From Nitrospirota bacterium (GTDB taxonomy: Bacteria > Nitrospirota > Thermodesulfovibrionia > Thermodesulfovibrionales > Dissulfurispiraceae), in NCBI GenBank assembly GCA_040758355.1, contig JBFLWF010000012.1, positions 15,870 to 79,869 on the forward strand: DNA of 64,000 nt, read 5' to 3'. This document shows positions 1-64,000 of the stretch, one piece after another (positions within the stretch are counted from its first letter, which is position 1; every line of letters starts with the position of its first letter). Under the pieces are notes generated by a model. That model worked only from the letters and a program-made list of their open reading frames with translations. It did not search any database and had not been told where the DNA came from. A program made the translations under genes and the position numbers.

Positions 1-30
1 GTTGAATGTTATTCTCTTGAATTCCTTCAT
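1..30 (-). CDS. 5' fragment of a gene running off the window (MKEFKRITFN...), possibly DUF433 family
   Basis: ATG at 28-30 with GGAGG RBS at 37-41; RITFN resembles DUF433 N-termini; only 10 codons visible. Confidence 0.35.
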   Translation of the reverse strand, partial: MKEFKRITFN

Positions 31-262
31 ATCATACCTCCAGGAAAGCTTTGCTGAGTTTATTATATAACAGCTTACTGCCTTTTACATCTTCCCCCTT
101 CATTCTATTAGTCGCTTTCAATCTCCAGCCCTCTGCCCGATTGATAATGTGCCCGTCCTTTTTTGTTCTTCCAAAACCAGTCTCTGACCCTATTATTTAC
201 GCTCTATTATTTACGCTCAAGAGGTTATTCAGACATCTTTAAACAAATTCGGCTGTGTTTTT

Positions 263-1204
263 TTATTGGACATAGCCACTTCTCCCTAAAATCCTTATCT
301 CCGGCTCAAGAATAATCCCGAATTTATCTTTCACCTTTTTGCCCACAATATCCATAAGTTTGAGAAAATCATCTGCCGTTCCCTTTCCAGTATTTATAAA
401 GAAATTGGCGTGCATTGCGCTGACCTCTATGTCTCCAACCCTCATGCCCTTGCATCCTGCATCATCTATAAGCTTGCCTGCAGCAATATCTTTTGGGTTC
501 TTAAATACGCATCCTGCGGATGGCTTTGACACAGGCTGTCTTGATTTCTTTTCATTGATAAATTCTACAAACCTTTTTTTAATTTCAAACGGTTCATCTT
601 TCTTAAGGGACAAAACAGCACTAAGAATAATAGAACCTGAAGGAATCTTTGCGCTTCTATACTGAAAGCTCATATCACTTGCAGATAATTCTTTTATGCC
701 TCCATCAGGCATTAATAGATTAACCGATTTAATCACGTCCTTTATCTCGCATCCGAATGAGCCTGCATTTCCGGCAATTGCGCCTCCCATAGAACCAGGA
801 ATGCCTGCAAGCCCTTCCATTCCTGACAATCCTTCATCCACACATAAGTTTATGACCTTCTGTAGAGAGCATCCTGACTGAACAAGAATAAATTCTTCGT
901 CGGACTGCTGAATGCTGATTGCTGACTGCTGGCTTTTTATGTTATTCATCTTCGATGTGAAAATCACAGCACCATCGATGCCCCTGTCTTTTACCAGTAT
1001 GTTTGTGCCGCCGCCGATAACAATATACGGGATTCCTTCTTTGGTAAGAGTTTTTATAAGTTCAGGCAAGGAGGGTTCATCGGGGAATAATGCAATATCG
1101 GCAGGGCCGCCTATTTTTAAGGAGGTGTGCATCGACATGGGTTCGTTGAACCGCATGTCAATGTTTCTGGAAATACAGAACTCTCTCAATAGTTCATAGT
1201 TCAT
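263..1204 (-). CDS. murB: UDP-N-acetylenolpyruvoylglucosamine reductase
   Basis: GGGTN, GIPGSMGGA, SAGCVFKNP, HANFFIN, LEPEI motifs; dcw context. Confidence 0.96.
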   Translation of the reverse strand: MNYELLREFCISRNIDMRFNEPMSMHTSLKIGGPADIALFPDEPSLPELIKTLTKEGIPYIVIGGGTNILVKDRGIDGAVIFTSKMNNIKSQQSAISIQQSDEEFILVQSGCSLQKVINLCVDEGLSGMEGLAGIPGSMGGAIAGNAGSFGCEIKDVIKSVNLLMPDGGIKELSASDMSFQYRSAKIPSGSIILSAVLSLKKDEPFEIKKRFVEFINEKKSRQPVSKPSAGCVFKNPKDIAAGKLIDDAGCKGMRVGDIEVSAMHANFFINTGKGTADDFLKLMDIVGKKVKDKFGIILEPEIRILGRSGYVQ

Positions 1205-1416
1205 ACCAAATTGAGCGATTCTAAGTTTAAAATATATGTCAGGTGCGGCGAAAAAACTTTAAACTCCGCACTTGCAAAGACATCTATCTTGTATCCGTAT
1301 TCTACAACATTGAATCCTTTTTGAGTAATGCATATATTATCTTATAGCTGCACTTGAAACAACACTTTTTAAAGTCCTTGAGCCGTGCCTGACATATATA
1401 ATCGCTCAACTTAGGT
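1205..1416. repeat. ~210-bp dispersed element with imperfect terminal inverted arms, copy A
   Basis: TTGAGCGATT..TATATGTCAGGTGCGGC..ACTTTAAA / TTTAAAGT..GCCGTGCCTGACATATA..AATCGCTCAA; homologous to 17423-17634 and 21764-21976. Confidence 0.9.
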
Positions 1417-2782
1417 TTAACTTTTTCAATATCTCTTCGCCCATCTTATATACATCGCCTGCACCGAGGGTTATGAGCACATCCCCCTGTTTCAGCTCAG
1501 ACGCTATCCTTTCCATCATTTCTTTCCTGTCAGGAATATAGGTCAGATTTTCAAATCCTGTGCCTCGTATCCTTTGAGCAAGGACTTCCGAGTTTATTCC
1601 CTTAATCGGCCTTTCGCTTGCAGGATATATGTCCATTAAAAACAGCTTATCCGCATTGCCGAAGCTCATTGCAAACTCATCCATCAAATCCCTTGTGCGT
1701 GTGTATCTGTGGGGCTGAAATAAAACGACCACCCTGTTGCCGTTGAAGCATTCCCTTGCTGCCTTGAGCGTAGCCATTATTTCTGAAGGATGATGTCCGT
1801 AATCATCAAAAACCTTGATGTCACTTGCCTCGCCCTTAAATTCGAATCTGCGTTGTATTCCGCTGAAATTGCTCAATGCCTTTGCAATGACATCCACAGG
1901 GATCTGCAGTTCCATGGCAACGGCTATTGCCGACAGGCTGTTCAGTACATTATGTTTTCCGGGCACAGGAAGGGTGAACATCCCCAGCGATTTTCCTTTA
2001 TATACTGCCTCAAAGCTCATCCTTATGCCTGAATGCTCTATATTCCTCGCATAGATGTCCGCATGTTCGGATAATCCGTAGGTCAGGTATTTCCTCTGGA
2101 TTAATGGAATTATCTCCCTGAGATATTCATTCTCCATGCAGACAACCGCAATCCCGTAAAAGGGTATCTTGTTTATGAATAATAGAAACGCTTGTTTCAA
2201 TACATCCATATCCGTGAAGTAATCCATGTGTTCCCTGTCTATGTTGGTTATAACAGCAATTGTTGGATTGAGCTTAAGAAAAGAGCCGTCGCTTTCATCT
2301 GCCTCTGCCACAATATAGTCGCCCTGTCCCAGCTTTGCATTGCTTCCCATGGACTTGAGCTTTCCGCCTATAATCACTGTCGGGTCAAGTCCGCCTTCGC
2401 CGAGCATGGTTGCAATAAGCGATGTTGTGGTCGTCTTACCGTGAGCGCCTGCAACGAGGATTCCGTATTTAAGCCTGCCCAGTTCGGCAAGCATCTCTGC
2501 CCTCGGTATTACAGGGATAGACCTCTGCTTCGCTTCTAAAACCTCCGGATTATCGGCAGAGACAGCAGAGGATATAACAACGACATGGGCGCTATCTATA
2601 TTTTCTCCATTATGCCCTATAAATATCTTTATGCCGAGGTTACTCAATCTATTGGTCGTCTCTGATTCCTTTATATCCGAGCCCGTGACCTCATATCCGA
2701 GGTTATGCAGCACCTCTGCGATACCGCTCATTCCAATGCCACCGATGCCGACAAAATGAATTATCCTGTATTTATTGAACAT
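1406..2782 (-). CDS. murC: UDP-N-acetylmuramate--L-alanine ligase
   Basis: HFVGIGGIGMSG, GAHGKTTT, EADESDGSF, DDYGHHP, FQPHRYTRT. Confidence 0.98.
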   Translation of the reverse strand: MFNKYRIIHFVGIGGIGMSGIAEVLHNLGYEVTGSDIKESETTNRLSNLGIKIFIGHNGENIDSAHVVVISSAVSADNPEVLEAKQRSIPVIPRAEMLAELGRLKYGILVAGAHGKTTTTSLIATMLGEGGLDPTVIIGGKLKSMGSNAKLGQGDYIVAEADESDGSFLKLNPTIAVITNIDREHMDYFTDMDVLKQAFLLFINKIPFYGIAVVCMENEYLREIIPLIQRKYLTYGLSEHADIYARNIEHSGIRMSFEAVYKGKSLGMFTLPVPGKHNVLNSLSAIAVAMELQIPVDVIAKALSNFSGIQRRFEFKGEASDIKVFDDYGHHPSEIMATLKAARECFNGNRVVVLFQPHRYTRTRDLMDEFAMSFGNADKLFLMDIYPASERPIKGINSEVLAQRIRGTGFENLTYIPDRKEMMERIASELKQGDVLITLGAGDVYKMGEEILKKLNLS

Positions 2783-2796
2783 TCCTCACTCCTGTT

Positions 2797-3000
2797 AATC
2801 TCGAATTACCTAAAATATGGCAGCAGGTGCGCTGAAAAGACTTTACACTTCGGAATATCATAAAACATTCTCTTAAATCCGTCACCTACTACATTGCTTT
2901 CTTTTTATGTAAAAGCGTTAATAGTCTTCTGGTATGCACAAAGAACAACGACTTTGTAAAGTCTTTGATGCACACCTGCTGCCATACATTCGTTTGAATT
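2797..3000. repeat. Diverged copy B of the ~210-bp element
   Basis: TATGGCAGCAGGTGCGC..AAAGACTTTAC / GTAAAGTCTTT..GCACACCTGCTGCCATA arms; shares internal ATCCGT..CTAC.ACATTG. Confidence 0.75.
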
Positions 3001-4115
3001 CATTTCTTTATCAAACTCATCGCTAAATCCACGATCTTTTCTGCCGCATCCGTTCTTCCGAACGCCAGAGCTGCCTTCTGCATCTCCTTCCTCGCCTTCT
3101 CATCAACATGGAAATCCCTTATAGCATCTGCCAGCACCTCGCCTCGCAACTCCCTGTCGAGTATCATACGTGCAGCTCCCATGTCTTCGAGCTTTCTTGC
3201 GTTAGACTCTTGATGGTTTGACGCTGCATGGGGGAACGGTATCAATATGGCCGGCTTGCCTATGGCTGTAATCTCTGACAGGGTTGTAGCCCCTGCCCTG
3301 CAAATAACCATATCAGCTATGGAATAGGCCTCTGCCATCTGGTATATAAAAGGAACTACAATGCCGTTAAAGCCGAGCCTCCTGTAAGTATCCTTCACGG
3401 TTTCATAATCGCGCTCTCCTGTCTGGTGGAGAAACTGGATATTTTGCCTTAAATCCAGAAGGTAATTCAATGCCTCTACCATTGCGCTGTTTATGCTCTT
3501 TGCACCTGAACTGCCGCCGAACACAAACACGGTGAATTTCTCCTTTTCGAGGGGGAATAATCCGTAAGCCTTGTTTTCATCGCGCTGCAGTATCTGTTTC
3601 CTTATGGGATTTCCTGTCAGATATGATTTCTCTTTCGGGAAAAAAGAGATGCTCTCCTGATATGTTAGGGCAATTGCATCCACGAATTTACCGAGGAGCT
3701 TATTTGCAAATCCAGGCACGGAGTTCTGTTCGAGTATTATTGTTGGGATACCCTTAAAATGTGCTGTAAGCACCATGCCCACAGATGCATAACCGCCGAC
3801 CCCGATGACGACATCCGGCCTTACCGACCTGAGAATACTGTAAGCGCCTGAAAGAGAGAAAAGAAATGCAATTAGCGCCCTGATTTTCTTAAATAAGGAT
3901 TTTCCTACCAGTCCCTCTGCCTTTAAAAACCTTATGGGATAACCTTCTCTGGGGATAACTCGCGACTCTATCCCATGCTCTGTCCCGACAAAGACCATGT
4001 CACTTTTTTGTATTCTTTCTTTTGGCCCCTGACTCCTGTTAAGGAACTCTTCTGCCACTGCGATGCCGGGATAGAGGTGTCCACCCGTACCACCGCCTGC
4101 AATTATTATTTTCAT
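3000..4115 (-). CDS. murG: Undecaprenyl-PP-MurNAc-pentapeptide GlcNAc transferase
   Basis: GGGTGGH, GGYAS, EQN, GGSSGA, RAGATT motifs. Confidence 0.98.
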   Translation of the reverse strand: MKIIIAGGGTGGHLYPGIAVAEEFLNRSQGPKERIQKSDMVFVGTEHGIESRVIPREGYPIRFLKAEGLVGKSLFKKIRALIAFLFSLSGAYSILRSVRPDVVIGVGGYASVGMVLTAHFKGIPTIILEQNSVPGFANKLLGKFVDAIALTYQESISFFPKEKSYLTGNPIRKQILQRDENKAYGLFPLEKEKFTVFVFGGSSGAKSINSAMVEALNYLLDLRQNIQFLHQTGERDYETVKDTYRRLGFNGIVVPFIYQMAEAYSIADMVICRAGATTLSEITAIGKPAILIPFPHAASNHQESNARKLEDMGAARMILDRELRGEVLADAIRDFHVDEKARKEMQKAALAFGRTDAAEKIVDLAMSLIKK

Positions 4116-4157
4116 AAGGTTTGCCCTGCCATGCTATTTTAGTAAAATGATAAAAAA

Positions 4158-5420
4158 CTATGTCCTTTTCATTTTACTATATCTTCTATATCCCTGTCCC
4201 CTCTGCCATCGTGATTGTTGATCAGCAGACAGTTTATAATGGGTACGGGCAGGAACCGTTACATCGGCTACAGGTTTGTTCATGACATGCGTCCTGTGTT
4301 CTGTTCCGTCTTTGGCAGACTGCACCTTAGAGACATTCAACAGTAATCCTATGGCTGTCATGCTGACAAGGAGCGACGAGCCTCCGTAGCTTATAAACGG
4401 CAGGGGAAGACCCTTTGTCGGGACCATCCCTGTGACAACAGCGAAATTGATAACAGCCTGAACCGCTATCATTATGGATATGCCGAATGCAAGGTAATGT
4501 GCGAATGTATCAGATGTTTTCCGCGCAATGCCGATCCCCTTAATAAACATTACAAAGAACAAAAAGACCACAAAAACCACGCCAATAAAACCCAATTCCT
4601 CGCCGATCAATGAAAAGATAAAATCCGTATGTACCTCAGGCAGAAATGAGAGCTTCTGTTTTCCTTCTCCCAATCCCACCCCATTAATGCCTCCGCTTCC
4701 GAGGGCTATGAATGACTGAACAAGCTGAAACCCGCTGCCCTGGGCGTCCTTCCACGGATCGAGGAATGCCGCAACCCTCTTCCATCGATACGGTTCTGAT
4801 ATGAGCTTGAAAATGACAGGAATGGCAACGATGCCGAGGGATAATATATAGCGCAATCTTATGCCTGATAAAAAGAGCATGGCTATTGTCAGTATGCCAA
4901 GACTCATGACAGCGCCGAAGTCGGGCTGTTTTAGAAATATAACCTGAAACATTCCCATTATCCCTACAGGAATGGCAAACGACAAAAATTTGTCCTTCCT
5001 GTAACTCGGAAGGCTCATGTACCATGAAAGGAATATAACCATCGAAAGCTTCACGAGCTCCGAAGGCTGAAATGTGGAAGGCCAGATCCTTATCCATCTC
5101 CTTGCTCCTCCGGCAGTAACGCCCAGTTTTGTAAAGACCATTACCAGACAGACGAGCGATACAACAAGCAGGGGTATGGACATTTTTTTCAGATATTGCA
5201 GGGGCACTTTATATGCAATAAACATGGCGATCAAACCCAGCAAAACCGTAAACAACTGCTTCTTCAGAAAGCCGAACTGACTTATGACCACGCCTTTTTT
5301 CCGGTACTTCTCCACCATGTCAGGGGAAATCACAGATGTAGAGCTATATACAGCCATCAGACCGATTAATATAAGGAGAAGTACAATAAACAATATCCAT
5401 TTGTCATACTGCTGCTTCAT
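4158..5420 (-). CDS. ftsW: SEDS peptidoglycan polymerase FtsW
   Basis: GARRWI, FQPSE, QPDFG, LPEVHTDFIF, PFISYGGSS. Confidence 0.96.
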   Translation of the reverse strand: MKQQYDKWILFIVLLLILIGLMAVYSSTSVISPDMVEKYRKKGVVISQFGFLKKQLFTVLLGLIAMFIAYKVPLQYLKKMSIPLLVVSLVCLVMVFTKLGVTAGGARRWIRIWPSTFQPSELVKLSMVIFLSWYMSLPSYRKDKFLSFAIPVGIMGMFQVIFLKQPDFGAVMSLGILTIAMLFLSGIRLRYILSLGIVAIPVIFKLISEPYRWKRVAAFLDPWKDAQGSGFQLVQSFIALGSGGINGVGLGEGKQKLSFLPEVHTDFIFSLIGEELGFIGVVFVVFLFFVMFIKGIGIARKTSDTFAHYLAFGISIMIAVQAVINFAVVTGMVPTKGLPLPFISYGGSSLLVSMTAIGLLLNVSKVQSAKDGTEHRTHVMNKPVADVTVPARTHYKLSADQQSRWQRGQGYRRYSKMKRT

Positions 5421-6853
5421 AGCTCCATTACCGCCTTTTTAAACTGCCTCCCCCTGTCCTCGAAATCCCTGAACATATCAAAACTGGCGCACGCAGGCGA
5501 TAGCAAAACCACATCTCCTGGAGAGGCTGCATGCTTTGCCTTTATTACCGCTGCCTTAAAATCCTCTTCCATAAAAACATCTTTTGCCACGTCCCCCACT
5601 GCCTTTTTTATCTTGTCCCTTGCCTCACCGATAAGGACAAGGGACTTAACTTTTTCTTTAATAAGCGGTCTCAAAATTGTAAAATCGCTGTCCTTATCCC
5701 TTCCGCCTGCAATAAGCACTACAGGCTCGCTGAAGCTCTCAAGGGATTTTATAACAGCCCCAACATTGGTTCCCTTGGAATCGTTGATGAACTTTACACC
5801 GTCTATTTCCCTGACAAACTCAAGCCTGTGCTCAAGTCCCGGAAAGATTTTCAGTGTACTGATTACGGTATCGGCACTGCAGCCTGACAATAGCGCCATC
5901 AAAGAAGCAGCCATGGCATTTTCGATATTATGGACGCCTTTAATTTTAAAGGTTGAAGGATCAAGGCAATAGGCTATAGGCGATAGGCCATGGGCTTCAA
6001 CTTCAGGGATATTAAAGCGTATTAAACCGTCTTTGTAAAAAGCGCCTTTAACCTCTTTTTTTCTGCTAAAGTAAAAAATCTCCGGTCTATTGCCTATTGC
6101 CCATTGCCTATTGCCTATTTTCTCTATCTCTTCAGTTGCCGGGTCATCCGCATTCAATACCAGAAAGTCTCCTGACCTTTGATTCAGGAATATCCTGCAT
6201 TTCGCATCGATATAATCGGACATTGAATGGTATCTGTCCAGATGGTCGGGTGTTATATTGAGTATTGCTGCACCTTTTGGCCTGAATGCATCGATAGTCT
6301 CGAGCTGAAAACTCGATACCTCCGCAACAATGTAGCTGATAGCTGACGGCTGATGGCTGATAACTTTCTGTATCTCTTCTGTAAGCGCATTGCCTATGTT
6401 ACCGCCGACAATGGCATTAAACCCGCTGTTTTTTACCATCTCGTAAAGGAGTGCAGTAGTTGTCGATTTTCCATTGGTTCCGGTCACAGCAAGAAATTCT
6501 GTCTTTCTATTGCTGACTGCTGACTGCTGACCGCTGACTATCTGATACGCCAGTTCCAGTTCGCCTATTATCTTTATCCCTTTTTCCGATGCTGCTTTCA
6601 GAGGCGCGATATTTAAAGGTACGCCCGGACTTACAATAATAAGGTCTGTATTTTCGAATAACTCCGCGGGATGATTACCGAGTTGCAGTTTAATATCAGG
6701 ATTAAGTTTTTTCAGGAACGTTTCGAGTTCCCTGATATTTTTTTTGTCTGTTACTGTAACTAAGGCGCCGAGTTTAGAAAGGAGATTGGCTGCGCCAACG
6801 CCGCTTCTGGCAAGGCCAACAATGGTAACCTTCTTACCCTTTACATCTGTCAA
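5417..6853 (-). CDS. murD: UDP-MurNAc-L-Ala--D-glutamate ligase with four heptamer-repeat insertions
   Basis: GLARSG, SPGV, GTNGKSTT, EVSSFQL, NDSKGTN, LSPACASFD. Confidence 0.97.
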   Translation of the reverse strand: MTDVKGKKVTIVGLARSGVGAANLLSKLGALVTVTDKKNIRELETFLKKLNPDIKLQLGNHPAELFENTDLIIVSPGVPLNIAPLKAASEKGIKIIGELELAYQIVSGQQSAVSNRKTEFLAVTGTNGKSTTTALLYEMVKNSGFNAIVGGNIGNALTEEIQKVISHQPSAISYIVAEVSSFQLETIDAFRPKGAAILNITPDHLDRYHSMSDYIDAKCRIFLNQRSGDFLVLNADDPATEEIEKIGNRQWAIGNRPEIFYFSRKKEVKGAFYKDGLIRFNIPEVEAHGLSPIAYCLDPSTFKIKGVHNIENAMAASLMALLSGCSADTVISTLKIFPGLEHRLEFVREIDGVKFINDSKGTNVGAVIKSLESFSEPVVLIAGGRDKDSDFTILRPLIKEKVKSLVLIGEARDKIKKAVGDVAKDVFMEEDFKAAVIKAKHAASPGDVVLLSPACASFDMFRDFEDRGRQFKKAVMEL

Positions 6854-6898
6854 TTCTTATACCCGACCTCGCTGTGTTTTTAACCTCAACAAAAATAC

Positions 6899-7996
6899 TC
6901 ATGATTTATCCGTTGATTCATGTCTGCGGACAGAAAGCTCCTTACCCGAAGACTTCTTTGTTTTCTTTTTGTCTATCTTTGCATGAGAGTTTTTCTTGTG
7001 ACTTGCATGAGCAACCTTTTTTGCCTTGTATTTATGCCTCTTTGCAATTGATTTTTTATGCTTATGTTTTTTATCTGCCTTATACGATGCAAAAACCACA
7101 GGCCTTTCATCCTCGCTGCTGAAAAAGATCATGGGTTCTGCCTTCTGGTTTAAGACATCGTAACCTTTTGATAAAAGCACCGTAGAATCCTCCCATAGAT
7201 TGTCCCGTGCCGATTCGCCCAGGACAGCGGCTATGAGCGTATTTTGTTCCCTTTTTGCAGCACAGACAAAGCAGTGCCTTGCTGCCCTTGTGTACCCTGT
7301 TTTCCCTCCAATGTTTTCTTCATCTGTCCAGAGAAGCTGGTTTGTATTTTTAACGAATATCCTTCTTCCGCTCTCAGAGAATATCTCTTTTGCCCGTGTG
7401 TTGACTACCTCACGAATCAAAGGATATCCGAGAGATTTTTTCATGATTATGGCAAGGTCAAAGGCTGTTATATATTGGTCAGGGCCTGGAAGTCCGGAGG
7501 CATTCATGAACCTCGTATTTTCTGCGCCCAGATGGATTGCCTTGTCATTCATCATCGATACAAATGCATCCTCAGAGCCTGCAGTCGCTTCTGCAAGGGC
7601 AACGGCAGCGCTGTTCACAGACCTCATGAGGGCAAGATACAAAAGGTCTCTTACACTGAACCGTTCCCCTTTCCTGAGGTGGGGGCTTACCGATGGTGTG
7701 TTGGCCGCATTCTCGCTGATTGTGATAATGGAATCAGGATTAAGCCTGTCCAGGGCAACCATTGCTGTTATGAGCTTTGTGGTACTTGCAGGAGGCTGCT
7801 TCAGATTTGGGTTCTTTGCATAAAGTATCTTTTCGCTTGCACTGTCTATAACTACCGCAGCCCTTGCAGAGATATCATCGGCATAGACAGTGGACAGAGA
7901 ATAGTGAATAGTGAATAGAAAGACAACAAGTATAAATAAAAAGATTTCCCTGCCGCCCTTGACCCTTGACCCTTGACCCTCGATCCTTTTCTTCAT
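6899..7996 (-). CDS. D-alanyl-D-alanine carboxypeptidase (peptidase S11) with Lys/His-rich C-terminal tail
   Basis: PASTTK (SxxK), SVN (SxN), GGKTG motifs; N-terminal hydrophobic segment. Confidence 0.9.
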   Translation of the reverse strand: MKKRIEGQGSRVKGGREIFLFILVVFLFTIHYSLSTVYADDISARAAVVIDSASEKILYAKNPNLKQPPASTTKLITAMVALDRLNPDSIITISENAANTPSVSPHLRKGERFSVRDLLYLALMRSVNSAAVALAEATAGSEDAFVSMMNDKAIHLGAENTRFMNASGLPGPDQYITAFDLAIIMKKSLGYPLIREVVNTRAKEIFSESGRRIFVKNTNQLLWTDEENIGGKTGYTRAARHCFVCAAKREQNTLIAAVLGESARDNLWEDSTVLLSKGYDVLNQKAEPMIFFSSEDERPVVFASYKADKKHKHKKSIAKRHKYKAKKVAHASHKKNSHAKIDKKKTKKSSGKELSVRRHESTDKS

Positions 7997-7999
7997 ATC

Positions 8000-9082
8000 T
8001 CACCTCAATTTTAATGTTGCAAGGCTGAATAATGCAAGGATTATTCCTACAATCCAGAATCTCACGATGACCTTCGGCTCGGGCCATCCCTTTAACTCAA
8101 AATGGTGGTGTATGGGCGCCATCTTGAATATCCTCCTGCCTGTAAGTTTAAACGACATAACCTGCATTACAACGGATACTGTCTCTATAACGAATATGCC
8201 TCCCACAACAGCAAGGACTATCTCGTGTTTTGTTATAACGGCGAGTGTGCCCAGTGCGCCTCCAAGCGACAATGACCCGACATCCCCCATAAAGACCTCT
8301 GCAGGATGTGAGTTGTACCATAAGAACCCCAGCGAAGCACCGAGCATGGCCCCGCAGAATACCGTCAATTCACCGATCCCGGGAATATATAGAACCTGCA
8401 GATATTTTGCGAACTGTGCATGGCCGGATATATACACAAGGGCTACATTGGCTATGGTGGCGATGGCAACAAGGCCTATGGCAAGACCGTCTATGCCGTC
8501 TGTGAGGTTCACGGCATTGGAAGATCCGACAATAACAAAAACCGAAAACGGTATATAAAAATAGCCGAGGTCAAAAAGCCATTTCTTGAAAAATGGTATG
8601 CTCAAAACATCGTTATAGGGATCCTTCGGATTCGTATAAAGGAATATTCCTATCAACAGGGCAAGCAATAACTGTAAACCGAACTTGTACAAAGCCTTCA
8701 ATCCCTTTGGATTCCGCTTTACCGATTTCAGATAATCATCGCAAAAACCGATGGCGCCAAAACCCAGCAGCGAAGTCATCACCACACAGATATAGATATT
8801 CCTGAAATTCCCCCACATCAGCATGGAGACAGTGATTGACGCCAGAATTATAATGCCGCCCATTGTCGGTGTACCGGCCTTTGAATAATGGGTCTTAGGG
8901 CCGTCGTCCCTTATCTGCTGGGTCATACTTATCTTTCTGAGCCACCGTATGATATGAGGCGCAATAATGAATGTGACTATCAGGGCGGTCATTGCTGCCA
9001 GGGATGTCCTGAATGTTATATACCTGAATACATTAAAAGGAGAAAAATAGTTATGCAGGCTGTAAAGCAGTTCGTAGAGCAT
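8000..9082 (-). CDS. mraY: Phospho-N-acetylmuramoyl-pentapeptide transferase
   Basis: GTPTMGG, NAVNLTDGIDGL, FMGDVGS, MAPIHHHFE. Confidence 0.98.
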   Translation of the reverse strand: MLYELLYSLHNYFSPFNVFRYITFRTSLAAMTALIVTFIIAPHIIRWLRKISMTQQIRDDGPKTHYSKAGTPTMGGIIILASITVSMLMWGNFRNIYICVVMTSLLGFGAIGFCDDYLKSVKRNPKGLKALYKFGLQLLLALLIGIFLYTNPKDPYNDVLSIPFFKKWLFDLGYFYIPFSVFVIVGSSNAVNLTDGIDGLAIGLVAIATIANVALVYISGHAQFAKYLQVLYIPGIGELTVFCGAMLGASLGFLWYNSHPAEVFMGDVGSLSLGGALGTLAVITKHEIVLAVVGGIFVIETVSVVMQVMSFKLTGRRIFKMAPIHHHFELKGWPEPKVIVRFWIVGIILALFSLATLKLR

Positions 9083-9084
9083 AC

Positions 9085-10497
9085 TCAGCCCCTGTGCTGT
9101 CCCGAAAAGTCCCCGGTGAAACCAACAGACTCTTTGGAACTCTCTATTGCGGCCATTACCCTTTCCATCCTCATTCCCCTCGAACCCTTTATCAAAACGA
9201 TATCTCCATCATCGATTATCTCGCTCAACTTCACTCCGGCATCCTCTGACGTATCTGCGTATATACCATTTCCCCTGAATTCGGAAACAGCAAAGGACAT
9301 CAACGGCCCCACACCTATAAAGACATCCACAGAAATGTCCGAAAGCCTCTGCCCCAATTTTTTATGTTCTGTAACCCCGTAATCGCCAAGTTCCAGCATA
9401 TCCCCCAAAACTGCAATGGCCCTCTTGTATTTGCCTGAACTCACGAGCCTTGTCAGTTCATTGATGGACTCTTCCATGGATGAAGGATTTGCATTATAAA
9501 CATCGTTGAGAAATGTCACGCCTCTGTTCTTTTTTATCTCAAACCTCATATTAACGCCTTCGAAGGATTCCAGACCCTTTTTTATCTCTTGCAGGTTGAA
9601 TCCAACGGCATACGCGGCAGCGGCTCCGGCAAGGGAATTATACACATTAAAACGTCCCTGTATCTTTAGGTTTATATCAATGCACTCCTTTCCTGCACAT
9701 AAAAGAAATCCAGTACCTTCATCGGAAAAGACAATATCTCTGGCGATTAAATCTGCATCCTGCGTTTCTATTGCAAAGGTTATAATTTCCCCTTTAAACT
9801 TTGCACTCACGCCTTCCATGAGGAACGAGTCATCGGCATTCACGACCAATTTCTTTACAAAAGGCGCTATTTCAAGCTCGGCATCCCTGACCTTATACAG
9901 TGAGCCGAAACCCTGAAGGTGCTCATACCCTATGTTGGTAATAACCCCGATGTCAGGCAGTGCAATGCTGCACAGCTCATCCACATCTCCCGGCCTGTTC
10001 GTCCCCATCTCAAGCACCATGATGCGTGTATTTTTATCCATCATGGTGATGGAAAGGGGCATCCCGATATGGTTGTTGAGGTTTCCCGATGTCTTGAGTA
10101 CACTCAGCCGTGTGTTGAGAATTGATGATATGAATTCCTTTGTTGTTGTCTTGCCATTGCTCCCCACCACGCCGATAACATGCCCCTTGAATCTTTTTCT
10201 CATATACCGCGCTAAATTATGGAGGGCAAGGAGGGTATTATCTACGAGGATAATAGTTCTATCCTCGATTGGCAAACCTTGAGCCATGAATTGCAGATTA
10301 TTGACAACGGCACCACCGCCGGACTTCAAGGCATCAATGAGGAAATCGTGGCCGTCGAACCGGTCCCCCTTTAATGCGATGAGTAATTCGCCGCTCTTTA
10401 TTGTTCGTGAGTCTATGGACACGCCGGTAAATTCGGCATTTCCCTCAACGACAATACTGCCGCCTGTTGCCTTGATTATGTCCCTGATGCTCAGCAT
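9085..10497 (-). CDS. murF: UDP-MurNAc-tripeptide--D-Ala-D-Ala ligase
   Basis: IDSR, GSNGKTTTK, GNLNNHIG, YNANPSS, GDMLELG, KGSRG; ATG overlapping murE stop. Confidence 0.97.
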   Translation of the reverse strand: MLSIRDIIKATGGSIVVEGNAEFTGVSIDSRTIKSGELLIALKGDRFDGHDFLIDALKSGGGAVVNNLQFMAQGLPIEDRTIILVDNTLLALHNLARYMRKRFKGHVIGVVGSNGKTTTKEFISSILNTRLSVLKTSGNLNNHIGMPLSITMMDKNTRIMVLEMGTNRPGDVDELCSIALPDIGVITNIGYEHLQGFGSLYKVRDAELEIAPFVKKLVVNADDSFLMEGVSAKFKGEIITFAIETQDADLIARDIVFSDEGTGFLLCAGKECIDINLKIQGRFNVYNSLAGAAAAYAVGFNLQEIKKGLESFEGVNMRFEIKKNRGVTFLNDVYNANPSSMEESINELTRLVSSGKYKRAIAVLGDMLELGDYGVTEHKKLGQRLSDISVDVFIGVGPLMSFAVSEFRGNGIYADTSEDAGVKLSEIIDDGDIVLIKGSRGMRMERVMAAIESSKESVGFTGDFSGQHRG

Positions 10498-12140
10498 CTG
10501 CCAGTACACCCGATATTCTCTGTACCTTTATAATTGGTGCCGCCTCCAAAGGACGGCCTGCTTATTGAACGCCTGATTGCGTTCTCAAGGGCAACCCTGT
10601 CGCTGAAATCATAACGCTTCCCCTGAATCTCCTGATAATCCTCATGTCCTTTCCCTGCCACCAGCACTATATCCCCGGAGGATGCAAGCTCAACGGCCAT
10701 GCTTATGGCAACATCCCTGTCAGGGATGATGATGTAGTTGTCTCCGACCATCCCTTTCTCTATATCCCTTATAATTGACCTCGGACTTTCATTTCTCGGA
10801 TTATCGGAGGTTATTATCACAAAGTCGCTGAGACGTGCTGCAATCTCTCCCATCTTTGAGCGCTTTCCCCTGTCCCTGTTGCCTCCGCAGCCGAAGACGG
10901 TGATGATCTTTCCCCTCTTTTCATTTCCTTCTAACTTTTCGGGCATAGAGTATTCACGTCTTTTTGCCTTCATCATCTCCTCTGTCTTTTCCGCAAAACG
11001 GTACGCCTCAAGCAGTTGACGGGCAGTGAGCAAAAGCCTCTCAAGGGCATCTTCTGTATGGGCATAATCCACAACAGCGAGGAAGTCCTGCCCTACGTCG
11101 ACCTTTTCAAACCTTCCCTTGACCAATCCTGTCATGGCAATTCCCTCCTTTATTATCTTTATTGGTATATCCATTGATAAAGCTGCACATATGGAAGAAA
11201 GCATGTTATAGACATTTGTTACTCCAACAAGGGGAGAAATAATGACCTTTGACCCCTGACCCTTGACCCTTATCTTGAATGAAGTTCCCTTGAATGTTGT
11301 TTTTATATCAGAGGCCAGCACATCTGCATTTTGATTATTTATCGCATAAGTTAATATTTTTTGACCCTTTAGATCATTCACGAGCCTTTCCCCATATGGG
11401 TCGTCCAGATTAATTACAGCAGTGCCGTCTTCTGTTAAAAGTTCGGTAAAGAGTCTCCTTTTTGCCATGAAATAATCTTCCATTGTCCGGTGAAAATCGA
11501 GATGATCCCTTGTGAGGTTCGTAAAAACAGCCACTCTGAATTTTGTATAATCCACCCTCTTCTGTGAAAGGGAATGGGATGAAACTTCGGTTACTACATG
11601 GCTGCAGCCCTTATCGACCATCTCCCTGAGCAGTACCTGAAAGTCAGGGGCTTCCGGCGTTGTATGCGGCGCATCATAGGCCCTGTCCTTTATCAGATAA
11701 GTGATCGTACCTATCAGACCAACATCTTTTCCCCATTTTTCGAGGATGGACTTCATCAGGTATGATGTGGTTGTCTTGCCGTTTGTGCCTGTAATGCCGA
11801 TAACAGCGGCAGCCTCAGACGGCCTTCCATAAAAATTATGTGAGATGGATGCAGCAGCATCCCTGCTATCCTTAACTCCAATCCATATTATGTCAGGATA
11901 TTTATTCATGAGCATTGCTGATTGCTGATTGCTGATTGCCGATTGCCCATATACTATGGCAACCGCACCTTTCTTAATCGCATCCTCAATAAAATCATGG
12001 CCGTCAAAGCTCTCTCCCTTTATGGCTACAAAAACATCTCCGTTCTTAACCTTTCTTGAGTCATAGGTTATTCCGGAGATGCTCTTTTCCATGTCTCCGG
12101 TTACTTCGAACTCATTCATCAATATATCTTTTATCTTCAT
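10491..12140 (-). CDS. murE: UDP-MurNAc-dipeptide--meso-DAP ligase
   Basis: GTNGKTTT, EVSSH, DHLDFH, DYAHT, FGCGG, DNPR (DAP-specific), AGKGHE. Confidence 0.97.
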   Translation of the reverse strand: MKIKDILMNEFEVTGDMEKSISGITYDSRKVKNGDVFVAIKGESFDGHDFIEDAIKKGAVAIVYGQSAISNQQSAMLMNKYPDIIWIGVKDSRDAAASISHNFYGRPSEAAAVIGITGTNGKTTTSYLMKSILEKWGKDVGLIGTITYLIKDRAYDAPHTTPEAPDFQVLLREMVDKGCSHVVTEVSSHSLSQKRVDYTKFRVAVFTNLTRDHLDFHRTMEDYFMAKRRLFTELLTEDGTAVINLDDPYGERLVNDLKGQKILTYAINNQNADVLASDIKTTFKGTSFKIRVKGQGSKVIISPLVGVTNVYNMLSSICAALSMDIPIKIIKEGIAMTGLVKGRFEKVDVGQDFLAVVDYAHTEDALERLLLTARQLLEAYRFAEKTEEMMKAKRREYSMPEKLEGNEKRGKIITVFGCGGNRDRGKRSKMGEIAARLSDFVIITSDNPRNESPRSIIRDIEKGMVGDNYIIIPDRDVAISMAVELASSGDIVLVAGKGHEDYQEIQGKRYDFSDRVALENAIRRSISRPSFGGGTNYKGTENIGCTGRC

Positions 12141-12148
12141 ATTAATTA

Positions 12149-13870
12149 TCATTTATCGGCCTCATTTTTGGAAACCATTAACAATCCCTTTTCTCCGGAA
12201 TCATCCCTCGGAACACTCAGATAAGAGAGGGATTCGCTGGCTATCTTCCTGAAAACAGGTCCGGCAACTACGCCTCCGTATATCTGTCCTTTAGGCTCGT
12301 GAATAACGACTATCATCGCTATCTTCGGCTTATCCGCAGGGACAAACCCTACAAACGAACTCACGAACTTCTCCTTGGAATACCTCTTTGTCTTCGGGTC
12401 TATCAGTTGCGCCGTGCCTGTCTTGCCCGCAACCTGATTGCCGTCAACAGCAGCCTCCAGTGCAGTGCCGCCTTCCTCTGTAACTGTCTTGAGTATTTCC
12501 CTGAAGACATTTACGGTCTTTTCTGAAAGGATCCTTTTAGCCTCAGGATTTATTTTGTAAACAGTGTTTCCATCCGGTGACTTCACCTCTGAAACAACAT
12601 ATGGTCTGACAAGAAACCCGCCGTTAGCAATAGCCGCATATGCCCTTAAAACCTGCAAAGGAGTTACTGCAACCTCCTGGCCTATAGAGATAGCACCGAT
12701 AGATGTACCCGACCACTTTGAAGGACTATACACCCACCCCGAGACCTCGCCCGCAAGGTCTATCCCTGTCTTTTCGCCGAAACCGAAGCGCTTGATATAC
12801 TCATATAATCTTTCCCTGCCCAGACTAAACCCTATCTTTATAGTTCCAACATTTGACGATTTCTGTATCACTTCCTTAAATGAGAGAACACCATGCCTGT
12901 GGTCATCCTTTATCCTTTTGCCTCCCACTTCTATGTATCCAGCACTACAGTCAAATTTTGTATCGGGATTTACGATCCCCTCTTCAAGGGCAGCAGTGCC
13001 AGCTATTATTTTAAAGGTTGAGCCCGGCTCATAGCAATCTGTAATGGCCCTGTTCCTCCTCTGGTTCGGTGCTGCATCAGAGGGATCATTGATATCAAAG
13101 GTCGGCCTGTTTGCCATTGCCAGTATTTCACCCGTATAAGGGTCCATCATTATGGCCGTGGCTGAAGCAGCCTTCCAGTGCAAATAGGCGGCATCGAGGT
13201 TTTTTTCCAGAATATATTGCAGTCCCTCGTCAATGGTTAAAACTAAATTATTACCCTTTATCTCCCTGCTTAAAGAAAAGCCCTGGCCGTCTGAAAGCAC
13301 ATTCCCCTTTGCATCCCTGAATACATAGGCCTTCTCGCTTCTTGAGGCAAGGTATCTGTCATACCTCTGCTCAACACCCTCAAGCCCGTTGTTGTCCACA
13401 TTCACAAAGCCTATGATATGGGATGCAAGACTGCCTTTAGGGTAGTACCGTTTTACCTCAGGGGCAAATCCTATTCCCCTCAGCTTCAAATCCTTTATGC
13501 CCCGGGCATACTCGATACCGACTTTTCTCTCTATCCAGTTGAACCTCCTGTCGGTATTCAGCTTTGCTAATATAATCTCCGGTTTTTGATTAATCCTTTC
13601 AGATAGGGCAGATGCAACTTTATCAGGAGATGTTATTTCAGAGGGGTCGGCATAAATGGATTCGGTGTCCAGATTTATGGCAAGCTCCCTGCCCCTCCTG
13701 TCGAAGATAATGCCCCGTTTGACAGGAATGATCTCTTTTCTGACTTGTTGAAATTTCGCCTTGGCAGAAAACCATTCATGATTAAAGAGCATAATATCCA
13801 CAAGCCGGAAAACAACGGCAATAAAACCAAAGGTAATGGCTGTGCTCAAAATAATCGCCCTTTTTCTCAT
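12149..13870 (-). CDS. ftsI: Class B penicillin-binding protein FtsI/PBP3
   Basis: RGIIFDR, RYYP, EPGSTFK, SSN, KTGTAQ. Confidence 0.95.
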   Translation of the reverse strand: MRKRAIILSTAITFGFIAVVFRLVDIMLFNHEWFSAKAKFQQVRKEIIPVKRGIIFDRRGRELAINLDTESIYADPSEITSPDKVASALSERINQKPEIILAKLNTDRRFNWIERKVGIEYARGIKDLKLRGIGFAPEVKRYYPKGSLASHIIGFVNVDNNGLEGVEQRYDRYLASRSEKAYVFRDAKGNVLSDGQGFSLSREIKGNNLVLTIDEGLQYILEKNLDAAYLHWKAASATAIMMDPYTGEILAMANRPTFDINDPSDAAPNQRRNRAITDCYEPGSTFKIIAGTAALEEGIVNPDTKFDCSAGYIEVGGKRIKDDHRHGVLSFKEVIQKSSNVGTIKIGFSLGRERLYEYIKRFGFGEKTGIDLAGEVSGWVYSPSKWSGTSIGAISIGQEVAVTPLQVLRAYAAIANGGFLVRPYVVSEVKSPDGNTVYKINPEAKRILSEKTVNVFREILKTVTEEGGTALEAAVDGNQVAGKTGTAQLIDPKTKRYSKEKFVSSFVGFVPADKPKIAMIVVIHEPKGQIYGGVVAGPVFRKIASESLSYLSVPRDDSGEKGLLMVSKNEADK

Positions 13871-13931
13871 AACACCCCGTTACTATAAAATTCTCCCTTT
13901 AAAGCCTCCTTTGGATAGCGAGCTTTCACGG

Positions 13932-14072
13932 CTACCGCACAAGAAGCCATGCAGCTACCATCCACATTACAAGACCAAGGAAAACAGCTATTGCGAAGTA
14001 TTCCAAAAACCCTGTATCTTCGTCTTCATCCAACCGGATGTTGTTGTCCACCACTCATGTCCTCTGCTTCAT
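13932..14072 (-). CDS. Small single-TM protein (40 aa from GTG 14054, or 46 aa if the UGA at 14055-14057 is read through)
   Basis: MKQRT*VVDNNIRLDEDEDTGFLEYFAIAVFLGLVMWMVAAWLLVR; ATG directly after ftsL TAG with AAGGAG upstream. Confidence 0.45.
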
Positions 14073-14408
14073 CTATCTCTCCTTAAAGGATGCCCTGTAC
14101 GGCTCGTTGTCCTTTGCCTTTTTCACATACACAACCTTAACCCTGTCGGGAAAGGCAAAACCACTATTAACAGTGCTATTACCGGCAACCTTCTCAAACC
14201 GCTCAACAGACAACAGGCTTGCCCTCTCTGCTGCAAGCATTTTTCTGTCCTTCATGAGCACGGACTTTTTCTTTTCGAGACTGCTGATGCCGTATTCAAG
14301 GGAAACAAAGCTCGACCGCAGCCATACAATGGAAAATATCGATAAAAGCAGCATTGCAATAGAGAGCGGCTTCAACATCGCAATCAATCTATTTTGTCTT
14401 CTAATCAT
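14073..14408 (-). CDS. ftsL: Cell division protein FtsL-like
   Basis: Position between rsmH and ftsI; TM helix followed by coiled coil. Confidence 0.7.
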   Translation of the reverse strand: MIRRQNRLIAMLKPLSIAMLLLSIFSIVWLRSSFVSLEYGISSLEKKKSVLMKDRKMLAAERASLLSVERFEKVAGNSTVNSGFAFPDRVKVVYVKKAKDNEPYRASFKER

Positions 14409-15309
14409 AACCCTTAACCCCTTGACTACTTATTTTCTCCGCCCCCCTGAGCTTCGCACTCCTCGATGAAGGATTGATCTTTATCTCATCAAAACCGGCG
14501 GTTACAGGCTTTTTCGTTAAAACCTTCACGATGCCCTCTCTGGCATTGTCTCTCACGAAGTTCTTTACTATCCGGTCTTCGAGGGAGTGGTAAGAGATAA
14601 CGCACAGCCTGCCGCCTGCCTTCAACATATTCAGAGCTGATGCAAGACCTTTTTTCAGTTCATCGAGTTCTCTATTGACCTCTATCCTCAGTGCCTGAAA
14701 TGTCCTTGTTGCAGGATGTGTTTTGCCCCTGCCTCCATAAACCTTCATCACGGTATCGGATAGCTCTTTGCACGTATTTATTGGAGACTTTTTCCTGCAG
14801 GTAATAATCGCCTTTGCTATCCTCCTGGCAAATGGCTCTTCTCCGTATTCTTTCAATATCCCCTCCAACTCCTTTTCAGGGTATTTATTCACAACATCCC
14901 ATGCCGTTAATTCCTGTGCAGTATCCATCCTCATATCAAGTCTTGCTTCCGAGGCAAAGCTGAAGCCGCGTTTTAGCTCCTTCAACTGGAGCATCGAGAC
15001 CCCAAGGTCGAACAAAACACCGTCAACCTCTCTTATATTCATGGAAGATAGTATGTCTTCTATCTGCGAGAAACTCCCGTTTTTAAGGAATACCCTGCTG
15101 TTGCCAAGCCTTTCACGGGCATACCCGAGTGCATCTTCATCCCTGTCTATGCCGACCAGCCTGCCATCGGAGCCGAGCATCGAAAGCACTGCCTCTGCAT
15201 GGCCTCCAAGGCCGACAGTTGCATCCACATATGTTCCATTTGCTTTCACGTCAAGCATTTCCATGGTCTCCTTCACCAAAACCGGGATATGCATTAGTTC
15301 ATAGTTCAT
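14401..15309 (-). CDS. rsmH: 16S rRNA m4C1402 methyltransferase
   Basis: HIPV, DATVGLGGH, DLGVS, HPATRTFQALRIEVN, SYHSLEDR, RSAKLR. Confidence 0.98.
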   Translation of the reverse strand: MNYELMHIPVLVKETMEMLDVKANGTYVDATVGLGGHAEAVLSMLGSDGRLVGIDRDEDALGYARERLGNSRVFLKNGSFSQIEDILSSMNIREVDGVLFDLGVSMLQLKELKRGFSFASEARLDMRMDTAQELTAWDVVNKYPEKELEGILKEYGEEPFARRIAKAIITCRKKSPINTCKELSDTVMKVYGGRGKTHPATRTFQALRIEVNRELDELKKGLASALNMLKAGGRLCVISYHSLEDRIVKNFVRDNAREGIVKVLTKKPVTAGFDEIKINPSSRSAKLRGAEKISSQGVKGYD

Positions 15310-15332
15310 AGTCAAAAATAAAAATCCATGAG

Positions 15333-15509
15333 CTATGAGCCGGCATAAACCTCGCCCACATAATGGGACACATTATAGTTGTACAGGGAGAACGGGTCTA
15401 TATGCTCCTTTATCCTGGCGATTATCTCTTCCATATCCTTCTCATTCCCCCATTTTTCATAAAACGGCGATGCCTTTACAGCTTCCCTTACTTCCTCCAC
15501 TGTCAACAT
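15333..15509 (-). CDS. Small hypothetical protein (58 aa)
   Basis: AAGGAGGT RBS before ATG 15509; MLTVEEVREAVKASPFY... Confidence 0.6.
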   Translation of the reverse strand: MLTVEEVREAVKASPFYEKWGNEKDMEEIIARIKEHIDPFSLYNYNVSHYVGEVYAGS

Positions 15510-15582
15510 AACACTACCTCCTTTCTTAAAGGGAGACGGAATGCATAGGGATATTCCCAGCATTCCCCGTAATGTGTTCTGT

Positions 15583-16038
15583 CTACAGTCCATAACCTGC
15601 AAGCACCGACTCATACGCCTTTGCATCAACCTTCTTTGGATCGGTCACATCGCTCCATGAAGCCTTATCCCATATCTCTATCTTGTCCAGTTGTCCGACT
15701 ATGACGACCTCTGTATTTATCCCGGCATCCTGCCTGTGCTCGTAGGGAATGAGTATCCTTCCCTGTTTGTCCATCTCGCACTCGATGGCGGATGCGATAA
15801 CGCGCCTCAAAAAATACTTTACGGCCTCTTCCATCTTTGGCATTGACCGTATCTTTTCCTCCAGCTTGTTCCATTCATCAAGCGGATATATATGCAGACA
15901 CTTGTCAAATGCGGCATTTGTGATATATAGTTTTGAATTAGTGTATTTTTTGGAGATGATGTCGCGGAGAGGAGCAGGGATAATGATTCTTCCCTTAGGG
16001 TCTAAGGTGTAGTAATATTTGCCCAAAAACGAGGTCAT
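15583..16038 (-). CDS. mraZ: Division/cell wall cluster repressor MraZ
   Basis: LDPKGR and MDKQGRI AbrB-like motifs; first gene of dcw. Confidence 0.96.
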   Translation of the reverse strand: MTSFLGKYYYTLDPKGRIIIPAPLRDIISKKYTNSKLYITNAAFDKCLHIYPLDEWNKLEEKIRSMPKMEEAVKYFLRRVIASAIECEMDKQGRILIPYEHRQDAGINTEVVIVGQLDKIEIWDKASWSDVTDPKKVDAKAYESVLAGYGL

Positions 16039-16049
16039 TCCCTTTTCCT

Positions 16050-16073
16050 CCACTTTATACCACTTTTTACCAC
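16050..16073 (-). promoter_or_regulatory. MraZ-binding direct repeats
   Basis: Three GTGG boxes at 10-bp period (plus strand CCAC at 16050, 16060, 16070) upstream of mraZ. Confidence 0.75.
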
Positions 16074-16079
16074 AATGAA

Positions 16080-16109
16080 ATGATATTTATAAAAAATAGG
16101 GATTGTCAA
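16080..16109 (-). promoter_or_regulatory. Sigma70 promoter of the dcw operon
   Basis: TTGACA-N18-TATCAT on minus strand just upstream of the MraZ boxes. Confidence 0.6.
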
Positions 16110-16200
16110 GAAAAAAATGCATTTTTTCAAAAATTTCCATATTATGTGGTATTTTTTTAGAAAAAATACTATATATTGGGCAATATGATAGGGGTATAAG

Positions 16201-17358
16201 GTGTTTTTTGAGGAATTGGAAAGGCTGCGACAGGATAATCTACTCAGGCAGATAAGGGACAGAGGACCCGCTTGCGCCTCTGCAAAGATATTGATAAATG
16301 GCGTTGAACACATAAACTTCTCATCCAATGATTACCTCGGACTTGCGAATCACCCATCCATAACAGAAGCCGCAAAAAAAGCACTGGATAAATATGGATT
16401 CGGCTCAGGCGCATCAAGGCTTTTATCAGGAGGGACAGAATTACATAGCGCGTTGGAAAGAAAGATAGCTGAATTCAAAGGCGCAGAGGCCGCATTGACA
16501 TTTAATTCAGGATATACAGCAAATATAAGCGCCATCCCAACTCTTGCAGGCGAAGGGGATGTCATTTTCAGCGATGAACTCAACCATGCAAGCATCATCG
16601 ACGGATGCAGATTAAGCAGGGCAAAAAAGGCGATTTACAGACACAGGGATGTGGAGCACCTCTCGGAATTAATAAAAAAGGAAAAGGGAAAAAGAAAGGT
16701 AATAATCACAGACACCGTATTCAGCATGGACGGAGATGTTGCACCAATAAAGGATATATATGAACTCTGTCATTCTCTAAACTCAGAACTCCAAACCCCT
16801 AACTCTGTACTCTTATACATAGACGATGCACACGGAACAGGCGTACTGGGCAATGGCAGAGGCGCATTATCACATTTTGGAATAAAACCCGATCCTCAAA
16901 TAATCCAGATGGGGACATTCTCAAAGGCCCTCGGCTCCTACGGCGCATTCATTGCCGCTGACAAGAATATAATAGACTGGCTTACAAACACAGCAAGGGG
17001 ATTTATCTATTCAACAGCCATTCCTGCATGCATAGTTGCTGCATCAATAGAGGCATTGAAAATCCTGCAAAACGATTCATCTCTTGTGAAAAAATTGTGG
17101 CAGAATCGGGAAAGGCTTTTCAAAGGAATCAGGGATTTAGACTTTGATACAATGGACAGCGAAACACCCATAATACCCATTGTAGTAGGCGATACCACCA
17201 CCACACTGAAATTCTCGGAATTACTTATGAGCCACAATATCTATGCCCCTGCCATAAGGCCCCCGACAGTAAAAATACCAAGATTAAGGGTTACGGTCAC
17301 AGCAGCACACACAGAAGATGATATTGATAAACTGCTGAAAGTACTGACAGTTGCATAA
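16201..17358 (+). CDS. bioF: 8-amino-7-oxononanoate synthase
   Basis: FSSNDYLGL, GASRLLSG, NHASIIDG, DDAHG, GTFSKALG, AIRPPTV. Confidence 0.93.
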   Translation: MFFEELERLRQDNLLRQIRDRGPACASAKILINGVEHINFSSNDYLGLANHPSITEAAKKALDKYGFGSGASRLLSGGTELHSALERKIAEFKGAEAALTFNSGYTANISAIPTLAGEGDVIFSDELNHASIIDGCRLSRAKKAIYRHRDVEHLSELIKKEKGKRKVIITDTVFSMDGDVAPIKDIYELCHSLNSELQTPNSVLLYIDDAHGTGVLGNGRGALSHFGIKPDPQIIQMGTFSKALGSYGAFIAADKNIIDWLTNTARGFIYSTAIPACIVAASIEALKILQNDSSLVKKLWQNRERLFKGIRDLDFDTMDSETPIIPIVVGDTTTTLKFSELLMSHNIYAPAIRPPTVKIPRLRVTVTAAHTEDDIDKLLKVLTVA

Positions 17359-17360
17359 TC

Positions 17361-17422
17361 AAGCAAAGCAGGCACGGCTTCAAAACCGCCGCCCTCTTTT
17401 CATTCATGCCTGCTTTGCTTTT
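17361..17422 (+). terminator. Inverted repeat after bioF, possible terminator
   Basis: AAGCAAAGCAGGCA ... TGCCTGCTTTGCTT, 14-bp arms with a large loop. Confidence 0.45.
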
Positions 17423-17634
17423 ACCTAAATTGAGCGATTCTAATCTAAAAATATATGTCAGGTGCTGCGAAAAGACTTTAAACCCGCACTTATAAAAACA
17501 TTTATCTCGTATCCGTCATCTACTACATTGGATATTTGTTGGATGATGCATTTATTATCTCTCATATTCACTTGAACCAACACTTTTTAAAGTCTTTGAG
17601 CAGTGCCTGACATATAAAATCACTCAACTTTTGG
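17423..17634. repeat. ~210-bp element, copy C
   Basis: Same arms as copy A with compensated TGCTGC/GCAGTG change. Confidence 0.9.
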
Positions 17635-17689
17635 CAACGAATTATTGTCATTTGCCAAATAAACACGTTTCTGTTATATTTTTATCTCT

Positions 17690-18700
17690 ATGAATTATCC
17701 CAATAGCTATATATCGGTTATAGGCGCCGGAAGCTGGGGAACCACCCTCGCCTCGCTCCTCGCAGAAAAAGGCTATGACGTAACATTGTGGGCATACGAA
17801 AAGGATCTGGCGGAACACATCAACAAAGAAAGGGTGAATAATATTTATCTGCCAGATGTGGTTATATCAGAGAACTTAAGGGCTACCCATGATATTGCTG
17901 AGGCAGTAACGAATTCCCGCTACATATTAAACGTTGTCCCGACCCAGCACATAAGATCCATATTCACACAGGCCAAACCTTATATAAGGGACGAATCCAT
18001 CATCATAAGCGCATCAAAAGGCATAGAGAACAATACGCTGCTGACCCCATCAATGATAATAAAGGAAATTCTGAACAAACCGGTCTCCGTCCTTTCAGGC
18101 CCGAGCTTTGCAAAAGAGGTAATAGCAAAAATGCCGACTGCAGTGACCCTCGCAACAGAAGACAGGAAGACAGGCCTGCTCCTTCAGGAGGTGTTCAATA
18201 CAGACTACTTCAGGGTATATACCCACGATGACGTGATCGGCGCAGAGATAGGCGGCGCTCTAAAAAATGTGATAGCAATCGCAGCAGGCATCTGTGACGG
18301 ACTCGGGCTCGGGCATAATTCAAGGGCAGCATTGATAACAAGGGGCCTTTCTGAAATAGCAAGGCTGGGCATCAGCATGAATGCGAAAGAAATTACATTC
18401 TCCGGTTTAAGCGGCCTCGGAGACCTTGTATTAACCTGTACAGGCCCGTTGTCGAGGAACTACTCTGTAGGATATAAGCTTGGACAGGGATTAACGTTAT
18501 CAGAGATCATAAGCCAGACAAGGTCTGTCGCCGAAGGAGTGACTACAACGCTTTCTGCATATGACCTCTCAAAAAAATATGCTATAGATATGCCCATAAC
18601 AGAGCAGGTATATCTCACCCTCTATAAAGAGAAACCGCCTAAAGAAGCTGTCAGGGATCTTATGAACCGCACACTGAAATCCGAATTCTATGGATATTAA
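17690..18700 (+). CDS. gpsA: NAD(P)H-dependent glycerol-3-phosphate dehydrogenase
   Basis: GAGSWG, SKGIE, SGPSFA, GGALKN, GLGDLVLTC, SRN. Confidence 0.97.
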   Translation: MNYPNSYISVIGAGSWGTTLASLLAEKGYDVTLWAYEKDLAEHINKERVNNIYLPDVVISENLRATHDIAEAVTNSRYILNVVPTQHIRSIFTQAKPYIRDESIIISASKGIENNTLLTPSMIIKEILNKPVSVLSGPSFAKEVIAKMPTAVTLATEDRKTGLLLQEVFNTDYFRVYTHDDVIGAEIGGALKNVIAIAAGICDGLGLGHNSRAALITRGLSEIARLGISMNAKEITFSGLSGLGDLVLTCTGPLSRNYSVGYKLGQGLTLSEIISQTRSVAEGVTTTLSAYDLSKKYAIDMPITEQVYLTLYKEKPPKEAVRDLMNRTLKSEFYGY

Positions 18701-19427
18701 GAAATTAGAATCACTCCTTAACGACGTAAGAAACGGCAAAACATCCATAGACAAGGCGCTCGATACACTCAAACATCTGCCTTACGAGGATATGGACTTT
18801 GCAAAGATAGACCATCACAGGGGCATAAGAAACGGCGTTCCTGAAGTGATATTCGCAAAGAACAAGAAAACAGACAATGTGGTGGCCATAGCAAATGCAA
18901 TGCTGAAAAAAAGCGGAAGATTTCTCATCACGAAGGCTTCAGAAGAGATATACAGGGCATTAAACTTAAAAAAAGCAAAGTTCTATCCTGAATCAAAAAT
19001 CATCTCTTATGGGGAAACAAAAAATAAAAAGGGCCACATCCTCATCGTTTCAGCGGGAACATCAGATATACCGGTAGCAGAAGAGGCAGAAGCGACGGCA
19101 TCTTTCCTGGGCAGCAGGACAGAAAGACTATATGATGTTGGAGTTGCAGGAATTCATAGGCTCCTGAGCCACAGAAAATTAATACAAAAGGCAAGGGTTA
19201 TAGTAGTAGTTGCCGGAATGGAGGGGGCGCTGCCTTCGGTCGTTGGAGGAATCACTGATAAGCCGGTCATAGCAGTGCCCACATCCGTGGGTTACGGAAC
19301 AAGCCTTGGAGGACTTACAGCATTATTTGCAATGCTCAACTCATGCGTTCCAGGCATTGCTGTCGTAAATATAGACAATGGCTTCGGGGCAGGATGTCTT
19401 GCGCATAAGATAAATATAATTTGCTAA
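18690..19427 (+). CDS. larB: Nickel-pincer cofactor biosynthesis LarB (AIR carboxylase family)
   Basis: AKIDHHR, AGTSDIPVAEE, DVGVAGIHR, AGMEGALPS, VPTSVGYG, NIDNGFGAG. Confidence 0.9.
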   Translation: MDIKKLESLLNDVRNGKTSIDKALDTLKHLPYEDMDFAKIDHHRGIRNGVPEVIFAKNKKTDNVVAIANAMLKKSGRFLITKASEEIYRALNLKKAKFYPESKIISYGETKNKKGHILIVSAGTSDIPVAEEAEATASFLGSRTERLYDVGVAGIHRLLSHRKLIQKARVIVVVAGMEGALPSVVGGITDKPVIAVPTSVGYGTSLGGLTALFAMLNSCVPGIAVVNIDNGFGAGCLAHKINIIC

Positions 19428-19436
19428 ACTTACAGC

Positions 19437-19673
19437 TTAGCAGGAAGGTCCTCAGCCACCGCCAAAGCCGCCAAATCCTCCTGAAGAACCAAAGGATGTA
19501 CTTCCGCCGCCACCAAAGCCTCCAATGGAGCAACAGCTAAAAGCCGAAACCTTCTTTTTTACGTCATTGGAGCCGCATTTCGGACATCTTGTATCTTTTT
19601 CGCTGGCATTTACGCTCTGGAATACCGAGAAAACTTCGTTGCATTTAGTGCAGGCATATTCATAGATAGGCAT
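19437..19673 (-). CDS. FmdB-family zinc-ribbon protein, candidate selenoprotein (...GGG-U-GPSC)
   Basis: MPIYEY-CxxC...CPxCG; UGA at 19452-19454 followed by GGA CCT TCC TGC TAA and a hairpin. Confidence 0.8.
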
Positions 19674-19740
19674 AATAAAGAAACCTCCTGATAAAAATCT
19701 ATTGTTTAATAATTGCATATTAATATATCTAAAGTCAAAT

Positions 19741-20100
19741 TTAATAGGGCGATTTCTGCCGGATTACCGACAGCAAGTCGTGGAGATAAAATGGTTTGTG
19801 AAGAAAGGCATCTGCCCCGGCATCGAGAAAAACCCTTTCATCGCAATCGGCACTAATACCGATTATCAAAGAGTGCGGGCATTGTGAGCGCATTATCTTT
19901 GTAAGCTCTATCCCGTTCATCCCGGGCATGGCATAATCGGTAATGACTATGTCAAAGTCCGATGCTTTCAGGAGATCGAGGGCAGAAACCCCGTCATTGG
20001 CAGCCTGCACATCAAAGCCGTGAAGACGAAGGACATCGAAAAGAAATTTCCTGACCATTTCATCGTCATCTGCAACAAGAACTGTCTTCTGCTTTTTCAT
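19741..20100 (-). CDS. Single-domain response regulator
   Basis: VLVADDD, DYAMPGMNG, KPF receiver motifs. Confidence 0.88.
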   Translation of the reverse strand: MKKQKTVLVADDDEMVRKFLFDVLRLHGFDVQAANDGVSALDLLKASDFDIVITDYAMPGMNGIELTKIMRSQCPHSLIIGISADCDERVFLDAGADAFLHKPFYLHDLLSVIRQKSPY

Positions 20101-20248
20101 ATACAATCGGATAGAGCCTTCATAAAGACTTCATAAAAATATACAATTATAGGTTGTATTTGTCAATACTTTTTACAACCTTTGATTTATAGACTTCACT
20201 GCAATCTTACCTATAGACTTCTTAAACAATTCCAGTCAGGCGGATTAT

Positions 20249-20611
20249 ATGAGAAGAACAGCCGGATATAAAAGGAAAACAACCGGCCAGATCGTGAAGG
20301 AATACCGGAAGGCAAAGGGCATATCCCAGATGGATCTGGCAGAGGTTATCGGCGTGTCGTATCAACAGGTGCAGAAATACGAAAAGGGAACCAACAGGAT
20401 AAGCGTCGACAGGCTTAAACAGATAGCAAAGGCACTCGATGTGCCCATAAACGAATTCTTTTCTCCGGAGAAACTGGTGGTCTCAGAAACACGGGCAGCT
20501 TACGGAAAGATAACGGACGATGAGCAGCTCCTGCTGCATTTATTCAGGGAGATAAAAGATAAAAAGGTAAAGAAAGCTGTTATCGAATTTATAAAGGCAG
20601 TGGCAAAATAG
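20249..20611 (+). CDS. XRE-family HTH regulator
   Basis: SQMDLAEVIGVSYQQVQKYEKG-NR. Confidence 0.9.
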   Translation: MRRTAGYKRKTTGQIVKEYRKAKGISQMDLAEVIGVSYQQVQKYEKGTNRISVDRLKQIAKALDVPINEFFSPEKLVVSETRAAYGKITDDEQLLLHLFREIKDKKVKKAVIEFIKAVAK

Positions 20612-20613
20612 GA

Positions 20614-21057
20614 TTAAAGCTCCATCATCATGATAACCGCATCCTCTGCTGGATTTACATAATAACCCTTCCTTACGCCGACCATGTTGAATCCAAACTT
20701 CTCATAGAGCTTCCTTGCAGCATAATTGGATGACCTCACCTCGAGATAAAAAAACCTGCAGCCCTCTATCCTTAATTCCTGAATCACGTCATCGAGCAGC
20801 GCCCTTGCAATGCCGCGCCTTCTGTAATCGGGGTGCACAGCCAGATCGAGGAGATGGCATTCATCCGCCACATGCTTTACGCAGATATATCCCACAACAA
20901 CTCCATTAAGCTCTGCAACCCTTGTAACCGAATACCTGCTGTAAATCTCGCTGCGGAATGATGTCTCCGACCATGGCGTACTGAAAGAGAGCCTTTCGAT
21001 GCTTACGATTTCAGGGATATCATCTGGATACATTTCACGGATGTATACGGTATTCAT
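20614..21057 (-). CDS. rimI: Ribosomal protein alanine N-acetyltransferase
   Basis: AVHPDYRRRGIA, LEVRSSN, RKGYY..EDA; follows tsaB. Confidence 0.92.
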   Translation of the reverse strand: MNTVYIREMYPDDIPEIVSIERLSFSTPWSETSFRSEIYSRYSVTRVAELNGVVVGYICVKHVADECHLLDLAVHPDYRRRGIARALLDDVIQELRIEGCRFFYLEVRSSNYAARKLYEKFGFNMVGVRKGYYVNPAEDAVIMMMEL

Positions 21058-21737
21058 GAACCAAGCTTTATTTCTGCTTCCGATTTCCTGATGTACAGTG
21101 GCACAAGTTTTATGGGGTCTTCAAACTCGCCCTTTTTTGCTTTTATCATACCGATATATGCAACATTGGCAGGCGAAGGTACCATATCCTGCGGATTTCC
21201 GAATATAGCCGAATCGTTAAGCCATGCTTTAATGCTGTCTTTATAGATGATCGAGCCCTCCCCTAAAAAAATTGTGGGCTCATTTATCCCTGAGAGAAGA
21301 ACATCTATTTTGATTGTCTGTTCATTCATGGCCCTTGCAAAGCCATTTCCATTCCACCTGAATATCCCTGCGTAAACCTCTTTCTTGCGCGCATCGAGGA
21401 GTGGACAAACCTGATATTTGCTGAACGGCATATTCCATGCAAATGCCTCAAGGGTTGCAACAGAGACGAGCTTTTTCCCTGTGGCATATACGAGTCCTTT
21501 TACAGTACTGAGTCCGACCCTGAGTCCTGTAAATGAACCAGGCCCAATGGCAATGGCAAAGACATCTATGTCGTCTATTTTCATACCGGACTGTATTAAT
21601 ATATGGTCTATTGCACCCATTATGCGCTCCGAGTGCGTGACCTTCACATTTATCCGCGACTCGGCAATAAGGGTGTCATCCTCCATTATCGCCACGCCTC
21701 CAACCATTGTGGATGTCTCTATTGATAGTAGTTTCAT
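21054..21737 (-). CDS. tsaB: tRNA t6A biosynthesis protein TsaB
   Basis: LSIETST, GPGSFTGLRVG, DARKKEVY, PLYIRKSEAE. Confidence 0.95.
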   Translation of the reverse strand: MKLLSIETSTMVGGVAIMEDDTLIAESRINVKVTHSERIMGAIDHILIQSGMKIDDIDVFAIAIGPGSFTGLRVGLSTVKGLVYATGKKLVSVATLEAFAWNMPFSKYQVCPLLDARKKEVYAGIFRWNGNGFARAMNEQTIKIDVLLSGINEPTIFLGEGSIIYKDSIKAWLNDSAIFGNPQDMVPSPANVAYIGMIKAKKGEFEDPIKLVPLYIRKSEAEIKLGS

Positions 21738-21763
21738 GCCGCCTCTCTTCTGAATAATCTCAA

Positions 21764-21976
21764 ACTTAAATTGAGCGATTCTAATTTAGAAATATATGTC
21801 AGGTGCGGCGAAAAGACTTTAAACTCCGCACTTGTACATACATATATCTTGTATCCGTATTCTACAACATTGAATACTTGTTAGGTGATACACTTTATAA
21901 TCTCTTATATACACTTGAGCCAACACTTTTTAAAGTCTTTGAGCCGTGCCTGACATATAATATCGCTTAAATCGGA
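21764..21976. repeat. ~210-bp element, copy D; supplies the MFS C-terminus and stop
   Basis: Near-identical arms to copy A; MFS stop at 21930 lies inside it. Confidence 0.9.
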
Positions 21977-23156
21977 TTGAAAATATTATACTGCCGGCAA
22001 TACACAGCAGTGCAAAAATCTTCAGCGAAGCAATCGTGCCAAAAGAGTGCGCAGTAATGCCTATGATGGAATTCCCTACAGGCGCAAAGCCCAGAAAGAC
22101 AAGGGTGTACAGGCTCATCACCCTTCCCCTTAGTGCATCTGGCACTGCATGCTGTATAAAACTGTTGCTTACAGCAAGAAAGCTCACAATACCCCATCCT
22201 GCAAAAAATATAAGAAGCATGGAGAGGTGGAGATCCATTGAAAATGGTATTATTAAAATAGCCAGGGAAAAGACAAAAGCCGAAAGCGGGATATATAAAT
22301 CTTTCCTTTTCACTTCACCTTTAAATGCGATCATCATCGCTGCAAGAAAGGAGCCTGCGCCTGCCGAGGCAACAAGAAAACTCAGGCCTTTTGCCCCGAC
22401 ATTCAATACCTCGCCCGCGAGCACAGGCAAAAGAGTGATATATGGCACGCCAAAGAGGCTGAATACCGCTATCAGGGACATGATGTATAAGACAGGCTTT
22501 TCCTTTGTTATAAACCTCCATCCATCTGCTATGTCCTTCCAGATATTGCCTTCATAGGACTTTATCATCCCCCTGGCTTTTATTTTTGAGAGTGCGAAAA
22601 TTACAGGGATAAAACTCGCTGCATTAAGATAAAAACAGGCAGGGATGCCCACACTGGAGATTATGAACCCTGCTATCACAGGCCCGACAATCCGCGCTCC
22701 GTTGAAGGCTGCCGAGTTAAGGGCGATGGCATTGGTGATGTCTGCCTTGCCGACCACTTCTGCAAGGAATGCCTGCCTTGCAGGCACATCAAACGCGTTC
22801 ACAGTACCTAAAAAAGTAGCGACAACCCCAACGTGCCAGACGGTTATTATATTTTTATCGGCAAGGATTGCCACAGTAAGGGCAGGAATAACAGACAGTA
22901 TCTGGGTAATAATAAGGATATTCCTTTTTGGATACCTGTCGGCAACCATCCCGCCAAAGAGCGTAAATAAAAGAATAGGCAGGGAAGAGAGCGATGCGAT
23001 AATGCCGAGGTAGAGGGGAGACTTCGTAAGAGAGTACACAAGCCAGCTCTGGGCAACGGAATGCATCCATGTGCCTGAAAGGGATATTATCTGTCCGAGC
23101 CAGAAGAGCCTGAAGTCCCTGACGTATAATGCCGGGAATCTCTGTCCGTTGTCCAT
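21930..23156 (-). CDS. MFS transporter (MFS_3/DHA3-like)
   Basis: DFRLFWLGQ, GGMVADRYPKR, PARQA, LRGRVMS; multiple TM segments. Confidence 0.9.
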   Translation of the reverse strand: MDNGQRFPALYVRDFRLFWLGQIISLSGTWMHSVAQSWLVYSLTKSPLYLGIIASLSSLPILLFTLFGGMVADRYPKRNILIITQILSVIPALTVAILADKNIITVWHVGVVATFLGTVNAFDVPARQAFLAEVVGKADITNAIALNSAAFNGARIVGPVIAGFIISSVGIPACFYLNAASFIPVIFALSKIKARGMIKSYEGNIWKDIADGWRFITKEKPVLYIMSLIAVFSLFGVPYITLLPVLAGEVLNVGAKGLSFLVASAGAGSFLAAMMIAFKGEVKRKDLYIPLSAFVFSLAILIIPFSMDLHLSMLLIFFAGWGIVSFLAVSNSFIQHAVPDALRGRVMSLYTLVFLGFAPVGNSIIGITAHSFGTIASLKIFALLCIAGSIIFSIRFKRYYMSGTAQRL

Positions 23157-23196
23157 GTGTTATTATATCAATATTGAGTTTATTTCGGAGGCATAA

Positions 23197-24090
23197 ATGA
23201 AAAAAGCTTTTGTCTTCCTGTTTTTGCTCATCTCTCTGTCTTTTGCCCATACCGTCCTTGCAGAACCTGTAAAAGTCGTTGTCTCCATCCATCCCCTTTA
23301 TGACATAACAAAGCAGATAGGAAAGGATAAGGTTAGTGTAAAGACACTGCTTCCTCCTGCTGCATCTCCTCACACATTTGAGCCCACGCCAAAACAGATG
23401 ATGGAACTCCACGATGCAAAAATATTTATCAAAATAGGAGCAGGCCTTGAGTTCTGGGCAGACAGGATTGTGAAGGCTGCCTCTAATAAAAACCTTATGG
23501 CCGTGGATCTGTCAAAAGACATGCCCCTCATACACAGCACGCATAAGCATGAGCATAAGCATGAACATGCGGGGCAAGCAGCGGACCCCCATTTCTGGCT
23601 CGACCCTGTGCTGACAAAGAATATCGTGGACAAAATAGCAAGTACACTTATAAAGGTGGATGCCCAGAACAAAAAGTTTTATATGGATAACGCAGAAACC
23701 TATAAGAAAGAACTCGATAAACTGAACGAAGAGATAATACAGAAGGTCGGCACATTTAAGACAAAGGGATATGTCACATTTCATCCTGCATGGAATTATT
23801 TTTCGAAAAGATACGGGCTGCGGGTCATTGGAGTTATTGAAGAGGCTCCAGGAAGAGAACCAGCGCCGGGAGATGTTGCACGCATAATAAAAGATTTAAA
23901 GAAATCAGATATCCGTGTGGTCTTTGCAGAGCCGCAGTTTAACCCCAAAATCGCAGAGGCAATAGCAAAGGAGGCCAATGCAAAAGTCCTGTTCCTCGAT
24001 CCAATCGGCGCATCCAATGCCCCTGACAGAGATTCCTATCTTAAACTCATGCGTTACAACATTTCACAGATGGAAAGGGCGATGAAATGA
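23197..24090 (+). CDS. znuA: Zn/Mn ABC substrate-binding protein
   Basis: SPHTFEPTP, His-rich loop, DPHFWLDP, signal peptide. Confidence 0.85.
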   Translation: MKKAFVFLFLLISLSFAHTVLAEPVKVVVSIHPLYDITKQIGKDKVSVKTLLPPAASPHTFEPTPKQMMELHDAKIFIKIGAGLEFWADRIVKAASNKNLMAVDLSKDMPLIHSTHKHEHKHEHAGQAADPHFWLDPVLTKNIVDKIASTLIKVDAQNKKFYMDNAETYKKELDKLNEEIIQKVGTFKTKGYVTFHPAWNYFSKRYGLRVIGVIEEAPGREPAPGDVARIIKDLKKSDIRVVFAEPQFNPKIAEAIAKEANAKVLFLDPIGASNAPDRDSYLKLMRYNISQMERAMK

Positions 24091-24869
24091 AAGCTGTTGA
24101 AATAAAAGACCTCGATGTATCCATAAACAGCAGGGAGATATTAAAAGACATAAACCTTGAGCTTGGAGAAGGGAAATTTCTGGGCATCGTGGGCCCGAAC
24201 GGAAGCGGAAAGACAACCCTGCTCAGGACTATCATTGGGATAATCAAGCCGACATCCGGTAGTATAAAAATCTTCGGCAGCATCCCTTTTGATGCGATAC
24301 AAAAGGGCATGTTCGGCTATCTTCCCCAGAGCCAGAAGATAGAACTCAACTTTCCTGCAAGGGCAATAGATGTCGTCCTCATGGGAATATATTCGAGGCT
24401 TGGAACCTTCAAATGGCCTTCGAAAAAAGATACTGACCGTGCAAAAGAAATGTTATCGATAATGGATATGTCAGGTCTCGAAAACGAGCCCTTCGGAGAC
24501 CTTTCAGGAGGTCAGCAGCAGCGTGTATCCATTGCACGGGCGCTTATAAATAATCCGAGTATATTGATCCTCGATGAGCCGAGCACAGGCATAGATGTAG
24601 TGGGACAGGAAGACTTCTACCATCTCCTGAAGGGACTTCAAAAAAAACTGAACCTCACTATAATAATGGTCTCACATGATATAGGCACTGTAACATCGTA
24701 CGTGGACGAGATCGCATGCCTGAACAAAACACTTCACTACCACGGGAGCCCATTAGGCGCTCTCAATGATGCGGTTATAAAACAGCTTTACGGCAAACAT
24801 GTGGATATCATGATGCATACAGACCTCTGCGAAAAATGCGAGAGGCTACATAGCGAGCAAAAAGATTGA
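24087..24869 (+). CDS. znuC: Zn/Mn ABC ATPase
   Basis: GPNGSGKT, LSGGQQQR, LDEP, VSHD. Confidence 0.85.
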   Translation: MKAVEIKDLDVSINSREILKDINLELGEGKFLGIVGPNGSGKTTLLRTIIGIIKPTSGSIKIFGSIPFDAIQKGMFGYLPQSQKIELNFPARAIDVVLMGIYSRLGTFKWPSKKDTDRAKEMLSIMDMSGLENEPFGDLSGGQQQRVSIARALINNPSILILDEPSTGIDVVGQEDFYHLLKGLQKKLNLTIIMVSHDIGTVTSYVDEIACLNKTLHYHGSPLGALNDAVIKQLYGKHVDIMMHTDLCEKCERLHSEQKD

Positions 24870-24870
24870 C

Positions 24871-25677
24871 ATGTTAGAACTTTTTTCATACGGGTTCATG
24901 CAGAGGGCATTGCTCACAGGAGCGGTGCTTTCGATATTTTCAGGGATAATATCGGTATTCATAGTGCTGAGGAGAGTATCGTTCCTTGGCTCCGGCATCT
25001 CTCACGCTGCATTTGGAGGGGTTTCCATAGGCTTCCTGCTGGGCATAAACCCCCTTCTGACAGCACTTGTATATTCCATTATCGTGGCCTTTGGCATCGA
25101 ACAGATAAGCTCAAAAGGAAGGCTCGCAGAAGATACAGCCATAGGGATATTCTTTTCCAGCTCCATGGCACTCGGCATCGTCCTTGTAGGATTATCGGCA
25201 AGCTACAATGTGGACCTATTCGGTTACCTTTTCGGCAGCATACTGGCAATAACAAACGAGGATGCATTAATAGCCGTATGCACAACCCTCTTCCTGATGG
25301 GAGTCATATTCGTAATCATGAAAGAACTTTATTTCATCACCTTTAATGAAGAGCTTGCATTTGTAGGCGGCATAAAGGTGAGGCTCATAAAGTCCATATT
25401 CCTGCTTTCAATGGCAATCGCCATAGTAGTAGGCATCAAATTGGTTGGCATTATCCTCATCTCTGCGCTCCTCGTAATACCGGGCGCTGCCGCACAACTG
25501 CTGACAAAACGATTTTACAGAATGGTCATGGTCTCATGCCTTATATCCCTGTTTTCCACAATCTCTGGAATTATTGTCTCCTATCGCTTTAACCTCGCTC
25601 CAGGCGGGACCATAGTCATTCTATTGTCCTTGATATTTTTTGTTGCGTTTTTCAGCAAGACATTAAATAATGCTTGA
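24871..25677 (+). CDS. znuB: Zn/Mn ABC permease
   Basis: SHAAFGG, LFGSILA, LLVIPGA; ABC-3 family. Confidence 0.85.
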   Translation: MLELFSYGFMQRALLTGAVLSIFSGIISVFIVLRRVSFLGSGISHAAFGGVSIGFLLGINPLLTALVYSIIVAFGIEQISSKGRLAEDTAIGIFFSSSMALGIVLVGLSASYNVDLFGYLFGSILAITNEDALIAVCTTLFLMGVIFVIMKELYFITFNEELAFVGGIKVRLIKSIFLLSMAIAIVVGIKLVGIILISALLVIPGAAAQLLTKRFYRMVMVSCLISLFSTISGIIVSYRFNLAPGGTIVILLSLIFFVAFFSKTLNNA

Positions 25678-25749
25678 AATTTTATTTGTTTAGGTGTATC
25701 TTTGTCTTAAAGAATTAACATTTTTTCCAGAAAGGGGGTGAAAAAACAA

Positions 25750-26121
25750 ATGAAAAAGGCACTTCTATTGGCAATGGCAGTACTATTTCTCTTCTCTTTC
25801 GGATGTGCTACAAAAGACTATGTAAAACAGCAGATAGACCCGCTTGTTGACAGGATCAGCAAGCTTGAGGCAAGGGTTTCGGCTCTTGAATCAAAGGTTG
25901 GCGCCCTTGAAGGCAAGGTTGGCGCACTATCGTCTGATGTGTCCGCTGCTAAAAAGGATGCAGCAGAAGCCAAATCCCTTGCACAGGAGGCAATGAGGGT
26001 CGCAAAGGATTCTGCTGACAGGGCTGAGGCTGCTGCAAAGAGGGCAGAGGCTGCTGCACAGAGGGCAGAAGAGGCATTTGGCAAGGCTAAAAAGGCCTTT
26101 GAATTACAGCAGAAGAAGTAA
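25750..26121 (+). CDS. Lpp/OprI-like alanine-zipper lipoprotein ending in Lys
   Basis: Lipobox FSFGC, heptad coiled coil, Ala-rich, C-terminal QQKK. Confidence 0.8.
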   Translation: MKKALLLAMAVLFLFSFGCATKDYVKQQIDPLVDRISKLEARVSALESKVGALEGKVGALSSDVSAAKKDAAEAKSLAQEAMRVAKDSADRAEAAAKRAEAAAQRAEEAFGKAKKAFELQQKK

Positions 26122-27064
26122 TCTTACCCTCCCGCAAAAAATTTTCTGCGAAAATTTTTTGCGGGAGTTCTATTTTAAAACCGGAAATCTCCACAGGTAT
26201 TCCGCTCTTTTCCTTAACAGCATGATATAGCTTTTCGGTATTTATTTTTTTAAGCAAACCCTTCTTCCTCAACAATTCCACTGCCTCGTTAAAATAGTTT
26301 ATGTCCTTTTCGGTATCGTCTCTGTGAACTTCTATATACACACTATCGCCCTTTACGCCTACTTTAACAGGCTGCCGGACAATGGTAACTTTAGTACCCT
26401 TAGGCACCATCTGAAAAAGCTTAGGGACATCTTCAGGATACAGTCTTATGCATCCGTGTGTAACCCTCCTCCCCACTGCCCAGGGCCTGTTTGTTCCATG
26501 TATTAGATAACTGCCGAGGGAAAGCCTCAATGCATGGGTGCCGAGGGGATTCTCAGGACCGGGCGGAACCACATTCGGCAGTTCCGGTCTCTCTTTTTTA
26601 ATCGATTCAGGCACATGCCATGCAGGGTTAGCTATCTTCTCTATTATCTTGAAATTCCCGACAGGCGTGTCATTGCCTTCATCCCCTATCCCTATGGGGA
26701 AAGTCCTCGCCAGTAATACCTTCTTATGTTTCAGAAAGTAGTAAAGTCTCATCTCTGTGATATTTATGACAATCCCATCGTATGATGCCACATCAGGCAA
26801 TATCCACATCGTTGGTATATTAACAGTCGAATTGCTTCCGGGAAGGAAGGGATCGAGTTTTGGATTCGCATCCACAATCTCGTTGTAGCCAACATCGTAG
26901 TTCCTTGCTATCTCTATCAGGGATTCGTTGCCGTTAACCTTATGGGTCTTAATAACCCCGATCACTGTGTTGTCCTTGCCGTAGGAATAGACCTCGGCAG
27001 AAGCAGACGTGGAAGATATTGCGAAAAAAACCAAAGCAGACAGGACAATTTTCAACAATCTCAT
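26087..27064 (-). CDS. L,D-transpeptidase (ErfK/YcfS type, LysM + YkuD)
   Basis: PPGPENPLG, IHGTN, THGCIRL. Confidence 0.93.
   Translation of the reverse strand: MRLLKIVLSALVFFAISSTSASAEVYSYGKDNTVIGVIKTHKVNGNESLIEIARNYDVGYNEIVDANPKLDPFLPGSNSTVNIPTMWILPDVASYDGIVINITEMRLYYFLKHKKVLLARTFPIGIGDEGNDTPVGNFKIIEKIANPAWHVPESIKKERPELPNVVPPGPENPLGTHALRLSLGSYLIHGTNRPWAVGRRVTHGCIRLYPEDVPKLFQMVPKGTKVTIVRQPVKVGVKGDSVYIEVHRDDTEKDINYFNEAVELLRKKGLLKKINTEKLYHAVKEKSGIPVEISGFKIELPQKIFAENFLREGKITSSAVIQRPF
26129..26167. terminator. Perfect 18-bp inverted repeat between convergent genes
   Basis: CTCCCGCAAAAAATTTTC-TGC-GAAAATTTTTTGCGGGAG. Confidence 0.6.
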
Positions 27065-27149
27065 AAATTGAATAATAACCAACAAGCGCAGTATAATTCA
27101 AGCGATTGACAAAATCTGACTTTATGTAGTTAAATATAAGTCGCTTTTC

Positions 27150-27225
27150 GGGCGGATAGCTCAGCTGGGAGAGCACAGCCCTTACAAGGCTGGGGTCACA
27201 GGTTCGATCCCTGTTCCGCCTACCA
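27150..27225 (+). tRNA. tRNA-Val(TAC)
   Basis: Cloverleaf; anticodon arm CAGCC-CTTACAA-GGCTG; GGTTCGATCC; CCA end. Confidence 0.97.
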
Positions 27226-27236
27226 TAAACCGCTTT

Positions 27237-27313
27237 GGGGCGGTAGTTCAGCTGGTTAGAACGCCGGCCTGTCACGCCGGAGGTCGCGGGTTCGAGCCCC
27301 GTCCGCCCCGCCA
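27237..27313 (+). tRNA. tRNA-Asp(GTC)
   Basis: Anticodon arm CCGGC-CTGTCAC-GCCGG; GGTTCGAGCC; CCA end. Confidence 0.97.
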
Positions 27314-27409
27314 GACGTTACTCTCAGCAAACCGTCTGTACACACTCAATTACTTGGAAATAAATGGTGGGGTATCAAATCAAGAACAATATGAAGACTA
27401 CTTTCTACT

Positions 27410-28474
27410 CTATTTCCCAAATGGACAAACAGGATACCTGCACTCCTTGCAATTAAGACATAGACCGCCATGTCCGAGTTCTGCAAGCTCTTTTCTTCCG
27501 ATCTTTTCTCCTGCGAGTATCCTCGGAAGGATTAAATCGAAAATGGTTATCTTATGATACATTCCACAGGCGGGAATGCCGAGAATGGGAATGGATGTAA
27601 GGTATGCTGCTAAAAACATCGCTCCAGGAAGAACTGCGGAGCCGTATGCAATATCGGCTGCGCCAAGCCTCCTTATGGCAAACCTTGTGACATCGTCCGG
27701 GTCAACAGACATGCCGCCTGTTGTTATAAGCAAATCAGCGCCTGCCTCGATTAATTCCTTCAGCCTTGCTTCGATAAATCCTTCGTCATCGGGTGCATAA
27801 TATATGCCGACAATGCCTCCATCAAACTGTTCTATCTTTTTCGTGATTACAGTGGCAAAGGCATCTTTTATCCTCCCATAATAGACCTCGTTGCCGGTAA
27901 TAACGACTCCGATCTTCGGTTTTCTCATTTCTTTAATCTCTATGATCTTACCTGCGGATTCAGTGATTCTCACTGCTTCTTCAACCACATTTCTCTTGAC
28001 CACCAGCGGTATAGCCCTTGTTCCGGCCACAACCTGACCTCTCTTTACCACGGTGTTGCCATGAAGGGTTGCACACATCACATCGCCTAACATATTGAAT
28101 TGAGTAAGGGCGTGTTTATTTACCTTCAGAAGCCCGTCTCTGTCAGCAATTATGTTTATCTTTCCTTCCTTTGGTTCGCCCTCCACTGTAACGCCTTCAC
28201 CCATGAGGGCATTGGCAAGGGCATATGCTGCATCGTCTTCATGAACTTCGTCTTCAGCGATATTTAAAACAAATAAATGCTCTTTCCCAATTTTTCGAAG
28301 ATGGTTTATGTCTTCCTCCTTGATGATATGGCCTTTTCTAAATGCCCTTCCCTTGAACTCGTCCCTGCGTATTTCTGTAATGTCATGTGCCAATACCATT
28401 CCTACAGCTTCTGCTACAGGTATTGTCCTGGCGCCTGACATGCTCCTTATTTCGTTATTCTGCACGTCGCACAT
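27410..28474 (-). CDS. Molybdopterin-binding MoeA-like protein
   Basis: AVGMVLAHDITEI, TGGMSVDPDD, LPGAMF, C-terminal CxxCxxCxxPxC. Confidence 0.85.
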   Translation of the reverse strand: MCDVQNNEIRSMSGARTIPVAEAVGMVLAHDITEIRRDEFKGRAFRKGHIIKEEDINHLRKIGKEHLFVLNIAEDEVHEDDAAYALANALMGEGVTVEGEPKEGKINIIADRDGLLKVNKHALTQFNMLGDVMCATLHGNTVVKRGQVVAGTRAIPLVVKRNVVEEAVRITESAGKIIEIKEMRKPKIGVVITGNEVYYGRIKDAFATVITKKIEQFDGGIVGIYYAPDDEGFIEARLKELIEAGADLLITTGGMSVDPDDVTRFAIRRLGAADIAYGSAVLPGAMFLAAYLTSIPILGIPACGMYHKITIFDLILPRILAGEKIGRKELAELGHGGLCLNCKECRYPVCPFGK

Positions 28475-28486
28475 AGAGCCTCCTTC

Positions 28487-28786
28487 CTATAACTCCTTCC
28501 CGGCATTCGCAGTAATTGTTATCTTCTGGAACCATAAAATCCCTTTCAAAGGTGACAGCATTCCTTTTAAAGTATTTTGTATTAATGTCTTTGCAAAGTC
28601 TTTTTTTATGTCTATCTCTCCATTTTCGGTATAAATACGAAGCTCATCGTATTCGATACAGATGGTTACATTCCTTGGGTTATAGCCCAGGGACCTCGCA
28701 ATTGCACACAGGACGTTTGCAATATAATTCTGTGTAAAGTCATTAAGGGGAACTACACGATTATTTACCAGAAGGCTCGTTTTCAA
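28487..28786 (-). CDS. Hypothetical protein (LxVN..VPLNxF repeat, MobB C-terminal-like)
   Basis: Operonic ORF with internal duplicated motif. Confidence 0.55.
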   Translation of the reverse strand: MKTSLLVNNRVVPLNDFTQNYIANVLCAIARSLGYNPRNVTICIEYDELRIYTENGEIDIKKDFAKTLIQNTLKGMLSPLKGILWFQKITITANAGKEL

Positions 28787-29390
28787 TTGTGTTTTGCGTT
28801 CTTGAAATTATTAAAGCTGTTATTCCCGCACCTGCAGAATAGAATTTACTACCTTGTTCGAAATTTTTAATCTCCTTTGCAAGTTCGTCTATCCAATTCA
28901 GATGACTGCCGAGAAATTCCATTTGTTCCTCAATGTCTCCATTAATGCATAAAAACGCCATATACTCCATCTCAAGTGCTATGTGGTCTGGCATGGATGA
29001 ATATTTATCCGGTATGACGATGTCGCGAGCCTGATAGCGCTTGATCATGTCCATCGCAGGGTCTCCCATCAGATAGCCTTTCTCTCCCGCCATAGGCAGC
29101 CTGCATTCGGGATCGCTCGACCATCTCTTATAAACGCTTTCAACAGGAACGATATAAGGCGGTAACGGGCCCTCAAATAGCCTTCTGTATTCATCTTTAA
29201 GAATATTATATACATCACCGCTTACTAAAAACCCCGAAAGGCAGGATGTATCAAGATCGAGTGCAGAGAATACTTCTTTGAAATAGTCGAGGAGTCTGCC
29301 TGACGCGACATCATCGGCAAACTCCTCTGTGGGTTCCTTGAAAAACTCACTTAATTGAGCGTATAGGTTTGCCAGGAATACTTTATTCAA
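28761..29390 (-). CDS. TorD/DmsD-family chaperone
   Basis: PVESVY, PDHIALEMEYMAFL, HLNW. Confidence 0.9.
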   Translation of the reverse strand: MNKVFLANLYAQLSEFFKEPTEEFADDVASGRLLDYFKEVFSALDLDTSCLSGFLVSGDVYNILKDEYRRLFEGPLPPYIVPVESVYKRWSSDPECRLPMAGEKGYLMGDPAMDMIKRYQARDIVIPDKYSSMPDHIALEMEYMAFLCINGDIEEQMEFLGSHLNWIDELAKEIKNFEQGSKFYSAGAGITALIISRTQNTIENEPSGK

Positions 29391-29925
29391 GCTTTAATCG
29401 CTCCAGATAAATGGTAGACGGCTTTGTTCCAAACTTATTTATATCACGAAACCACCGTCCATCTGACTTTGCTTTCGCAATGAGATCGTCGGACTTCCCG
29501 AAACTCAATGCATGTCCCGGGCACTTGGTAACACATGCAGGTTTTTCATCCCTCGCAAGCCTGTGTGCGCAATATGTGCATTTGTCAGCAACCATTTTAT
29601 CCTCATCAAACCCCATGGCTCCGTAAGGACACGCCCATGAACAATAACGGCACCCAATACATTTGCTTTTGTCTATAAGCACAACGCCGTCTCCTTCCCT
29701 TTTATAAATCGCTCCGGTAGGGCATGCCTGTTTGCAAGCAGGCTTTCCGCAATGCATGCACGGCATTGAAACAAAGTAGAGCTTATTGCCTCCTTGCGGA
29801 TTCACCCATATTAACTTGGTTCTGTATCTGCCTTCCCCTATGCCATTTTCAAGTTTGCACGCAGTCTCGCATGATTTGCATCCAATGCATCTTTCTAAAT
29901 CAACCATTATCGTATATCGACTCAT
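29383..29925 (-). CDS. 4Fe-4S dicluster subunit (DmsB/NrfC family)
   Basis: CIGCKSC..C, CMHCGKPAC..CP, CIGCRYC..CP, KCTYC..C..CP. Confidence 0.93.
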   Translation of the reverse strand: MSRYTIMVDLERCIGCKSCETACKLENGIGEGRYRTKLIWVNPQGGNKLYFVSMPCMHCGKPACKQACPTGAIYKREGDGVVLIDKSKCIGCRYCSWACPYGAMGFDEDKMVADKCTYCAHRLARDEKPACVTKCPGHALSFGKSDDLIAKAKSDGRWFRDINKFGTKPSTIYLERLKLE

Positions 29926-29940
29926 TTTCCGCCTCCTTTG

Positions 29941-32337
29941 CTATGCCTTTGTTACTTTGCATATCAGCGCTTTAAAATTTATCTGATCGGAAACAGGACA
30001 CCTCTTGTTCTTATCAACAATAAAGTTTAACGATTTCCACTGGGTAAACGGCTGTTTTTCGGAATATGTGTTCGGCACGAAAACAGTGTCTTTCCTGATA
30101 CCCTCATAAACCCATGCCTTTGCAAATACATACCCCTTCAGTCCCTCTACCTTTACCTTATCGCCGTTCTGAATTCCTATTTCTATCGCCTTTTCAGGAT
30201 GTATCATGCAGTACTGGTCGGGCGTCTGCTCGCAGAGATTCCAGAGCCAGTGGCTGCCGTCGCCAAAGTGTGCCGCGGATGGCCTGCCTGATGTAAGATA
30301 CATGTCAAAGCCCGACATCTCGGGCTTCTCGGGATATTTGATCTTTACCCGCCGCGCCCTCATGTTGCCTACAGCCACTATGCCTTTCATCAGAGAGGTA
30401 ATGCCCACCGACGAATCGTCATCAAGATATTCAAGATAAGGAAGACCGTCCTTCATCCCGATCTCAGGGTCAACATAAAATTCAGGCAGGGGACTCAATC
30501 CCTGAGCCTTATACATTTTTTCCAAATCCTCAGTCCATATCTCAATCTTTCCTGAGGGTCTCGGGAACTGGCCTTTCTTGCCGGGCACTCCGTGCTTCTC
30601 GGTATAAAGAGTGCCTATCTCTGGAGCGTCCGGAGTCGGAAGCGGTCCTCTCAACGCGCCATCCTTCTTAGCAAAAAATCTCTCGGGCGAAAAACCTGTC
30701 TTCTTAGCCATCGCCCTTTGTAAAACCACAGGGTCTTTGTATTCGTCCTTAAATATATCTCCCCACCCCATCTTCTTGCCGAGTTCGATAAATATCCATC
30801 TTTCGGGTTTTGCCTGATGCAGCGGCTGGATGACCTGAGGTACAAATACGTTTCTCCTCTCATCGGAAACAGGAGCAACCCCTCCTGATTCGGCCCATGG
30901 AGACACAGGAAGAATATAGTCGAAATAGAATGTCTCTATGCTCGGAAACATATTGTAGTACACGGAGACCTCAAGGTTATCCAGCGCCGTCATTACCCTT
31001 TCGATGTCTCCCCATTGTACGAGCGGATTGCAGCATGCCATGAATGCCTTTATGGGATAAGGCTTCCCTGTGATCATCGGCTCAACCCATGCGATAGGAG
31101 ACCTTCCGAGCCTCTGTTTTTTTGGTTTTACTTCCTTATCGGCAGGCACGGAAATGCTTCCCATTGGCGTTGCGCCTGTATTTCCGCAGCCGTATCCCAT
31201 TGAAGGCTTTCCGAAATGACCTGTTATGGCGGCAAGCATAAAGAACGCCCTGTGGGTCAGATGGCCGTTTGTGTGGTGGCTCAAGCCGGCGTTGCCCATG
31301 ATTATCGCCTTTTCAGTCTTTGCGTATTCCTCCGCAAGCTCTTTAATCGTCTTTGCAGAAATTCCCGTAATTTTCTCAGCCCATTCGGGTGTGTATTTTT
31401 TCTCGATAAGAAACGCCTTGAGTTTATCAAAGCCAAGCACCTTATTATTTATGAAGTCCTGATTTTGCAGGTTCTTCTCTATGATGTGATACATCATAGA
31501 AAGCGCCAACGCCATATCTGTCGAGGGCTTTATCGGGAGCCATACATCTGCCCTGCTTGCAGCCTCGGACATCCTCGGGTCGACCACAATAAATTTTGTC
31601 TTCCTTTTTATCCTTTCATCATTCGTTGCTCCGAACGCTACAGGTTTACATGCAGCCATATTACTGCCGACAAACATGTACCAGTCTGCGCCGCCGAAAT
31701 CTTCTCTCGTGTATGTCCACGGCGGGTTGTTATGTCCTAAAATGGAATTTGAAGCGGTCGTTCCCGCAAGATTACAAAAAGGGCCGGTTCCTTCGCGATG
31801 CGGAGTGCCGTAAAGTTTCTCGAACGTCCCTGTCAGCCCCGCTCTTGCCTGGGATTCGCTCCTACCTCCGGTCCACCACGCAAGCGCCTCGGGGCCGTAT
31901 TTCTCTTTAACCGCTTTAAGTTTATCTGCAATCTCAGTTAATGCCTGCTCCCAGCTTATCTCCTGATATGATTCCGGCTTGCCCCTCGGCCCTATGCGCT
32001 TTAAAGGAGCCTTCAGGCGGTATTTGTTATACAGCATGTTCACGCTGTTCTGTCCCTTCGGACAGAGCTTGCCGCCTGTTACAGGGTCGTCAGGATTGCC
32101 GTAAATATTAATAATCCTCCCTGCCTTTACATGCACCTTCATGCTGCATCCCGTCTGACACCATTGACAGCCTGCTGTCACCGCCCTGTCGGGCATAGGC
32201 GCTATACCGCTTTCGGCATATGGTTTATGGGTTTTAAAATTTTCCGTGCCTTTTACACTTAAAGGCATTCCCGCAACTGCCGCAGCGGCGCCTGCAACCT
32301 TTAGAAATGTCCTTCTTGAAAGCCTTAGCTTATCCAT
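29941..32337 (-). CDS. Tat-exported molybdopterin oxidoreductase catalytic subunit (DMSO reductase family; substrate unknown)
   Basis: SRRTFLK, CQWCQTGC..LCPKG, VDPR, IHPEKA; GGAGG RBS. Confidence 0.92.
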   Translation of the reverse strand: MDKLRLSRRTFLKVAGAAAAVAGMPLSVKGTENFKTHKPYAESGIAPMPDRAVTAGCQWCQTGCSMKVHVKAGRIINIYGNPDDPVTGGKLCPKGQNSVNMLYNKYRLKAPLKRIGPRGKPESYQEISWEQALTEIADKLKAVKEKYGPEALAWWTGGRSESQARAGLTGTFEKLYGTPHREGTGPFCNLAGTTASNSILGHNNPPWTYTREDFGGADWYMFVGSNMAACKPVAFGATNDERIKRKTKFIVVDPRMSEAASRADVWLPIKPSTDMALALSMMYHIIEKNLQNQDFINNKVLGFDKLKAFLIEKKYTPEWAEKITGISAKTIKELAEEYAKTEKAIIMGNAGLSHHTNGHLTHRAFFMLAAITGHFGKPSMGYGCGNTGATPMGSISVPADKEVKPKKQRLGRSPIAWVEPMITGKPYPIKAFMACCNPLVQWGDIERVMTALDNLEVSVYYNMFPSIETFYFDYILPVSPWAESGGVAPVSDERRNVFVPQVIQPLHQAKPERWIFIELGKKMGWGDIFKDEYKDPVVLQRAMAKKTGFSPERFFAKKDGALRGPLPTPDAPEIGTLYTEKHGVPGKKGQFPRPSGKIEIWTEDLEKMYKAQGLSPLPEFYVDPEIGMKDGLPYLEYLDDDSSVGITSLMKGIVAVGNMRARRVKIKYPEKPEMSGFDMYLTSGRPSAAHFGDGSHWLWNLCEQTPDQYCMIHPEKAIEIGIQNGDKVKVEGLKGYVFAKAWVYEGIRKDTVFVPNTYSEKQPFTQWKSLNFIVDKNKRCPVSDQINFKALICKVTKA

Positions 32338-32365
32338 ATCAAACCCTCCTTCTATCCGTATCAAA

Positions 32366-33141
32366 TTAATAAAGCCCGAACGACTTCGAGATAACAGATA
32401 GGTCTCCCGTGAGCTTTGCCTTCAGCGCATTAAGCTTGCCGAGTCTCTTCGTAAACATCTCCTTTACCTTTTCCCTGTGCCGTTTGTCGATGCTCTCTGT
32501 TATAAGCTCCCTTCTCTTTTCGGCCCTTTCCATGCTATTTATTTCAAGTAAACAACTCTCTATTTTTTTAAGCTCCTCCGACTCCAATGCAACACAGTAT
32601 TTAAAATTTTCAAAATAGGATGCCGTAACCTTCAATTCATGCCTGTCAATGTCCTTGAGCCTGCGAATATTTGCTTTCCTGTCTTTATTCACCACAACGC
32701 CCCTGTCAATGCACTCATAACCACAGTTGCGGTACATACTCAGACTGCCGTTCTCCATAATGAGCGACTCAGGGAAGAGACGGCAGTGAATAGGCCTGAT
32801 ATCATAAACCGAACACTTGCCGTCTTTGAGAAATCTGCATGGGAATATCAGCCCTACAGAAGGGATAAGGAGGCACGTGCCCGGTATCCTGTTCCATATC
32901 ACCTCGCAGTAGTCCTTAAAAAAATCCCCACCCCTCATCGAGAGATGCTTGCACAGCCTGATAATATCTCCCAGTGTCAGTTCAAGGGGATTGCCCTTGT
33001 CAGTGCAGCACCGAACACATCCGTCAATACATCGAAAGCCTCTGTTGTCCGGGGACAGTCCCGAATCAGAGCCTGCTCCGTTTAATACGGGGGCTTCGCC
33101 CGTAATTCTGGGACAGTCCCCTTTTCTGTCTTTAACACCCA
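32366..33141 (-). CDS. YkgJ/CxxCxxCC family protein (start uncertain)
   Basis: CIDGCVRCC, CRFL..KCSVY..RP..CRLFP. Confidence 0.8.
33052..33120. repeat. Two GGGACAGTCCC REP-like palindromes
   Basis: Copies at 33052-33062 and 33110-33120; also at 39134-39170. Confidence 0.6.
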
Positions 33142-34067
33142 CAGGCCTCTTCCACAGAGATGTTGAGCTGTGATGTTGCCTTCTGTCCGTTTTCATCTTC
33201 AACAGTTAAGACAACCGCATAAACGCCCTGTGTAAATGTATGCTGGGCCTCTTTACCTGTAGCGCTTTCCCCATCTCCGAAGTCCCATCTTATGGATTTG
33301 ATCCTGCCGCTTCCGCCTCCAATAATGGCCTTGAATTTAACTGTATAGGGTGCATCGCCTCTCCTGTTTTTTACGCCGCCGATCTTTACCTTAAGCGGTC
33401 CTCCAGAAGCCAGTTCTTCTTCAACAAGCAGACTGCCGCCAAGACGCTTTGAAGCCTTCATCAATGAGTCCCTTGTTTTGTCCTGCATCTGCGCTGGAGC
33501 AGCAATGCTTCCGCCTATCTTCTGGACTGCCTGCTGTCCGTCATCCACCCTCAACTTGTTTACTCCCATATCCACAACTACCCTTCCCAAAATGGACCAG
33601 ATGGTGAACTCTTTCTTTGCGTCATCATATTTCAGTGCAAATTCAGCGCCCTGAGTCATAATGGGAACATTGCCTGCACTGATCTCAAAGTGAGTAAACA
33701 GGTGTTCGGGAACCTGAGCCTTTGCAAATATGCGGCCCTTTTCCAGTGTAAGGAGCGTCTTTTCCATGTTCCTGTCGCTCTCAAAGATAACTCCCTTCAG
33801 GATAATGGATGTTTCAGGATAAATTTCTACAATGCCGCCGTTTGACCATGTAAGGACAACGGCAGAATTAGCGCCTGTGGCAATCTTTTCATCCCTCTGA
33901 ACAATGTCGCCCTCTTTCAACGGAATACCGTTTTTTGTTACCGTACCATCTACCCTTGTAGCCCTCACTACAGATGCATCCTCGGCATAGGCGCTAACAA
34001 CGCCGACAAGCAAGATGCAATAAAACAAAACACTTAACACCAACACATTTCTGAAAAGTCTGAACAC
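33132..34067 (-). CDS. Exported FecR-like + PKD domain protein ending in CGC
   Basis: Signal peptide; FecR-like N-domain; WDFGDG..HTF..G.Y.V.LTV PKD signature. Confidence 0.8.
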   Translation of the reverse strand: MFRLFRNVLVLSVLFYCILLVGVVSAYAEDASVVRATRVDGTVTKNGIPLKEGDIVQRDEKIATGANSAVVLTWSNGGIVEIYPETSIILKGVIFESDRNMEKTLLTLEKGRIFAKAQVPEHLFTHFEISAGNVPIMTQGAEFALKYDDAKKEFTIWSILGRVVVDMGVNKLRVDDGQQAVQKIGGSIAAPAQMQDKTRDSLMKASKRLGGSLLVEEELASGGPLKVKIGGVKNRRGDAPYTVKFKAIIGGGSGRIKSIRWDFGDGESATGKEAQHTFTQGVYAVVLTVEDENGQKATSQLNISVEEACGC

Positions 34068-34094
34068 TTTCTAATACCTCCTGATTTTTGGTTC

Positions 34095-34496
34095 CTAATT
34101 TCTTGTTCCTTTAGCTTCTATTTTTTTGGGTCCCTGTGCCACAGAGCAGAAGGATTTGCGTCAACCGGCCTCGACATCGATGGTTGTGCTCGCAGTGTAT
34201 ATCCTGCCGTCTCCATCCCAGACCTCCAGCACCACATTACATTTCCCGTATTCGTAATAATGCGGTGGAGGGGTCTTTTCAGAACTCTCTTCTCCGTCTC
34301 CAAAGTACCAGTGAAACTTCAAAGGTTCTTTCAGTTTTCTTATCTTTGGTTCGAGCAGCCACATGGTGCCGCTCTCCGATGTCGGGACAGCAATAATCTC
34401 TACCCTGCCAGCCTTCTGTTCTTCAGCAAAGACATTCCCCGAGATCACAATGACCGCACTGCATACGACAAAAATATGGAAGAGGATTTTAACCAT
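34095..34496 (-). CDS. Exported PKD protein, candidate selenoprotein (VEAG-U-RKSFC...); ends at 34161 if UGA is stop
   Basis: Signal peptide; WYFGDG PKD motif; frame stays open past UGA to TAG at 34095. Confidence 0.7.
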
Positions 34497-34499
34497 AAT

Positions 34500-36272
34500 C
34501 TAAAATTCAAACTCGGCTCCAAGAACAACCTTTGAGGCAGGGTCGGCCTTTTGTCCATTCGCCTGCTGGTAAACTGCCGAAGGAACAAAATACCCAGCTT
34601 CTGTAAAACCCCTCAGACGTTTATAGATCGGGAAATTGAGATCGAGATCTATGCCCCATCCAATATCCCTTGTCTTTTCGGTTGTGAGAGAAGCCCCGCT
34701 GCTCCAGTCTATTCCGGGCACGGGACCCCTTCCTTTATAAACGATCTCTGTTGTCCAGTATCTTGCGAGGGCAATATTCGTTTGAAGGCTCTTAACAGGC
34801 TCGAACCCTGCAATTGCCCTGATAAATGTAACATTCGCGAGGTTGCTATCCCATAGATAATACCCAGCCCTCAAATCCTCGCTGAATATGTTTCCGAATT
34901 TCCTTCTGTCCTTGCATAGAAATAACCCTCTGAAATTTTTATAATCGCCGTTAACAGGATCGTCAACCTTGTTTCCCGATCCCCTCCCGAACTCCAGACC
35001 TGCCGAAAACTTCTTTAAAAAGCCCACATTGCCGAAATGATAATCGCCCCTCAGCAGAAAGGCATAGGCAGATAAATCCCTTGTATTGGTATACTGACCT
35101 GTAAGATAGATTAAGTCAGCCATGTATGAGATTCTTTCTCCTTTCCCTGACAGTGCGATGCCGAGCCAGAGAGGTTCAAAACTTCCGTCGCGCGGCGTAG
35201 TGTTTAAATTAAAATCCTTATCGAGGTTTAAATCAGGGTCGCCAAACTTACCCCTGTCAAATACCTTGAGGACATATGGCTCTATGTTCAAATCCCTCCT
35301 GGGCTTTATATTAAAGCTGATGAGAAAGCCATCCAGCTTGTTTGCAATGCCGAGGGCAGCGCTCCTGTCTCCGGCAGGCCCTGCTCCGAAGTTGTTGTAA
35401 TTCCTGAATCCTCCTGCAACAGCTATATATGTCAAATTCCCTGTGATCCTTCCCATAGGTGTCTGGCCAAAGGGATAAGAGATCTTGAATGCATCCACAG
35501 GACCTTCGAGCACTACACCATCATTTCCTGCCATGACATTTTGCCTGCCTGCCTTCGCAATAAAATCGCCCGTATACTGGACGTAGAGCTCCCTCACTAA
35601 TGCTGAGTTTACCGTAAGAAACTCTGACCATCTGTCGAGGGTGCCTTCGCTGTCTTCCTTCCAGTCAAACACAAAGTTCCCTTTGTCAAAAAGCACTACC
35701 CCTGTTATTGGGCCGTAGTCCGCCTCGATTTTCAACTGAAACCTCTGATCAAAATAGGTAGTGTTGTCGTATGTCCATGCCTGTCTCGGATTGTTGAGAT
35801 TGATATTATCCTTTACATTCAGCCGCAGTTTGTATTTCCCTGAAAATGCAAATTTCGTCTTCTCTTTTGCCTCCTCTTCTTCTTTTGCCGTCCTGGCATC
35901 TAATTTTCTTTTCCACGTCTCAAGTTCTGTAAGTCTTCTTCTTGCTTCTTCATCCCTCGCTTTCTGGATATCCGTTTCAACCACCGGCTCGCCCCATTCA
36001 TCTGCTGCTTCCTTTTTATCCTTTGCTTCGGCAACTGCAGGCTTTGAAGGAATAGCTGCCGGAGCAGGCTTTTTTTCCTGCAGGAGCCTATTCACCAGTG
36101 ACTCGAGGTCAGAGACGCGCTTCTCCAGTTTTTGAATATAGCCCTTTGTCTCATCATCAAGAGGGGAGGCTGCGTATGCCGATAAAGATGATGCTATCAG
36201 AGAAAAGACCATAAAGGTTGTTATTAAAATGTATCTGACAAAAATTATCGTTTTTTTCTTTTCAATGCTCAT
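34500..36272 (-). CDS. Outer-membrane beta-barrel with N-terminal coiled coil
   Basis: Signal peptide, coiled coil, amphipathic strands, C-terminal AEFEF. Confidence 0.75.
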   Translation of the reverse strand: MSIEKKKTIIFVRYILITTFMVFSLIASSLSAYAASPLDDETKGYIQKLEKRVSDLESLVNRLLQEKKPAPAAIPSKPAVAEAKDKKEAADEWGEPVVETDIQKARDEEARRRLTELETWKRKLDARTAKEEEEAKEKTKFAFSGKYKLRLNVKDNINLNNPRQAWTYDNTTYFDQRFQLKIEADYGPITGVVLFDKGNFVFDWKEDSEGTLDRWSEFLTVNSALVRELYVQYTGDFIAKAGRQNVMAGNDGVVLEGPVDAFKISYPFGQTPMGRITGNLTYIAVAGGFRNYNNFGAGPAGDRSAALGIANKLDGFLISFNIKPRRDLNIEPYVLKVFDRGKFGDPDLNLDKDFNLNTTPRDGSFEPLWLGIALSGKGERISYMADLIYLTGQYTNTRDLSAYAFLLRGDYHFGNVGFLKKFSAGLEFGRGSGNKVDDPVNGDYKNFRGLFLCKDRRKFGNIFSEDLRAGYYLWDSNLANVTFIRAIAGFEPVKSLQTNIALARYWTTEIVYKGRGPVPGIDWSSGASLTTEKTRDIGWGIDLDLNFPIYKRLRGFTEAGYFVPSAVYQQANGQKADPASKVVLGAEFEF

Positions 36273-37212
36273 GACGTTTTTCGCTTCCGACTCCATAGAA
36301 TATGGGGATTTCCTTAACCTTTCCATCACGCCCCATTACTTTATCCACCTTCCTCTCGCGGGTGTGGCACTCTATGCAGACGAGGCGTTTTAAAAGGGGT
36401 TTAAAGGTATAGGGATTTTCTGGATGTACAGCAGTAAAGAAGGGTATCCCGCCTTCATCTTTTCTCTGTACAAATAATTTCAACGGGCCATAAGGTTGTA
36501 TTCTGGATTCTCTTATTATCTTTGCCTTTTCAATGCACTCCTCCATACCCGTTTCACCGACAATTGCCTTTGAAAAACACTCCATTACAGCCTTTTCGTC
36601 AACAACAGCCTCTTTAAGTCCTTCCTTAGGCGCATATGCCTCATGACAGGTTGCACAGGTCATCTTTTTGAGTTCCTTAACTTTCACTACCCTGAAGGTC
36701 TGAGGAAATATATCGTTTATAATATTTCTATTCAGCCATTTGAGGTCTTCTTTGCTCCTCGTCTTGTTATACTCTGTCTCCGACTTTTTAGTCTCGCTGC
36801 CGAAAGCAACAATGCCCTTTAATTGGGAGACAAGATTTTCATCCATCAGGAGTCTGTTTATCTCATTAACAACGATGGTCTTTTCATCGCTGTTCAATAC
36901 TCCGGGCTTAAAACCACTTATGACCATTTTTGCTTCTGCACTTAATGGCAGAATCTTGAGTTTAGCCTGAAGATTCCTTAAAAAGTCAGGCCAATCCCTT
37001 ATTTCATCCATGGAAAAATCCGCAGTCCTCTGGCTCATGGCCTCAAGATGAATGGCATGGGGATGAGGATATTTCTTACCCTGTTTTGTTACAATGCCTC
37101 CATCCGTCCACTTTATGGCCTCTGACCATGCTGTAGCGGCAATCAACCCGAAAGCCATAATGCCGATTGCTGCAATTGATATTACAAGACGGTTTAAGCG
37201 ACTGTTTCGCAT
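36262..37212 (-). CDS. Periplasmic diheme c-type cytochrome
   Basis: Signal/TM segment; CATCH and CIECH. Confidence 0.75.
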   Translation of the reverse strand: MRNSRLNRLVISIAAIGIMAFGLIAATAWSEAIKWTDGGIVTKQGKKYPHPHAIHLEAMSQRTADFSMDEIRDWPDFLRNLQAKLKILPLSAEAKMVISGFKPGVLNSDEKTIVVNEINRLLMDENLVSQLKGIVAFGSETKKSETEYNKTRSKEDLKWLNRNIINDIFPQTFRVVKVKELKKMTCATCHEAYAPKEGLKEAVVDEKAVMECFSKAIVGETGMEECIEKAKIIRESRIQPYGPLKLFVQRKDEGGIPFFTAVHPENPYTFKPLLKRLVCIECHTRERKVDKVMGRDGKVKEIPIFYGVGSEKRHEH

Positions 37213-37910
37213 ATCTCCTCTCCTTCCTTACAGACCTTTGCATAGAGTTCTGAAACATATTCTTCTTCGCTCTTCATAAACTCTATTATGAAATTGGCAA
37301 CGGCCTTATAAAATCCGTATTCCGCCCTTTCGATGATCTTTTCACAGCATCGATACACCCACTTTAAAAGGTGCTCTTCCAAAAACATCTTCTGGAACTC
37401 GACACATTTCTGTAGCGATTCAATCCCGGTCTTTTCCCATGACTCCCTCTCTATCCCGCAAAGAAAGGCCATAAACTCCAATTCCATTCCAAGGTGATCC
37501 GGCATCTCGGTGCACTCTTTTAGAATATCCGCTCCCGCCTTTTCATAAAATTGGCCTACGCTTATGGTAATCCTGCCTCCGAGTTTCTTATCTTTGTCGA
37601 GATACACGGCCTCGTGCGGCAACAAATCCGACGGAAGAACAAACAAAGCGGTATGATCCGCCTCCAATTCTTCCTTAAGGTTCGGCATCTTCTCGGCCTG
37701 CCTTACGAATTCGAACAGTCCCGCGGGATAAGACTCTATACCTTCGCCGTCTTCGTAATTGTCCTGAAAGACCGACAATATGCTTCCGTCTCTTATCATC
37801 GCGATCAAAGAATCCGAAGGCGGCTTAAGACAGAGACCCGATAAAAACCTGTATGTCCTTTCCCTTTCTCCAGCTGTTATGGCTTCAAATTCGCTCACTT
37901 TAACCTCCAT
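37194..37910 (-). CDS. TorD/DmsD-family chaperone
   Basis: PHEAVY, PDHLGMELEFMAFL, EHLLKW. Confidence 0.9.
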   Translation of the reverse strand: MEVKVSEFEAITAGERERTYRFLSGLCLKPPSDSLIAMIRDGSILSVFQDNYEDGEGIESYPAGLFEFVRQAEKMPNLKEELEADHTALFVLPSDLLPHEAVYLDKDKKLGGRITISVGQFYEKAGADILKECTEMPDHLGMELEFMAFLCGIERESWEKTGIESLQKCVEFQKMFLEEHLLKWVYRCCEKIIERAEYGFYKAVANFIIEFMKSEEEYVSELYAKVCKEGEEICETVA

Positions 37911-37912
37911 CT

Positions 37913-39100
37913 CTATGTCGATGCTTTAATAAACCCGTTTTGAATAAACGCCATCTGTTTTTTATGCCTGCTCACACATAAAGGGCATATATCCCCGCCG
38001 ATATCCTGAGATTCGGTATCTCCGGCCGTTTGAACAAATTCGAACCTGCATATGGAGCAGGTCTTTCTTTCGCTTTCAAAAAGCGTGATCTCCGCGTTCT
38101 CCATCAGATAATTCAGCCTTGCCGTCTCTTTTATTTTTATAGCATTAGGCATGCAGGTCTCCACGCAGACCTTGCAGTTAACACACAATGCCGGTTTAAA
38201 GCTCAAATGAAATTTTCCGGCCTCCTGCCTTTGGGTTAAAGCACCGGCAGGACAGAGCGTAGCACAGACACCGCAGCCGGTGCATCCGGAAGATACCTCA
38301 AGCTCCGCAAGTATTGCGCCGGTTGACGGCACATGCGTTTCTTTGGAAGACGAAAACCCCTCAAGCGCCTGCATCAGGAGATTCCTTTTAAAATTTTCGG
38401 GTTTCTTAGAGATAGCTCCGATAAATGTTTCTTTCTGCTCTCCTTCGATTCCGACATCTGGAATGGATGTTACTGCCACCTCAGCCGCCTTTGCCCTGAG
38501 CGCGGAGAATAATTCCCTCCTCGAAACCGCTTTCTCCGGCATTTTCGATAAAGGCTGAAGCGATATGTTCTTTATAACAAGCCTGTCCTTTTCTATGCCC
38601 GCCGTCTCATAAATAATCGAAACGTTATTAATAACCCTGTCGATATTGGTGGAAGCCTTTGAATTCGGACACGCCGCGCATTCGGGGCGCGATATCTCTA
38701 TATTCAAAACGCCCGCCTTTATAGGCTCAAGAAGCGTAGCCTCGCTGAGACGTCCGAGGCACGGCACCATAAGGTCGGCGCTGTCGTCTCCACGCTGACA
38801 TGAAATACGGAATACTTTTGCTTTCTTAGACTTTTCTCTTATTTCAGCAACGATCTTTTCATCAGCCGTTTCCTTCATCCTGAAAACGCCGTTTGGACAC
38901 GCGGAAACGCATACTCCGCAATCTACGCAGCCTGCTTTTATCTCCGCTCCGTCCTCCGAAATGCCGACAGCGTCCGCAGGGCACGAATCGGCGCAGATCG
39001 AACAATCCGATTTCGGCGTCCTGAAACGCGAACATAAAGACGCTTCTATCAGGATATGATGATTATTGATAATTTTATCCGCTACTTCTGCAACTCCCAT
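37913..39100 (-). CDS. Multi-4Fe-4S ferredoxin-like protein
   Basis: Several CxxCxxCxxxCP motifs; start moved past REP-derived extension. Confidence 0.85.
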   Translation of the reverse strand: MGVAEVADKIINNHHILIEASLCSRFRTPKSDCSICADSCPADAVGISEDGAEIKAGCVDCGVCVSACPNGVFRMKETADEKIVAEIREKSKKAKVFRISCQRGDDSADLMVPCLGRLSEATLLEPIKAGVLNIEISRPECAACPNSKASTNIDRVINNVSIIYETAGIEKDRLVIKNISLQPLSKMPEKAVSRRELFSALRAKAAEVAVTSIPDVGIEGEQKETFIGAISKKPENFKRNLLMQALEGFSSSKETHVPSTGAILAELEVSSGCTGCGVCATLCPAGALTQRQEAGKFHLSFKPALCVNCKVCVETCMPNAIKIKETARLNYLMENAEITLFESERKTCSICRFEFVQTAGDTESQDIGGDICPLCVSRHKKQMAFIQNGFIKAST

Positions 39101-39133
39101 GCTTGCACCTCTCAAAATTAGTTTTCGGTTATC

Positions 39134-39170
39134 GGGGACAGTCCCTGTCTTAATAACAGGGACTGTCCCC
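39134..39170. repeat. REP-like doublet hairpin
   Basis: GGGGACAGTCCCTGT-N7-ACAGGGACTGTCCCC. Confidence 0.7.
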
Positions 39171-39188
39171 TTTGCCTTAAAACCCTTA

Positions 39189-39815
39189 CTACTTCGTATA
39201 CAGCGTCGACGGCTCCGTGCTTGTCTTCGCACCGATGAATCCCAGAGAAACCCTCTCTGCCCGTTTCTCCCTGATGAGTTTTGTAAGGGAGTCTATCTCG
39301 CCGAAGAACCTTGTCCTCGCAATACATGTATCAACGCAGGCAGGACGGAGTCCTTTCTCTAACCTATGCACGCAGAGCGTGCATTTTTCCATTACCTTTG
39401 CCTCGGCATTGAACTGCGGATGTCCGTAAGGGCACGCCCACGCGCAATACCTGCAGCCGATGCATTTGTCCTTGTTGATAAGAACTATCCCGTCCTCTTT
39501 CCTCTTTGTGATTGCCCCGACCGGGCAAGCCGCCATGCAGGCCGGCTTCCCTCAATGCATACAGGGCATCGGCACAAAGTAGACCCTTAAATCTGGCTTT
39601 TCCTTCTGATTTTTAAATTCTCCGACTTCGATCTCCATTACCCGGTTGTAATCCACGCCTACGGGAGTATTGTTCTCTCCCTTGCACGCCATGGTGCAGG
39701 CATGGCAACCGACGCAGTATTCGAGATCGACCCAGAGCGTATACTGCTTAGGACCCGGTTTTTTAAAACTGGCCTCTAAGACTTCATCCGGTACAAAAGT
39801 CCCTAATTCCGACAT
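39189..39815 (-). CDS. 4Fe-4S dicluster subunit with in-frame UGA (candidate Sec; otherwise nonsense pseudogene)
   Basis: Two track ORFs join in frame: PCMH-TGA-GKPACMAACP versus paralog PCMHCGKPACKQACP. Confidence 0.85.
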
Positions 39816-39828
39816 ACCGTCCTCCTTT

Positions 39829-42825
39829 TTATAACCTTTCGACCCTTAGAGGCGTACCGAAACTCTGCGTACCACCTCCTATGGGGTCAACCAGCACCCT
39901 ATTTTTCAAAACAGGGTCGGCCATATAAAGCGGGTTTATATGGAAACCTGCGCCTACTCTTTCATCATGAGGCTGCTCTTTGCCGTTCATATGCCACTTG
40001 CCTTTCGGCGAGCCGGCTCCGAACCTTCCGTAAGACTGGCACACAGAGAACAACCCCGGCCTTATCCTGCTTGTAACCCTGATCTGGAATTTAAACCAGC
40101 CGTTGCCAAGATAGTTTGGATAAAACTGTTTTATGAGCTTGCGGAAATTTTTGTACATATCCGTCTCTATTTGTCCGCTGGAAGGAGACTTTGCCTTGAC
40201 CCAGTCGCCTGTCTTAACGCCCAGTCTCTCGGCATCCGCAGGGTTTATCTCCGCATAGTTCTGAGGCTTGATGGATGCGAGCCACAGGTTGTTCATTGTC
40301 CTCGACTGGGTATGGAAGGCTTCCTTATTCGTGTGAAGCTGCATCGGATATTCATTCCAGATCGCTGGATCAAGGGGCTGCTCTTTGCAGTCAACGATAG
40401 TCCTGTACATCGGCAGACCATCCATATACTCGCCAGTCATAGCGTTTTTATATGTGGAGACCTTTTCGAGGAAAGCAAAGAGTACGCGCACCTGCCTGCC
40501 TCCGGGGAATGATGTGTACTCGCCCGAGGAATAGTCTTTTGTGTATTGATGTTTTGGCGACGGGTTCTGGAATTTCCCGCCCAGCTTCACAAGACTGCTT
40601 TTCGGGTCCAATCCATCCTTAAAGTCTTTGTGCTTATAATATTCGTTCCAGAACTGCCATGAATTGTTGATATCCACGCCCGGTCCGCCTCCGTCTTTCC
40701 CGAATGCAGGAAGACCGCATTCTTTTGAGATCATTATGAGAATATCATCAGCCATTTTTGTGTCAGGTCTTATGGGCTTATAATCATGGGTCTTTGGATC
40801 GAAAGATCCTACTACAGGCTGTCTTAATGCCCATACCTGTGTTTTTACCGGCGGGTATGTCTTAAATCCTCCGAGTCTTTCGAGGTATTCGGTATCAGGA
40901 AGCACATAGTCGCAAAGCTGGGTCGTCTCTCCCATATATGCATCTATGGAGAATGTCAAAGGCATTGCCTTCAAATCCAAAAGCGCCTCGATAGTCTCCT
41001 GATTATAAGGCATTGTATAGGCAGGGTCGTTGTAGTAATTGAGATATGCCTTATTCTTGTAAGGATACCCCATTCTCACATTGGAGAAGAAGTTCGGAGT
41101 CACGCTTCTCGGAGCGCTATAACCGGAGTACCACGGCCTTGAAGCAGTCGGCTTCTTTCCCTGATATGCAGCCTTTGCCGTGTCGGCCCGGATGCCTGAA
41201 GGCTTCCGTTTTTCCTTAGCCTTTACATCGCCTTTATAAGCCGCATGCCCTGAGATAAAACCGCCTTTCCTGTCGATATTGTCAACGAGCATGTTTATGA
41301 TGCAGAGCGCCTGCCCGTTATACCAGCCGTTTGACTGCTGGACAGGGCCGCGGAACATCTCGATTGCAGGGCGTTTTGCGGATGTGAATTCCTTTGCGAT
41401 GTGGGCGATCGTTCCAGCCGGTATATCGCATACGGCATCGCACTCTGCGAGGGTTTTCTCCTGAGCCCTTTCTCTGAGCATCCTGAATACAGTCTTGTAC
41501 TCAACGCCGTTTAAGACATAGCTTGCATCGAGGTCTGCAAACCCGTCCGCATCCTGAAACATCTTAGGCTGTCCGCCGACAAGCACCACAAAGTCGCTCT
41601 GGCCGAGGCCTGCGTCTTTTCCTGTAAGGTACTTCCTCGGCTTGGTCGTGCTGACAAGGTATGTCATGTCCGTCCAGTTCCTGTAGCCCTTTTTCTTTGC
41701 GACCTTTTCATTTGGTATGGTAAGGTATTCCTTTTTATACCCGTTGTTCTCTATCATCCATCTGATCATACCCAACAGGAAATACGCGTCCGTTGTCGGC
41801 TTTATAGGAACCCATTCGCCAACGCCGTTATGCGTTGCCTTTGCAGCGGCATTCGTAAACCTCGGGTCAACCACGACATGCTTGAAATTCTTTGCATCCG
41901 GATTAAGCCTCTTTCCGAATTTCTGCAAATACCGGGCCCTCGTCTGCATGGGATAGTCTGCCTGAGTGACATTAGAGCCCATGCTTATCAAGTAATCGCA
42001 GTATTCATAATCGCAATAGCTCCCTATTTCGTAGGGAGGTAAATTCAAATTTGCCTCTACAACAGTGTAGAAGGTGCCGGCGCAACGGCTGCAATGGTTG
42101 AGCATATGCGGAACGCCGCAGGCGTCAACGACAAACCTCGGCGTCAGAGGCGACTGCTCATTCCTGCCATGCGCCCAGACAAACTGGTTCCTTTTCGGTC
42201 CCCATCCGCCTGGGGGAGCTTCGTCCATATAGGCCGAATCCTCAGGTCCTATGGGCTTATCGTTGCTCAGTATGGATTTCAATCCTTCAACATTACGGTT
42301 CTCTTCTCCGGGAACATTCTTGAAGAGATAACCGCCGTGGCATATCTCCTTAATAGCCTGATCCCACGAAATGGTCTTCCATTTACCTGATCCCCTCGGC
42401 CCAACTCTTTTAAGCGGATGCTGGAGTCTGAAGGGGCTGTAAAGGGCAAAGATGCCTGCCTGCCCTTTCGGACAGAGCGAACCTACGTCCTTTCCTGTAG
42501 GCCCTGCATCGAGGTCTGACTCCTCGACTATATCGCCCTTAGCAGTATAGTCGTAAGTGTTCGGATGGTAAGGATTGCCCGTAAGCCTCGCAAGCTCTCC
42601 GTTTACTACCTTTGCCTGAATGCCGCACCCTCCGTGGCACATAAGGCAGACGCTTCTTACTATCTTCATCTCTCCGTCAACCGGGTCCGGCTGTGAGCCG
42701 GACTTGCCTATCTGCTTTTTCCACTCTGCTGCCTCAACATCTTTGAAATTCGATGCTACCGCGGCAGCAGTAATAGTAGCTGCAGAAAGCTTTAGAAAAG
42801 ACCTTCTTTTCATCTCGGTATTCAT
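39829..42825 (-). CDS. Tat-exported molybdopterin oxidoreductase, TtrA/SrdA/ArrA-like clade
   Basis: KRRSFLK, CLMCHGGC, GNPYHP, LCPKG, HCSRC; ~1000 aa. Confidence 0.9.
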   Translation of the reverse strand: MNTEMKRRSFLKLSAATITAAAVASNFKDVEAAEWKKQIGKSGSQPDPVDGEMKIVRSVCLMCHGGCGIQAKVVNGELARLTGNPYHPNTYDYTAKGDIVEESDLDAGPTGKDVGSLCPKGQAGIFALYSPFRLQHPLKRVGPRGSGKWKTISWDQAIKEICHGGYLFKNVPGEENRNVEGLKSILSNDKPIGPEDSAYMDEAPPGGWGPKRNQFVWAHGRNEQSPLTPRFVVDACGVPHMLNHCSRCAGTFYTVVEANLNLPPYEIGSYCDYEYCDYLISMGSNVTQADYPMQTRARYLQKFGKRLNPDAKNFKHVVVDPRFTNAAAKATHNGVGEWVPIKPTTDAYFLLGMIRWMIENNGYKKEYLTIPNEKVAKKKGYRNWTDMTYLVSTTKPRKYLTGKDAGLGQSDFVVLVGGQPKMFQDADGFADLDASYVLNGVEYKTVFRMLRERAQEKTLAECDAVCDIPAGTIAHIAKEFTSAKRPAIEMFRGPVQQSNGWYNGQALCIINMLVDNIDRKGGFISGHAAYKGDVKAKEKRKPSGIRADTAKAAYQGKKPTASRPWYSGYSAPRSVTPNFFSNVRMGYPYKNKAYLNYYNDPAYTMPYNQETIEALLDLKAMPLTFSIDAYMGETTQLCDYVLPDTEYLERLGGFKTYPPVKTQVWALRQPVVGSFDPKTHDYKPIRPDTKMADDILIMISKECGLPAFGKDGGGPGVDINNSWQFWNEYYKHKDFKDGLDPKSSLVKLGGKFQNPSPKHQYTKDYSSGEYTSFPGGRQVRVLFAFLEKVSTYKNAMTGEYMDGLPMYRTIVDCKEQPLDPAIWNEYPMQLHTNKEAFHTQSRTMNNLWLASIKPQNYAEINPADAERLGVKTGDWVKAKSPSSGQIETDMYKNFRKLIKQFYPNYLGNGWFKFQIRVTSRIRPGLFSVCQSYGRFGAGSPKGKWHMNGKEQPHDERVGAGFHINPLYMADPVLKNRVLVDPIGGGTQSFGTPLRVERL

Positions 42826-42861
42826 GCTTTCCTCCTCCTTTTTGTTATTAACATAAAGTTT

Positions 42862-44082
42862 TCAAGCCTTCTTCCTGCTCTCAAACCTTAGTTCACCTGT
42901 ATAAACCGGGATGGCAAACTTCAGCAACAGTGTATAAAACAAAGCTCCAAGCGCCCATATCCCTATAGTAATAAAGCCTTCTGCCATCGTAGGCCAGTAT
43001 TCATATATCTCCCCGAGGGTATCGGGAATAAATCCGGGGATAATCAGACCCAGACCCTTTTCTATGTATACCCCAAGGATTATTAATACAGCGCCTATGT
43101 TTAAGGTTTTAAAATTCTCGCGGGTCTTCGGTATCAGGAAGATAATAAAGGCTATGACATTAAATATAAGGGCTGTCCACATCCACGGCACCAATAGTTT
43201 TTTCCCATGCAGTCCGAAATATAGATATTCCAATGGAGCCTTGTGAATGCTGTTAGAATAAAACTCCTTAAATACCTCTGCGCCGAACAGGAAAAGATTA
43301 ATGCCCATGGCATACGCTACCAATTCAGCAATTTTAAAGATTGCCCTATTTTCTATCTCCACTCTTGTGAGCTTTCTGATGACCTGAAACAGAATCAACA
43401 TAATGGCCGGGCCTGAACAAAAGGCAGATGCAAGAAACCTCGGCGCCAGTATGGATGCGTTCCAGAAAGGTCTGGATGGGAATCCATTATATAGAAATGC
43501 CGTTACTGTATGTATGCTCACCGCCCATGGGATAGAAAGCAATATCAATGGCCAGATTAACGATAGCTTGTATTCCTTCCCGATGGAGAGCCTGTACAGG
43601 GCGTAAAGGACAAGAGCAAGGTTTATAAAGAGATACCCGTTCAAGACTATTACATCCCATGCGAGGAGGGAGGATGGGAAATTCATCATTCCCACAACAG
43701 GCAGGAGATGCCAAACCTTTTGCGGCTGCCCTAAATCAACCATTATGAAGAGTATGCACATGGTAATTGCTGTTATAGCAACCATTTCGCCAAAGAGCAC
43801 AATCTCCTTAATGGGTTTAAAATTATATAAATATGCTGGAACTACCAGAAGGACCGCTGCCGCAGCTACACCAACAAGAAAGGTGAAATTTGCTATGTAA
43901 AACCCCCACGATACCTGATCCCTCATAGCGGTTGTGATCAAACCCTTGTCGATCTGCTGGATATACGCGCTAATTCCAAAAACAATCAGTATACAAAGAA
44001 AAGCAACCCATGCATAATACTTTTTACCTCCCCTCGTTATCTGTAGAAGCGCCTTAAAAAAGTTTTTTATCATGTTATACAT
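42862..44082 (-). CDS. NrfD/DsrP-family membrane quinol oxidase subunit
   Basis: WGFYIANFTFLVG, DLG.P, HTVTAFL, RFLASAF. Confidence 0.9.
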   Translation of the reverse strand: MYNMIKNFFKALLQITRGGKKYYAWVAFLCILIVFGISAYIQQIDKGLITTAMRDQVSWGFYIANFTFLVGVAAAAVLLVVPAYLYNFKPIKEIVLFGEMVAITAITMCILFIMVDLGQPQKVWHLLPVVGMMNFPSSLLAWDVIVLNGYLFINLALVLYALYRLSIGKEYKLSLIWPLILLSIPWAVSIHTVTAFLYNGFPSRPFWNASILAPRFLASAFCSGPAIMLILFQVIRKLTRVEIENRAIFKIAELVAYAMGINLFLFGAEVFKEFYSNSIHKAPLEYLYFGLHGKKLLVPWMWTALIFNVIAFIIFLIPKTRENFKTLNIGAVLIILGVYIEKGLGLIIPGFIPDTLGEIYEYWPTMAEGFITIGIWALGALFYTLLLKFAIPVYTGELRFESRKKA

Positions 44083-44097
44083 TTACCAACCTCCCTA

Positions 44098-45030
44098 TTA
44101 AACTTGCCAGCCAGTAAAGAAGTAATAAAATTTTGGCTCAGTATTTATGTCCTCTTTCAACCTGAAGACCCTCTTATTTTCAATAAGGTACCTTATCTCA
44201 CTTTTAGGGTCTAAAAGATTGCCGAACTTCCTTGCTCCTACCGGACATACCTCAACGCATGCAGGATATTTGCCTGCCCTTGTCCTCTGTATGCAGAAGG
44301 TGCATTTTTCCACAACACCTTTATAGCGCGGACGATTCCCAAGATAATGGGTCTCGGGATTTAATTCATTTTGCGGGATATTGGGTTTTGCCCAGTTGAA
44401 GCGCCTTGCGCCATAAGGGCATGCAGCCATACAGTATCTGCAGCCGATGCACCAGTTATAATCGACAACTATAATGCCGTCGGGCTCTTTCCATGTTGCC
44501 TGTGTAGGGCACGCCTTTACGCATGGTGGGTTCTCGCACTGCTGACACTGTACAGGCATATAAAAGAAGCCCTTCTCGGGGACCTCTTTTGGGTTATAGT
44601 ATTTCTCGGAATTTTCGAGATCAATCCATTTATCGCCCTTCTTGAATCGCAGTACAGAAATCCAGTGGACCTGAGGAGTTCGTGATTGGTTGTTCTCTGC
44701 TACACATGCATACACGCAGCGCCTGCAGCCGATGCATCTGGAAAGATCAAGGCCATATCCAAACTTTACTCCGGGCCTTGGCTTTGTTGCACTGATATGG
44801 ATATCCTTCTTCCATTCAAGGGATGCCTCCTTTTCCAGTTTCTCGATTACCCTTTTGATCTCCTCATCCGTCATCTCCTTGAAGTGCTTCTGGGAAAAAG
44901 CATCCCAGTTGAACGCATCTGCAGTTTGCAGCGGAAGGGCTGATGCAGCAAGACCTGCTGCTGCACCCTTCAAGAATGTCCTTCTATCAAGCCTGAGTCC
45001 CATCGGGTTGTTCCTTATTTTCTTTGACAT
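44098..45030 (-). CDS. Tat-exported 4Fe-4S subunit (DsrO/NrfC-like)
   Basis: DRRTFLK; four Cys cluster motifs. Confidence 0.9.
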   Translation of the reverse strand: MSKKIRNNPMGLRLDRRTFLKGAAAGLAASALPLQTADAFNWDAFSQKHFKEMTDEEIKRVIEKLEKEASLEWKKDIHISATKPRPGVKFGYGLDLSRCIGCRRCVYACVAENNQSRTPQVHWISVLRFKKGDKWIDLENSEKYYNPKEVPEKGFFYMPVQCQQCENPPCVKACPTQATWKEPDGIIVVDYNWCIGCRYCMAACPYGARRFNWAKPNIPQNELNPETHYLGNRPRYKGVVEKCTFCIQRTRAGKYPACVEVCPVGARKFGNLLDPKSEIRYLIENKRVFRLKEDINTEPKFYYFFTGWQV

Positions 45031-45043
45031 GGCTGTTTAACCT

Positions 45044-45550
45044 CTACTTTAATTTAATGTCCGCTGGTCTCGTTGGCGGCTGTTTTGGTTCAAACGGTTT
45101 AAACCTCGGCTGATGCGGGTCATGGCAGGTTACGCAGATACGATAAACCTTTTCTCCGTCCCACATTCCTGTGGTCTTGCCGTGAATACCTGCCTTCCAG
45201 TCCCTGATCACAGTTCCATGACACTGGCCGCAGAGGATGTATGATTTCTCATAATCTATCAACTGTCCGTTGGCTAATTTCAATTTGTCCCCCTCATGAC
45301 AGTTGAAACACCACTGCTGATCCTCTGCATGTTTGAGCACTATGTTGGAGTGATTCCCCACCAGTTTTCTCTTTGCTTTGTTAACAGGCAAGTACCTGTG
45401 GCACTTGGAACAGGGATAATTCTCAGGAGGCATGGGCTTGGTTATAATCAGCTTTGGAACATCTTCTTCTGCATTCCCTGAATTAAAGAAGAATGCCGAA
45501 ACAAAAAACAATACCGAGAAAATCACTGCTAACTTGCTTCTTCTCTTCAT
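45044..45550 (-). CDS. Tetraheme c-type cytochrome
   Basis: CSKCH, CFNCH, CGQCH, CVTCH; signal peptide. Confidence 0.88.
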   Translation of the reverse strand: MKRRSKLAVIFSVLFFVSAFFFNSGNAEEDVPKLIITKPMPPENYPCSKCHRYLPVNKAKRKLVGNHSNIVLKHAEDQQWCFNCHEGDKLKLANGQLIDYEKSYILCGQCHGTVIRDWKAGIHGKTTGMWDGEKVYRICVTCHDPHQPRFKPFEPKQPPTRPADIKLK

Positions 45551-45586
45551 CACGGACTCCGTTTTAAAAGATTTTTTAGAATGAAT

Positions 45587-45714
45587 AACAAAAACGATGC
45601 CAGGAATGGAATTCCTTTAAAATCAAGACCATCTCTTCACTGCCTGCAAATATGGACATAAATTGGTTGCAATGGTGCAACTTTGAAATCCTAAATACGT
45701 TGCAGGAATTTAAC
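45587..45714 (-). promoter_or_regulatory. Sigma54 promoter plus two enhancer-like palindromes
   Basis: TGGCAT-N5-TTGTT (45587-45602); GTTGCAATGGTGCAAC (45666-45681); GTTGCAGGAATTTAAC (45699-45714). Confidence 0.7.
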
Positions 45715-47055
45715 TTTATCCGGGCCATGCGGTTCTCTATCTTTTAATGATACCCAGACAGTTTGATGATCTCTTATGGACTTCCTCTTTACAGGCAGAG
45801 TAAAGATAAATCTGCTGCCCTTGCCATGTTCGCTCTCCACATGGATCGTTCCTCCATGCATTTCAACGAGCCTCTTTACAATGGAAAGGCCGAGACCTGT
45901 ACCCTCGATCTTCTCCATTCGTTCTGACCGAAGCTGTTCATAGGCATTGAATATGCTCTCATGGTGCTCTGGCGCAATCCCCTTTCCTGTGTCCCAGACG
46001 ATGACCTCTACCGAATCGTTTATCTCCCCTGCCTTTATTCCTGCCTTGCCTCCGTCAGGGGTGTATTTTATGGCATTCTCCAGAAGATTAATGATTATCT
46101 CTCTAAAACGCATCTCATCTCCGCAGCAATATGTGTCCTTGATGTCTTCTGTTTCAAGCGATATATCGATATTTTTATCCCTTGCCTTTAAATAGAGCAT
46201 CCCTACTGTGTCATGGATTGCATCGGAAATCCTGAATGGCTTTATTGATAACTTAATATTTCCGGTTTCTATCTTTGAAAGTTCCATTATTTCGTTGAGG
46301 AGTGCATTTATATGTTCTATGGCCTCGTCTATCCTTTTCCGGCATAGCTCTCTTTCTTCGGCAGCCGTGCTATAAGAGGTATAAAGCAGCGCTGAAAATC
46401 CCCTGACTGCATTAAGCGGCGTTTTTATTTCATGCGAGAGGTTGGCGATAAAGTTAGACTGTGCAATATACAACCGTTTTATTTCTTCCTGTTTTCTAAA
46501 AAGCCTGTCAGATAGGTATGTAACAAACTAGGCTGTAAGTATAAGCGTGCTGATGAACACAGTCCCATAGATGGAAATAACCTCTATTCCTGCAAAGAAC
46601 ATCGGCCTATCTTTGAATATGCCGAAATGTGGCAAAATGCCGATATGCTTTAGCCCTAAAACGGTACTCTGAAGGATTACAGCAAAGGCTGTAAATCTAT
46701 ATGCCCATTTCTTCGGAAGGATAATGCCTGTTATCACGACATGGAAGATATAGTAATAAAGAAACGGGCTGTCGCAACTGCCCGAAAAATAGATTGCAGC
46801 GCTCAGTGCGATATAATCAAGGCCGATCTGTAAAACAGCGTCACCGAAAAGGTTTTCCGAAGGAAGTCTTAATCTACTTTGAAAATATAAATTATAGGCA
46901 ACAACAGGAACGAGGATTATATAAACCGGGAATATAGGGAAATCGAGTTTAAATATCCCTCTTAATGAGTGTGCTGCCACGAATACAGCCGCACACGCCA
47001 GCCATCTGAGGTTTATGAGCCATTTAAGATGTTCCCTTAACTCAGAATTATTCAT
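45691..47055 (-). pseudogene. Membrane histidine kinase interrupted by one in-frame TAG (46528-46530)
   Basis: [42 protein letters not shown] is continuous in frame; HisKA and HATPase motifs. Confidence 0.8.
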
Positions 47056-48652
47056 GCCCTGCGGTCTTAAAGCCTGCTGCAGAATCTCTCAAATCCTCCG
47101 CTATCCTTGTAAGTGCATTTACCTCATGCATTACATCGTCAGCCATCTTCTCCATGTCTTTTGATATGGCCGATGTCTTATCTATATTCTTTGCAACCTC
47201 TTCGGATGCCGACGACTGCTCGTCTACTGCCGTGGCTATCTGGGTTATCTGGTCTCTGACCCTTTGCACAGACTCCACAATGGTATCCAGAACATTTTTT
47301 AAGTTCTTAACATGTCCAACTGCCTTTGTTATACCTTTTGAGGATTCTGTCATTGATTTCGTTGTTTTCCCTGATTCTGTTTGAACAGCGCCTATCTTTT
47401 CTGATATTTCCGATGTCGCTTTTATTGTCCTCTCAGCGAGCTTCCTGACTTCATCGGCTACCACTGCAAATCCCCTTCCCTGCTCACCTGCCCTTGCTGC
47501 CTCGATTGCTGCATTGAGGGCGAGCAAATTTGTCTGGTCTGCAATGTCCTTGATTACCGTGACAATGCCTCCTATTTCCCCTATCCTGCTGTTCAGCTTT
47601 TCAACCATTTCTGCAAGTTCTCCGGTCGATGCATGCACCTCGTTTATTGTTTCAACAGTTAAATCCGTTATCTGTTTGCCGCTTTCTGCTATTTCCATTG
47701 CCTCCGATGACGTATCCGATGCCACTGATGCGTTCTTCGCTATATCGGTGATTGTCTTGCTCATCTCTTCTGCTGCTGTTGCTATCTGGTGGGCCTGGGA
47801 AGATTGATTTTTTGCTCCTTCTGATGTCTTTTCCGTCCTTGTTTCCAATACATCCACTGTTGATACCACTTTGTTTGACGATACGAGTATGCCGTTTATC
47901 ATGTTATTAAAGGACTGGATCATTCTGTTCATGTCGTGTGCGAGGACGCCTATTTCATCTTTACTGTGATAATCTATTGTGGCTCTCAAATCTCCTTCTG
48001 ACAACTGCCTGACCTTTTCTATCAGATGAGTCAATGGCCTGAAGGCAATTGTAACAAGAAAGAATATTGCTCCTGTTACCGACAGCATGCCCATCAGTCC
48101 GAGCCCGAAATAGAGATTGCGGGACGACCTGATTGTGTCAAAAGAACGTGTCAGTGGTATTTTTATGCTTATTGCTCCAAGGACAGTCCCTTCCTCTACA
48201 TTATGACAGGACAAGCAGTTTTTACCCATGTAATTAGATTTTGCGATATATGGGTATACGCCTCTTAAGTACTCCCCTTCAAGCAAAATCTTCTCCATGC
48301 CTTTATCCACAACCTCTCTTTCAATCTCATCCTTTGGATATTCCTCCGGTCTGCCCTTTCCGTAATCCCTGTCAAGGATTTCCGCTCTTATCACATGCAC
48401 ATCTGCGATATGCGACATCTGCTCTAAAAACGGGGGCTTCGCCTCTTTGACATTGCCGGTAATCATCATTGTCGTAAGCGTATTCAATACCGTATCTCTG
48501 AACCCGGCAAGGGTTGTATGCTTTGCTTCGTCAATAACGATGCTTCTGGTCTTGCCTGTTGTTACGAAGATTGTGATTACAATGCCTACAGTGACCAGCA
48601 CTGCAATTGGAACCATTATCTTGCTTTTCAAAGACACATCTCTGATATTCAT
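47048..48652 (-). CDS. Methyl-accepting chemotaxis protein with heme-c sensor (CLSCH)
   Basis: [34 protein letters not shown]; 2 TM. Confidence 0.93.
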
Positions 48653-48668
48653 TTAACCCTCTTTTTCT

Positions 48669-49031
48669 TCAACCTATCCATTCCCTTATCTTTTTATAGA
48701 TGCTCTGAATTTCGAATGGCTTTTCGAAAAAGATGTCGATTCCTATATCACCCATCTCTGTTTTGTTCAGATGACAAAAACCGGAAACTAAAATTGCTTT
48801 CCCTGAAAATCCCCTGCCGTTTCTGAGAAATCTTATTAGTTCGATCCCGTTTACGGGTTCCATTTTGTAGTCGGTGATTATTACGTCATAACAGTCGGGA
48901 TCTATCGATGCCATTACGGCCTCAGGCGAGTTCGTTGCTACAACATTGTAGCCTTTGCCGCAAAGGAACTGCAGCATGGAAATTATAACGAGCGGGTCGT
49001 CGTCCACAAGCAATATGTTTTTTCTAATCAC
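48669..49031 (-). CDS. Single-domain response regulator
   Basis: ILLVDDD, DYKM, KPF; start moved downstream of the sigma54 site. Confidence 0.8.
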   Translation of the reverse strand: MIRKNILLVDDDPLVIISMLQFLCGKGYNVVATNSPEAVMASIDPDCYDVIITDYKMEPVNGIELIRFLRNGRGFSGKAILVSGFCHLNKTEMGDIGIDIFFEKPFEIQSIYKKIREWIG

Positions 49032-49121
49032 CTTAATGCCTTTTATTGGACTAAAAAGGTGAATGGGGTAGGGGTGTGGGGAGAGGGAAACCCCATTCAC
49101 AAACATATGATAATATTCATA

Positions 49122-49247
49122 ATCAAGTATCATGCCAATTTAAAATTCGCTGATAATCAATGTCTTTCTTATTTGTCAGCAAACAAAGGCATTATTTAAG
49201 TTGTAATGATGCAACCTGAAAAACAAAATATGTTGCAGAAATTTAAC
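49122..49247 (-). promoter_or_regulatory. Second sigma54 promoter plus twin enhancer palindromes
   Basis: TGGCAT-N5-TTGAT (49122-49137); GTTGTAATGATGCAAC (49200-49215); GTTGCAGAAATTTAAC (49232-49247). Confidence 0.7.
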
Positions 49248-49256
49248 GGGATGGGA

Positions 49257-50639
49257 TTAGTCTTCTGAATCTATGGCAGAAACAGGAAAGCCGTGCTCTT
49301 TGAGTTTTCTCCAGAGCGTCTCCCTGCTGATTCCAAGCTTCTTTGCAGCTTCCTTCTTTTTGCCGCTGGTCTCTTCGAGGATATGGGCTATTATCTCCCT
49401 CTCGAAGGCCTTTACCCTTTCTGTTAATGGAAGGTCTTTACAGGGTAAGATTGCAATACCTTGATTTATTTCATTCCCCCTGATTTCCACAGGCAGACAG
49501 CATGGCTCTATCATATTGCCTCTACAAAACGTTACGGCCATCTCGATGGCATGTTTTAGTTCTCTTACATTTCCAGGATAATCATATGCCATTAGTCTCT
49601 CCATAGCAGAAGGAGAGACAGTAAGGCTGTCCTTTCCTGTTTCTTTACCGAATGTTTTTACAAAATGCTCCACAAGCAAGGGAACGTCTTCTTTTCTTTC
49701 TCGTAAAGGCGGCAAGGTAATTGGTAAAACATTTATCCTGTAATAAAGGTCTTCTCTGAATTTATCCGCTTTTACCTCTTCCTTCAAATTCTTCCGCGTT
49801 GCATATATAATTCTCACATTTACGCTCAGTGACTCATTTCCACCGAGGCGCTCAAAGGTATGATTTTCAAGCACCCTCAAAAGTTTTGCCTGTAAAGAAA
49901 TCGGCATATCCCCTATTTCGTCAAGAAAGATTGTGCCTCCATCAGCTGCTTCAAACTTGCCCTTTCTCCTCTGAATAGCGCCTGTGAATGCCCCTTTCTC
50001 ATGTCCGAACAACTCCGATTCGAGGAGCGTCTCCGGGATGGCTGCACAGTTGATTTTGACAAAAGGCTTATCCTTCCTCGCACTCAGATTGTGAATGGCA
50101 TTTGCCACCAGTTCCTTTCCTGTTCCGCTTTCGCCGTAAATCATTACAGAAGAATCCGTCTTTGCAATAACATCTATCTTTTCAAATAGCTCCTGCATAA
50201 CAGGGCTGATTCCGATAATGCGTTCGAATTGTTTTTTCTCCCTGACCTCCTCCTTTAGCCTTATATTTTCGAGTTCAAGCCCCCTGTGCTTTATAAACCT
50301 GTCTAAAACAATAAGCAGCTCGGCAGGATCAAAGGGTTTTGAGATATAGTCATACGCGCCTTCCCGCATCGCCTCAACCGCTGTCTTAACATCCGCAAAA
50401 GCAGTGATTACTATAACCCCTGTATCTTGAGCAATATTTTTTACAGCCTTTAACACCTCGATGCCATCGGCGCCAGGAAGCCTGAGGTCTGTTACAACAA
50501 CATCAAAGCTCTCCTTTTCAAAGAGCCTCATCCCCTCCATGCCGTTTTCTGCGCTCACGACCTTATATCCTGCACCTTCAAGGGTACAGGAGATTCCAAG
50601 CCTTACAGAAAGCTCATCCTCTATTACAAGTATCTTCAT
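49257..50639 (-). CDS. Sigma54-dependent response regulator (NtrC/AtoC family)
   Basis: Receiver; [29 protein letters not shown]; Fis HTH. Confidence 0.96.
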
Positions 50640-50706
50640 TGCCCTTGCCTCTGAAAATCTTCGATCCTTGAGGCTTTCTTTTATCAATTTTTGTGCCACT
50701 AAATTT

Positions 50707-52197
50707 TCATGCCCCCATTGGCAATTTTATTTTGAATATCGTTCCAACACCAATAGTGCTCTCTACTTCTATTATACCGCCATGTTGCTCCACTATCCCT
50801 TTGCTCACAGAGAGCCCCAGTCCTGTGCCTTCTCCAACACCTTTTGTCGTAAAAAACGGGTCGAATATATTGGGCATTATTTCAGATGGAATTCCACAAC
50901 CGGTATCTTTAATAGAAACCACACAGAATCCGTTGTCCACTTCCGTTTTAATCGTTAATGTCCCGCTGCCGTTCATAGACTGCAGGGCGTTTATAATAAT
51001 ATTCATAAAGACCTGCGACATTTTGTTTTCGTCGATCATTACATCAGGGATACTGTCTGACAGGTCGTTAACGACTTTGATGTTCTTTTTTGAGGCCGGG
51101 TAACTGAGCAGGACAAGCAGGCGATTTATAAGATTATTCAGATTTACAGGAGCCTTCTCTGTAACCGTCATCCTCGAGAAATCTAAAAGCTGTTCTACGA
51201 TGTTCTTTATTTTCTGGAGGCTATCATTGATTGCCTGAACGAGCTTTTCCTTCGTTAAGTTATCCACATTGGCTTCCATTAGATTTTTAAAACACAGCGT
51301 AATACCGCTCAATGGATTGTTTATCTCGTGCGCAACACCCGAGGCAAGTCGTCCAATGGATACCATCTTCTCTGTCTGGCCGAGCACCTCTACAGTCTTC
51401 TTTCGTTCTCTCTCGGCCTCCCTGAGCCTCTGCATCATCCAGAGAAAGCTCTTCTGAAGCTCGCCAAGTTCATCACGTCTGTCTTCAAACGCTGGAAACT
51501 GCTGTTCGAGATCTCCATGCGTCTTTATGCCATCCATTATCTTTGAAAGCCTTATTACCGGCTTTGAAAGCACTTTTGCTCCAATGCTTATAATCGCAAG
51601 AGAAATTACGGAAAAGAACAGCACAAGCCGTATTATCTCTTTCTTCAGATTGGCTATGGATTCCTGAACCTCCTTTGTGGAGATCCCGATCCTCAAAGCA
51701 CCCCAATTTTTCGTGCTGATATTAAGAGGGGTTGATATATTAATCACGGGGTCGTCTTTAAAACTTGATGCGGTAATAGATGTTTTGAGCGTTGAAAGGG
51801 CATTCAGAGTGTACTTGTCCTGGCAGAACAGTCCAAATTCGGCTATGTTGCTGTGGGCAAGAATATTTCCGCTGTTGTCGATAACAGCTACATACTTTAT
51901 CCTTTTGTCGCGCTCCATTAAATTCATTATGTAATAGTCGAGAAAGTCAACAACATCCTGTTGATCCATCATGCCCAATTCCTTATAAACCATGACATTC
52001 GTCAACATGAGCCTGCTTATTTCGGCAAATGCCTTTCCCTGGTTGATAATGTCCTGCCTGTATAATCTCTCTTCCCTTGAGATGATGGCGAAGCTTCCCG
52101 TTAAGGTGAAAACAAAGATACAGAACGAAGCAACAAGGATGAATTTCCCCTGAAGGCTAAACATCCATACCTTTATTTTTTGAAATATTGTCTTCAC
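50707..52197 (-). CDS. Sensor histidine kinase (HAMP)
   Basis: AHEINNP, N box, FDPFFTTK, GTGLGL. Confidence 0.95.
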   Translation of the reverse strand: MKTIFQKIKVWMFSLQGKFILVASFCIFVFTLTGSFAIISREERLYRQDIINQGKAFAEISRLMLTNVMVYKELGMMDQQDVVDFLDYYIMNLMERDKRIKYVAVIDNSGNILAHSNIAEFGLFCQDKYTLNALSTLKTSITASSFKDDPVINISTPLNISTKNWGALRIGISTKEVQESIANLKKEIIRLVLFFSVISLAIISIGAKVLSKPVIRLSKIMDGIKTHGDLEQQFPAFEDRRDELGELQKSFLWMMQRLREAERERKKTVEVLGQTEKMVSIGRLASGVAHEINNPLSGITLCFKNLMEANVDNLTKEKLVQAINDSLQKIKNIVEQLLDFSRMTVTEKAPVNLNNLINRLLVLLSYPASKKNIKVVNDLSDSIPDVMIDENKMSQVFMNIIINALQSMNGSGTLTIKTEVDNGFCVVSIKDTGCGIPSEIMPNIFDPFFTTKGVGEGTGLGLSVSKGIVEQHGGIIEVESTIGVGTIFKIKLPMGA

Positions 52198-53066
52198 GGT
52201 ATTTTTACGCCTTCTTTATCCAGATATTCCATCATCTTGCGTACAGGCTGGTAATCGGAATCTGCTGCCTCTGCAAATCCATATCTGAATTCTTCATCCC
52301 ACTGCTCCATTATCTTGCGGTGTTCTGGATTGTTATAGTCCAGAGAAAGGAGCGCCCTTTTTATAGCATCAACGAGTTTATATGATGCATCTGCCCGCAC
52401 CACTATAGGCAGCCCGGGTATTGGATCAGAAAAAGCTATGGTCTTCAGTCCCCTGTTCTTAAACCTGTTGGCAACAGAGTCTATGACAACGCCTACGTCA
52501 AAATTCCCCCTCAAAACTTCTCTCGCAACAGAATCGTGGTATCTGAAGTTTGCCCGCCGCGAAAGGTCTCCAAGCCTTATATGCGCATTGGAATACAGAT
52601 AATAAAGGGGTGTGAGGTACCCGGATGTCGATAATTTAGATGCAAAGGCAACAGACCTGCCTTTGAGATCGGAAAGATTGTTTATCCTTGTATTGTCAGA
52701 CCTTGCTATAAAAACGCTTCTGTAATACGGCTTGCCGTCATGCCCTAATGGCTTGAGTATCGGGACTAACTGGCACTGCTGTTTTGCTTCGAGGTATGTA
52801 ACGCCGCCGAGCAATGCAACCTGAACAGTGCCGTCCCTAAGAAAACTTATAATATCCCTGTAGTCCTGACTGAGCTTTAGTTCAAACCTGTATGGCGTAT
52901 TCTTGGTGAGGTAGTCCATCAGAGGCTGGTATTTCTGGTACATCACAATAGGATGATAAAGGGTTATGGCGCTGAAATAAACGGTCTCGGCAGGTTCGGC
53001 AATGGATATAGAAGGAATGGAAAGCAGTATAAGCAGAATAAACAGAATGATACGACTAAAACTCAT
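52194..53066 (-). CDS. PhnD-family periplasmic oxyanion-binding protein
   Basis: YQPLMDYL, DLKG, STSGYL, HDSV; coupled to the HK. Confidence 0.85.
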   Translation of the reverse strand: MSFSRIILFILLILLSIPSISIAEPAETVYFSAITLYHPIVMYQKYQPLMDYLTKNTPYRFELKLSQDYRDIISFLRDGTVQVALLGGVTYLEAKQQCQLVPILKPLGHDGKPYYRSVFIARSDNTRINNLSDLKGRSVAFASKLSTSGYLTPLYYLYSNAHIRLGDLSRRANFRYHDSVAREVLRGNFDVGVVIDSVANRFKNRGLKTIAFSDPIPGLPIVVRADASYKLVDAIKRALLSLDYNNPEHRKIMEQWDEEFRYGFAEAADSDYQPVRKMMEYLDKEGVKIP

Positions 53067-54294
53067 ATCTTAATTGTAAATAAATATTGTCATTTTTATC
53101 CAGTTGCCCGAACTGGCTCCATCTCTCTCCTTCGCCAAAGATGTTCCCTCCTACTGCTGCCCATATGTGGTCGGAGAAGTTATATTTGATCTCCGGATTC
53201 AGCATGTAATCTCCGTCTGACGGACTGTAAAAAGAGAAGAAGCTGAGCCTTAAATTCTGGTGCATTAAAAATTGTGTAAGTCTTACAGTTGCAAGCTGAT
53301 AAAATCTTTTGTCTATAGGAAGTCCGGCAGGCTGATTTTTCTTATATTCTGAATAGTCATGCATGTATTCTCCATAATATTGAAGTCCTATTGTGAAATC
53401 CTCCCATATCTGTTTTTGATAGCCAATAAGAAGCCGTGTCTGAGAATTTGGTATCGTGTAATCTTTTCCGCTTCTGTCCTGCCTTGAGTCATAATAGCCT
53501 GCCTCAAGGCTCAAGACTCCATCCAGAGCCCTTCCCTGAAGGCTCGCACCGTAAACGGATAATTCAGGGTAATGGAAGGTAATTTTAGTTGTGTTATTAA
53601 GGTCATCGGGTATCATATATGGCTTGCGGAAATAGCCCCTGTAGAAATACACCGATGCATCAAAACCTGCTATGTCTCTGTAAACCCTCAAGGCTAATTC
53701 GGTATTTTCAAAGGTTGTGGCAGGGTCTTTTTCTTCTCTATTCGTGACATTCGGCATGGGGTCGAACATGTAAAACCTCTTTGAGTCTGAATAATTGTTT
53801 GGCTCAAAGATTGGTATTGCAATGAATTCAAAGGATGCAAAATCCGGATAGGCGCCAATCTTTATACCGTCAATACCTTTCTTTAAATACTCCAATGGCC
53901 TTCCCGAGAAGAATGCCTCGTAGTCCTTTGGAAATACATCGTTTATAAAAAGAAGGTCTCCAAGCCCCCATGTGATTACCTGCCTGCCTATCCTTAGATC
54001 CCAATTTTTAGCTGTGTAATCTATATAGCCCTCCCTCAGTTCTAAATCTCCTTTTTCATCGATGTGATCAAAGTATGCATCTGTCTTTATAAACAGCCTG
54101 AATGGCTCTTTTGCTCCATCGAGCTTTAATTGAAATCTCTCCTCTGCCCATTTGAAATCTCCGCCATCAGGATTTGTTCTTGTGCTGAAGGAATAATTCC
54201 CCTGCATAAACCCATGCAGGCTGACATCACCTGCATGGGCATGAACTGATACGAGAAGTGTCATGAAAAGCATGAACAGAATGGATCTTTTCAT
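53056..54294 (-). CDS. Outer-membrane beta-barrel (DUF1302-like)
   Basis: Signal peptide, LREGY, GRQVITWG, C-terminal LRYEF. Confidence 0.75.
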   Translation of the reverse strand: MKRSILFMLFMTLLVSVHAHAGDVSLHGFMQGNYSFSTRTNPDGGDFKWAEERFQLKLDGAKEPFRLFIKTDAYFDHIDEKGDLELREGYIDYTAKNWDLRIGRQVITWGLGDLLFINDVFPKDYEAFFSGRPLEYLKKGIDGIKIGAYPDFASFEFIAIPIFEPNNYSDSKRFYMFDPMPNVTNREEKDPATTFENTELALRVYRDIAGFDASVYFYRGYFRKPYMIPDDLNNTTKITFHYPELSVYGASLQGRALDGVLSLEAGYYDSRQDRSGKDYTIPNSQTRLLIGYQKQIWEDFTIGLQYYGEYMHDYSEYKKNQPAGLPIDKRFYQLATVRLTQFLMHQNLRLSFFSFYSPSDGDYMLNPEIKYNFSDHIWAAVGGNIFGEGERWSQFGQLDKNDNIYLQLRYEF

Positions 54295-54713
54295 GCCTGT
54301 TCCTCAAAGTAACGATAAAAACCGGGATAGACCTTTGGTTCCATATAGGCATCCATTACTGAAAATCTATCTACTACTCCCACAAGCTTCTTATCCCTTA
54401 CTATGGGAATAACTGTAAAATTGTTTTCGAGCATTATTTCTATGAGCCTCTCCGCGGGAGTTTCCATATCAGCAGTCATTGGCTCTTTTGACATGATCCT
54501 CTTTGCAGTAAACTCATCCAGCTTAATACCTTCTCTTAAGGCTCCGAGGAGGTCAAATTCTGTTACGATGCCTATGACCTCCATATCCTCATTTATTACT
54601 GGAAGCCCCGGCAGACCGGTTGACATAAACCTATAAGCAATCTCTCTTCCTGTTGCATCCGGCCTTACTGCAACCCTCCTGTGCATAAGCATTATGTGTT
54701 TTGCACTTATCAT
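54291..54713 (-). CDS. CBS-domain protein
   Basis: LPVI..GIVTEFD; IMS..P; IPIV..LVGVV. Confidence 0.88.
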   Translation of the reverse strand: MISAKHIMLMHRRVAVRPDATGREIAYRFMSTGLPGLPVINEDMEVIGIVTEFDLLGALREGIKLDEFTAKRIMSKEPMTADMETPAERLIEIMLENNFTVIPIVRDKKLVGVVDRFSVMDAYMEPKVYPGFYRYFEEQA

Positions 54714-54751
54714 TTTGCCCCTCCTTTTGTCTCCACAGCGGGAAACAATTT

Positions 54752-55402
54752 TTAAAGTTTTCTGGCCAGGGTACACACAAACCCTGCGCCTTCCACTAAT
54801 TGGTGGTGTGCTGTCTCTTTATAAGGCATCTCTGATGGCTGCTGACAGAGTGTTGATGAATATGCCTCAACTGCCATCCCTGTTTTTTCCACCATTTTCA
54901 CCACTTCATCAGTGCTGTAAAACCGTGCATGTTTGTATATGGGATGTCCTTCACCCTTCTTTTTCATATAAAGCTCACCCCATGGGCTTTCTCTATTTAT
55001 TATCCCTACAATCAATCCTCCATCTTTCTTCAGCACCCTTTTTGCCTCTGACAATACCCTCTCAGGATTTTCCACAAAGCAGAGTGTAAAAAGTACGAAC
55101 ACACCGCCGAATGATTCATCATTAAAAGGCAGATTTTCTCCGCTTGCCTCTTTTACATTTATGCCTCGTCTTTCTGCTATTTCCAATACACGAGAAGAGG
55201 GGCCTATGCCAAAATCTATTTCCAATTCCTTTGCAAATCTTCCTGTTCCAACTCCAATCTCAAGAAAGGGTTTTTCAATGCCTTTCATTAAAAGTCTCAC
55301 CGCCTCAACTTCCATTTCAAAAAGCACCCTTCCTTCTGGAGTGTCAAACCATCTGTCATAATCTTCTGCGTATTGGTCAAAGACTTCAGCCACCGAGATC
55401 AT
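54752..55402 (-). CDS. Class I SAM-dependent methyltransferase
   Basis: LEIGVGTG, ENLPF..ESF, RVLK..G. Confidence 0.85.
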   Translation of the reverse strand: MISVAEVFDQYAEDYDRWFDTPEGRVLFEMEVEAVRLLMKGIEKPFLEIGVGTGRFAKELEIDFGIGPSSRVLEIAERRGINVKEASGENLPFNDESFGGVFVLFTLCFVENPERVLSEAKRVLKKDGGLIVGIINRESPWGELYMKKKGEGHPIYKHARFYSTDEVVKMVEKTGMAVEAYSSTLCQQPSEMPYKETAHHQLVEGAGFVCTLARKL

Positions 55403-56187
55403 TCAATCCATTTCTTTGGAGGCTGTTTCAGAAACCTCTCTGAAAACAGGCTGTCATCAATACCGATGTTGTAATCCGATTTTATGTACGCAACTTCTGT
55501 CCTGTGTCCGCTCTGGAGGTTTTTCATTGTCCTTTTTGTGACTGTTGGGAATCCTTTTATATTTTTTACTTCATCTGCTGTAAATACCTTATAAAACTCG
55601 CCTTTTCTGTCATAGTATTCTTCCTTTAAAGGCAGGTAATTAGCCTTATCAACCCATGAGAGTTTGTAGCTGTAATCCACATCTGCTGCCTTTGGAGTGC
55701 TTTTTATTACATAGCAGTCCTTTCCGCCAAGTTTTTCTTCTTTCGCAATTGTGTGTGTATCGTCTTCGATATCCCTTCCGGAGATGTCTTCATATGTAAA
55801 GTCGGAGCCGACAAAGCTTGAGCGTTTGTCCTGCGCAGCAATCCTCCTCACCATGTTTATTGCAGGAACAAAGAGCCACCTGTCATCATCCCTTGCAGGA
55901 TATTTATAGACCATGAATGTCATATCCTTTACATCAGCGGGCTGAAAAAAATACATGAAGAACTTCTGGTCACCGCCAACATCGCCATAATTCTTTCTCA
56001 GCATCGTAAGCTCCCTTATTCTCTCCGCTCCGCCTTTGCTTATAAGCTTCATCATCACTCTTGCCTTGAAGTCTTTTCCCTGATAGAGAAATGCGGCCTG
56101 TGATTTCTTCATAACCTCATCTGCTGTAAGGGCAAAAGCATTTAAAGGTATAAACAACAGCATCAACATCAAAACGTACCTTGCCAT
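55399..56187 (-). CDS. Outer-membrane lipoprotein-sorting (LolA-like) protein
   Basis: QPADVK, DDRWLFVPA, SFVGSDFTYED; accompanies MMPL. Confidence 0.85.
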   Translation of the reverse strand: MARYVLMLMLLFIPLNAFALTADEVMKKSQAAFLYQGKDFKARVMMKLISKGGAERIRELTMLRKNYGDVGGDQKFFMYFFQPADVKDMTFMVYKYPARDDDRWLFVPAINMVRRIAAQDKRSSFVGSDFTYEDISGRDIEDDTHTIAKEEKLGGKDCYVIKSTPKAADVDYSYKLSWVDKANYLPLKEEYYDRKGEFYKVFTADEVKNIKGFPTVTKRTMKNLQSGHRTEVAYIKSDYNIGIDDSLFSERFLKQPPKKWIE

Positions 56188-56204
56188 ATTCTGATTCCTC
56201 CTAT

Positions 56205-56618
56205 TTAACATCCCATCCTCCTGAATGCCTTTATCCTCTTAATTATATTTTCAAGATTAACGTTTAATTTCTCTGATATCTTGTCGCACTCCATCCCTGA
56301 CTTTCTCATATTTATTATTTCATCATTGGTTTTTTCGACAACTCTCATACAGGCTACTATTGCAAGCGCTTCACCCGGCGTAAACTCTTTAACCAGCCTT
56401 TTAATTGTATCTGGTGGAACAGCATGTCCATAGTTGTCTATGAGTTTTTCTTCAAAATCCCTGAGCTGGTCTGGAGTAGATCTTTTTTCTGTCACGTCCT
56501 TCATTAATTTGTTCAACTCATCCATCTCGCTGTTAGCGATAGCAATTACCGGAAGAAAAAACATTAGTAACATCCCTATTGCCAACGCTTTTACTAAATT
56601 TTGTCTGCTTAACCTCAT
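56205..56618 (-). CDS. Exported helical protein ending ...FRRMGC
   Basis: Signal peptide; paralog of 58067-58474. Confidence 0.75.
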   Translation of the reverse strand: MRLSRQNLVKALAIGMLLMFFLPVIAIANSEMDELNKLMKDVTEKRSTPDQLRDFEEKLIDNYGHAVPPDTIKRLVKEFTPGEALAIVACMRVVEKTNDEIINMRKSGMECDKISEKLNVNLENIIKRIKAFRRMGC

Positions 56619-58024
56619 CTTAACCCTCCTTCGCTGTTTTCTGCATGAAGTCCTTTTAAAAAGACTTCATCCGTAGATTTTGTAATATATTCCTTTTTGG
56701 ATACCTTTGCTATGCCGGATCCCTTCTTTATTGTCCAGACGAAGAGAAAAATCAACAGAGCAGTGTAAGCAAGAGCAAAGCCGTATTGCGCGTACTCGTT
56801 GTCAGGAAGAAGTTCAAGCATATTTTTTGCCTCCATGAAGCCGCGGGAAAAGAAGACATCGTCTATCTGGTCTTTAAAAAGCGAATACGGGAGGTAGCCG
56901 AGCATAAAGCCGGGCAGGGCGGTAAGACCTGTCATATATGCCATGCCGAGCCTTGAATATGTCCTAATCTCGCAGCCGAGCATCATAACACTGCCGATTC
57001 CCAGCATGGGACCGCCTACGAGATGTCCGAGATGAAAACCGTATTTGTATTTTCCGGCCTCTACAACTACCGGCACGTCCCATCCGAGGACAATCCATGT
57101 AAAAACTATTGTCAGGTTAAACATAAGTATTGCAACGAGAAGCCCGGCAAAGGGCATCAGTCCTGTAAACATTGTCTGGGTTATCTTTGCTACCTTCATA
57201 GCCTCAAAATGTTTTGGCTTAAAAAGGAGGGACTTTGGTGACATTACAGCACATTCCGTCCCAAATCCTGATTTGGCTATGCCGATGCCGACGAGTAGGC
57301 CGACCAATGTTTTAAGTCCGAGTTCAAACAGCGAAATGCTGCCGATACTGTTAGCCGAATTGCCCTTCAGTGCTGTCCATCCCGCGGAAACAAGGAGCAG
57401 GAGGAAAAAGGCCGTGAATATCAGGCGGACCGGGTCTCTATACGGCTTGTAATCAGGATCATAACTCAATGTTTCGGTCTGATACTCCAGTTCAACGCAT
57501 TTCTGCACCGTTGACTTGACCTCGTGGTGTTTCATGAAACCGCCGGCATTTAATCTTGCCATAAGCAAAAATGCAAGATATGCAAACGGGATGCTCACGA
57601 TAGCCACAACAATGGATGTCAGGCTCATGGCAGGAATGCCTCCGAGGTAATGCCATGCCGTGCACCCCTGTGCAAGTCTGGTTCCGAAACCGAAGATAAC
57701 AGCGCCTATAAAAGAAAGCACCAACACGCGAGGCGGGTATTTGACCCATGTCTTTCGCTCGCGTTCAAGCAGCGTTACAAGGCATCCTCCAAATATAATA
57801 CCGATCAGTATCCAGTGAATATCCGCGCTGTATGTCCGTGTAATAAAATCGGTCCCGCTTATGTTTTCCTCAAGCGTGCCGAACATCTTTGCAAGTCCTG
57901 TTGTTATGGGTATCGGTGTTTCATATTTCAGGAAATACAATACTTCTGCAAGTCCAACAAGAAATCCTCCCCACACAAACGACCATGGTTTTGTAAAAAT
58001 ATATCTCAATTTGTAGCCTCCCAA
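56615..58024 (-). CDS. YeeE/YedE-family sulfur/selenium transporter (two-domain)
   Basis: GFGTRLAQGC, GFGTEC, GIGSVMMLGC; polytopic. Confidence 0.8.
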   Translation of the reverse strand: MGGYKLRYIFTKPWSFVWGGFLVGLAEVLYFLKYETPIPITTGLAKMFGTLEENISGTDFITRTYSADIHWILIGIIFGGCLVTLLERERKTWVKYPPRVLVLSFIGAVIFGFGTRLAQGCTAWHYLGGIPAMSLTSIVVAIVSIPFAYLAFLLMARLNAGGFMKHHEVKSTVQKCVELEYQTETLSYDPDYKPYRDPVRLIFTAFFLLLLVSAGWTALKGNSANSIGSISLFELGLKTLVGLLVGIGIAKSGFGTECAVMSPKSLLFKPKHFEAMKVAKITQTMFTGLMPFAGLLVAILMFNLTIVFTWIVLGWDVPVVVEAGKYKYGFHLGHLVGGPMLGIGSVMMLGCEIRTYSRLGMAYMTGLTALPGFMLGYLPYSLFKDQIDDVFFSRGFMEAKNMLELLPDNEYAQYGFALAYTALLIFLFVWTIKKGSGIAKVSKKEYITKSTDEVFLKGLHAENSEGGLR

Positions 58025-58066
58025 ATTCCCTTGAACTTTTTATTCAGGGACACGCCCTGATTTTAA

Positions 58067-58474
58067 TTACTCTCAGCCTATTCCACTGCGGAAGCTAATC
58101 ACATCCTTGATTACATCTTTAAGCTTTATACCCAACTGACTTGCTATATCCTCCCATCTCTTGCCTGATTTCCTCATGTTGGCAATATCCCTGTAAGGCT
58201 TTTTCGATAGATTGGACATGATGATTATCGTAACCGTGTCTCCTGGCGGAAATTCTTTAATCAGGGTCTCGATCACATCCGGTTTCTGAACCCCCGAAAA
58301 ATAGTCCTTAGCCTTTTTCTCAAATGTCTTGAGGTTCTTTGACTGGTTTTTATTAATCATATTTATCAGCTTTTCCAGTCTCTCGGTCTCTGACAACCTA
58401 CCGGCAAAGGAAGTCAAAGGAAATAAAAAGGTGAATATGAGTAATAAAACCAAAACCTTCCTGACTCTTTCCAT
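58067..58474 (-). CDS. Exported helical protein, candidate selenoprotein ending ...FRSGIG-U-E
   Basis: GGC TGA GAG TAA; paralog has GC at this position; downstream hairpin. Confidence 0.7.
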
Positions 58475-58475
58475 A

Positions 58476-60785
58476 TTATTTTAAACCTCCTTTAAACAGC
58501 CAGCCTCTCATCAACATAACCAGGGCCGGCAGATAGATTATTGTCATTATTGCACTGAGCATCATCATGCTCACTATGAATGCGCCCACAGTAATATACG
58601 GTGTCAGCGGCGCAAGCATCATCACAGCAAAGGATGCTGCAAAGAGCACAGCATTTCTCATTATTCCCTTGCCCGGTCTTGCAGCGGTCCATAATAAAGA
58701 ATCAGTTATGAGTTCGGAATTTGGAGTTTGTTCTGTCAATCTCTGCCTGAACCTGTTTACGAAATGAATGGCAAAATCTACTGCCATGCCGAGAGAAAGA
58801 CACGAAAGCACCGATATGGGCATATCGAATCTCTTTCCTGTAAATCCAATGACCCCATATATGAGCAGGACGGTAAAAATCAAAGGCACATAACTGACTG
58901 TAGCCCATTTAAAGGAACGGAAATTAAACACGAGTATCACAAATACAGCAATGAGGGCAAGGATAAAGCCTCTGACCATATCCCATAGCACCTCATTATT
59001 CCAGACAAGATTGAAATATGCAATCCCGGCTGGTTTCAGATCAAGGGGAATTGGATGCGCCTTTTTGTATTCATCTACAGCCTTTATCACATCTTGCATT
59101 GCCCCGGCATCCCATGTCTTAAGCTGCACCCATATATTCGCCTTTTTAAACGAAGGGTCAACCACATTGTCCAGATCAGAAGGTTTTGCCGACATGCTGA
59201 ATAAAAAGAGATATTGACCTATCGCCTCCTTTGAATCAGGCACTTTATCGCACTTCGGGTCGTCATCATGAAGCACACGGTTTATTCTCTTGACATAGTC
59301 TGCTACAGAAAATGTCTTTCCAACTACCGGCAGCTTCTCGATATGCCTCTGTAGCCCTTCAATGTATTTCATTGTCTCGGGGTTTTTGATAAAATCGTCC
59401 TCTTTCGATATTGCTACTACATAGCCAAGGGATGTGCCTCCGAGCGCCCTGTTTATCTCCCTGTCAGCAACTCGAATTTCGCTGTTCTTCTTGAACCACT
59501 CCACCATGTTGTTATTGACTACTATCCTTGTTATCCCGATGACCGCCAGCACAAAAAGTATGAGACCGACAAGGACTGTGGCCTTTGGTTTATGTACACC
59601 ATAACCGGCAAGATTTCTCAGGAATTGAGATGTCCTGCTCAATGTAATGTCTTCGTCTCTGGATGCCCTTTCTATCTTTTCCTCTTTTACGAAGGTAAAC
59701 ATTGCAGGAATGAAGCTGAAGCTCAAAACCCTGAGCATTACGGTGCCGAATGCAATCAGACCGCCGAAGACCTTCACTGGAATGATGTTCATAAATAAAA
59801 GAACTGCAAAAGCTGCTGCTGTTGCCAGTGCAGTGTATCGCACAGGACGGCCTACTGCATGCATGGTCTCAATGATTGCAGCCTTTTTATCTTTCTTCTC
59901 TTTGAAGCGGAAATAAAACTCATTAAAGATATGAATACTGTCTGTTGCAATGGCCATCAAGAATACAGGAGCCATTGAGCTCATAATGTGGATGGGAAAT
60001 CCGAGGGCTATTAATAACCCCATGCTCCAGACAATGCTTACCATGGCATCCATCATCAGCGTAATGGAAAGGAAAAGATCCCTGAACATAAGGTATCTGA
60101 CAAGGAGCATGACGCCGCCTGCAATCGGAGCGAATATTGCCATCAATTTAAACATCTCTGCGCCGAAGGTATCCCTTGCTACAGGGTCTCCTGCCACATA
60201 GTATTTCTCGTTGCCCTTTTCCTTCTTAATTATTTCTCTGATTTTATCGGCTACCTGTTTACCGTTTGCACCCTTTTCGAGAGGTATATAGATGGCAGTT
60301 GTCTTTCCATCCTTTGAGATAATGCGATTAATGAAAAGAGGATTTTCAAAGAGGTTTTTTTGCAGGGTCTTTATCTCACCTTCTGTTTTTGGGACTTCGG
60401 TCATGAGAGGGGCCACCCTTAAAGTTCCAGCTTCTGCTGTCACATTTGTAATGGTGGGAAAGCTGTTCACATCCCTCGATGCAACGCCCCTGATCTTCAG
60501 TATCTCATCGGTTATCCTCCGTATCTTTCCGAGGGTGTCCTTATTGAGAACACCTTTTTCATTTACCACTCCTAAAACTATCATATCCTCGTACAGTCCG
60601 AAGGTGCTGTCAACCTCATCATTCCAAACCCTCACATCCGATGTTGCAGGAAGCATGTTTTTGGGATTGGTGTCGGTCTTCATTTTTGGAAACTGGGTCA
60701 TAAAGACGATGGACAGGATAATCGTCAAAGCAACTACCAATTTTGGATGTTCAACAGAAAATTCAACAAGCGAAAACTTCCGCAT
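58476..60785 (-). CDS. MMPL/RND-family exporter
   Basis: Two TM blocks with AIATDSIH and GMAVDFAIH. Confidence 0.92.
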   Translation of the reverse strand: MRKFSLVEFSVEHPKLVVALTIILSIVFMTQFPKMKTDTNPKNMLPATSDVRVWNDEVDSTFGLYEDMIVLGVVNEKGVLNKDTLGKIRRITDEILKIRGVASRDVNSFPTITNVTAEAGTLRVAPLMTEVPKTEGEIKTLQKNLFENPLFINRIISKDGKTTAIYIPLEKGANGKQVADKIREIIKKEKGNEKYYVAGDPVARDTFGAEMFKLMAIFAPIAGGVMLLVRYLMFRDLFLSITLMMDAMVSIVWSMGLLIALGFPIHIMSSMAPVFLMAIATDSIHIFNEFYFRFKEKKDKKAAIIETMHAVGRPVRYTALATAAAFAVLLFMNIIPVKVFGGLIAFGTVMLRVLSFSFIPAMFTFVKEEKIERASRDEDITLSRTSQFLRNLAGYGVHKPKATVLVGLILFVLAVIGITRIVVNNNMVEWFKKNSEIRVADREINRALGGTSLGYVVAISKEDDFIKNPETMKYIEGLQRHIEKLPVVGKTFSVADYVKRINRVLHDDDPKCDKVPDSKEAIGQYLFLFSMSAKPSDLDNVVDPSFKKANIWVQLKTWDAGAMQDVIKAVDEYKKAHPIPLDLKPAGIAYFNLVWNNEVLWDMVRGFILALIAVFVILVFNFRSFKWATVSYVPLIFTVLLIYGVIGFTGKRFDMPISVLSCLSLGMAVDFAIHFVNRFRQRLTEQTPNSELITDSLLWTAARPGKGIMRNAVLFAASFAVMMLAPLTPYITVGAFIVSMMMLSAIMTIIYLPALVMLMRGWLFKGGLK

Positions 60786-60800
60786 GAAACCCTCCTTGAG

Positions 60801-60827
60801 CATAAGGGGGACGGAGTCCCCCTTATG
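60801..60827. repeat. 12-bp perfect inverted repeat (REP-like)
   Basis: CATAAGGGGGAC-GGA-GTCCCCCTTATG. Confidence 0.55.
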
Positions 60828-60886
60828 AAATCCCCCTTAAAATAAGGGCATAATATCTTGATAACACGCTTCTTAACATTGCATTC

Positions 60887-62074
60887 CTACGGCAAATTGC
60901 TCATTCCGTATTTCATCTTATAGAGAAAGTATCTTTCAAAGGCTGCTTTAAGCCATTTATAGTGAATGCCGCCTTTAAGCACCGATTCCTGTCTCGGCGG
61001 AAGAACAGGTCTTGCCTTCATGTATGCAGCAGCATTGCCCATATCCATAAGGCACACAACCGACAGTTCCTCCGGTGTCGGCGGTGTCTCATTTTTGATT
61101 TCTGCTGTGATTGTGGCTGCTGCGGTCTTTGCCATTGTTACAGTCATATAACCTGTCTTTGGCACTCCTGTCGGCACAGGAGTCGGCTCAGCAGGAGCAA
61201 TTGCCATTGCAACTCCGATGGCAAAGATATTTGGATATTTCGTATGTCTGTAGTTCCTATCAACAGGTATGAAACCGCGCGGATTGCCGAGTGGCGCAAC
61301 AGCAGGCACGCCCTTAAACGGAGGCGCTATCATGGCGAGCCTAAATGGAATTTTTGTCCCGTCTTTGAGCCTTACCTCTGTGGGGACAACCTCCTCAATA
61401 GCCTGATTTGTTATAAACTTTATCTCCCTTTTTGAAAACTCATCCTCGATGAATCTCTTTGAATTGCCGAGTCCTCCGATGCCGAAGTGGCCTGCATAAG
61501 GCTCGGATGTCAGGTACAATATAGGCACCTTATGCCTTATCCTTCTCTTTCTCAATTCTGCATCCATCTCAAAGACAAGCTCGTATGAAGGGCCGAAACA
61601 GCTTACTCCCTGAGCAGAGCCTATGATTATGGGGCCCGGTTCTTCAAGGAGTTTCTTCCATGAAAGATTGGTCTTTACAGCATGATCAAGAGTGAATGTG
61701 CAGTCGGTGTATCCTTTATCAGGGCCAAGGCCGGGTATTTCATCAAAAGAAAGATGCGGGCCGGTTGATATTATGAGATAGCCGTATGGAATCTCTCTTG
61801 TGGCAGTAAATACCTTTGATGCATCAGGGATGATCTCTTTTGCAGCCTCATGAATAAAACCTATCCCTTTAGATTTAAGGATCTCTCCAGCATTGAGCTT
61901 GATATCATCTGGTTTCCTCCACCCCATAATCAGCCAGGGCAGGGAAGGCAGAAAGACAAACCTTTCATCATCGCTGACAACGGTTATCTCTGCTTCTTTT
62001 CCAAGAAGTCTTTTCAATTCAAAGGCAGCAGTAAGTCCGCCGAAAGAACCCCCGAGTATTACTATTTTCGCCAC
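60887..62074 (-). CDS. sqr: Sulfide:quinone oxidoreductase (type III-like)
   Basis: GGSFGG, SCFGPSYE, GVPKTGYM, VCLMDMG. Confidence 0.85.
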   Translation of the reverse strand: MAKIVILGGSFGGLTAAFELKRLLGKEAEITVVSDDERFVFLPSLPWLIMGWRKPDDIKLNAGEILKSKGIGFIHEAAKEIIPDASKVFTATREIPYGYLIISTGPHLSFDEIPGLGPDKGYTDCTFTLDHAVKTNLSWKKLLEEPGPIIIGSAQGVSCFGPSYELVFEMDAELRKRRIRHKVPILYLTSEPYAGHFGIGGLGNSKRFIEDEFSKREIKFITNQAIEEVVPTEVRLKDGTKIPFRLAMIAPPFKGVPAVAPLGNPRGFIPVDRNYRHTKYPNIFAIGVAMAIAPAEPTPVPTGVPKTGYMTVTMAKTAAATITAEIKNETPPTPEELSVVCLMDMGNAAAYMKARPVLPPRQESVLKGGIHYKWLKAAFERYFLYKMKYGMSNLP

Positions 62075-62091
62075 TTTATCCCCCTTTAAGT

Positions 62092-62165
62092 TATCAGCTA
62101 TCAGCCGTCAGCTTTTAGCTAAAAACCTCCTTACCTTTCTTGCTGACCGCTGAAAGCTGATAGCT
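62092..62165. repeat. Inverted pair of 7-bp tandem arrays
   Basis: TATCAGC TATCAGC CGTCAGC TTTTAGC ... TGCTGAC CGCTGAA AGCTGAT AGCT. Confidence 0.75.
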
Positions 62166-62168
62166 TCA

Positions 62169-62450
62169 TTAAAACATTCCCACTACCTTATCCTCTTTTA
62201 CCATAAAATCCACAAGGGCATCGTAACCTATTTCCTTTATCCCTTTGTCCATATCCCCGGAACTCAATCCCCTTAAGCGCGCATCCTCACCAAGCACAAA
62301 TGCCGTACCGCAGAAGCCTTCGAGCCTCTCCTTCTGAGCAAAATACACGGCGTTTTGCATCAGGCAAATGTCTGCAGCCATGTCCCTCGCCAGTTTTACA
62401 CCCCTGCTACCTTCCGGAGTATCCGGTGCACTTTTTATAATCACAAGCAT
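62169..62450 (-). CDS. DsrH/TusB-like protein
   Basis: LMQNAVY, EDARLRG, IGYDALVD. Confidence 0.8.
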   Translation of the reverse strand: MLVIIKSAPDTPEGSRGVKLARDMAADICLMQNAVYFAQKERLEGFCGTAFVLGEDARLRGLSSGDMDKGIKEIGYDALVDFMVKEDKVVGMF

Positions 62451-62460
62451 AAATACCTCC

Positions 62461-62814
62461 CTAAAAAATCATGGTTGTATCCGTTCCTTTAATAAGCTCT
62501 GCAATCTCAGAGCCATTTGCAATAATCACCCCTTCCACCAGGTTGTCAGTTTCGAGTTGCTCATCCTTTATGGATGTTTTGTCAGCATAGACATCAACAC
62601 CCATGTCGATGCAATCTTTTATTCCAGCCTCTATGCTTGAATATTCGGTATTGGATATGTCCTGCCCCTTTCGTGCTGCATTCACACCTCCGTCCACGAG
62701 TATCAACTTCACACTCATGTCCTCGATTATTCCTCCGAGGGCATGACGGATTGCTTCTGGCGCATCAACAGTACCGTACGGTGGTCTTCTTAAAATTATG
62801 CTTATGCTTCCCAT
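62461..62814 (-). CDS. DsrF/TusC-like protein
   Basis: RRPPYGT..EAIR, DGGV. Confidence 0.8.
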   Translation of the reverse strand: MGSISIILRRPPYGTVDAPEAIRHALGGIIEDMSVKLILVDGGVNAARKGQDISNTEYSSIEAGIKDCIDMGVDVYADKTSIKDEQLETDNLVEGVIIANGSEIAELIKGTDTTMIF

Positions 62815-62823
62815 ATACTCCCC

Positions 62824-63168
62824 CTATACACCGAAATTTAAAAAAATGGGATTTGCCTTGATTACATTAAAGAGCCCTTTCAAAGAGCTCATCTCCCCGC
62901 CTTCGACAGAATCCTCTTCCGCAAGACCGCGGAGCTGCATACAGCCTGTTCATATATCAACCTTGAGCCCCCTGCCCACGAGGTCTTCCAGTGCGGACAA
63001 TGCCCGCGGAACCTGCCCTTTGACAATTGAGAAAACACCGTCTCCAGACGCAACAAGCCTCACCTTTTGTCCCTTTTTAAGGGCAGCATCTGCGAGCTTG
63101 AATATGGTGTGGGTGTTTTCAAAACTGTACGGCGTTGTTGAAAGAAACATCACTATCTCCCTTTCCAT
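62824..63168 (-). CDS. DsrE/TusD-like selenoprotein candidate (KVDI-U-TGC-MQLRG)
   Basis: Read-through of UGA 62950-62952 restores a 114-aa DsrE ending 10 nt before the next ATG; GGTC-loop hairpin. Confidence 0.9.
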
Positions 63169-63188
63169 TTTACCTCCCCCTTAACGAA

Positions 63189-63509
63189 TTAAAATGTTAA
63201 TACCCTGTCGCTCTCCTTCAGCATGGCGTGCATGTCCTTAAGTCCGGCAACGGGACAGATGTCTGTAGGCCCCGCATTCCTTAATTTCAGACATGTCCCG
63301 CAAGCGAATATCTTTCCTCCTGCTGCAAGGAAATCCTTCATCTGCTGTGTAACCGGAAATTTCTCGGTATCAAGGGACTCTGCTTCCACACCCTTGCCTG
63401 TTAGAAAAACCTTTACCTCGTCACCTTCCTTCATGGCGAAATTGCCATATCTAAAGGCATTCCATACGGTCTCAGGATCGTTCGAATAGATAATAATTCC
63501 AATCTTCAT
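63189..63509 (-). CDS. DsrE/YchN-family protein (Cys form, CGTC)
   Basis: VFLTGKGVE, FACGTCLKLR. Confidence 0.85.
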   Translation of the reverse strand: MKIGIIIYSNDPETVWNAFRYGNFAMKEGDEVKVFLTGKGVEAESLDTEKFPVTQQMKDFLAAGGKIFACGTCLKLRNAGPTDICPVAGLKDMHAMLKESDRVLTF

Positions 63510-63850
63510 CAATGCCTCCTTTTACCTGGATATTTACCTTTTTTTGTTACAGGACAACATGCAGGAGCAGGCAGCTCCTTCCTGTAGTCCTTTTTCAAAA
63601 GCTCGATGATGTCCGGGATTATAGGGTCTTTGAGGAAATAGCACCTGAGCCTTCCATCCATATAATGGTCAATAACACCATGTGTTCTTAAAATGGACAG
63701 ATGCTGTGAGACATTGGGCTGGCTAATCTCAAGAAATTCTTCAAAATCGCTTACACACTTAACCCCCTTTGTCAGCTCATCGAGTATCCTTATTCTTACA
63801 GGATGGGCAATGATTTTTAAAAGCTCTATCCTCTTTCCTATCGAACGCAT
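63509..63850 (-). CDS. ArsR/SmtB-family regulator
   Basis: AHPVRIRIL, CVSD, SQPNVSQHL; C-terminal ACCP. Confidence 0.9.
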   Translation of the reverse strand: MRSIGKRIELLKIIAHPVRIRILDELTKGVKCVSDFEEFLEISQPNVSQHLSILRTHGVIDHYMDGRLRCYFLKDPIIPDIIELLKKDYRKELPAPACCPVTKKGKYPGKRRH

Positions 63851-64000
63851 TTAAATTACCTCCATTTATATGCTTAGCCTGTTCAACAACTCGCTAAGCC
63901 TTGAAAATCAAGGTTCTGCGAGTATATTCTGATTTTCTTTTACCGCAAATCCTGTTAAAATATCTCATCTTAATTCCATATGGAGGCCTTTAGATGAGAA

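Follow-up and report, generated by a model that had tools for sequence, protein, structure and literature searches.

Insertion sequences (IS) of the IS1380 family (NCBIfam NF033539, Pfam PF13701), which include ISEcp1, IS1247 and ISPme1, are akin to piggyBac and produce direct repeats of 4–5 bp. REPIN and IS200/IS605 derivatives leave no target duplication, and the same palindromes flank their Y1 gene; IS110/IS1111 derivatives have an IS110 recombinase partner and ends that are not of DDE type. The element described here is identical to one IS1380 subgroup in its CC...GG terminal repeats of 15–18 bp, and its ends share 11 of 16 bases with those of ISEcp1. Different from the IS1380 IS, which are 1.7–1.9 kb in length, it measures about 210 bp and is without a transposase; neither its inner hairpin nor its interior turned up in the IS ends, and the IS have no strong orientation relative to host genes. 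Like REP/REPIN-RAYT and IS200/IS605 derivatives, it is an imperfect palindrome in intergenic DNA, in a genome with RAYT-like genes; however, it has target duplications and IS1380 ends and no link to Y1 genes.

ERIC/IRU, Correia/NEMIS, RUP and MITEPye1 are likewise small, AT-rich and intergenic, with terminal inverted repeats (TIRs), target duplications and a co-transcribed stem-loop; the available parts of the sources (PMC2229807, PMC10969869, PMC3049150, PMC11578231) describe for ERIC an RNase E effect that depends on orientation, and for Correia cleavage by RNase III. As far as the partial texts go, RUP is tied to IS630 and MITEPye1 to IS1182, whereas here the ends of several transposase lineages enclose a second, inner inverted repeat; the present element concentrates in co-directional junctions, unlike pneumococcal repeats, which show enrichment between convergent genes. 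The available part of PMC5381638 describes for piggyBac two nested inverted repeats (13-bp TIRs and 19-bp asymmetric sub-terminal repeats) whose spacers are unequal, giving a fold with a one-sided bulge, as in our element. In piggyBac, however, the autonomous element itself carries the inner repeat; here the repeat turned up in no partner IS, and its sequence can covary freely. For IS1247, a 5-bp direct repeat is listed in the accessible portion of PMC3281130. The papers searched contained no IS1380-derived MITE, and a 2024 review of MITEs does not name IS1380; none of the papers listed by a literature search on the taxon deals with these repeats.

Copies of the element in the window

The window, a stretch of 64,000 nucleotides, contains four copies (A–D), all on the + strand, with a mean column identity of 77%. 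Their positions agree with the initial annotation; the single orientation it reported holds inside the window only, and genome-wide the copies lie on both strands. Copy A (1206..1415) is full-length with A-type ends and lies antisense within the operon, separating murC from murB. It begins with a left TIR of IS1380 type (1206..1220, +), which matches the ends of IS1380-family IS with the tip one base short; a one-sided bulge (1221..1231, +) forms an extra spacer between this repeat and the left inner arm (1232..1263, +), which terminates in an AAAG-N-CTTT motif (1252–1260). The interior contains a conserved core (1293..1312, +), first written as ATCCGT..CTAC.ACATTG; the motif is kept, except that the variable bases after ATCCGT number three, not two. 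The right inner arm (1366..1399, +) carries the AAAG-N-CTTT motif at 1371–1379, 119 bp from the left one, and is followed by the right TIR (1400..1415, +), which contains the murC stop codon (1406–1408, minus strand). The murB start lies directly at the left end of the copy. The same insertion is present in relatives G019 and G022, whereas the site holds a short form in G004 and is empty in G002.

Copy B (2795..3000, +), with B-type arms and eroded ends, is located between murG and murC, antisense; at this junction G002 has another subtype, and G001 and G003 have no copy. Copy C (17424..17634, +, A-type) lies between bioF and gpsA in sense orientation. It abuts a fifth member overlooked in the earlier reading, a short antisense form (17353..17419, minus strand) with arms closed by a G-rich loop, whose remaining end contains the bioF stop (17356–17358); both are missing from G002, G003 and run X6. 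Copy D (21765..21976, +, A-type) lies between an MFS gene and tsaB, antisense, and encodes the final 14 residues and the stop of the MFS protein. As first described, the copies supply the murC stop, the MFS C-terminus and the murB leader. The left target duplication of copy D (21760..21764, +) matches the right one (21977..21981, +) at three of five bases, and the empty allele of G004 has a single copy of the latter; the duplication is eroded in all four window copies.

The element is a MITE with IS1380-type ends

The family comprises about 90 copies in this Thermodesulfovibrionales-type genome (the union count gives 86, to which more short forms add), and relatives carry it too. The element is shorter than 500 bp, non-coding and multi-copy, with TIRs; at least 16 short forms are without the interior and an intact motif. 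Its outer stem is the TIR of IS1380-family IS. The repeat is present at both ends in 30 of 90 related IS loci, and in G004 an IS whose IS1380 transposase scores above the NF033539 cut-off begins with the outer arm of the element. Young copies and matching IS co-occur in G004, and the partner IS is present in two of four congeners. A-type ends correspond to IS with an NF033539/PF13701 transposase, D-type ends to a degenerate 899-bp IS in L146 and G-type ends to L375 and L377; B-type ends match only partially (L372).

The initial annotation saw no clear target duplication, but 5-bp direct repeats are in excess among the genome copies. Both ends are readable in 29 of 71 copies, of which 6 have perfect repeats and 13 have repeats at four of five bases or better, against expectations of 0.8 and 3.5; none of 5000 shuffles reached the observed values. 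Perfect duplications flank only 9 of 42 IS loci, and the T-N-N-N-A tendency at IS flanks is the same as at element flanks. Empty orthologous sites, suggested earlier as a check, were found in relatives with an overlap of about 5 bp, some of them being secondary losses. Because of its IS1380 ends, 5-bp duplications and empty sites, the element is, with very little doubt, a gene-less MITE with IS1380-type ends, and not an ssDNA-mobilised element, as first proposed, or a stand-alone RNA. The earlier reading had named catalogued IS ends together with target duplications as evidence against it; IS1380-family ends and duplications are indeed present, which settles mobility, and none of the catalogued IS compared has the exact ends, ISEcp1 agreeing at 11 of 16 bases.

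An IS1380-family DDE transposase acting in trans likely moves the element; judging from the family, this enzyme would bind the ends and cut the target with a 5-bp stagger. Against this, no IS1380 transposase was found in the 93-contig assembly of the source genome. An end-pair scan of the genome gave no longer copies enclosing a gene. The interior profile had no match in the 90 IS loci and no significant match to seven IS ends, so the interior is not an IS deletion derivative.

Several other candidates were rejected. IS982 (PF13612) gave a single weak match below the cut-off, and the IS4/IS5-type genes on small contigs have different ends. One IS5 end bears a short likeness to the inner arm. 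Likenesses to integron attC sites and bridge RNAs were abandoned after the duplications and IS1380 ends were found. An intrinsic terminator is absent from copy A, and the B, A2 and G types lack the U-run that follows the stem.

Covariation and spacing of the inner hairpin

Inside the TIRs lies an inner hairpin of about 30 bp, enclosed at near-fixed spacing by the ends of distant IS1380 lineages, three and probably four in number, whose transposases share as little as 22% identity. Copy A folds with z scores of −7.2 (+ strand) and −6.6 (− strand), and none of 200 shuffles folded as well. The compensated arm changes and + strand G-T pairs named in the initial annotation were both confirmed. Its bulge is one-sided as stated, although not of 9–10 nt throughout: it is 11 nt in copy A, and in 57 of 66 measurable copies it spans 9–16 nt on the same side.

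In a set of 44 copies, 92.8% of cells are paired and both sides have changed in 26 of 34 pairs; none of 500 shuffles gave this, and slid controls reached 31–44%. Internal branches of the tree carry 57 compensated changes versus 13 losses, tips 26 versus 92, so pairing is preserved far better on the former, and the earlier claim of selection on structure stands. Within subtypes, single-side changes that arose newly show no strand bias (28 G-T and 27 A-C). In the six subtype consensuses, which are not independent, there are 9 G-T and 0 A-C, and most subtypes retain the G-T and G-A mismatches. Tandem two-base repairs occur on short branches and fit template switching as described in the available part of PMC8794818; subtype swaps are seen at the same site, and in one copy the interior is flipped relative to the bulge. 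The covariation is strong, mainly in spreading lineages, and arm-to-arm copying likely supplies part of it; template switching between arms, together with exchange between copies, likely generates many of the compensated changes.

The AAAG-N-CTTT motif is the most conserved part of the element, and its spacing is 115–123 bp in 218 of 237 matches (both strands counted), across interiors that cannot be aligned. F- and G-type interiors are unrelated, and consensus folds gave no conserved pairing inside the interior.

Orientation of the element within operons

At operon junctions, 46 copies are antisense and 4, copy C among them, are sense (n = 50); in relatives the numbers are 54 and 8, and for F-type interiors 18 and 2, all based on gene calls from a crude ORF finder and, where pooled, including related copies. 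Autonomous IS are without such bias (15/13 and 13/19). In G003, a complete genome, three operon copies on the lagging strand are oriented with transcription and one copy with replication; with these small numbers, a replication-strand bias is weaker than the transcription bias. Antisense copies lie a median of 2 bp from the end of the upstream gene, sense copies 49 bp. D-type ends lie mostly between divergent genes (14 of 24), where mRNA tolerance would explain little, and their right end points toward a gene start in 18 of 24.

In antisense copies the mRNA holds the strand on which the + strand G-T pairs become A-C mismatches. The G-T pairs, once taken as an argument for a single-stranded structure, are therefore on the wrong strand for RNA in 46 of 50 operon cases. 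For A-type copies, the longest predicted helix has a median of 12 bp on the transcribed strand and 17 bp on the other, being shorter on the former in 75 of 100; B-type copies have no such asymmetry (6 versus 7 of 15), yet are oriented. Over the whole element the two strands are close in folding energy, + being the better one in 36 of 58. The interior has C>G on the + strand, hence G>C in mRNA, and the genome has rho and rnc. In the predicted fold of the transcribed strand of copy A, the murC stop and murB start come together at the base of one stem.

Same-site copies diverge by 1–12% in nine of ten best-match pairs, the tenth having a replaced interior, compared with 10–24% for element-free intergenic DNA and 24–59% for fourfold sites; as comparisons by region mix true same-site pairs with replaced copies, only their motif rows were used. 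One short same-site pair diverges like fourfold sites (0.124 versus 0.122). Tips often break the pairing, and copies are readily lost or replaced, even at murC-murB, so the host does not depend on them.

Alternative explanations for the inner hairpin

The inner repeat may instead act as DNA in transposition, either as a sub-terminal inverted repeat or through two protein sites, the AAAG-N-CTTT motifs a fixed distance apart, that aids end pairing of a 210-bp element, as in the bipartite ends of piggyBac, with the orientation bias being a separate polarity effect. We consider this unlikely. Pairing kept on internal branches, the conserved and evenly spaced motif, the hairpin between the ends of several IS1380 lineages and the piggyBac repeats fit it; however, the IS themselves are without the inner repeat, the arm sequence is free to vary, unlike a binding site, the short forms do without interior or intact motif, and transposases down to 22% identical would need a shared aid. 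It is improbable that the hairpin is a neutral by-product, its arms matched by template switching and copy exchange and its orientation set by a one-strand polar signal. The 26 both-side changes on tips, tandem repairs, unbiased new single changes, subtype swaps and flipped interior point this way, but conversion would erase the persisting G-T and G-A mismatches, and the fixed spacing and the slow divergence of same-site copies argue against it.

On a further alternative, the + strand would act as a functional antisense or small RNA, or hold an outward promoter, and be spread as MITE cargo. Comparison with Rfam at gathering and E-value thresholds returned only tRNAs or chance matches, and the one sigma-70-like site on the + strand of copy A is at chance level (1 found versus 1.2 expected). 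This explanation draws on the G-U and tandem G-A pairs of the + strand, the conserved core loop, the D-type right ends facing gene starts and the outward promoters of IS1380 members noted in the available part of PMC9330008; with no conserved pairing inside the interior, and with unrelated F and G interiors, we rate it as very unlikely. Mobilisation as ssDNA by a Y1/HUH enzyme (RAYT or IS200/IS605), or as an IS110/IS1111 bridge-RNA element, was largely refuted already and is scarcely credible. Although the imperfect hairpin is long and Y1 transposase genes occur in the genome and in five of five relatives, these genes have their own short, unrelated flanks, the element is near only 3 of 18 Y1 loci, with no clear enrichment, and IS110 transposase (PF02371) was not found in the assembly; the IS1380 ends and 5-bp duplications contradict both the REPIN-type and the IS110-type derivation.

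Proposed mechanism and significance

Taking identity and role together, the best reading is probably that of an IS1380 MITE whose hairpin makes it tolerated in operon mRNA. That the inner hairpin is kept because it makes the insertion tolerable where the minus strand enters operon mRNA has, for the role alone, slightly less than an even chance. The transcribed strand would fold into a rod that places the upstream stop beside the downstream start; C-A and U-C internal loops plus the bulge would keep helices short and so reduce RNase III cleavage; and the G-rich interior would be a poor Rho site. The opposite orientation would be polar, hence purged. We regard as unlikely a further possibility, in which the hairpin would be a portable stealth cassette: the RNA fold of the transcribed strand would hide the 210-bp insertion from operon expression, several IS1380 transposase lineages, unrelated to one another, would have captured the cassette between their ends, and some junctions, e.g. 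murC-murB, would long have kept it as a translational coupler or processing site.

For annotation, these results remove a tempting candidate for a new structured RNA and indicate that a mobile inverted repeat can produce strong covariation. Most of the element is mobile DNA of an ordinary kind; its one oddity is the inner hairpin, which within operons nearly always has the same orientation and may well make the insertion harmless to host messenger RNA. If the tolerance model is true, a transposon would here clearly have evolved an RNA fold for life within essential operons, one common to several transposase lineages.

The repeat and its host genes

All four copies proposed in the initial annotation were recovered, at 1206..1415 (copy A), 2795..3000 (B), 17424..17634 (C) and 21765..21976 (D), with a mean column identity of 77% in alignment. 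They occupy the murG-murC and murC-murB junctions, the bioF/gpsA gap and the gap between an MFS gene and tsaB. Copies A and D had been suggested to supply the murC stop and the MFS C-terminus, respectively, and relatives bear this out: murC without copy A has a different end, which overlaps the murB start, and without copy D the tail of the MFS protein is different and shorter. One short superfamily member with different arms (17353-17419, minus strand) abuts copy C and contains the bioF stop codon; it and copy C are both absent from the related genomes G002 and G003 and from sequencing run X6. Part of copy B (2845-2983) is skipped in contigs of runs X2 and X3, where one arm remains. Short tandem 7-mer arrays adjoin the insertion sites of many copies; the array at 1185-1204 supplies the first codons of murB.

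The window belongs to a genome of 2.77 Mb (93 contigs, 43.6% GC), in which a profile search returned 58 near-full-length matches, both strands being used. Short forms of ∼100 bp (16 by pattern) retain both stems, closed by a G-rich loop, and one additional type has an interior unrelated to other copies. The union count is 86 copies; a few short forms fall outside it. A search of Rfam gave no match for the element. BLAST matched it in 9 of 41 related genomes. When 401 genomes from the phylum were scanned, 14 contained the two-motif pattern; it occurs in 12 of 34 other genomes of the same family and in 1 genome of another family of the order. Records with exact-motif matches are titled Nitrospirota, Thermodesulfovibrionales or uncultured bacterium.

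IS1380 ends and target duplication

Because the ends of the element resembled those of IS1380, we searched for the IS1380 transposase (PF13701). None was found in the host assembly; PF13701 matched in 11 of 41 genomes and NF033539 in 43 of 161. In the congener G004, one IS1380 transposase locus, which passed the NF033539 cut-off, carries the element's outer arm at its beginning. Among 90 loci with relatives of this transposase, 30 have the element's end repeat at both ends (42 with a looser end pattern). ISEcp1, the closest named element compared, has 11 of 16 end bases in common with the element, and its transposase is 23% identical to the partner transposase. The interior and inner arms of the element are absent from the examined IS1380 loci; this cassette is not IS-derived.

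Different from the initial annotation, which noted no clear target duplication, the genome-wide copies show a 5-bp direct repeat above shuffles. The peak of a scan over lengths and offsets, in which some copies were counted on both strands, is a 5-bp repeat that directly adjoins the CC...GG ends; it begins with T and finishes with A. A one-strand recount, covering the 29 of 71 host-genome copies with both ends readable, gave a perfect repeat in 6 (0.8 expected from 5000 shuffles) and a match of at least 4 of 5 bases in 13 (3.5 expected). Of the 38 gap-free alignments listed for orthologous empty sites of relatives, ∼10 are clean and hold a single copy of the 5-mer; the remainder are rearranged, and some empty sites are later losses. 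IS1247 is described with a 5-bp direct repeat (PMC3281130).

Identical 5-bp flanks were present in 9 of the 42 IS with both ends in loci L159-L238, most of which have T-N-N-N-A on both sides; the scarcity of identical flanks probably reflects joins between copies in the assembly. At the IS 5′ ends in L159, L238 and L166, an inverted repeat was seen by eye upstream of the transposase gene; it would mask the transposase ribosome-binding site in read-through transcripts. The host genome also contains two RAYT-like Y1 transposase genes (G000:C10:9158-9900 and G000:C21:12690-13445), of which the second is broken; a short inverted repeat, different for each gene, flanks them.

The inner cassette and its exchange

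Each inner arm has 16-20 freely varying pairs, beyond which the motif AAAG-N-CTTT is conserved. Its two occurrences are separated by 115-123 bp in 218 of 237 matches (both strands counted), across unalignable interiors. The cassette also lies between a second end type, which matches a degenerate IS1380 in locus L146, between ends matching the IS1380 in L375 and L377, and, in G003, between ends with a 14-base core common to the IS ends in L144. Transposases of these other end types are 22% identical to the A-type transposase or gave no BLASTP match. The types mix: ends, arms and interiors are reshuffled, copies are nested within one another, one site is occupied by different subtypes in different genomes, and a single copy has its cassette inverted relative to the bulge. 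At murC-murB of G004, the insertion of copy A is present in short form; thus, short forms can arise in place.

In a same-site copy at L027:3035-3247, a single case, the interior is swapped for 7-mer repeats and the motif spacing is still 119 bp. In G003 (L299, L300, L303, L304, L312 and L315), the cassette is often bordered by other palindromes and 7-mer arrays, without recognisable IS1380 ends. A young subfamily with other IS1380 ends (91-99% identical; L029:2580-2795, L035, L068, L073, L108 and L118) is nested in A-type copies, in the orientation of the host copy; BLAST did not find it in the host genome. A 27-bp REP-like palindrome, also not found there, sits at several different positions inside the MITE copies of one relative (L020, L033, L052, L054, L063, L108 and L136).

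Stem covariation and residence

Among 44 copies, 26 of 34 pairs show changes on both sides, more than in any of the 500 shuffles or any slid control, in a test that kinship inflates. A tree of 128 copies gives, by parsimony estimates, 57 compensated changes versus 13 losses of Watson-Crick pairing on internal branches and 26 versus 92 on tips (internal/tip contrast, Fisher p ∼1e-15); the interior-only tree gave 66/15 and 52/93, respectively. The stem is therefore kept in the lineages that spread. Short branches carry tandem two-base repairs and some copies are fully matched, in agreement with replication template switching, which is able to produce compensatory changes (PMC8794818). On the + strand, six subtype consensuses contain 9 G-T and 0 A-C mismatches, plus tandem G-A/A-G. 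New single changes are balanced (28 G-T versus 27 A-C); tip changes favour G-T (44 versus 25). Copy A has a much better fold than its shuffles on the two strands, with z of -7.2 and -6.6.

Copy A is an old insertion. It is common to two other genera, diverging by 6% and 12%, versus 46% and 59% at fourfold sites. Nine of ten best-match same-site pairs diverge by 1-12% (the tenth has its interior replaced) and element-free intergenic regions by 10-24% (4 to 98 regions per genome), a comparison that covers only retained, alignable copies and in which exchange between copies can lower the same-site figure. Copy A is cleanly absent from G002, and G001 and G003 have a replacement. The dcw junctions (L111 and L130) have been hit repeatedly: murC-murB holds a 2.7-kb insertion in G003, and murG-murC an unrelated hairpin repeat in G022.

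Orientation to transcription

We examined the orientation of 71 host-genome copies; for 64 of them, a simple ORF finder placed an ORF on either side no more than 600 bp away. Between co-directional genes, the + strand is antisense in 46 and sense in 4; the flanking genes are divergent for 10 copies and convergent for 4. Antisense versus sense counts are 54 and 8 in relatives, 18 and 2 for F-type interiors, and 80 and 9 for A and B end types pooled; D end types lie between divergent genes in 14 of 24 cases. The autonomous IS showed no orientation bias. In G003, a complete genome, the orientation of three copies in operons of lagging-strand genes accords with transcription and that of one copy with replication.

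Given the antisense bias in operons, the mRNA carries the minus strand. On this strand, the G-T and G-A pairs of the + strand become C-A and U-C loops, and in mRNA the interior has more G than C. The minus strand of copy A has a predicted rod fold that places the murC stop next to the murB start. Predicted helices of A types are shorter on the transcribed strand (median 12 versus 17 bp); B types show no such shortening. The host genome encodes Rho and RNase III.

Discussion

The repeat is real and covaries well. It is an IS1380-type MITE whose inner hairpin is unusual, being strand-oriented and common to several transposase lineages. In the literature searched, we found no description of an IS1380-derived MITE; a hairpin MITE has been linked to IS1182 (PMC11578231). 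IS1380 members are described as having outward promoters and an unsettled transposition pathway (PMC9330008). By reference to DDE transposition, the element would move in trans through a 5-bp staggered cut, its partner IS1380 presumably being lost from the host genome or unassembled.

The inner hairpin may serve at either of two levels. According to the main rival explanation, the inner repeat would act as DNA in transposition, and its likeness to the asymmetric sub-terminal repeats of piggyBac (PMC5381638) speaks for this. We favour a role in mRNA. ERIC and Correia elements are MITEs described as folding within mRNA, where effects of RNase E or RNase III depend on their orientation (PMC2229807, PMC10969869, PMC3049150). 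In the mechanism we propose, an insertion would survive in an operon when the minus strand loops it out as short predicted helices, which may escape putative RNase III and Rho action. Such long-lived operon copies could be the seeds of later bursts.

Follow-up and report, generated by a model that had tools for sequence, protein, structure and literature searches.

Four open reading frames on the minus strand of a 64,000-nucleotide window from a Nitrospirota bacterium stop at UGA, which raises the question of whether these codons encode selenocysteine (Sec) and what system the surrounding genes, all on the same strand, make up. An earlier note had placed the codons at 34161, 39552, 58073 and 62950 and read the region as one undescribed pathway of sulfur or selenium oxyanion respiration. 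All four TGAs were found at these sites (34161-34163, 39552-39554, 58073-58075 and 62950-62952), and reading TGA as U extended the frames to 34095-34496, 39189-39815, 58067-58474 and 62824-63168. The host is a groundwater-type organism, and a search of its 99%-complete genome recovered selA, selB, a Sec-containing selD and tRNA-Sec, the check that the note had proposed; the Sec decoding machinery is complete. Elsewhere in this genome, Sec codons also occur in selD, in a TlpA-like gene (WASWUDTC) and in a YedE-like gene (GGUTVGH).

The first UGA lies in the gene of a secreted PKD-domain protein (34095..34496; Pfam PKD_4, 29 bits), for which the NCBIfam search matched no family. Its motif A-G-U-RKSF-C is followed by a hydrophilic tail of 21 residues, and the TGA, an open frame beyond it and the Cys at +5 (G-U-x4-C) are kept in 7/7 orthologues. 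A FecR and PKD protein (33132..34067; Pfam FecR, PKD_4) is its Cys paralogue and ends EEACGC-stop, the final Cys aligning with the U of VEAGU. This paralogue provides a control for the Sec reading of the PKD TGA: all nine of its orthologues end in C-x-C and then an ordinary stop (TGA in five, TAG in three, TAA in one), and the window copy stops at TAA. In one relative, G321, the PKD orthologue carries Gly at the Sec site, and therefore a Sec or Cys residue is not indispensable there.

The second UGA lies in the gene of a PsrB/DmsB-type four-cluster Fe-S subunit without a signal peptide (39189..39815; Fer4_11, 104 bits), within the motif C-M-H-U-x4-C-x3-C-P. In a window paralogue (29383-29925) that serves a second enzyme as beta subunit, PCMHU is matched by PCMHC, and PsrB (2vpw_B) has a cluster Cys opposite U88; in the larger enzyme, the beta subunit would have Sec in place of Cys as one ligand of a [4Fe-4S] cluster. 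The nine orthologues have TGA in five cases and Cys in four, and Cys occupied the aligned site in 25/25 other homologues examined. Contigs from three other metagenome runs cover this TGA, and among the differences listed none falls at 39552-39554. Sec occurs in the Fe-S gene and in the PKD gene of the same five genomes and is absent from the two genes in G321.

The third gene (58067..58474) encodes a small secreted all-helical protein ending G-I-G-U-E-stop; Pfam gave no family for it and NCBIfam none at E <= 0.001. Its Sec-type orthologues have TGA, a Glu or Asp codon and then a stop in 16/16 cases. GIGU-E aligns with RMGC-stop of a Cys paralogue (56205..56618), the U standing opposite an invariant Cys, and five Cys-type proteins have Cys at this site. 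All seven database homologues fetched end ...GIG, which agrees with the earlier warning that gene callers truncate the Sec members. The fourth gene encodes a DsrE-like protein with U-T-G-C (62824..63168; Pfam DsrE, 49.5 bits), and BLASTP places its U73 opposite the leading Cys of the CGTC motif of a Cys DsrE-like protein (63189-63512), which is encoded together with an ArsR-family regulator (63189..63850). About 100 DsrE matches across the order carry the TGA, whether the molybdoenzyme cluster is present or not. As the note had proposed, a window paralogue has Cys at or next to each UGA, and U/C alternation is seen as conserved TGA in orthologues and Cys at the aligned site in other homologues.

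A conserved hairpin lies 3' of each of the four TGAs: its stem has 6 bp or more, of which 3 or more are G-C pairs, and its loop contains G and starts 14-35 nt from the UGA. As a control, 470 long ORFs ending in TGA were taken from this genome, and just 5.5% of them had a comparable hairpin. For the PKD, helical and DsrE genes the earlier spacing of 18-29 nt holds roughly; directly 3' of the Fe-S UGA, two hairpins stand next to each other (39512..39548, the second with a GGUC loop), with loops about 12 and 29 nt after the codon. The SECIS-like hairpin of the PKD gene (GCTCTGTGGCACAGGGAC, 34130..34147) has 8 predicted pairs, 2 of them with changes on both sides in a 7-sequence alignment. That of the helical gene (TCAGGGCGTGTCCCTGA, 58044..58060) lies entirely in the 3' untranslated region, and 3 of its 6 predicted pairs have changes on both sides among 16 aligned sequences. 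The SECIS hairpin of the DsrE gene (TCCGCGGTCTTGCGGA, 62918..62933) also has 6 predicted pairs, with both-side changes at 2 (in 9 and 3 of the 30 sequences aligned). Such compensatory changes in three genes speak for Sec decoding. Among Fe-S codons with identical residues, nucleotides vary in 3/15 after the U versus 113/155 in the remaining gene; synonymous sites behind this UGA are frozen, which likewise speaks for Sec decoding. SelB would decode each UGA as Sec, aided by the hairpin directly 3' of the codon; in the helical gene this hairpin would act from past the real stop codon.

One alternative takes the TGAs, all or in part, for normal stop codons, pseudogene lesions or assembly errors, and the hairpins for terminators or chance structures. 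In its favour, read-through of the helical gene gains just two residues, so that the truncated product would be nearly full length; but this TGA is always followed by the Glu/Asp codon and a second stop. The TGA is invariant in 16/16, 7/7 and 5/5 independent assemblies, whereas the FecR-PKD stop varies, and being kept in other genomes it is neither chance nor sequencing error. Moreover, no U-tract follows the hairpins, the Fe-S ORF past the TGA is still 88-97% identical, and Cys-type homologues terminate exactly at the aligned Cys. We consider this alternative very improbable; with the machinery present, the TGAs kept in orthologues and Cys in other homologues, it is very probable that each of the four UGAs encodes Sec, as the note had claimed.

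The PKD, Fe-S and helical genes matched no curated selenoprotein model in NCBIfam, and their families are absent from the selenoprotein table of a 2026 review; these three of the four appear previously undescribed as selenoproteins. The claim of novelty does not extend to the fourth, a U-T-G-C member of the DsrE-like family (PF02635), which is long known and which that review lists as a UxxC selenoprotein family. In the review table, 'UXX-star' (NF041211, GxGU) and 'KCU-star' (NF033934) are, like the helical protein, small and carry Sec in a GxGU motif 1-3 residues before the C-terminal end, and because of this position the SECIS must lie past the stop codon in all three. The helical protein differs in its tail of U plus one residue, its signal peptide, its yeeE-family neighbour and the lack of an NCBIfam match.

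What the selenoproteins may serve was considered from their neighbours. One half of the region (half A) would hold two Tat-exported Psr/Phs/Ttr-like molybdo- or tungstopterin enzymes. The larger has a TtrA/PsrA-like catalytic subunit of 998 aa (39829..42825; Pfam, best solved relative 2vpw_A), and the second (27410..33202) comprises a PhsA/PsrA-like subunit (807 aa), the Cys Fe-S beta subunit, a TorD-like chaperone, a CxxCxxCC protein, a 99-aa protein and a MoeA-like protein. By Pfam, 42862..45553 encodes a quinone module of an NrfD/DsrP-like membrane protein (DsrP model 432 bits, above the cut-off of 350), a DsrO-like Tat Fe-S protein (192, below 200) and a four-CxxCH cytochrome c. An outer-membrane barrel (609 aa), a two-CxxCH protein (316 aa), a TorD-like chaperone and a polyferredoxin (439 aa) are encoded at 34500..39232 (Pfam) and are syntenic in relatives. 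To the enzymes, half A would thus add the cytochrome c/Fe-S/NrfD quinone module, an outer-membrane channel and the two secreted PKD proteins, whose Cys or Sec sits on C-terminal arms that may act as carriers. In the periplasmic sulfur carrier SoxY, an Ig-like sandwich, the reactive Cys sits on a flexible peptide at the C-terminus, the GGCGG swinging arm. SoxY offers a working analogy, the Ig-like sandwich being common to SoxY and PKD domains, although no SoxY family was among the Pfam matches, the helical protein is folded differently, and Sec replaces Cys.

The best solved match for the two catalytic subunits and the Fe-S subunit is PsrABC of Thermus thermophilus (PDB 2vpw), which they resemble in the Tat signals on the catalytic subunits, the four-cluster beta subunit and the NrfD-type membrane partner. 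The window proteins differ from PsrABC by a Sec among the cluster ligands, by a DsrOP-like membrane module with cytochrome c, and by the additional outer-membrane channel and PKD proteins. Compared with their Phs/Ttr relatives, both molybdopterin subunits score far under the PhsA and TtrA cut-offs (the 998-aa subunit, 346 bits with a TtrA cut-off of 1750), and no catalytic subunit reaches the cut-off of a curated model. With a polysulfide reductase as best solved relative, the claim of oxyanion respiration found no support.

The other half (half B) looks like a sulfur relay rather than a respiratory enzyme. It includes the helical pair, a YeeE/YedE-family membrane protein of 469 aa (56615..58024; Sulf_transp, 74 bits) with three Cys invariant in an alignment of 12 orthologues (C121, C258, C351), an HAE3/MMPL-type RND transporter with an SQR-like flavoprotein (58476..62074), and DsrH-like and DsrF-like proteins (62169..62814; Pfam DsrH, DsrE) that fall under the TusB and TusC cut-offs. 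An outer-membrane barrel (412 aa), a CBS protein, a SAM methyltransferase and a LolA-like protein are encoded at 53056..56211 (Pfam, synteny). The helical selenoprotein gene always stands beside a yeeE-family gene, and a periplasmic rhodanese gene lies between them in 16/19 species loci. In such a sulfane-sulfur relay, a periplasmic helical carrier with C-terminal Sec or Cys, joined by the rhodanese in most relatives, may hand sulfur to the YeeE-family channel, and a cytoplasmic DsrE(Sec)-DsrF-DsrH-like complex would pass it on, probably to DsrC/DsrAB encoded elsewhere in the genome; we infer the direction of flow. The SQR-like flavoprotein and the RND/LolA-like/barrel transporter would go along with it.

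According to a 2026 paper (PMC13293266), a YeeE-TusA-DsrEFH type II cluster passes sulfur to DsrC. The window likewise has DsrF-like and DsrH-like genes after DsrE and a yeeE-family gene in the same block, resembling this 'YTD' cluster, but it lacks tusA (none was found within the window) and has the extra Cys DsrE-like gene; its DsrE carries Sec, and the word 'selenocysteine' occurs 0 times in the part of PMC13293266 available. The window YeeE is, like the YeeE/TsuA-TsuB and SoxT importers, of the Sulf_transp family with three conserved Cys; however, it scores far under the TsuA and YedE cut-offs, and its partners are periplasmic (the helical Sec/Cys protein and the rhodanese) instead of a cytoplasmic TusA-like protein.

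Together these genes span the outer membrane, periplasm and cytoplasm, as the note had stated, and domain assignments add the inner membrane. Gene order bears on whether the halves form one pathway. The entire order recurs in several Thermodesulfovibrionales families, with the full order kept in G116, and therefore a linked system is plausible. A sigma-54 response regulator, a Cache/HAMP histidine kinase and a PhnD-like binding protein (49257..53066; Pfam) join the halves in relatives, and the same sensor genes do so in G144, G168, G069 and G321. In the window, a chemotaxis/kinase block stands between the halves. It is thus conceivable, though we hold it unlikely, that the Sec genes are real and the region is two or three unrelated side-by-side operons (molybdoenzyme cluster, two-component/chemotaxis block, DsrE-YeeE relay) in an organism that uses Sec often. 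Three relatives, G054 (same genus), G038 and G013, have half B with no half A close to it, the DsrE-Sec matches across the order are independent of the molybdoenzyme cluster, and the organism has its other Sec genes (selD, TlpA-like and YedE-like); since the relatives are all from one order, conserved synteny may also partly reflect common descent. Against this, the halves are adjacent via the same PhnD-kinase-NtrC genes plus the 412-aa barrel in G116, G144, G168, G069 and G321, which represent three families within the order and one that is not part of it, and the Fe-S and PKD genes have or lack Sec together. The one-pathway claim is supported by adjacency in several families and weakened by at least three relatives with the DsrE/YeeE half alone. 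Likewise, paired Cys and Sec versions are present in the window but are no conserved design, the Cys helical and Cys DsrE copies being absent from most relatives and the Cys Fe-S protein belonging to the second enzyme as its beta subunit.

Selenate reductases are found among TtrA-like enzymes, and the cluster contains an ArsR regulator and a SAM methyltransferase, which would suit a system that handles selenium (selenate/selenite reduction, Se import or detoxification, Se carriers), not sulfur. The YeeE protein matches the YedE/FdhT model weakly and the Cys DsrE protein the YedF model, and YedE/YedF-type proteins are tied to selenium metabolism in the 2026 review. However, these matches reach 31 bits versus a cut-off of 350 and 19 versus 110, Sec in a protein does not tell the substrate, and the rhodanese, SQR-like, DsrEFH-like and DsrP/DsrO-like components of a genome that also has dsrAB and dsrC speak for sulfur, making a selenium system improbable. 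A sulfur role is backed by the Pfam/NCBIfam assignments, by PsrA/PsrB as best solved relatives, by the rhodanese and by the dsrAB, dsrC and 7 tusA homologues of the genome. Judged from the Sec codons, hairpins, domain families and synteny, the region is probably a conserved Thermodesulfovibrionales (Nitrospirota) island handling inorganic sulfur, with four true selenoprotein genes. It resembles a set of periplasmic reductases of Psr/Phs/Ttr-like type that is connected to a YeeE-DsrEFH relay for sulfane sulfur, Sec being placed on the carrier arms and at one [4Fe-4S] ligand; the two halves may be functionally linked, and the substrate would be polysulfide, S0, thiosulfate or tetrathionate.

Every gene from 27410 to 63850 lies on the minus strand, and four of them contain TGA codons, at 34161-34163, 39552-39554, 58073-58075 and 62950-62952, exactly where an earlier note had reported UGA stops. 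When TGA is read as selenocysteine (Sec, U), four minus-strand ORFs result, encoding a PKD-domain protein (34095-34496), a four-cluster Fe-S protein (39189-39815), a small helical protein (58067-58474) and a DsrE-family protein (62824-63168). The genome of the window (2.77 Mb, 93 contigs, 99% complete) was found to carry selA, selB, selD and a tRNA-Sec, the machinery on which the Sec reading depends: SelA scored 538 bits, the SelB winged-helix domain was located in a 632-aa ORF, and the tRNA-Sec (69 bits) has the anticodon TCA. The selD gene on contig C13 (51565-52479, minus strand) has one in-frame TGA of its own, so the Sec machinery itself needs Sec. The expected alternation of U and Cys was also observed, with TGA kept in orthologues of all four genes and Cys at the aligned site in homologues. 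At all four sites the UGA is followed, shortly 3' of it, by a stem-loop whose apical loop contains a G, and a comparable hairpin followed 5.5% of 470 long TGA-ending ORFs in the same genome. Rfam search of the window returned two tRNAs only and no SECIS family; these tRNA genes (27150-27310) are on the plus strand, opposite to the cluster and just upstream of it. We consider it highly probable that each of the four UGAs is a Sec codon.

The small helical protein was searched for at the order level in 201 genomes, and the results showed TGA in all eight matches of 59-99% identity and in none of six weaker matches. A family-alignment scan across 185,579 species, each represented by one genome, returned 19 helical loci, all from Nitrospirota MAGs, 9 of which were contigs already present in the order search. 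Two distant matches with Gly/Lys-rich tails (loci L024 and L027) were excluded from the family counts, and the last of 14 loci (L025) gave no tblastn match to the helical query. All 16 Sec-type genes, the window copy included, end in G-I-G-U followed by Glu or Asp and then a stop. Of 15 Sec-type loci, 12 use TAA and 3 use TGA as this real stop; the window copy uses TAA. In the three species with TGA (L126, L134 and L136), two TGAs are thus located three bases apart. The U aligns with an invariant Cys column, and the five Cys-type relatives, whose C-termini are GC, AC or GCA, have their Cys in the same column as U.

A hairpin with the core GGG-CGUG-CCC was found 12-16 nt past the UGA in 16/16 Sec-type helical genes, with both-sided changes at three of its six pairs. 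It lies entirely beyond the real stop codon, a position in which it might be taken for a transcription terminator; this reading was ruled out because no U-tract follows the hairpin. The helical gene would show a bacterial SECIS acting wholly downstream of the stop codon.

Only eight proteins of the helical family were found among 5.8 billion, all of 132-134 aa and hypothetical where named. The suspicion that gene callers truncate the Sec members proved right, as 7/7 retrieved helical proteins stop at the TGA and end in ...GIG. The protein matched no Pfam family and no NCBIfam family at E <= 0.001. It shares the GxGU motif with the selenoprotein family 'UXX-star', but this is the sole feature in common, and a match to the NCBIfam model is absent. 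The AlphaFold model (pLDDT 85.5) consists of a signal peptide, a seven-helix bundle and a free C-terminal tail. Foldseek of this model against the PDB gave nothing at E <= 0.001, a wide VIA-align search gave a top Z of 5.3, which is within noise for helical proteins, and a PDB profile search of the protein returned designed helical repeats only. A predicted complex between YeeE and the Cys helical paralogue (56205-56618) scored 0.00 and was uninformative.

In the PKD gene, TGA was kept in 7/7 orthologues (44-99% identity); the frame stays open for 12-27 codons past the TGA in all seven, and a Cys occurs at U+5 in every one. The Sec motifs are AGURKSFC, PGUGGYGC, PGUGGVGC, GGUGTSSC, PGUGGFFC and GGUGTSTC (twice). 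The hairpin begins 13-16 nt past the UGA, with both-sided changes at two of eight pairs. An orthologue in G321, a genome outside the order, codes without interruption; it has Gly in place of Sec and retains the +5 Cys, which shows that the tail is coding. The Sec site aligns with the last Cys of the adjoining FecR-PKD paralogue (33132-34067), and this Gly orthologue is the sole one without Sec. The paralogue ends in C-x-C-stop in 9/9 orthologues, and the stop is TGA in five, TAG in three and TAA in one, in contrast to the invariant TGA of the Sec genes. A TGA flagged in the G064 match to the FecR-PKD paralogue was its ordinary stop. No NCBIfam release 20 family was assigned to the PKD protein.

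The Fe-S protein matched Fer4_11 (104 bits) and has the four Cys groups of the DmsB/PsrB type; it fell below the DmsB cut-off (184 vs 214) and is no DmsB equivalog. Its U88 occupies the second Cys position of the second cluster motif, C-x2-U-x4-C-x3-C-P, and lines up with a cluster Cys in the solved structure of PsrB, 2vpw_B (E 3.6e-37). Among orthologues of at least 70% identity, TGA was present in 5/9, namely the five closest (88-100% identity, three families), and TGC in the four at 70-80% identity; the other homologues examined had TGC or TGT at the site in 25/25. Because TGA is found in the closest orthologues and TGC/TGT in the rest, Sec has recently taken the place of a [4Fe-4S] ligand here. 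Two hairpins follow the UGA. Within the 15 codons past U, 3/15 codons for identical residues vary in nucleotides, compared with 113/155 elsewhere in the gene, which is strong evidence for a constraint on the RNA downstream of the UGA. The TGA was covered by contigs of three other metagenome runs, and none of the differences listed, which rank ahead of 337 lesser ones, falls at the site. Strain variants of 34000-39900 were observed in contigs of several groundwater and subsurface metagenome runs besides the probable source run. A weak match in G165 (36% identity) contained one TGA and one TAA. Among close orthologues (76-80% identical), the gene provides Sec and Cys as natural alternatives at a single defined [4Fe-4S] ligand, a ready-made experiment on the tuning of a cluster by selenium.

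TGA in the DsrE gene was found in about 100 matches (101 counted) of 38-99% identity across the order. In the adjoining Cys paralogue (63189-63512), the residue opposite U73 is the first Cys of CGTC, and across 30 sequences two pairs of the hairpin CCGCGGUCUUGCGG carry compensatory changes. The protein, with the motif U-T-G-C, matched Pfam DsrE (PF02635) at 49.5 bits (cut-off 22.7), and no NCBIfam release 20 family. For the active Cys78 of DsrE, the match to 2hy5_A was weak (E 0.63) and is given as ranges, query residues 8-88 against chain residues 6-93. The adjacent E, F and H genes matched Pfam DsrE, DsrE and DsrH. Their products are best called DsrEFH-like and not TusBCD equivalogs, since the equivalog cut-offs were missed (TusC 29.9 vs 94; TusB 38.4 vs 49). 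The DsrE selenoprotein is not new, and DsrE-like (UxxC) is already a known family in the accessible part of a 2026 review table of prokaryotic selenoprotein families.

The same part of that table also lists a Sec YeeE/YedE, an SQR selenoprotein subtype and UXX-star; within it, no PKD entry and no DmsB/PsrB/TtrB-type subunit occurs. The deep-Sep paper makes no mention of PKD, 4Fe-4S, iron-sulfur or ferredoxin. In the accessible part of the review table there are precedents both for Sec within an Fe-S binding motif and for Sec close to the C-terminus, so no new category of selenoprotein is proposed. The PKD, helical and PsrB/DmsB-type Fe-S families are apparently undescribed, and Haft and Tolstoy 2025 or Deng et al. 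2026 may name some of them. They would enlarge the catalogue of about 111 selenoprotein families by three (PKD-domain, small helical and PsrB/DmsB-type Fe-S), all of them now mis-called as truncated or hypothetical genes.

The surrounding genes were annotated by Pfam and NCBIfam, with solved-structure comparison added for half A, the molybdoenzyme genes (27410-45553, minus strand). Half A encodes a Tat-exported 998-aa molybdopterin subunit whose best model is TtrA and best structure PsrA, and it is neither a TtrA nor a PhsA equivalog (346 vs 1750 and 202 vs 694). Its partners are the Sec beta subunit, a polyferredoxin and a TorD-like chaperone. A second enzyme combines an 807-aa subunit, likewise below the PhsA cut-off (288 vs 694), with a Cys beta subunit and a chaperone of its own. 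Further genes encode a two-CxxCH protein, an outer-membrane barrel, the two PKD proteins, a CxxCxxCC protein, cofactor-synthesis enzymes and a cytochrome c / Fe-S / NrfD module. The NrfD-family protein (42862-44082, minus strand) scored above the cut-off of the DsrP model (NF045798, 432 vs 350), but its neighbours are the molybdoenzyme and partners rather than the dsrMK of a dsrMKJOP context.

Half B (53056-63850, minus strand) encodes an ArsR regulator, the Cys DsrE-like protein, DsrE-Sec, DsrF-like and DsrH-like proteins, an SQR-like flavoprotein, an HAE3/MMPL transporter, the helical Sec protein, a YeeE-family protein, the helical Cys protein, a LolA-like protein, a methyltransferase, a CBS protein and a barrel. 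The YeeE-family protein has three invariant Cys and matched Pfam Sulf_transp (74 vs 27); it scored below the equivalog cut-offs for TsuA (40 vs 400) and YedE/FdhT (31 vs 350). In 16/19 species loci, the helical gene and yeeE are separated by a gene for a periplasmic rhodanese (for example L125, 6459-6959, plus strand) that has a signal peptide and a CxTGQ loop; in this count L140 is a weak, partial match and L123 a partial alignment only. The rhodanese is absent from the window and the genus, and the helical-yeeE gap in the window is 46 nt. Elsewhere in the genome, a true dsrAB pair (contig C1), two DsrC homologues and seven TusA homologues were found.

Linkage of the two halves was examined by tblastn of 38 window proteins against the contigs of relatives. 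The complete gene order was conserved in G116, and the halves were joined via the same barrel-PhnD-kinase-NtrC genes in G144, G168, G069 and G321. Half B occurred without half A in G054 (same genus), G038 and G013. We read the association of the halves as real but separable. In the window, a block encoding a histidine kinase, a membrane protein, a methyl-accepting chemotaxis protein and a response regulator (45691-49133, minus strand) is inserted between the halves, and it is not at the corresponding place in G116, G144 or G168. Fe-S Sec and PKD Sec co-occur in five genomes and are both missing in G321, and the two residues seem to be gained and lost together. On contig C7 of G321 (locus L144, 13584-13994 and about 8798-9409), the Sec position is filled by Cys in the Fe-S orthologue and by Gly in the PKD orthologue.

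The earlier note had proposed one selenoprotein-rich respiratory system for sulfur or selenium oxyanions. Its observations were confirmed, and its interpretation held in part: a linked sulfur-handling system is somewhat favored, and nothing favours an oxyanion over polysulfide or S0 as substrate. A substrate containing selenium is less probable, though possible. With the Sec codons and their hairpins, the domain families, the synteny and the cellular locations implied by Tat/Sec signals and membrane domains as observed, a route for sulfur may be drawn. The helical and PKD proteins would be carriers, binding sulfane sulfur on a C-terminal Sec/Cys arm; the helical carrier, together with the rhodanese, would feed YeeE, and DsrE(Sec)FH would pass sulfur to DsrC. 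This last transfer mirrors the one shown for a YeeE-TusA-DsrEFH type II cluster in a 2026 study (PMC13293266); Sec is unmentioned in the accessible part of that paper. In the reductase, the Sec ligand may alter the properties of one cluster in the electron wire. The fixed spot of the helical gene beside yeeE and the periplasmic rhodanese gives a testable idea for sulfane sulfur delivery to YeeE-type channels, a route that matters for current accounts of how Dsr-bearing anaerobes oxidise and disproportionate sulfur.

A bolder and rather improbable reading is that the helical and PKD proteins are new selenium-armed carriers, with sulfane sulfur crossing the whole envelope on protein-bound selenium and the Sec-ligated [4Fe-4S] cluster tuning the electron wire of the same machine. 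The flexible C-terminal Sec would take sulfane sulfur as an Se-S adduct at the outer-membrane channel, and the carriers would present it to the periplasmic molybdoenzymes and feed the YeeE channel. The logic is that of SoxY, but the folds are unrelated; the likeness is functional only, and Pfam assigned neither the PKD nor the helical proteins to a SoxY family.

A genome-wide screen for U/Cys paralogues was dominated by off-frame matches and left 34 rows after filtering, of which we read three as credible, namely the Fe-S gene plus one TlpA-like and one YedE-like gene. These rows provide no count of the selenoproteome. The latter two are likely additional Sec genes, a YeeE/YedE-like gene on contig C4 (plus strand, near base 91,370) with GGUTVGH where its paralogue has GGC, and a TlpA-like thioredoxin-fold gene on contig C22 (minus strand) with WASWUDTC compared with WASWCPPC.

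Follow-up and report, generated by a model that had tools for sequence, protein, structure and literature searches.

A conserved TtrA-clade cassette suggests a hand-to-hand route by which extracellular sulfur, selenium or metal could reach a respiratory molybdoenzyme

How sulfane sulfur or selenium might cross the outer membrane and the periplasm to reach a respiratory enzyme is the question raised by this locus, and the available sections of PMC13510729 leave it open, including the outer-membrane passage of polysulfide. In the window, by which we mean the whole 64,000-nucleotide stretch analysed, the original prediction had singled out two exported PKD proteins with cysteine-bearing ends, located between two molybdoenzymes and next to a porin, and had read them as SoxY-like swinging arms that act as covalent substrate carriers for the periplasmic Mo enzymes. 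Their location could be confirmed, both genes directly following an alginate-export-type porin (minus strand, as for all features below).

Judged by gene linkage, they belong to a conserved, putatively respiratory cassette containing a Tat-exported TtrA-clade molybdopterin enzyme (A, 39829..42825), a 4Fe-4S subunit (B, 39189..39815), a polyferredoxin (37913..39232, which probably begins some 40 codons into the ORF as listed), a TorD/DmsD-type chaperone (37194..37910), an exported c-type cytochrome (36262..37212, with two CxxCH motifs in the window and three in other loci), an outer-membrane porin of the Alginate_exp family (34500..36329), the small exported PKD protein (34095..34496) and the FecR-PKD protein (33132..34067). 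The A subunit was linked at 44/44 loci and the porin at 51/53. The partner enzyme originally proposed, at 29941-32337, had to be given up in favour of this A subunit: its gene (29941..32364, PhsA-like scores) is an optional add-on, present at 10 of the 46 loci that extend 4 kb or further downstream; others have a type II Mo enzyme (12/46) or a second TtrA-like enzyme (3/46). A quinol-side module of NrfD/DsrP-like membrane anchor, DsrO-like Fe-S protein and multiheme cytochrome (42862..45553) is present mainly in Nitrospirota and Desulfobacterota loci. SQR-like, YeeE/YedE and DsrE/F/H-like genes also occur in the window; these sulfur-trafficking genes lie 11-18 kb upstream, outside the conserved cassette. 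Our literature searches returned no description of the cassette, and the Dissulfuribacter ttr-plus-OprOP-porin cluster, as described in the accessible part of PMC13490349, is set apart by its gene order and porin type.

The FecR-PKD protein (311 aa) begins with a signal-peptide-like segment (..SAYA-EDAS), the hydrophobic stretch starting within 10 residues of the N-terminus and ending at an alignment-conserved AxA site, followed by FecR (residues 61-155) and PKD_4 (residues 234-304) Pfam domains. It ends in ISVEEACGC and TAA, as had been read from the DNA, with Cys309 and Cys311 encoded at 33135-33143 and acidic residues preceding the CxC in the tails of the family. This CxC-stop was found in 118 of the best 120 homologues and in 58/59 genome loci whose end could be read (it is lost at L057), and in 0/148 multi-PKD control proteins; a cluster of 33 sequences (P0011) ends in AHFH, with His in place of Cys. 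The control proteins came from a profile search with the FecR-PKD alignment against cluster representatives, which served only as tail control, multi-PKD giants dominating and family members making up 2 of the best 150. In the predicted structure (pLDDT 89) the final strand spans residues 296-306 and the tail is a low-confidence coil. The FecR domain (PF04773 over cut-off; Foldseek matches 4m0h and 6ovk) resembles the periplasmic domain of FecR/PupR anti-sigma proteins, but the protein is without their cytoplasmic anti-sigma domain and is fused instead to PKD-CxC, and neither an ECF sigma factor nor a TonB-dependent receptor was among the conserved neighbour clusters.

The small PKD gene runs for 111 codons (34496-34164) to an in-frame TGA (34161..34163). 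The predicted IDVEAG-TGA junction and open frame were both borne out, the frame staying open for RKSFCSVAQGPKKIEAKGTRN up to the TAG at 34095-34097, so that read-through would give 133 aa with the tail G-U112-R-K-S-F-C117. What the prediction took for a terminal G-U is a G-U-x4-C motif followed by a short charged tail. TGA stands at one aligned column in 17 of 34 genes and Cys occupies it in 14 others; past the UGA, a Cys at +4 or +5 (U-x3/4-C) is kept in 16 of the 17 TGA-type genes, all of which form one clade and are only 35-52% identical to the window protein. TGA is used in 17/17 of these genes versus 3/16 stops of the adjoining FecR-PKD genes. Exceptions are L021 (C-G-U in place of U-x3/4-C), L017 (Ile at the U position) and four sequences with EHQH/EHEH ends, His replacing Cys (L047, L052, P0167, P0174). 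Databases terminate the protein at the Gly before the UGA. These alignments indicate that the gene very probably encodes a selenoprotein; its product is predicted to carry Sec in Nitrospirota/Desulfobacterota, whereas Beta/Gammaproteobacteria have the Cys form.

Both window proteins exceed the PKD_4 cut-off of 27 bits (53.7 and 29.4) and have a PKD fold; the best fold match of the small protein was 4l9d_A (Z 11.2, rmsd 1.9, 80 aligned), and the ESM Atlas gave generic PKD clusters. Among 78 small-PKD tails, GCG is present in 68 and GCGG in 22, and 50 place a His at -2 from the tail Cys; the strand A-B loop carries LCT in 45/78 and xHT in 11/78. Cys, His and Met interchange in tail and loop (tails HGC, MGC, HEH, HFH), and nearly every version offers two soft ligands, as CxC, U-x3/4-C, or loop Cys/His plus tail Cys. 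By alignment, each of the two proteins has, right after its last PKD strand, a flexible tail bearing a conserved pair of predicted thiols or selenols. The original prediction had been staked on conservation of the terminal Cys and of the sequence after the TGA, and it withstood that comparison: the Cys is conserved, the TGA aligns with Cys and the downstream Cys is kept.

The predicted hairpin CTCTGT-GGC-ACAGGG is present at 34146-34132, its stem starting 14 nt and its loop 20 nt after the UGA (core stem +16..19/+25..28, loop G at +21, position 34140). Alone, the window hairpin was no more stable than shuffles (z +0.53, -0.51, -0.98). In an alignment of 12 genes, 91.7% of cells were paired, with 14 two-sided changes and 0/500 shuffles as high; a 4-bp stem covaries and the loop G+21 is kept in 12/12, the structure having been picked from these same sequences. 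This SECIS-like element is convincing only through its conservation. The bSECIS rule places the loop 16-37 nt after the UGA with a G within its first two positions (PMC13188914); the full model was passed by 11 of 17 UGA genes (the window gene only in a suboptimal fold) and failed by 6, and controls passed in 1/16, 12/40 and, for random stretches, 76/340 cases. Sec machinery genes and tRNA-Sec were not seen within the 64-kb window, where Rfam and ARAGORN reported only tRNA-Val and tRNA-Asp. Indirect evidence that the genome decodes UGA as Sec comes from two other putative read-through genes: a DsrE-like protein (62824..63168) with an in-frame TGA (62950-62952) in U-T-G-C, a known selenoprotein type, together with a hairpin whose GUCU loop lies at +23; and the B subunit. 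The latter, two listed ORFs under table 11, becomes one protein of 208 aa on read-through of the TGA at 39552-39554, at a cluster-ligand Cys (PCMH-U-GKPAC) that is Sec or Cys among the loci and predicted Sec in the window. That the TGAs are sequencing errors was rejected, because the same codon recurs in 17, 11 and 5 genomes.

The A subunit has the motif H244-C245-S-R-C248 (Cys245 codon 42091-42093). Position 245 is Cys or Sec in 43/43 readable cassette enzymes, TGA being used in 5/43, and would place an extra residue beside the presumed Mo ligand Cys248. Since the Mo-ligand region is missing from the alignments listed by the PDB search, the ligand assignment rests on the alignment of the H-x3-C motif with the HTDIC motif of TtrA-like paralogues and on ArrA/TtrA motifs. 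The best NCBIfam match was the clade of TtrA, SrdA and the alternative arsenate reductase, at 345.6 bits versus the cut-off of 1750 for the TtrA equivalog NF011567. Enzymes of this clade, which includes arsenate and selenate reductases, handle tetrathionate, selenate and arsenate (PMC10100899). The cassette shares the H-x3-C motif with the clade but differs by the invariant Cys/Sec245 and the attached cytochrome, porin and PKD genes, and TtrC is replaced by the NrfD/DsrP-like anchor or absent.

In the porin, the periplasmic N-terminal segment is helical and conserved, with an invariant pattern W-x11-RD-x2-ARRR-x4-E. The protein has one invariant cysteine, Cys472 (codon 34914-34916), in the motif L-C-K-D-R-R-K-F-G; it is present in 47/49 cases, the two misses being an N-gap and a truncation. 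PDB sequence searches gave no solved relative. FecR/PupR-type periplasmic domains bind periplasmic extensions of outer-membrane barrels. A complex model of porin and FecR-PKD protein scored 0.46 versus 0.00 for the best control, with runs sharing at least 68% of contacts and a partner pLDDT of at least 82; the mark is reached by 116/157 solved complexes and 2/215 mismatches, and at 0.60 or below by 18/157 and by both mismatches, so that the model hints weakly that the FecR-PKD protein may bind the porin.

The gene set suggests a so far undescribed hand-to-hand route that could bring sulfur (or selenium, or metal) from outside the cell to the respiratory enzyme. We give a probability of roughly 45% to the reading that the PKD proteins are periplasmic accessory carriers in a covalent sulfane-sulfur/selenium relay from the pore to the Mo site. 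An anionic thiophilic substrate (polysulfide/sulfane sulfur or polythionate, possibly Se species) would enter via the basic, Cys-bearing pore; the FecR-like domain would dock the carrier at the periplasmic extension of the porin; the CxC or U-x3/4-C arm would load the chalcogen covalently, as per-/tri-sulfide or selenosulfide, and present it to Cys/Sec245 beside Cys248; and electrons from quinol, passed through the B subunit, would cleave it at the Mo site. This relay is favoured because extra nucleophiles stand at both ends (porin Cys, enzyme Cys/Sec245), the genes are linked and the tails conserved; because the tails have a SoxY-like G-C/U-G context and the window holds the SQR-like, YeeE/YedE and DsrE/F/H-like genes; and because the enzyme clade handles tetrathionate, selenate and arsenate, with a precedent in MccSep, where Sec by a metal-ligating Cys cleaves polysulfide. 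Covalent carriage, as in the original prediction, is the best-supported reading, yet His, which cannot carry a persulfide, replaces Cys in some members of both PKD families, a substitution more in keeping with metal binding. Also against it, the small PKD gene is absent at 22/55 loci, L057 is without CxC and the U position of L017 is Ile; on chemical grounds, another thiol close by could discharge a persulfide instead of holding it; acidic residues before the CxC would suit the binding of a cation no less than docking in a basic funnel; the A subunit, whose substrate is presumed, reaches 346 bits where the TtrA cut-off is 1750; and the sulfur-trafficking genes lie outside the cassette.

Likeness to known carriers would be convergent: an Ig-like scaffold with a C-terminal arm recalls SoxY or Wolinella Sud, but here the arm would be a dithiol. 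Sud delivers polysulfide to Psr. In the accessible text of PMC6378623, it appears with PsrABC as a periplasmic Cys-dependent polysulfide carrier serving a Mo enzyme; it is a one-Cys rhodanese, whereas the cassette has PKD scaffolds, predicted Sec and a dedicated porin. SoxY, too, is exported and broadly Ig-like, bears a Cys between Gly residues on a C-terminal arm and is linked to periplasmic sulfur-type enzymes, its C-terminal motif being given as GGCGG in the part of PMC6067878 available. The GCG and GCGG tails keep that resemblance alive, but the swinging-arm analogy does not extend to homology: the window tails (EEACGC and AG-U-RKSFC) depart from the single-Cys GGCGG in bearing two thiols or Sec plus Cys, and the linked genes are a TtrA-clade Mo enzyme and a porin. 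No match to the SoxY family model appeared, only PKD/FecR Pfam families (E 0.001 for both proteins; E 1 for the small PKD protein and three homologues). The small PKD protein aligned with SoxYZ entry 2ox5_Z at Z 8.0 (rmsd 2.7, 78 aligned), a generic Ig-level likeness tied with many FnIII/Ig domains; SoxY was not among the 50 matches listed in a wide fold search, which excludes nothing, and no Sox family was found among those window proteins that were scanned or those conserved clusters that were annotated. MccSep/ExtKL of Geobacter, found in Desulfobacterota and Thermodesulfovibrionia, resembles the relay in that a Sec adjoining a metal-ligating Cys cleaves S-S bonds in the periplasm, but is a multiheme rather than a Mo enzyme, and PKD carriers are not part of its description in the sections of PMC13510729 at hand.

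A rather unlikely alternative is that the tails are soft-metal(loid) sites and the PKD proteins periplasmic chaperones or sinks, which might deliver, for example, Cu to a second site (Cys/Sec245 next to Mo), making a heterometallic DMSO-reductase-family enzyme, or might capture a thiophilic product such as As(III), Sb(III) or Se and exchange it with the porin Cys in either direction, thereby acting as a product trap in As/Sb/Se respiration. The Ig-like Cu chaperone Cox11 has a CxC, CCS bears one on a C-terminal arm, and UreE has a C-terminal HxH. The Cys/His/Met interchange at tail and A-B loop and the acidic residues ahead of the CxC speak for this reading. The arsenate and selenate reductases of the enzyme clade (PMC10100899) point the same way, as does SaoC (NF040734), an exported Cys-Cys-COOH (seleno)protein that the accessible portion of bioRxiv 2022.07.06.499078 proposes to meet heavy metals; like the PKD proteins it has a C-terminal Cys/Sec pair and a multi-selenoprotein operon beside transporters, but its described context is a clostridial ABC transporter, its end is CC rather than CxC or U-x3/4-C, and the cassette PKD proteins gave no match to NF040734. 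Weighing against metal binding, His-only tails are rare (1/120 FecR-PKD; 2/34 small-PKD loci, one clade) and may be decay, the porin Cys lies amid Arg/Lys, which suits anions, and G-C/U-G-G contexts suit a flexible covalent arm; among the conserved neighbour clusters annotated, which took in few singletons, none belonged to a family for transport of, or resistance to, copper, arsenic or mercury.

It is unlikely that the proteins serve thiol-redox maintenance, as small periplasmic reductases that keep the porin Cys and Cys/Sec245 reduced or strip excess S/Se outside the main substrate flux. The paired thiols of nearly all versions do resemble attacking/resolving pairs, and DsbD has an Ig-like redox hub in its N-terminal domain; most predicted selenoproteins also carry attacking/resolving-type motifs (PMC13188914). 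However, a DsbD/CcdA electron donor is not conserved in the cassette (DsbD-like genes at 4/62 loci), and His-tail variants would be incapable of thiol exchange too. The ordinary reading takes the TGA for a simple stop and sees in the proteins structural or FecR-like cell-surface-signalling accessories with Cys in a stabilising disulfide. It is very improbable: the database stop at Gly, the weak lone hairpin, the bSECIS failures and random passes, the missing Sec machinery within 64 kb and the single clade, which makes the UGA genes non-independent, speak for it, but 17/17 Cys-aligned TGAs at such low identity, the downstream Cys at two spacings, the covarying stem, two more Cys-aligned TGAs in the operon, the DsrE-like UxxC and a FecR-PKD protein lacking both anti-sigma part and neighbouring ECF sigma factor stand against it.

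Whatever the mechanism, we place high confidence in the selenoprotein part: database entries of three Sec/Cys families (PKD tail, TtrA-clade active site, DmsB-type cluster ligand) end prematurely at UGA, and the catalogues searched do not contain these families. Table 1 of PMC13188914, through which the families of Haft and Tolstoy 2025 were covered, holds no PKD, TtrA-like or DmsB-like selenoprotein family; the three are absent from the 119-family catalogue, the BSepDB text with its one supplement and the deep-Sep main text gave 0 matches each, and NCBIfam had no family for four small PKD proteins at E 1.

Returning to the covalent relay, its fullest form remains doubtful: a complete bucket brigade for extracellular S/Se from pore Cys through PKD arms (CxC, U-x4-C) to the Mo-site Cys/Sec245. 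A single operon (L001, L002, L059) would then encode as many as three unrecognised selenoproteins, including a DmsB-type subunit in which Sec ligates a [4Fe-4S] cluster. If true, this form of the relay would give groundwater Nitrospirota, Desulfobacterota and Rhodocyclales a route for polysulfide or Se(0)-derived species over the outer membrane to a respiratory Mo enzyme. Compact and conserved, the cassette ranges from Thermodesulfovibrionia as far as Sulfuritalea and the cultured Sedimenticola (L028, which is S. selenatireducens DSM 17993, and L035). Every step between the pore and the Mo site is marked by a nucleophile, so that the transport question could be put to the test in small soluble proteins and in a host that grows in culture.

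The FecR-PKD gene (33132-34067, minus strand) encodes 311 aa with FecR and PKD domains and ends EEACGC-TAA, in agreement with the original prediction. Conservation of the terminal Cys had been set beforehand as a test, and among the tails inspected, those of the 120 homologues listed out of 241 found, 118 ended in CxC (76 CGC, 18 CAC, 11 CSC, 9 CNC, 3 CDC and 1 CTC), the others being P0011, ending AHFH, and a frameshifted fragment; none of 148 multi-PKD control proteins had this end, and 7 of them had a Cys within the last six residues. Across 61 genome loci, CxC was found in 58 of the 59 FecR-PKD genes with a readable end. The exception, L057 (Armatimonadetes; 9497-10510), also lacks the porin, and L047 carries two FecR-PKD copies (3574-4557). 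Since the stop codon behind CxC could be TAA, TAG or TGA, the motif is the true C-terminus.

The neighbouring small PKD ORF (34496-34164, minus strand; 111 aa) ends VEAG-TGA and stays open for 21 further codons to TAG (34095-34097), also as predicted. Both proteins have a hydrophobic N-terminal stretch and an AxA-type site, read by eye as putative cleavable signal peptides, and both tails are low-confidence coil behind the last PKD strand in AlphaFold models. Besides the window, 33 loci have the small PKD gene, each time directly ahead of FecR-PKD, out of 55 in which the sequence reaches at least 700 nt upstream of the latter; in L019, a Cys-less PKD-domain duplicate (9887-10294) stands where it would be. 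Surveyed for Cys or TGA, as had been proposed, these genes have both in one alignment column: TGA behind Gly in 17 (Nitrospirota and Desulfobacterota-type) and Cys in 14, mostly Beta/Gammaproteobacteria, as in the aligned tails AASPG-U-GGF (L003) and ASAPG-C-GGI (L029). Two genes have His tails, and L017 has Ile in the U column with the second Cys kept. A Cys is kept past the TGA in 16 of the 17 genes (U-x4-C in 12, U-x3-C in 4), L021 having C-G-U instead, while TGA is the stop in only 3 of the 16 adjoining FecR-PKD genes. A profile search gave 78 small PKD proteins, of which 72 have a G-C tail (H-G-C in 50), 2 end in HEH and 4, judged from protein records alone, end at Gly as UGA truncation would predict.

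The predicted hairpin is present at 34146-34132 (minus strand), its loop 20 nt 3' of the UGA; when it was folded alone, its stability was not above that of shuffled sequences. When 12 of the 17 UGA genes were aligned without gaps, the five with other spacing being left out, a 4-bp stem (+16..19/+25..28) has 91.7% of cells paired with 14 two-sided changes, and G+21 is invariant; 0 of 500 shuffles reach this pairing, a count that is not a probability because the structure was picked from the same sequences and the UGA genes form one clade. The published bSECIS model (PMC13188914, section 5) is passed by 11 of the 17 UGA genes, and among controls by 1/16 Cys/His-type stops, 12/40 true TGA stops and 76/340 random stretches. 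On gene comparison, the small PKD protein is very probably a selenoprotein. A variant tRNA reads UGA as Cys in some Deltaproteobacteria, and the UGA may be decoded as Cys in this way instead of as Sec.

In the window, the gene for the Fe-S B subunit is interrupted by another TGA (39552-39554, minus strand) at the codon of a cluster-ligand Cys (PCMH-U-GKPAC); with read-through it encodes a 208-aa DmsB-type protein. A stable hairpin follows, and of the 34 loci readable here, 11 have TGA at this position. An earlier case of Sec serving as Fe-S ligand is the CxxU of HdrA (PMC13188914). Three residues ahead of its presumed Mo ligand, the A subunit, a molybdopterin enzyme, carries one further invariant Cys (42082-42093, minus strand). 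In the motif H-[C/U]-[S/D/A]-R-C, this position is encoded by TGA in 5 of the 43 loci that could be read and by a Cys codon in the other 38, and a near-identical hairpin stands behind each TGA (L001:2329, L002:2247, L007:2805, L016:2765, L059:2495). Alignment with the paralogue motifs HTDIC and GPFC points to Cys248 as the presumed Mo ligand, and position 245 would line the substrate pocket, presumably as in the ArrA motif HSSIC. All three TGAs occur together in L001, L002 and L059. A further gene of the window, DsrE-like, encodes U-T-G-C and has a hairpin; it is of a catalogued selenoprotein type (PMC13188914), which argues indirectly that the source genome decodes UGA as Sec. No sel genes were seen within the 64 kb of the window.

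The conserved unit comprises the A and B subunits, polyferredoxin, TorD, cytochrome c, porin, the optional small PKD and FecR-PKD. The original prediction looked to the enzyme at 29941-32337 for co-occurrence; this enzyme (29941-32364) was found in only 10 of 46 loci with 4 kb downstream, whereas the TtrA-clade A subunit occurs in 44/44 loci with 6.5 kb upstream and the porin in 51/53; the 29941-32364 enzyme is therefore rejected as a core partner. In its stead, 12/46 have a type II Mo enzyme and 3/46 a second TtrA-like enzyme. The porin has an invariant N-terminal periplasmic segment and, within a basic motif, one Cys conserved in 47/49, the two misses being an N-gap and a truncation; on the AlgE/OprD architecture, which we take to apply, this Cys may sit in a pore-constricting loop. 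Co-folding of porin and FecR-PKD lends weak support to an interaction (score 0.46 versus 0.00 for the best control; contacts agreed to at least 68%, and the partner's pLDDT was no lower than 82), the mark being reached by 116/157 solved complexes and 2/215 mismatches, and at 0.60 or below by 18/157 complexes and both mismatches.

The proposed likeness to SoxY arms stood in part. Cys tails are conserved and GCG/GCGG is common among small PKD homologues, but no SoxY family model matches the window proteins, whose tails lack the GGCGG end of the SoxY C-terminal motif (available text of PMC6067878), and the fold likeness is at Ig level only. By sequence, the two are PKD proteins rather than SoxY members; neither matches SaoC, the parts of an anti-sigma factor are missing, and the A subunit falls below the TtrA cut-off. 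The 119-family table of PMC13188914 holds no PKD, TtrA-like or DmsB-like selenoprotein, no PKD entry was found by term in the text and one supplement of BSepDB or the main text of deep-Sep, nor in the available part of the Haft-Gwadz preprint, and NCBIfam has no model. Literature searches gave no account of the cassette, though newer selenoprotein surveys and subscription papers could hold some families; the PKD-tail cassette is real, conserved and apparently undescribed, drawing on the known kinds of C-terminal thiol-arm carriers and selenoprotein operons.

We favour, at roughly 45%, a covalent relay served by the PKD proteins, in which chalcogen would be handed from the porin Cys to the PKD arms and on to the A-subunit active site. 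It is favoured because a conserved nucleophile stands at every station (pore, arms and active site), members of the enzyme clade use tetrathionate, selenate or arsenate as substrates (available text of PMC10100899), MccSep offers polysulfide cleavage by Sec beside a metal-bound Cys (available text of PMC13510729, which calls outer-membrane passage unresolved), Wolinella has a Cys-dependent periplasmic polysulfide carrier (available text of PMC6378623), and SQR-like, YeeE/YedE and DsrE/F/H-like genes lie upstream in the window, outside the conserved unit. Against the relay, His replaces Cys in both PKD families, the strand A-B loop of the small PKD, which PKD topology would place near the tail, has His or a second Cys, and Met or His is frequent ahead of the tail Cys. 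Because of these features, tails that bind metal(loid)s are a lesser but real possibility, and a redox-maintenance role is somewhat less likely still. A plain stop with a structural role is improbable.

Beyond the unit, a possible regulatory layout lies at 49257-53066 (minus strand), where a phosphonate-binding-type periplasmic protein, histidine kinase and response regulator may form an oxyanion-sensing set controlling the cassette; similar genes stand divergently upstream of it in L031, L033-L043, L045, L046 and L055. The stretch 60887-63850 (minus strand) is a putative sulfane-sulfur trafficking cluster, with SQR-like flavoprotein, DsrH/TusB-like, DsrF/TusC-like and two DsrE-like genes (one U-T-G-C), together with a small HTH regulator whose C-terminus bears a CCP motif. 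At 55399-60803 (minus strand) are an MMPL/RND protein, a YeeE/YedE sulfur transporter, a LolA-like protein and two small helical proteins that resemble each other, one ending GC and the other GIG then TGA; MMPL, LolA-like and barrel modules recur behind the cassette in L029, L039, L055 and L059. Rhodocyclales-type loci (L031, L033, L034, L036, L037, L039-L042, L045, L049, L050) have a tetraheme c554-like cytochrome 3' of FecR-PKD, often with NapC/NirT, MoaA and an enzyme of the type II DMSO-reductase family, the group to which selenate and chlorate reductases belong; the L034 enzyme scores above the TIGR03479 cut-off. L053, recorded as Bifidobacteriaceae, has a porin and Rhodocyclales-like genes, and its contig is probably mis-binned. 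The operon end adjoins a tRNA-Val/tRNA-Asp pair, within a region (23197-27313) that also holds a Zn-type ABC transporter and an Lpp-like lipoprotein beside an L,D-transpeptidase-like gene.

Follow-up and report, generated by a model that had tools for sequence, protein, structure and literature searches.

Does the in-frame UGA codon that interrupts a ferredoxin-like gene of a Nitrospirota bacterium terminate translation, or does it encode selenocysteine (Sec), and what would a selenium atom do at a position where related proteins bind an iron-sulfur cluster? The gene is located in a stretch of 64,000 nucleotides (GCA_040758355.1, JBFLWF010000012.1:15870-79869), which was analysed as a whole and is termed the window; positions are counted from its first letter. 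An earlier note on this DNA had pointed to the codon and to its unusual place within an iron-sulfur motif. Judging from the sequence comparisons outlined below, the TGA is very probably a real and conserved Sec codon, and the gene product very probably represents a new selenoprotein family.

A four-cluster ferredoxin gene with one in-frame UGA

On the minus strand, positions 39815-39189 form one frame of 208 codons with a single interruption, a TGA at codon 88 (39554-39552). The codons around it read ATG CAT TGA GGG AAG CCG GCC TGC in frame. The listing of open reading frames splits this gene, termed the beta gene, into an upstream part (39815-39552, 87 amino acids) and a downstream part (39536-39189, 115 amino acids), which are joined by the TGA. 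The earlier note had described the joined frame as a DmsB/NrfC-type subunit of 208 amino acids, and its coordinates as well as its codon string are correct. An ATG (Met94) lies 6 codons past the TGA. A second contig, obtained in a different study, covers positions 39449-39693 and shows no differences from the window.

In the 208-amino acid reading, U88 is found in the context PCMH-U-GKPACMAACP, which corresponds to the motif C85-x2-U88-x4-C93-x3-C97-P. The translation contains exactly 15 cysteines, and together with U88 these fill 16 ligand positions in four groups (C34/37/40/44; C85/U88/C93/C97, followed by proline; C118/121/124/128, followed by proline; C145/148/160/164); there is no further cysteine. 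The protein matches the Fer4_11 family with 104.2 bits (Pfam cut-off 26.2). A paralogue encoded on the minus strand (29925-29383) reads SMPCMHCGKPACKQACP and, as had been reported, carries PCMHCGKPAC at the site equivalent to U88. A nonsense codon at 46528, which had been raised as a caveat against the locus, proved to be a TAG within a histidine kinase gene and is unrelated to the TGA of the beta gene.

Table 1. Features of the beta gene and its surroundings in the window
Feature	Position	Strand	Evidence or remark
Beta subunit gene, 208-amino acid four-cluster ferredoxin with U88	39189..39815	-	Translation; Fer4_11; match to PsrB 2vpw_B
In-frame UGA, codon 88, predicted to be read as Sec	39552..39554	-	TGA in 13/58 orthologues, TGY in 45/58; Sec machinery in genome
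Hairpin A (proximal), AAGCCG(G)CC-UGCAU-GGCGGCUU, +7 to +28 after the U of UGA	39527..39548	-	RNAfold, alifold
Hairpin B (distal), UUGCCC-GGUCG-GGGCAA, +27 to +43	39512..39528	-	RNAfold/alifold; shared GUC loop; frozen synonymous sites
Alpha subunit, 998 amino acids, Tat signal, Fe4S4 domain, Mo-bisPGD domains	39829..42825	-	TtrA, 345.6 bits (cut-off 1750)
NrfD-type membrane subunit (DsrP-like)	42862..44082	-	DsrP, 432 bits (cut-off 350)
Tat-signal four-cluster Fe-S protein (DsrO/QrcC-like), all Cys	44098..45030	-	DsrO, 192 bits (cut-off 200)
Small multihaem c-type cytochrome	45044..45553	-	Cytochrome_C7
Polyferredoxin with MvhD/FlpD-like domain, similar to NapF and the HdrA2 C-terminus, no obvious membrane segment	37913..39232	-	
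TorD/DmsD-type Tat chaperone	37194..37910	-	Family profiles
Signal-anchored dihaem cytochrome c, two CxxCH motifs (CATCH, CIECH)	36262..37212	-	Read from translation
Outer-membrane beta-barrel, Alginate_exp family	34500..36329	-	In 45/57 loci; many misses are loci ending early

Recurrence and evolution of the Sec/Cys state

A search for relatives among 61 genomes of the same order yielded six, the genome of the window included, which encode the protein with at least 85% identity; five of these carry TGA at the same codon and one carries TGT. A wider scan of contigs from GTDB species retained 80 loci, of which 57 match the whole protein with at least 54% identity and are considered orthologues. 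The five relatives from the first search recur among these 57, as recognized by identical protein ends, and were counted once. Across the resulting 58 orthologues (the 57 and the window), codon 88 is TGA in 13 and TGC or TGT in 45. The 23 more distant loci, with 49% identity or less, have TGY without exception (23/23) and are excluded from all later counts.

The TGA forms comprise ten Nitrospirota/Thermodesulfovibrionia, counting the window, one metagenome-assembled genome (MAG) of the Desulfobacterales and two of the Desulfobacteraceae, so that two lineages of the Desulfobacterota are represented. Cys forms are found in other Nitrospirota, Rokubacteria/Methylomirabilota, many Betaproteobacteria, Sedimenticola and, as outgroup, archaea. 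The earlier note had asked whether the TGA recurs in other genomes: it does, in 12 further assemblies from two phyla. The opposite outcome, a TGA private to this assembly with TGC or TGT in all close orthologues, was not what the genomes contain, given these 12 assemblies alongside the 45 Cys forms. Such a recurrence, at exactly codon 88 in 13 of 58 orthologues, is more than chance. It is also specific to this gene: in a survey of Fer4_11 proteins in the 61 genomes, an internal TGA was present only in the five beta orthologues among the 150 matches listed of 304.

A maximum-likelihood tree was calculated from 57 rows with the site itself masked and one contig-truncated locus (L097) dropped. 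At least five changes between Sec and Cys are needed to account for the distribution on this tree, and at least two of them are forced by well-supported branches. A single Sec clade is rejected by the AU test (lnL difference 80, p 0.0002), where the group to be tested was defined in view of the finished tree. Across the loci, the Sec/Cys state does not follow the presence of a DsrO/P-like module.

A TtrA-like molybdoenzyme cluster

The beta gene belongs to a cluster that is laid out in Table 1. The alpha gene lies 14 nt upstream and codes for a catalytic subunit of the Mo-bisPGD type, which has an FS0 domain as well as a Tat signal. The alpha-beta pair is found in 56 of the 57 loci, the sole miss being a locus that starts inside the neighbourhood of beta, and the polyferredoxin gene is next to beta in 53 of 57. 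The GTG start listed for the polyferredoxin overlaps the beta gene; Met45 at 39100 is the likelier start. The core consisting of alpha, beta, polyferredoxin, TorD and barrel is kept from Nitrospirota to Betaproteobacteria.

The best family match of the alpha subunit is TtrA, yet its score remains far under the cut-off (NF011567, Table 1), and beta reaches 149.4 bits with TtrB (NF011569), which requires 416; the two proteins are therefore termed TtrA/B-like only. Beta also misses the cut-off for DmsB (TIGR02951; 184.4 versus 214.1 bits) and the equivalog cut-off for ArrB. In the explanation favoured here, beta is the four-cluster ferredoxin subunit of a Tat-exported, TtrA-like molybdopterin enzyme.

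Selenocysteine machinery and genetic code of the genome

The assembly, 99% complete, comprises 2.77 Mb in 93 contigs; among named relatives, Nitrospirota/Thermodesulfovibrionia MAGs are the closest. It encodes a tRNA-Sec (69.4 bits with Rfam RF01852; anticodon tca according to ARAGORN), SelB (75.3 bits) and SelA (538 bits), as well as a SelD, whose gene has an in-frame TGA of its own. Further in-frame TGA codons are found in an FdhA-like gene of the genome, within the motif CARL-U-HAP, and in a DsrE-like gene of the window. In this genome TGA terminates 375 of 1249 long open frames; it is therefore an otherwise ordinary stop codon, and a genome-wide reassignment is ruled out.

SelA was found in all four Sec-form relatives tested and also in one Cys-form relative (G034). 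Loss of the Sec pathway as the cause of Cys forms is thus unsupported for the one close Cys-form genome tested.

Selection on the coding sequence and on synonymous sites

Purifying selection acts on both sides of the UGA. Among ten Sec forms, dN/dS (NG86) amounts to 0.037 for codons 1-87 and to 0.045 for codons 89-208, values that are based on the pairs left after many with saturated dS had been dropped (usable were 14, 32 and 24 of 45 pairs in three partitions, the upstream partition accounting for 14 and the downstream partition for 32). The comparison across the UGA had been suggested beforehand, and its result, about 0.04 on each side, means that the sequence past the UGA is maintained as protein. 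The stretch between TGA and Met94, codons 89-93 (G-K/R-P-A-C), includes the ligand C93 and is likewise conserved in frame.

A second layer of constraint concerns the synonymous sites. The pairwise synonymous difference among the ten Sec forms is 0.46 gene-wide versus 0.21 in codons +1 to +14 after the UGA. Among 177 such segments this one has rank 4, and the lowest value of the entire gene is at +2. Within it, the codons of C-P-V-G-A-I show synonymous differences of 0, 0.2, 0, 0, 0 and 0. Ten Cys forms of the same clade behave in the opposite way, with 0.486 overall, 0.58 in the same 14 codons (rank 166 of 177) and 0.51-0.80 in the C-P-V-G-A-I codons. The caveat that a hairpin at this place might merely reflect conserved CPVGA codons thus does not hold, given that the Cys forms vary where the Sec forms are fixed. 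The synonymous freezing occurs only in TGA forms and is a constraint on an RNA element beyond the protein code. Together, the Sec/Cys orthologue pairs, the Sec machinery, the purifying selection on both sides and the synonymous constraint confined to TGA forms make up a signature of recoding.

Candidate SECIS hairpins

From this signature we infer that selenium is incorporated at codon 88. SelB carrying Sec-tRNA(Sec) would be recruited to the UGA by a stem-loop within the next approximately 45 nt of coding sequence. The likeliest element is hairpin B, which would be formed by the codons of Cys-Pro-Val-Gly-Ala; between it and the UGA, a second hairpin, A, is predicted (Table 1). SelB-driven insertion of Sec would hence lead to production of the full 208-amino acid beta protein.

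The loop of hairpin A (UGCAU) spans +16 to +20 and the loop of hairpin B (GGUCG) +33 to +37. In hairpin A 85.6% of cells are paired and one pair shows a compensatory change, which is not above shuffles. The full 6-bp stem of hairpin B is present in 9 of 13 Sec forms versus none of 45 Cys forms, and the GUC valine codon of its loop in 12 of 13 versus 5 of 45, counts that overstate independence because the Sec forms are related to each other. The earlier note had placed hairpin B correctly and had noticed a loop in common with a DsrE hairpin. GUC is in fact found in the loop after the UGA of three other selenoprotein genes of this organism: the FdhA-like gene (GUGGCC-AGUCU-GGCCAC), SelD (GGUCC-GUC-GGACC) and the DsrE-like gene (CCGC-GGUCUU-GCGG). 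This common loop makes hairpin B the best candidate for a SECIS apex that SelB could bind.

The GUC of hairpin B is located at +34 to +36; in the FdhA-like, SelD and DsrE-like genes it is found at approximately +20 to +28, about 8-14 nt nearer to the UGA. The bSECISearch model reportedly allows for some 16-37 nt from the UGA to an apical loop with G(U).

As a whole, the 45 nt downstream of the UGA fold with -20.3 kcal/mol versus -13.7 +/- 2.7 kcal/mol for 1500 synonymous recodings, 1.1% of which are as stable; the test is valid for the genome of the window only, as other loci were scored with its codon usage. As a comparison of Sec with Cys forms it fails, since the Cys forms L047, L061 and L046 are also in the lowest 1-2%. 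Among the 13 Sec forms, covariation is not significant: one pair changed on both sides, its score was reached in 33 of 500 shuffles, and most stem columns are invariant. A scan of positions 39440-39600 with Rfam, at E values up to 10, returned no SECIS and no credible family, the only hit being an 11.5-bit chance match to a lncRNA.

In the two Desulfobacteraceae Sec forms hairpin B is mismatched, and the best fold is another hairpin (GCAUGCC-AGGC-GGCAUGC) built from two palindromic GCAUGC (Ala-Cys) codon pairs. These two genomes are the reason why the SelB-binding hairpin is put forward here as a candidate. A 4-bp core of hairpin B is kept in 9 of 45 Cys forms. With CCN-GUN-GGN as the code for Pro-Val-Gly, all members of the family already possess half of a mini-hairpin with a GGUN loop, and this may be the reason why recoding arose at codon 88.

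Ligand position and proposed role of Sec88

In NarGHI and PsrABC, the clusters of the electron wire are arranged in the order FS0-FS1-FS2-FS3-FS4. The best solved homologue of beta is PsrB, from the polysulfide reductase of Thermus thermophilus (2vpw_B, E 3.6e-37); its Cys61 is the residue aligned with U88. Residues 78-174 of beta and 177-273 of E. coli NarH are equal in length and align without a net gap; U88 therefore corresponds to NarH Cys187. In the published description of NarH, Cys184, Cys187, Cys192 and Cys227 are the ligands of the [4Fe-4S] cluster FS3 (PMC5338063). The proposal that Sec occupies a [4Fe-4S] ligand position thus agrees with the alignment to a proven ligand, to which we would add a predicted Fe-Se bond. 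As 15 cysteines are available for 16 ligand positions, Sec88 should bind one iron of the third cluster.

The likeliest role of Sec88 is that of a direct ligand to the [4Fe-4S] cluster FS3, and we regard it as probable. Within Cys group II (C-x2-U-x4-C-x3-C-P), Sec88 would be the second ligand and most likely hold one FS3 iron, while FS3 itself would be part of an electron wire that leads from the Mo site to the c-type cytochromes and the NrfD/DsrP-type quinone module. A selenolate ligand could shift the potential of the cluster or alter its behaviour towards oxidants.

The explanation as a whole, in which the UGA is a Sec codon recoded through SelB and a stem-loop and yields a full-length beta protein with Sec88 probably on FS3, is quite probable. 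A more far-reaching version appears moderately likely: beta may harbour a natural Sec-ligated [4Fe-4S] relay, with selenium on the "second-position" iron of FS3, which would have been gained or lost on two or more occasions because the conserved Cys-Pro-x-Gly-Ala codons, located 9-13 codons downstream, pre-encode the larger part of a SECIS-like GGUN hairpin, and the selenolate may tune the potential, or the oxidant robustness and repair behaviour, rather than catalysis.

Alternative readings of the UGA codon

Were the UGA to terminate translation, the locus would be a pseudogene, or else a programmed split into an 87-amino acid piece and a 115-amino acid piece restarting at Met94. The ATG just past the TGA and the kinase gene broken by a TAG in the same window would fit such a reading, and public gene callers do annotate the Sec forms as split, leaving C-terminal fragments of 115-116 amino acids only (P0061, P0063). 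Yet 13 assemblies keep the TGA at one and the same codon, dN/dS is around 0.04 on each side of it, the conserved in-frame codons 89-93 with the ligand C93 precede Met94, a split would sever ligand group II, the synonymous constraint is confined to TGA forms, and SelA is found in 4/4 Sec-form relatives tested. Termination is therefore very improbable. Read-through might also proceed free of selenium, with a near-cognate tRNA for Trp, Cys or Arg decoding the UGA, or with cysteine loaded on tRNA-Sec when selenium is scarce. Cysteine is functional at this site, as it is present in 45 orthologues, and its insertion at UGA via the Sec pathway under selenium limitation has been described in other systems. 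On the other side stand a full Sec pathway, the presence of this loop motif in three further selenoprotein genes, a frozen downstream RNA element that argues for SelB-dependent decoding, and the normal use of TGA as a stop in this genome, so that selenium-free read-through is scarcely credible.

A different question is whether Sec, once inserted, would be a simple ligand. FS3 could instead be a [3Fe-4S] cluster or contain a labile site, leaving the selenol free for a chemistry of its own, such as a selenylsulfide or persulfide relay of the kind put forward for Sec197 of HdrA and Sec19 of BamF. Loss of the second Cys of a CxxCxxC-type motif leads to 3Fe clusters in NarH FS4 and in 7Fe ferredoxins, and the second position is the one occupied by U88. 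Moreover, in the available accounts of solved or modelled Sec-containing Fe-S proteins, Sec is placed near the cluster and not as a ligand: Sec197 of HdrA is described as forming a Cys-Sec pair (PMC13518236), and Sec19 of BamF as lying near a [2Fe-2S] cluster (bioRxiv 10.64898/2026.04.10.717634). Against a non-ligand role of Sec88, cysteine occupies the site in 45 of 58 orthologues, and the aligned NarH Cys187 and PsrB Cys61 are ordinary cubane ligands. Furthermore, no free Cys is nearby to form a Cys-Sec pair, all 15 being within the four ligand groups. A non-ligand Sec is consequently unlikely, and ligation of FS3 by Sec88 is the reading pursued here.

Relation to known systems

Beta shares its fold family, the Fer4_11 domain and the four Cys groups with PsrB (PDB 2VPW chain B) and with the DmsB/NrfC/TtrB/NarH four-cluster ferredoxins of complex iron-sulfur molybdoenzymes. 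In common, too, are the adjacent gene for a Tat-signal Mo-bisPGD alpha subunit and a cluster that also encodes an NrfD-type subunit and a TorD-type chaperone. In contrast to the PsrB and DmsB types, beta has one of its 16 ligand positions encoded by UGA, and in place of a simple alpha-beta-gamma set, it is accompanied by c-type cytochromes, a polyferredoxin and an outer-membrane barrel.

Sec also replaces a metal-binding Cys in FdhA (Mo/W) and in [NiFeSe] hydrogenase (Ni), as summarized in a 2026 inventory of prokaryotic selenoproteins (PMC13188914). According to the same source, these enzymes resemble beta in forming Sec/Cys orthologue pairs and in having a coding-region SECIS just after the UGA, and several are Tat-exported periplasmic enzymes. 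Their Sec is bound to the catalytic metal, whereas in beta it would be located on an electron-relay [4Fe-4S] cluster of a non-catalytic subunit. HdrA, MvhD/VhuD and BamF are Fe-S selenoproteins that share a CxxU motif with beta (PMC13188914); in the descriptions at hand, their Sec lies beside clusters or flavin in Cys-Sec redox pairs and is not a ligand, and the families are unrelated to beta. As a side observation, a protein with an MvhD-like domain is encoded adjacent to the beta gene. RnfB-like and other predicted Sec residues in Cys-rich Fe-S motifs are, like the present case, computational, but they belong to different families, none of which is a molybdoenzyme beta subunit.

The inventory covers 119 families and subfamilies, lists an RnfB-like UxxC family, 2Fe-2S binders and HgcB, and states that binding of metals or Fe-S clusters is predicted for about 20% of the selenoprotein families and that metal-binding roles beyond FdhA, FrhA and FrhD are inferred from Cys homologues (PMC13188914). 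Its 119-family table has no entry of the DmsB/NrfC/TtrB/PsrB type or for Fer4_11, and the terms PF13247, DmsB, NrfC and "dicluster" do not occur in its text (PMC13188914). The main texts of BSepDB (PMC13326102) and deep-Sep (PMC12013277) mention no Fe-S or ferredoxin-type selenoprotein; their supplements or databases could list one. In the literature searched, there was no report of Sec in a DmsB/NrfC/TtrB/PsrB-type subunit, nor of a natural Sec-ligated Fe-S cluster. The view of the earlier note that Sec as a direct [4Fe-4S] ligand would be unusual is in line with its absence from the selenoprotein inventories checked.

A collection of 5.8 billion proteins, considered for lengths of 114-364 amino acids, contains no full-length Sec form; all full-length matches are Cys forms with at most 81% identity. 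The Sec forms are present there solely as the 115-116-amino acid fragments P0061 and P0063 and are therefore mis-annotated. Neither the decoding mechanism, which is the usual one of bacteria, nor the fold family is out of the ordinary; it is their combination that is unusual. The family is genuinely new to the inventories of prokaryotic selenoproteomes checked, while a listing in a database is still possible.

Significance

In known selenoproteins, to our knowledge, Sec is either part of a catalytic site or one half of a redox-active Cys/Sec pair. If Sec holds an electron-transfer [4Fe-4S] cluster in the beta subunit, the family would be a natural experiment in the exchange of a sulfur for a selenium ligand. 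Cys controls are at hand in orthologues at 85% identity, one of which comes from a genome that is itself equipped with the Sec pathway. For bioinorganic chemistry, beta would thus provide a test system, in which the potential of FS3, EPR, Se EXAFS and a U88C swap could be explored.

Beyond the cluster itself, the case adds one family to the prokaryotic selenoproteome, exposes a systematic annotation error, as gene callers cut the genes of Sec forms in two, and suggests a way in which conservation of a protein motif can prepare a site for recoding. For the organisms concerned, it would mean that a conserved, yet unstudied TtrA-like enzyme cluster of groundwater anaerobes is selenium-dependent in some lineages.

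Hairpins and selenoprotein genes

The DsrE-like gene of the window, which carries an in-frame TGA at codon 68 (VDI-U-TGC), is a member of a known selenoprotein family (DsrE-like, UxxC). A CCGC-GGUCUU-GCGG hairpin lies 3' of its TGA, and two more DsrE-family genes are found in its neighbourhood. Beyond the window, the in-frame TGA of the FdhA-like gene and that of the SelD gene of the same genome each precede a short, GC-rich stem-loop that presents GUC in its loop at +20 to +25.

In both Desulfobacteraceae beta genes of the Sec form (loci L062 and L068), the place of the proximal stem-loop, hairpin A, is taken by a perfect 7-bp hairpin, GCAUGCC-AGGC-GGCAUGC, which is built of two self-complementary Ala-Cys codon pairs (GCAUGC). 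A weaker version of this hairpin is present in their Cys relatives (L064 and L069).

Genomic features discussed in the text
Feature	Location	Strand
DsrE-like gene with TGA	window 62860-63153 (G000:C12:78729-79022)	-
FdhA-like gene with in-frame TGA	G000:C3:41570-43603	+
SelD gene with in-frame TGA	G000:C13:51565-52479	-
Desulfobacteraceae hairpins	L062:6262-6321; L068:5462-5521	
Second, smaller molybdoenzyme operon (alpha, beta, chaperone)	window 28761-32364	-
Conserved cluster (TtrA-like alpha, beta, MvhD-like polyferredoxin, TorD, dihaem cytochrome, Alginate_exp-type outer-membrane barrel)	window 34500-45553; also loci L041-L092	-
Polyferredoxin, as listed	window 37913-39232	-
Sensor histidine kinase	window 45691-47055	-

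Genomic neighbourhood

The gene for the sensor histidine kinase, whose product combines a PilS-like membrane domain with HisKA and HATPase, is broken at codon 176 (LILTA*FVTY, 46528-46530) by an in-frame stop that is TAG, not TGA, and has no relation to Sec decoding; the break may reflect a pseudogene, strain variation or an error in the assembly.

The second molybdoenzyme operon, preceded by PKD/FecR-domain proteins, encodes a PhsA/Fdh-like alpha subunit of 807 aa with a Tat signal, an all-Cys beta subunit of 180 aa and a TorD-like chaperone.

Within the conserved cluster, the polyferredoxin is listed with a GTG start that gives it a 44-nt overlap with beta. Since homology in relatives begins right after the beta stop, Met45 (39100) is more likely the true start. 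The TtrA-like alpha/beta cluster is common to Nitrospirota, Desulfobacterota, Rokubacteria, many Betaproteobacteria and Sedimenticola, and among these groups its cytochrome/DsrO/DsrP-like module occurs in Nitrospirota, Desulfobacterota and Rokubacteria only.
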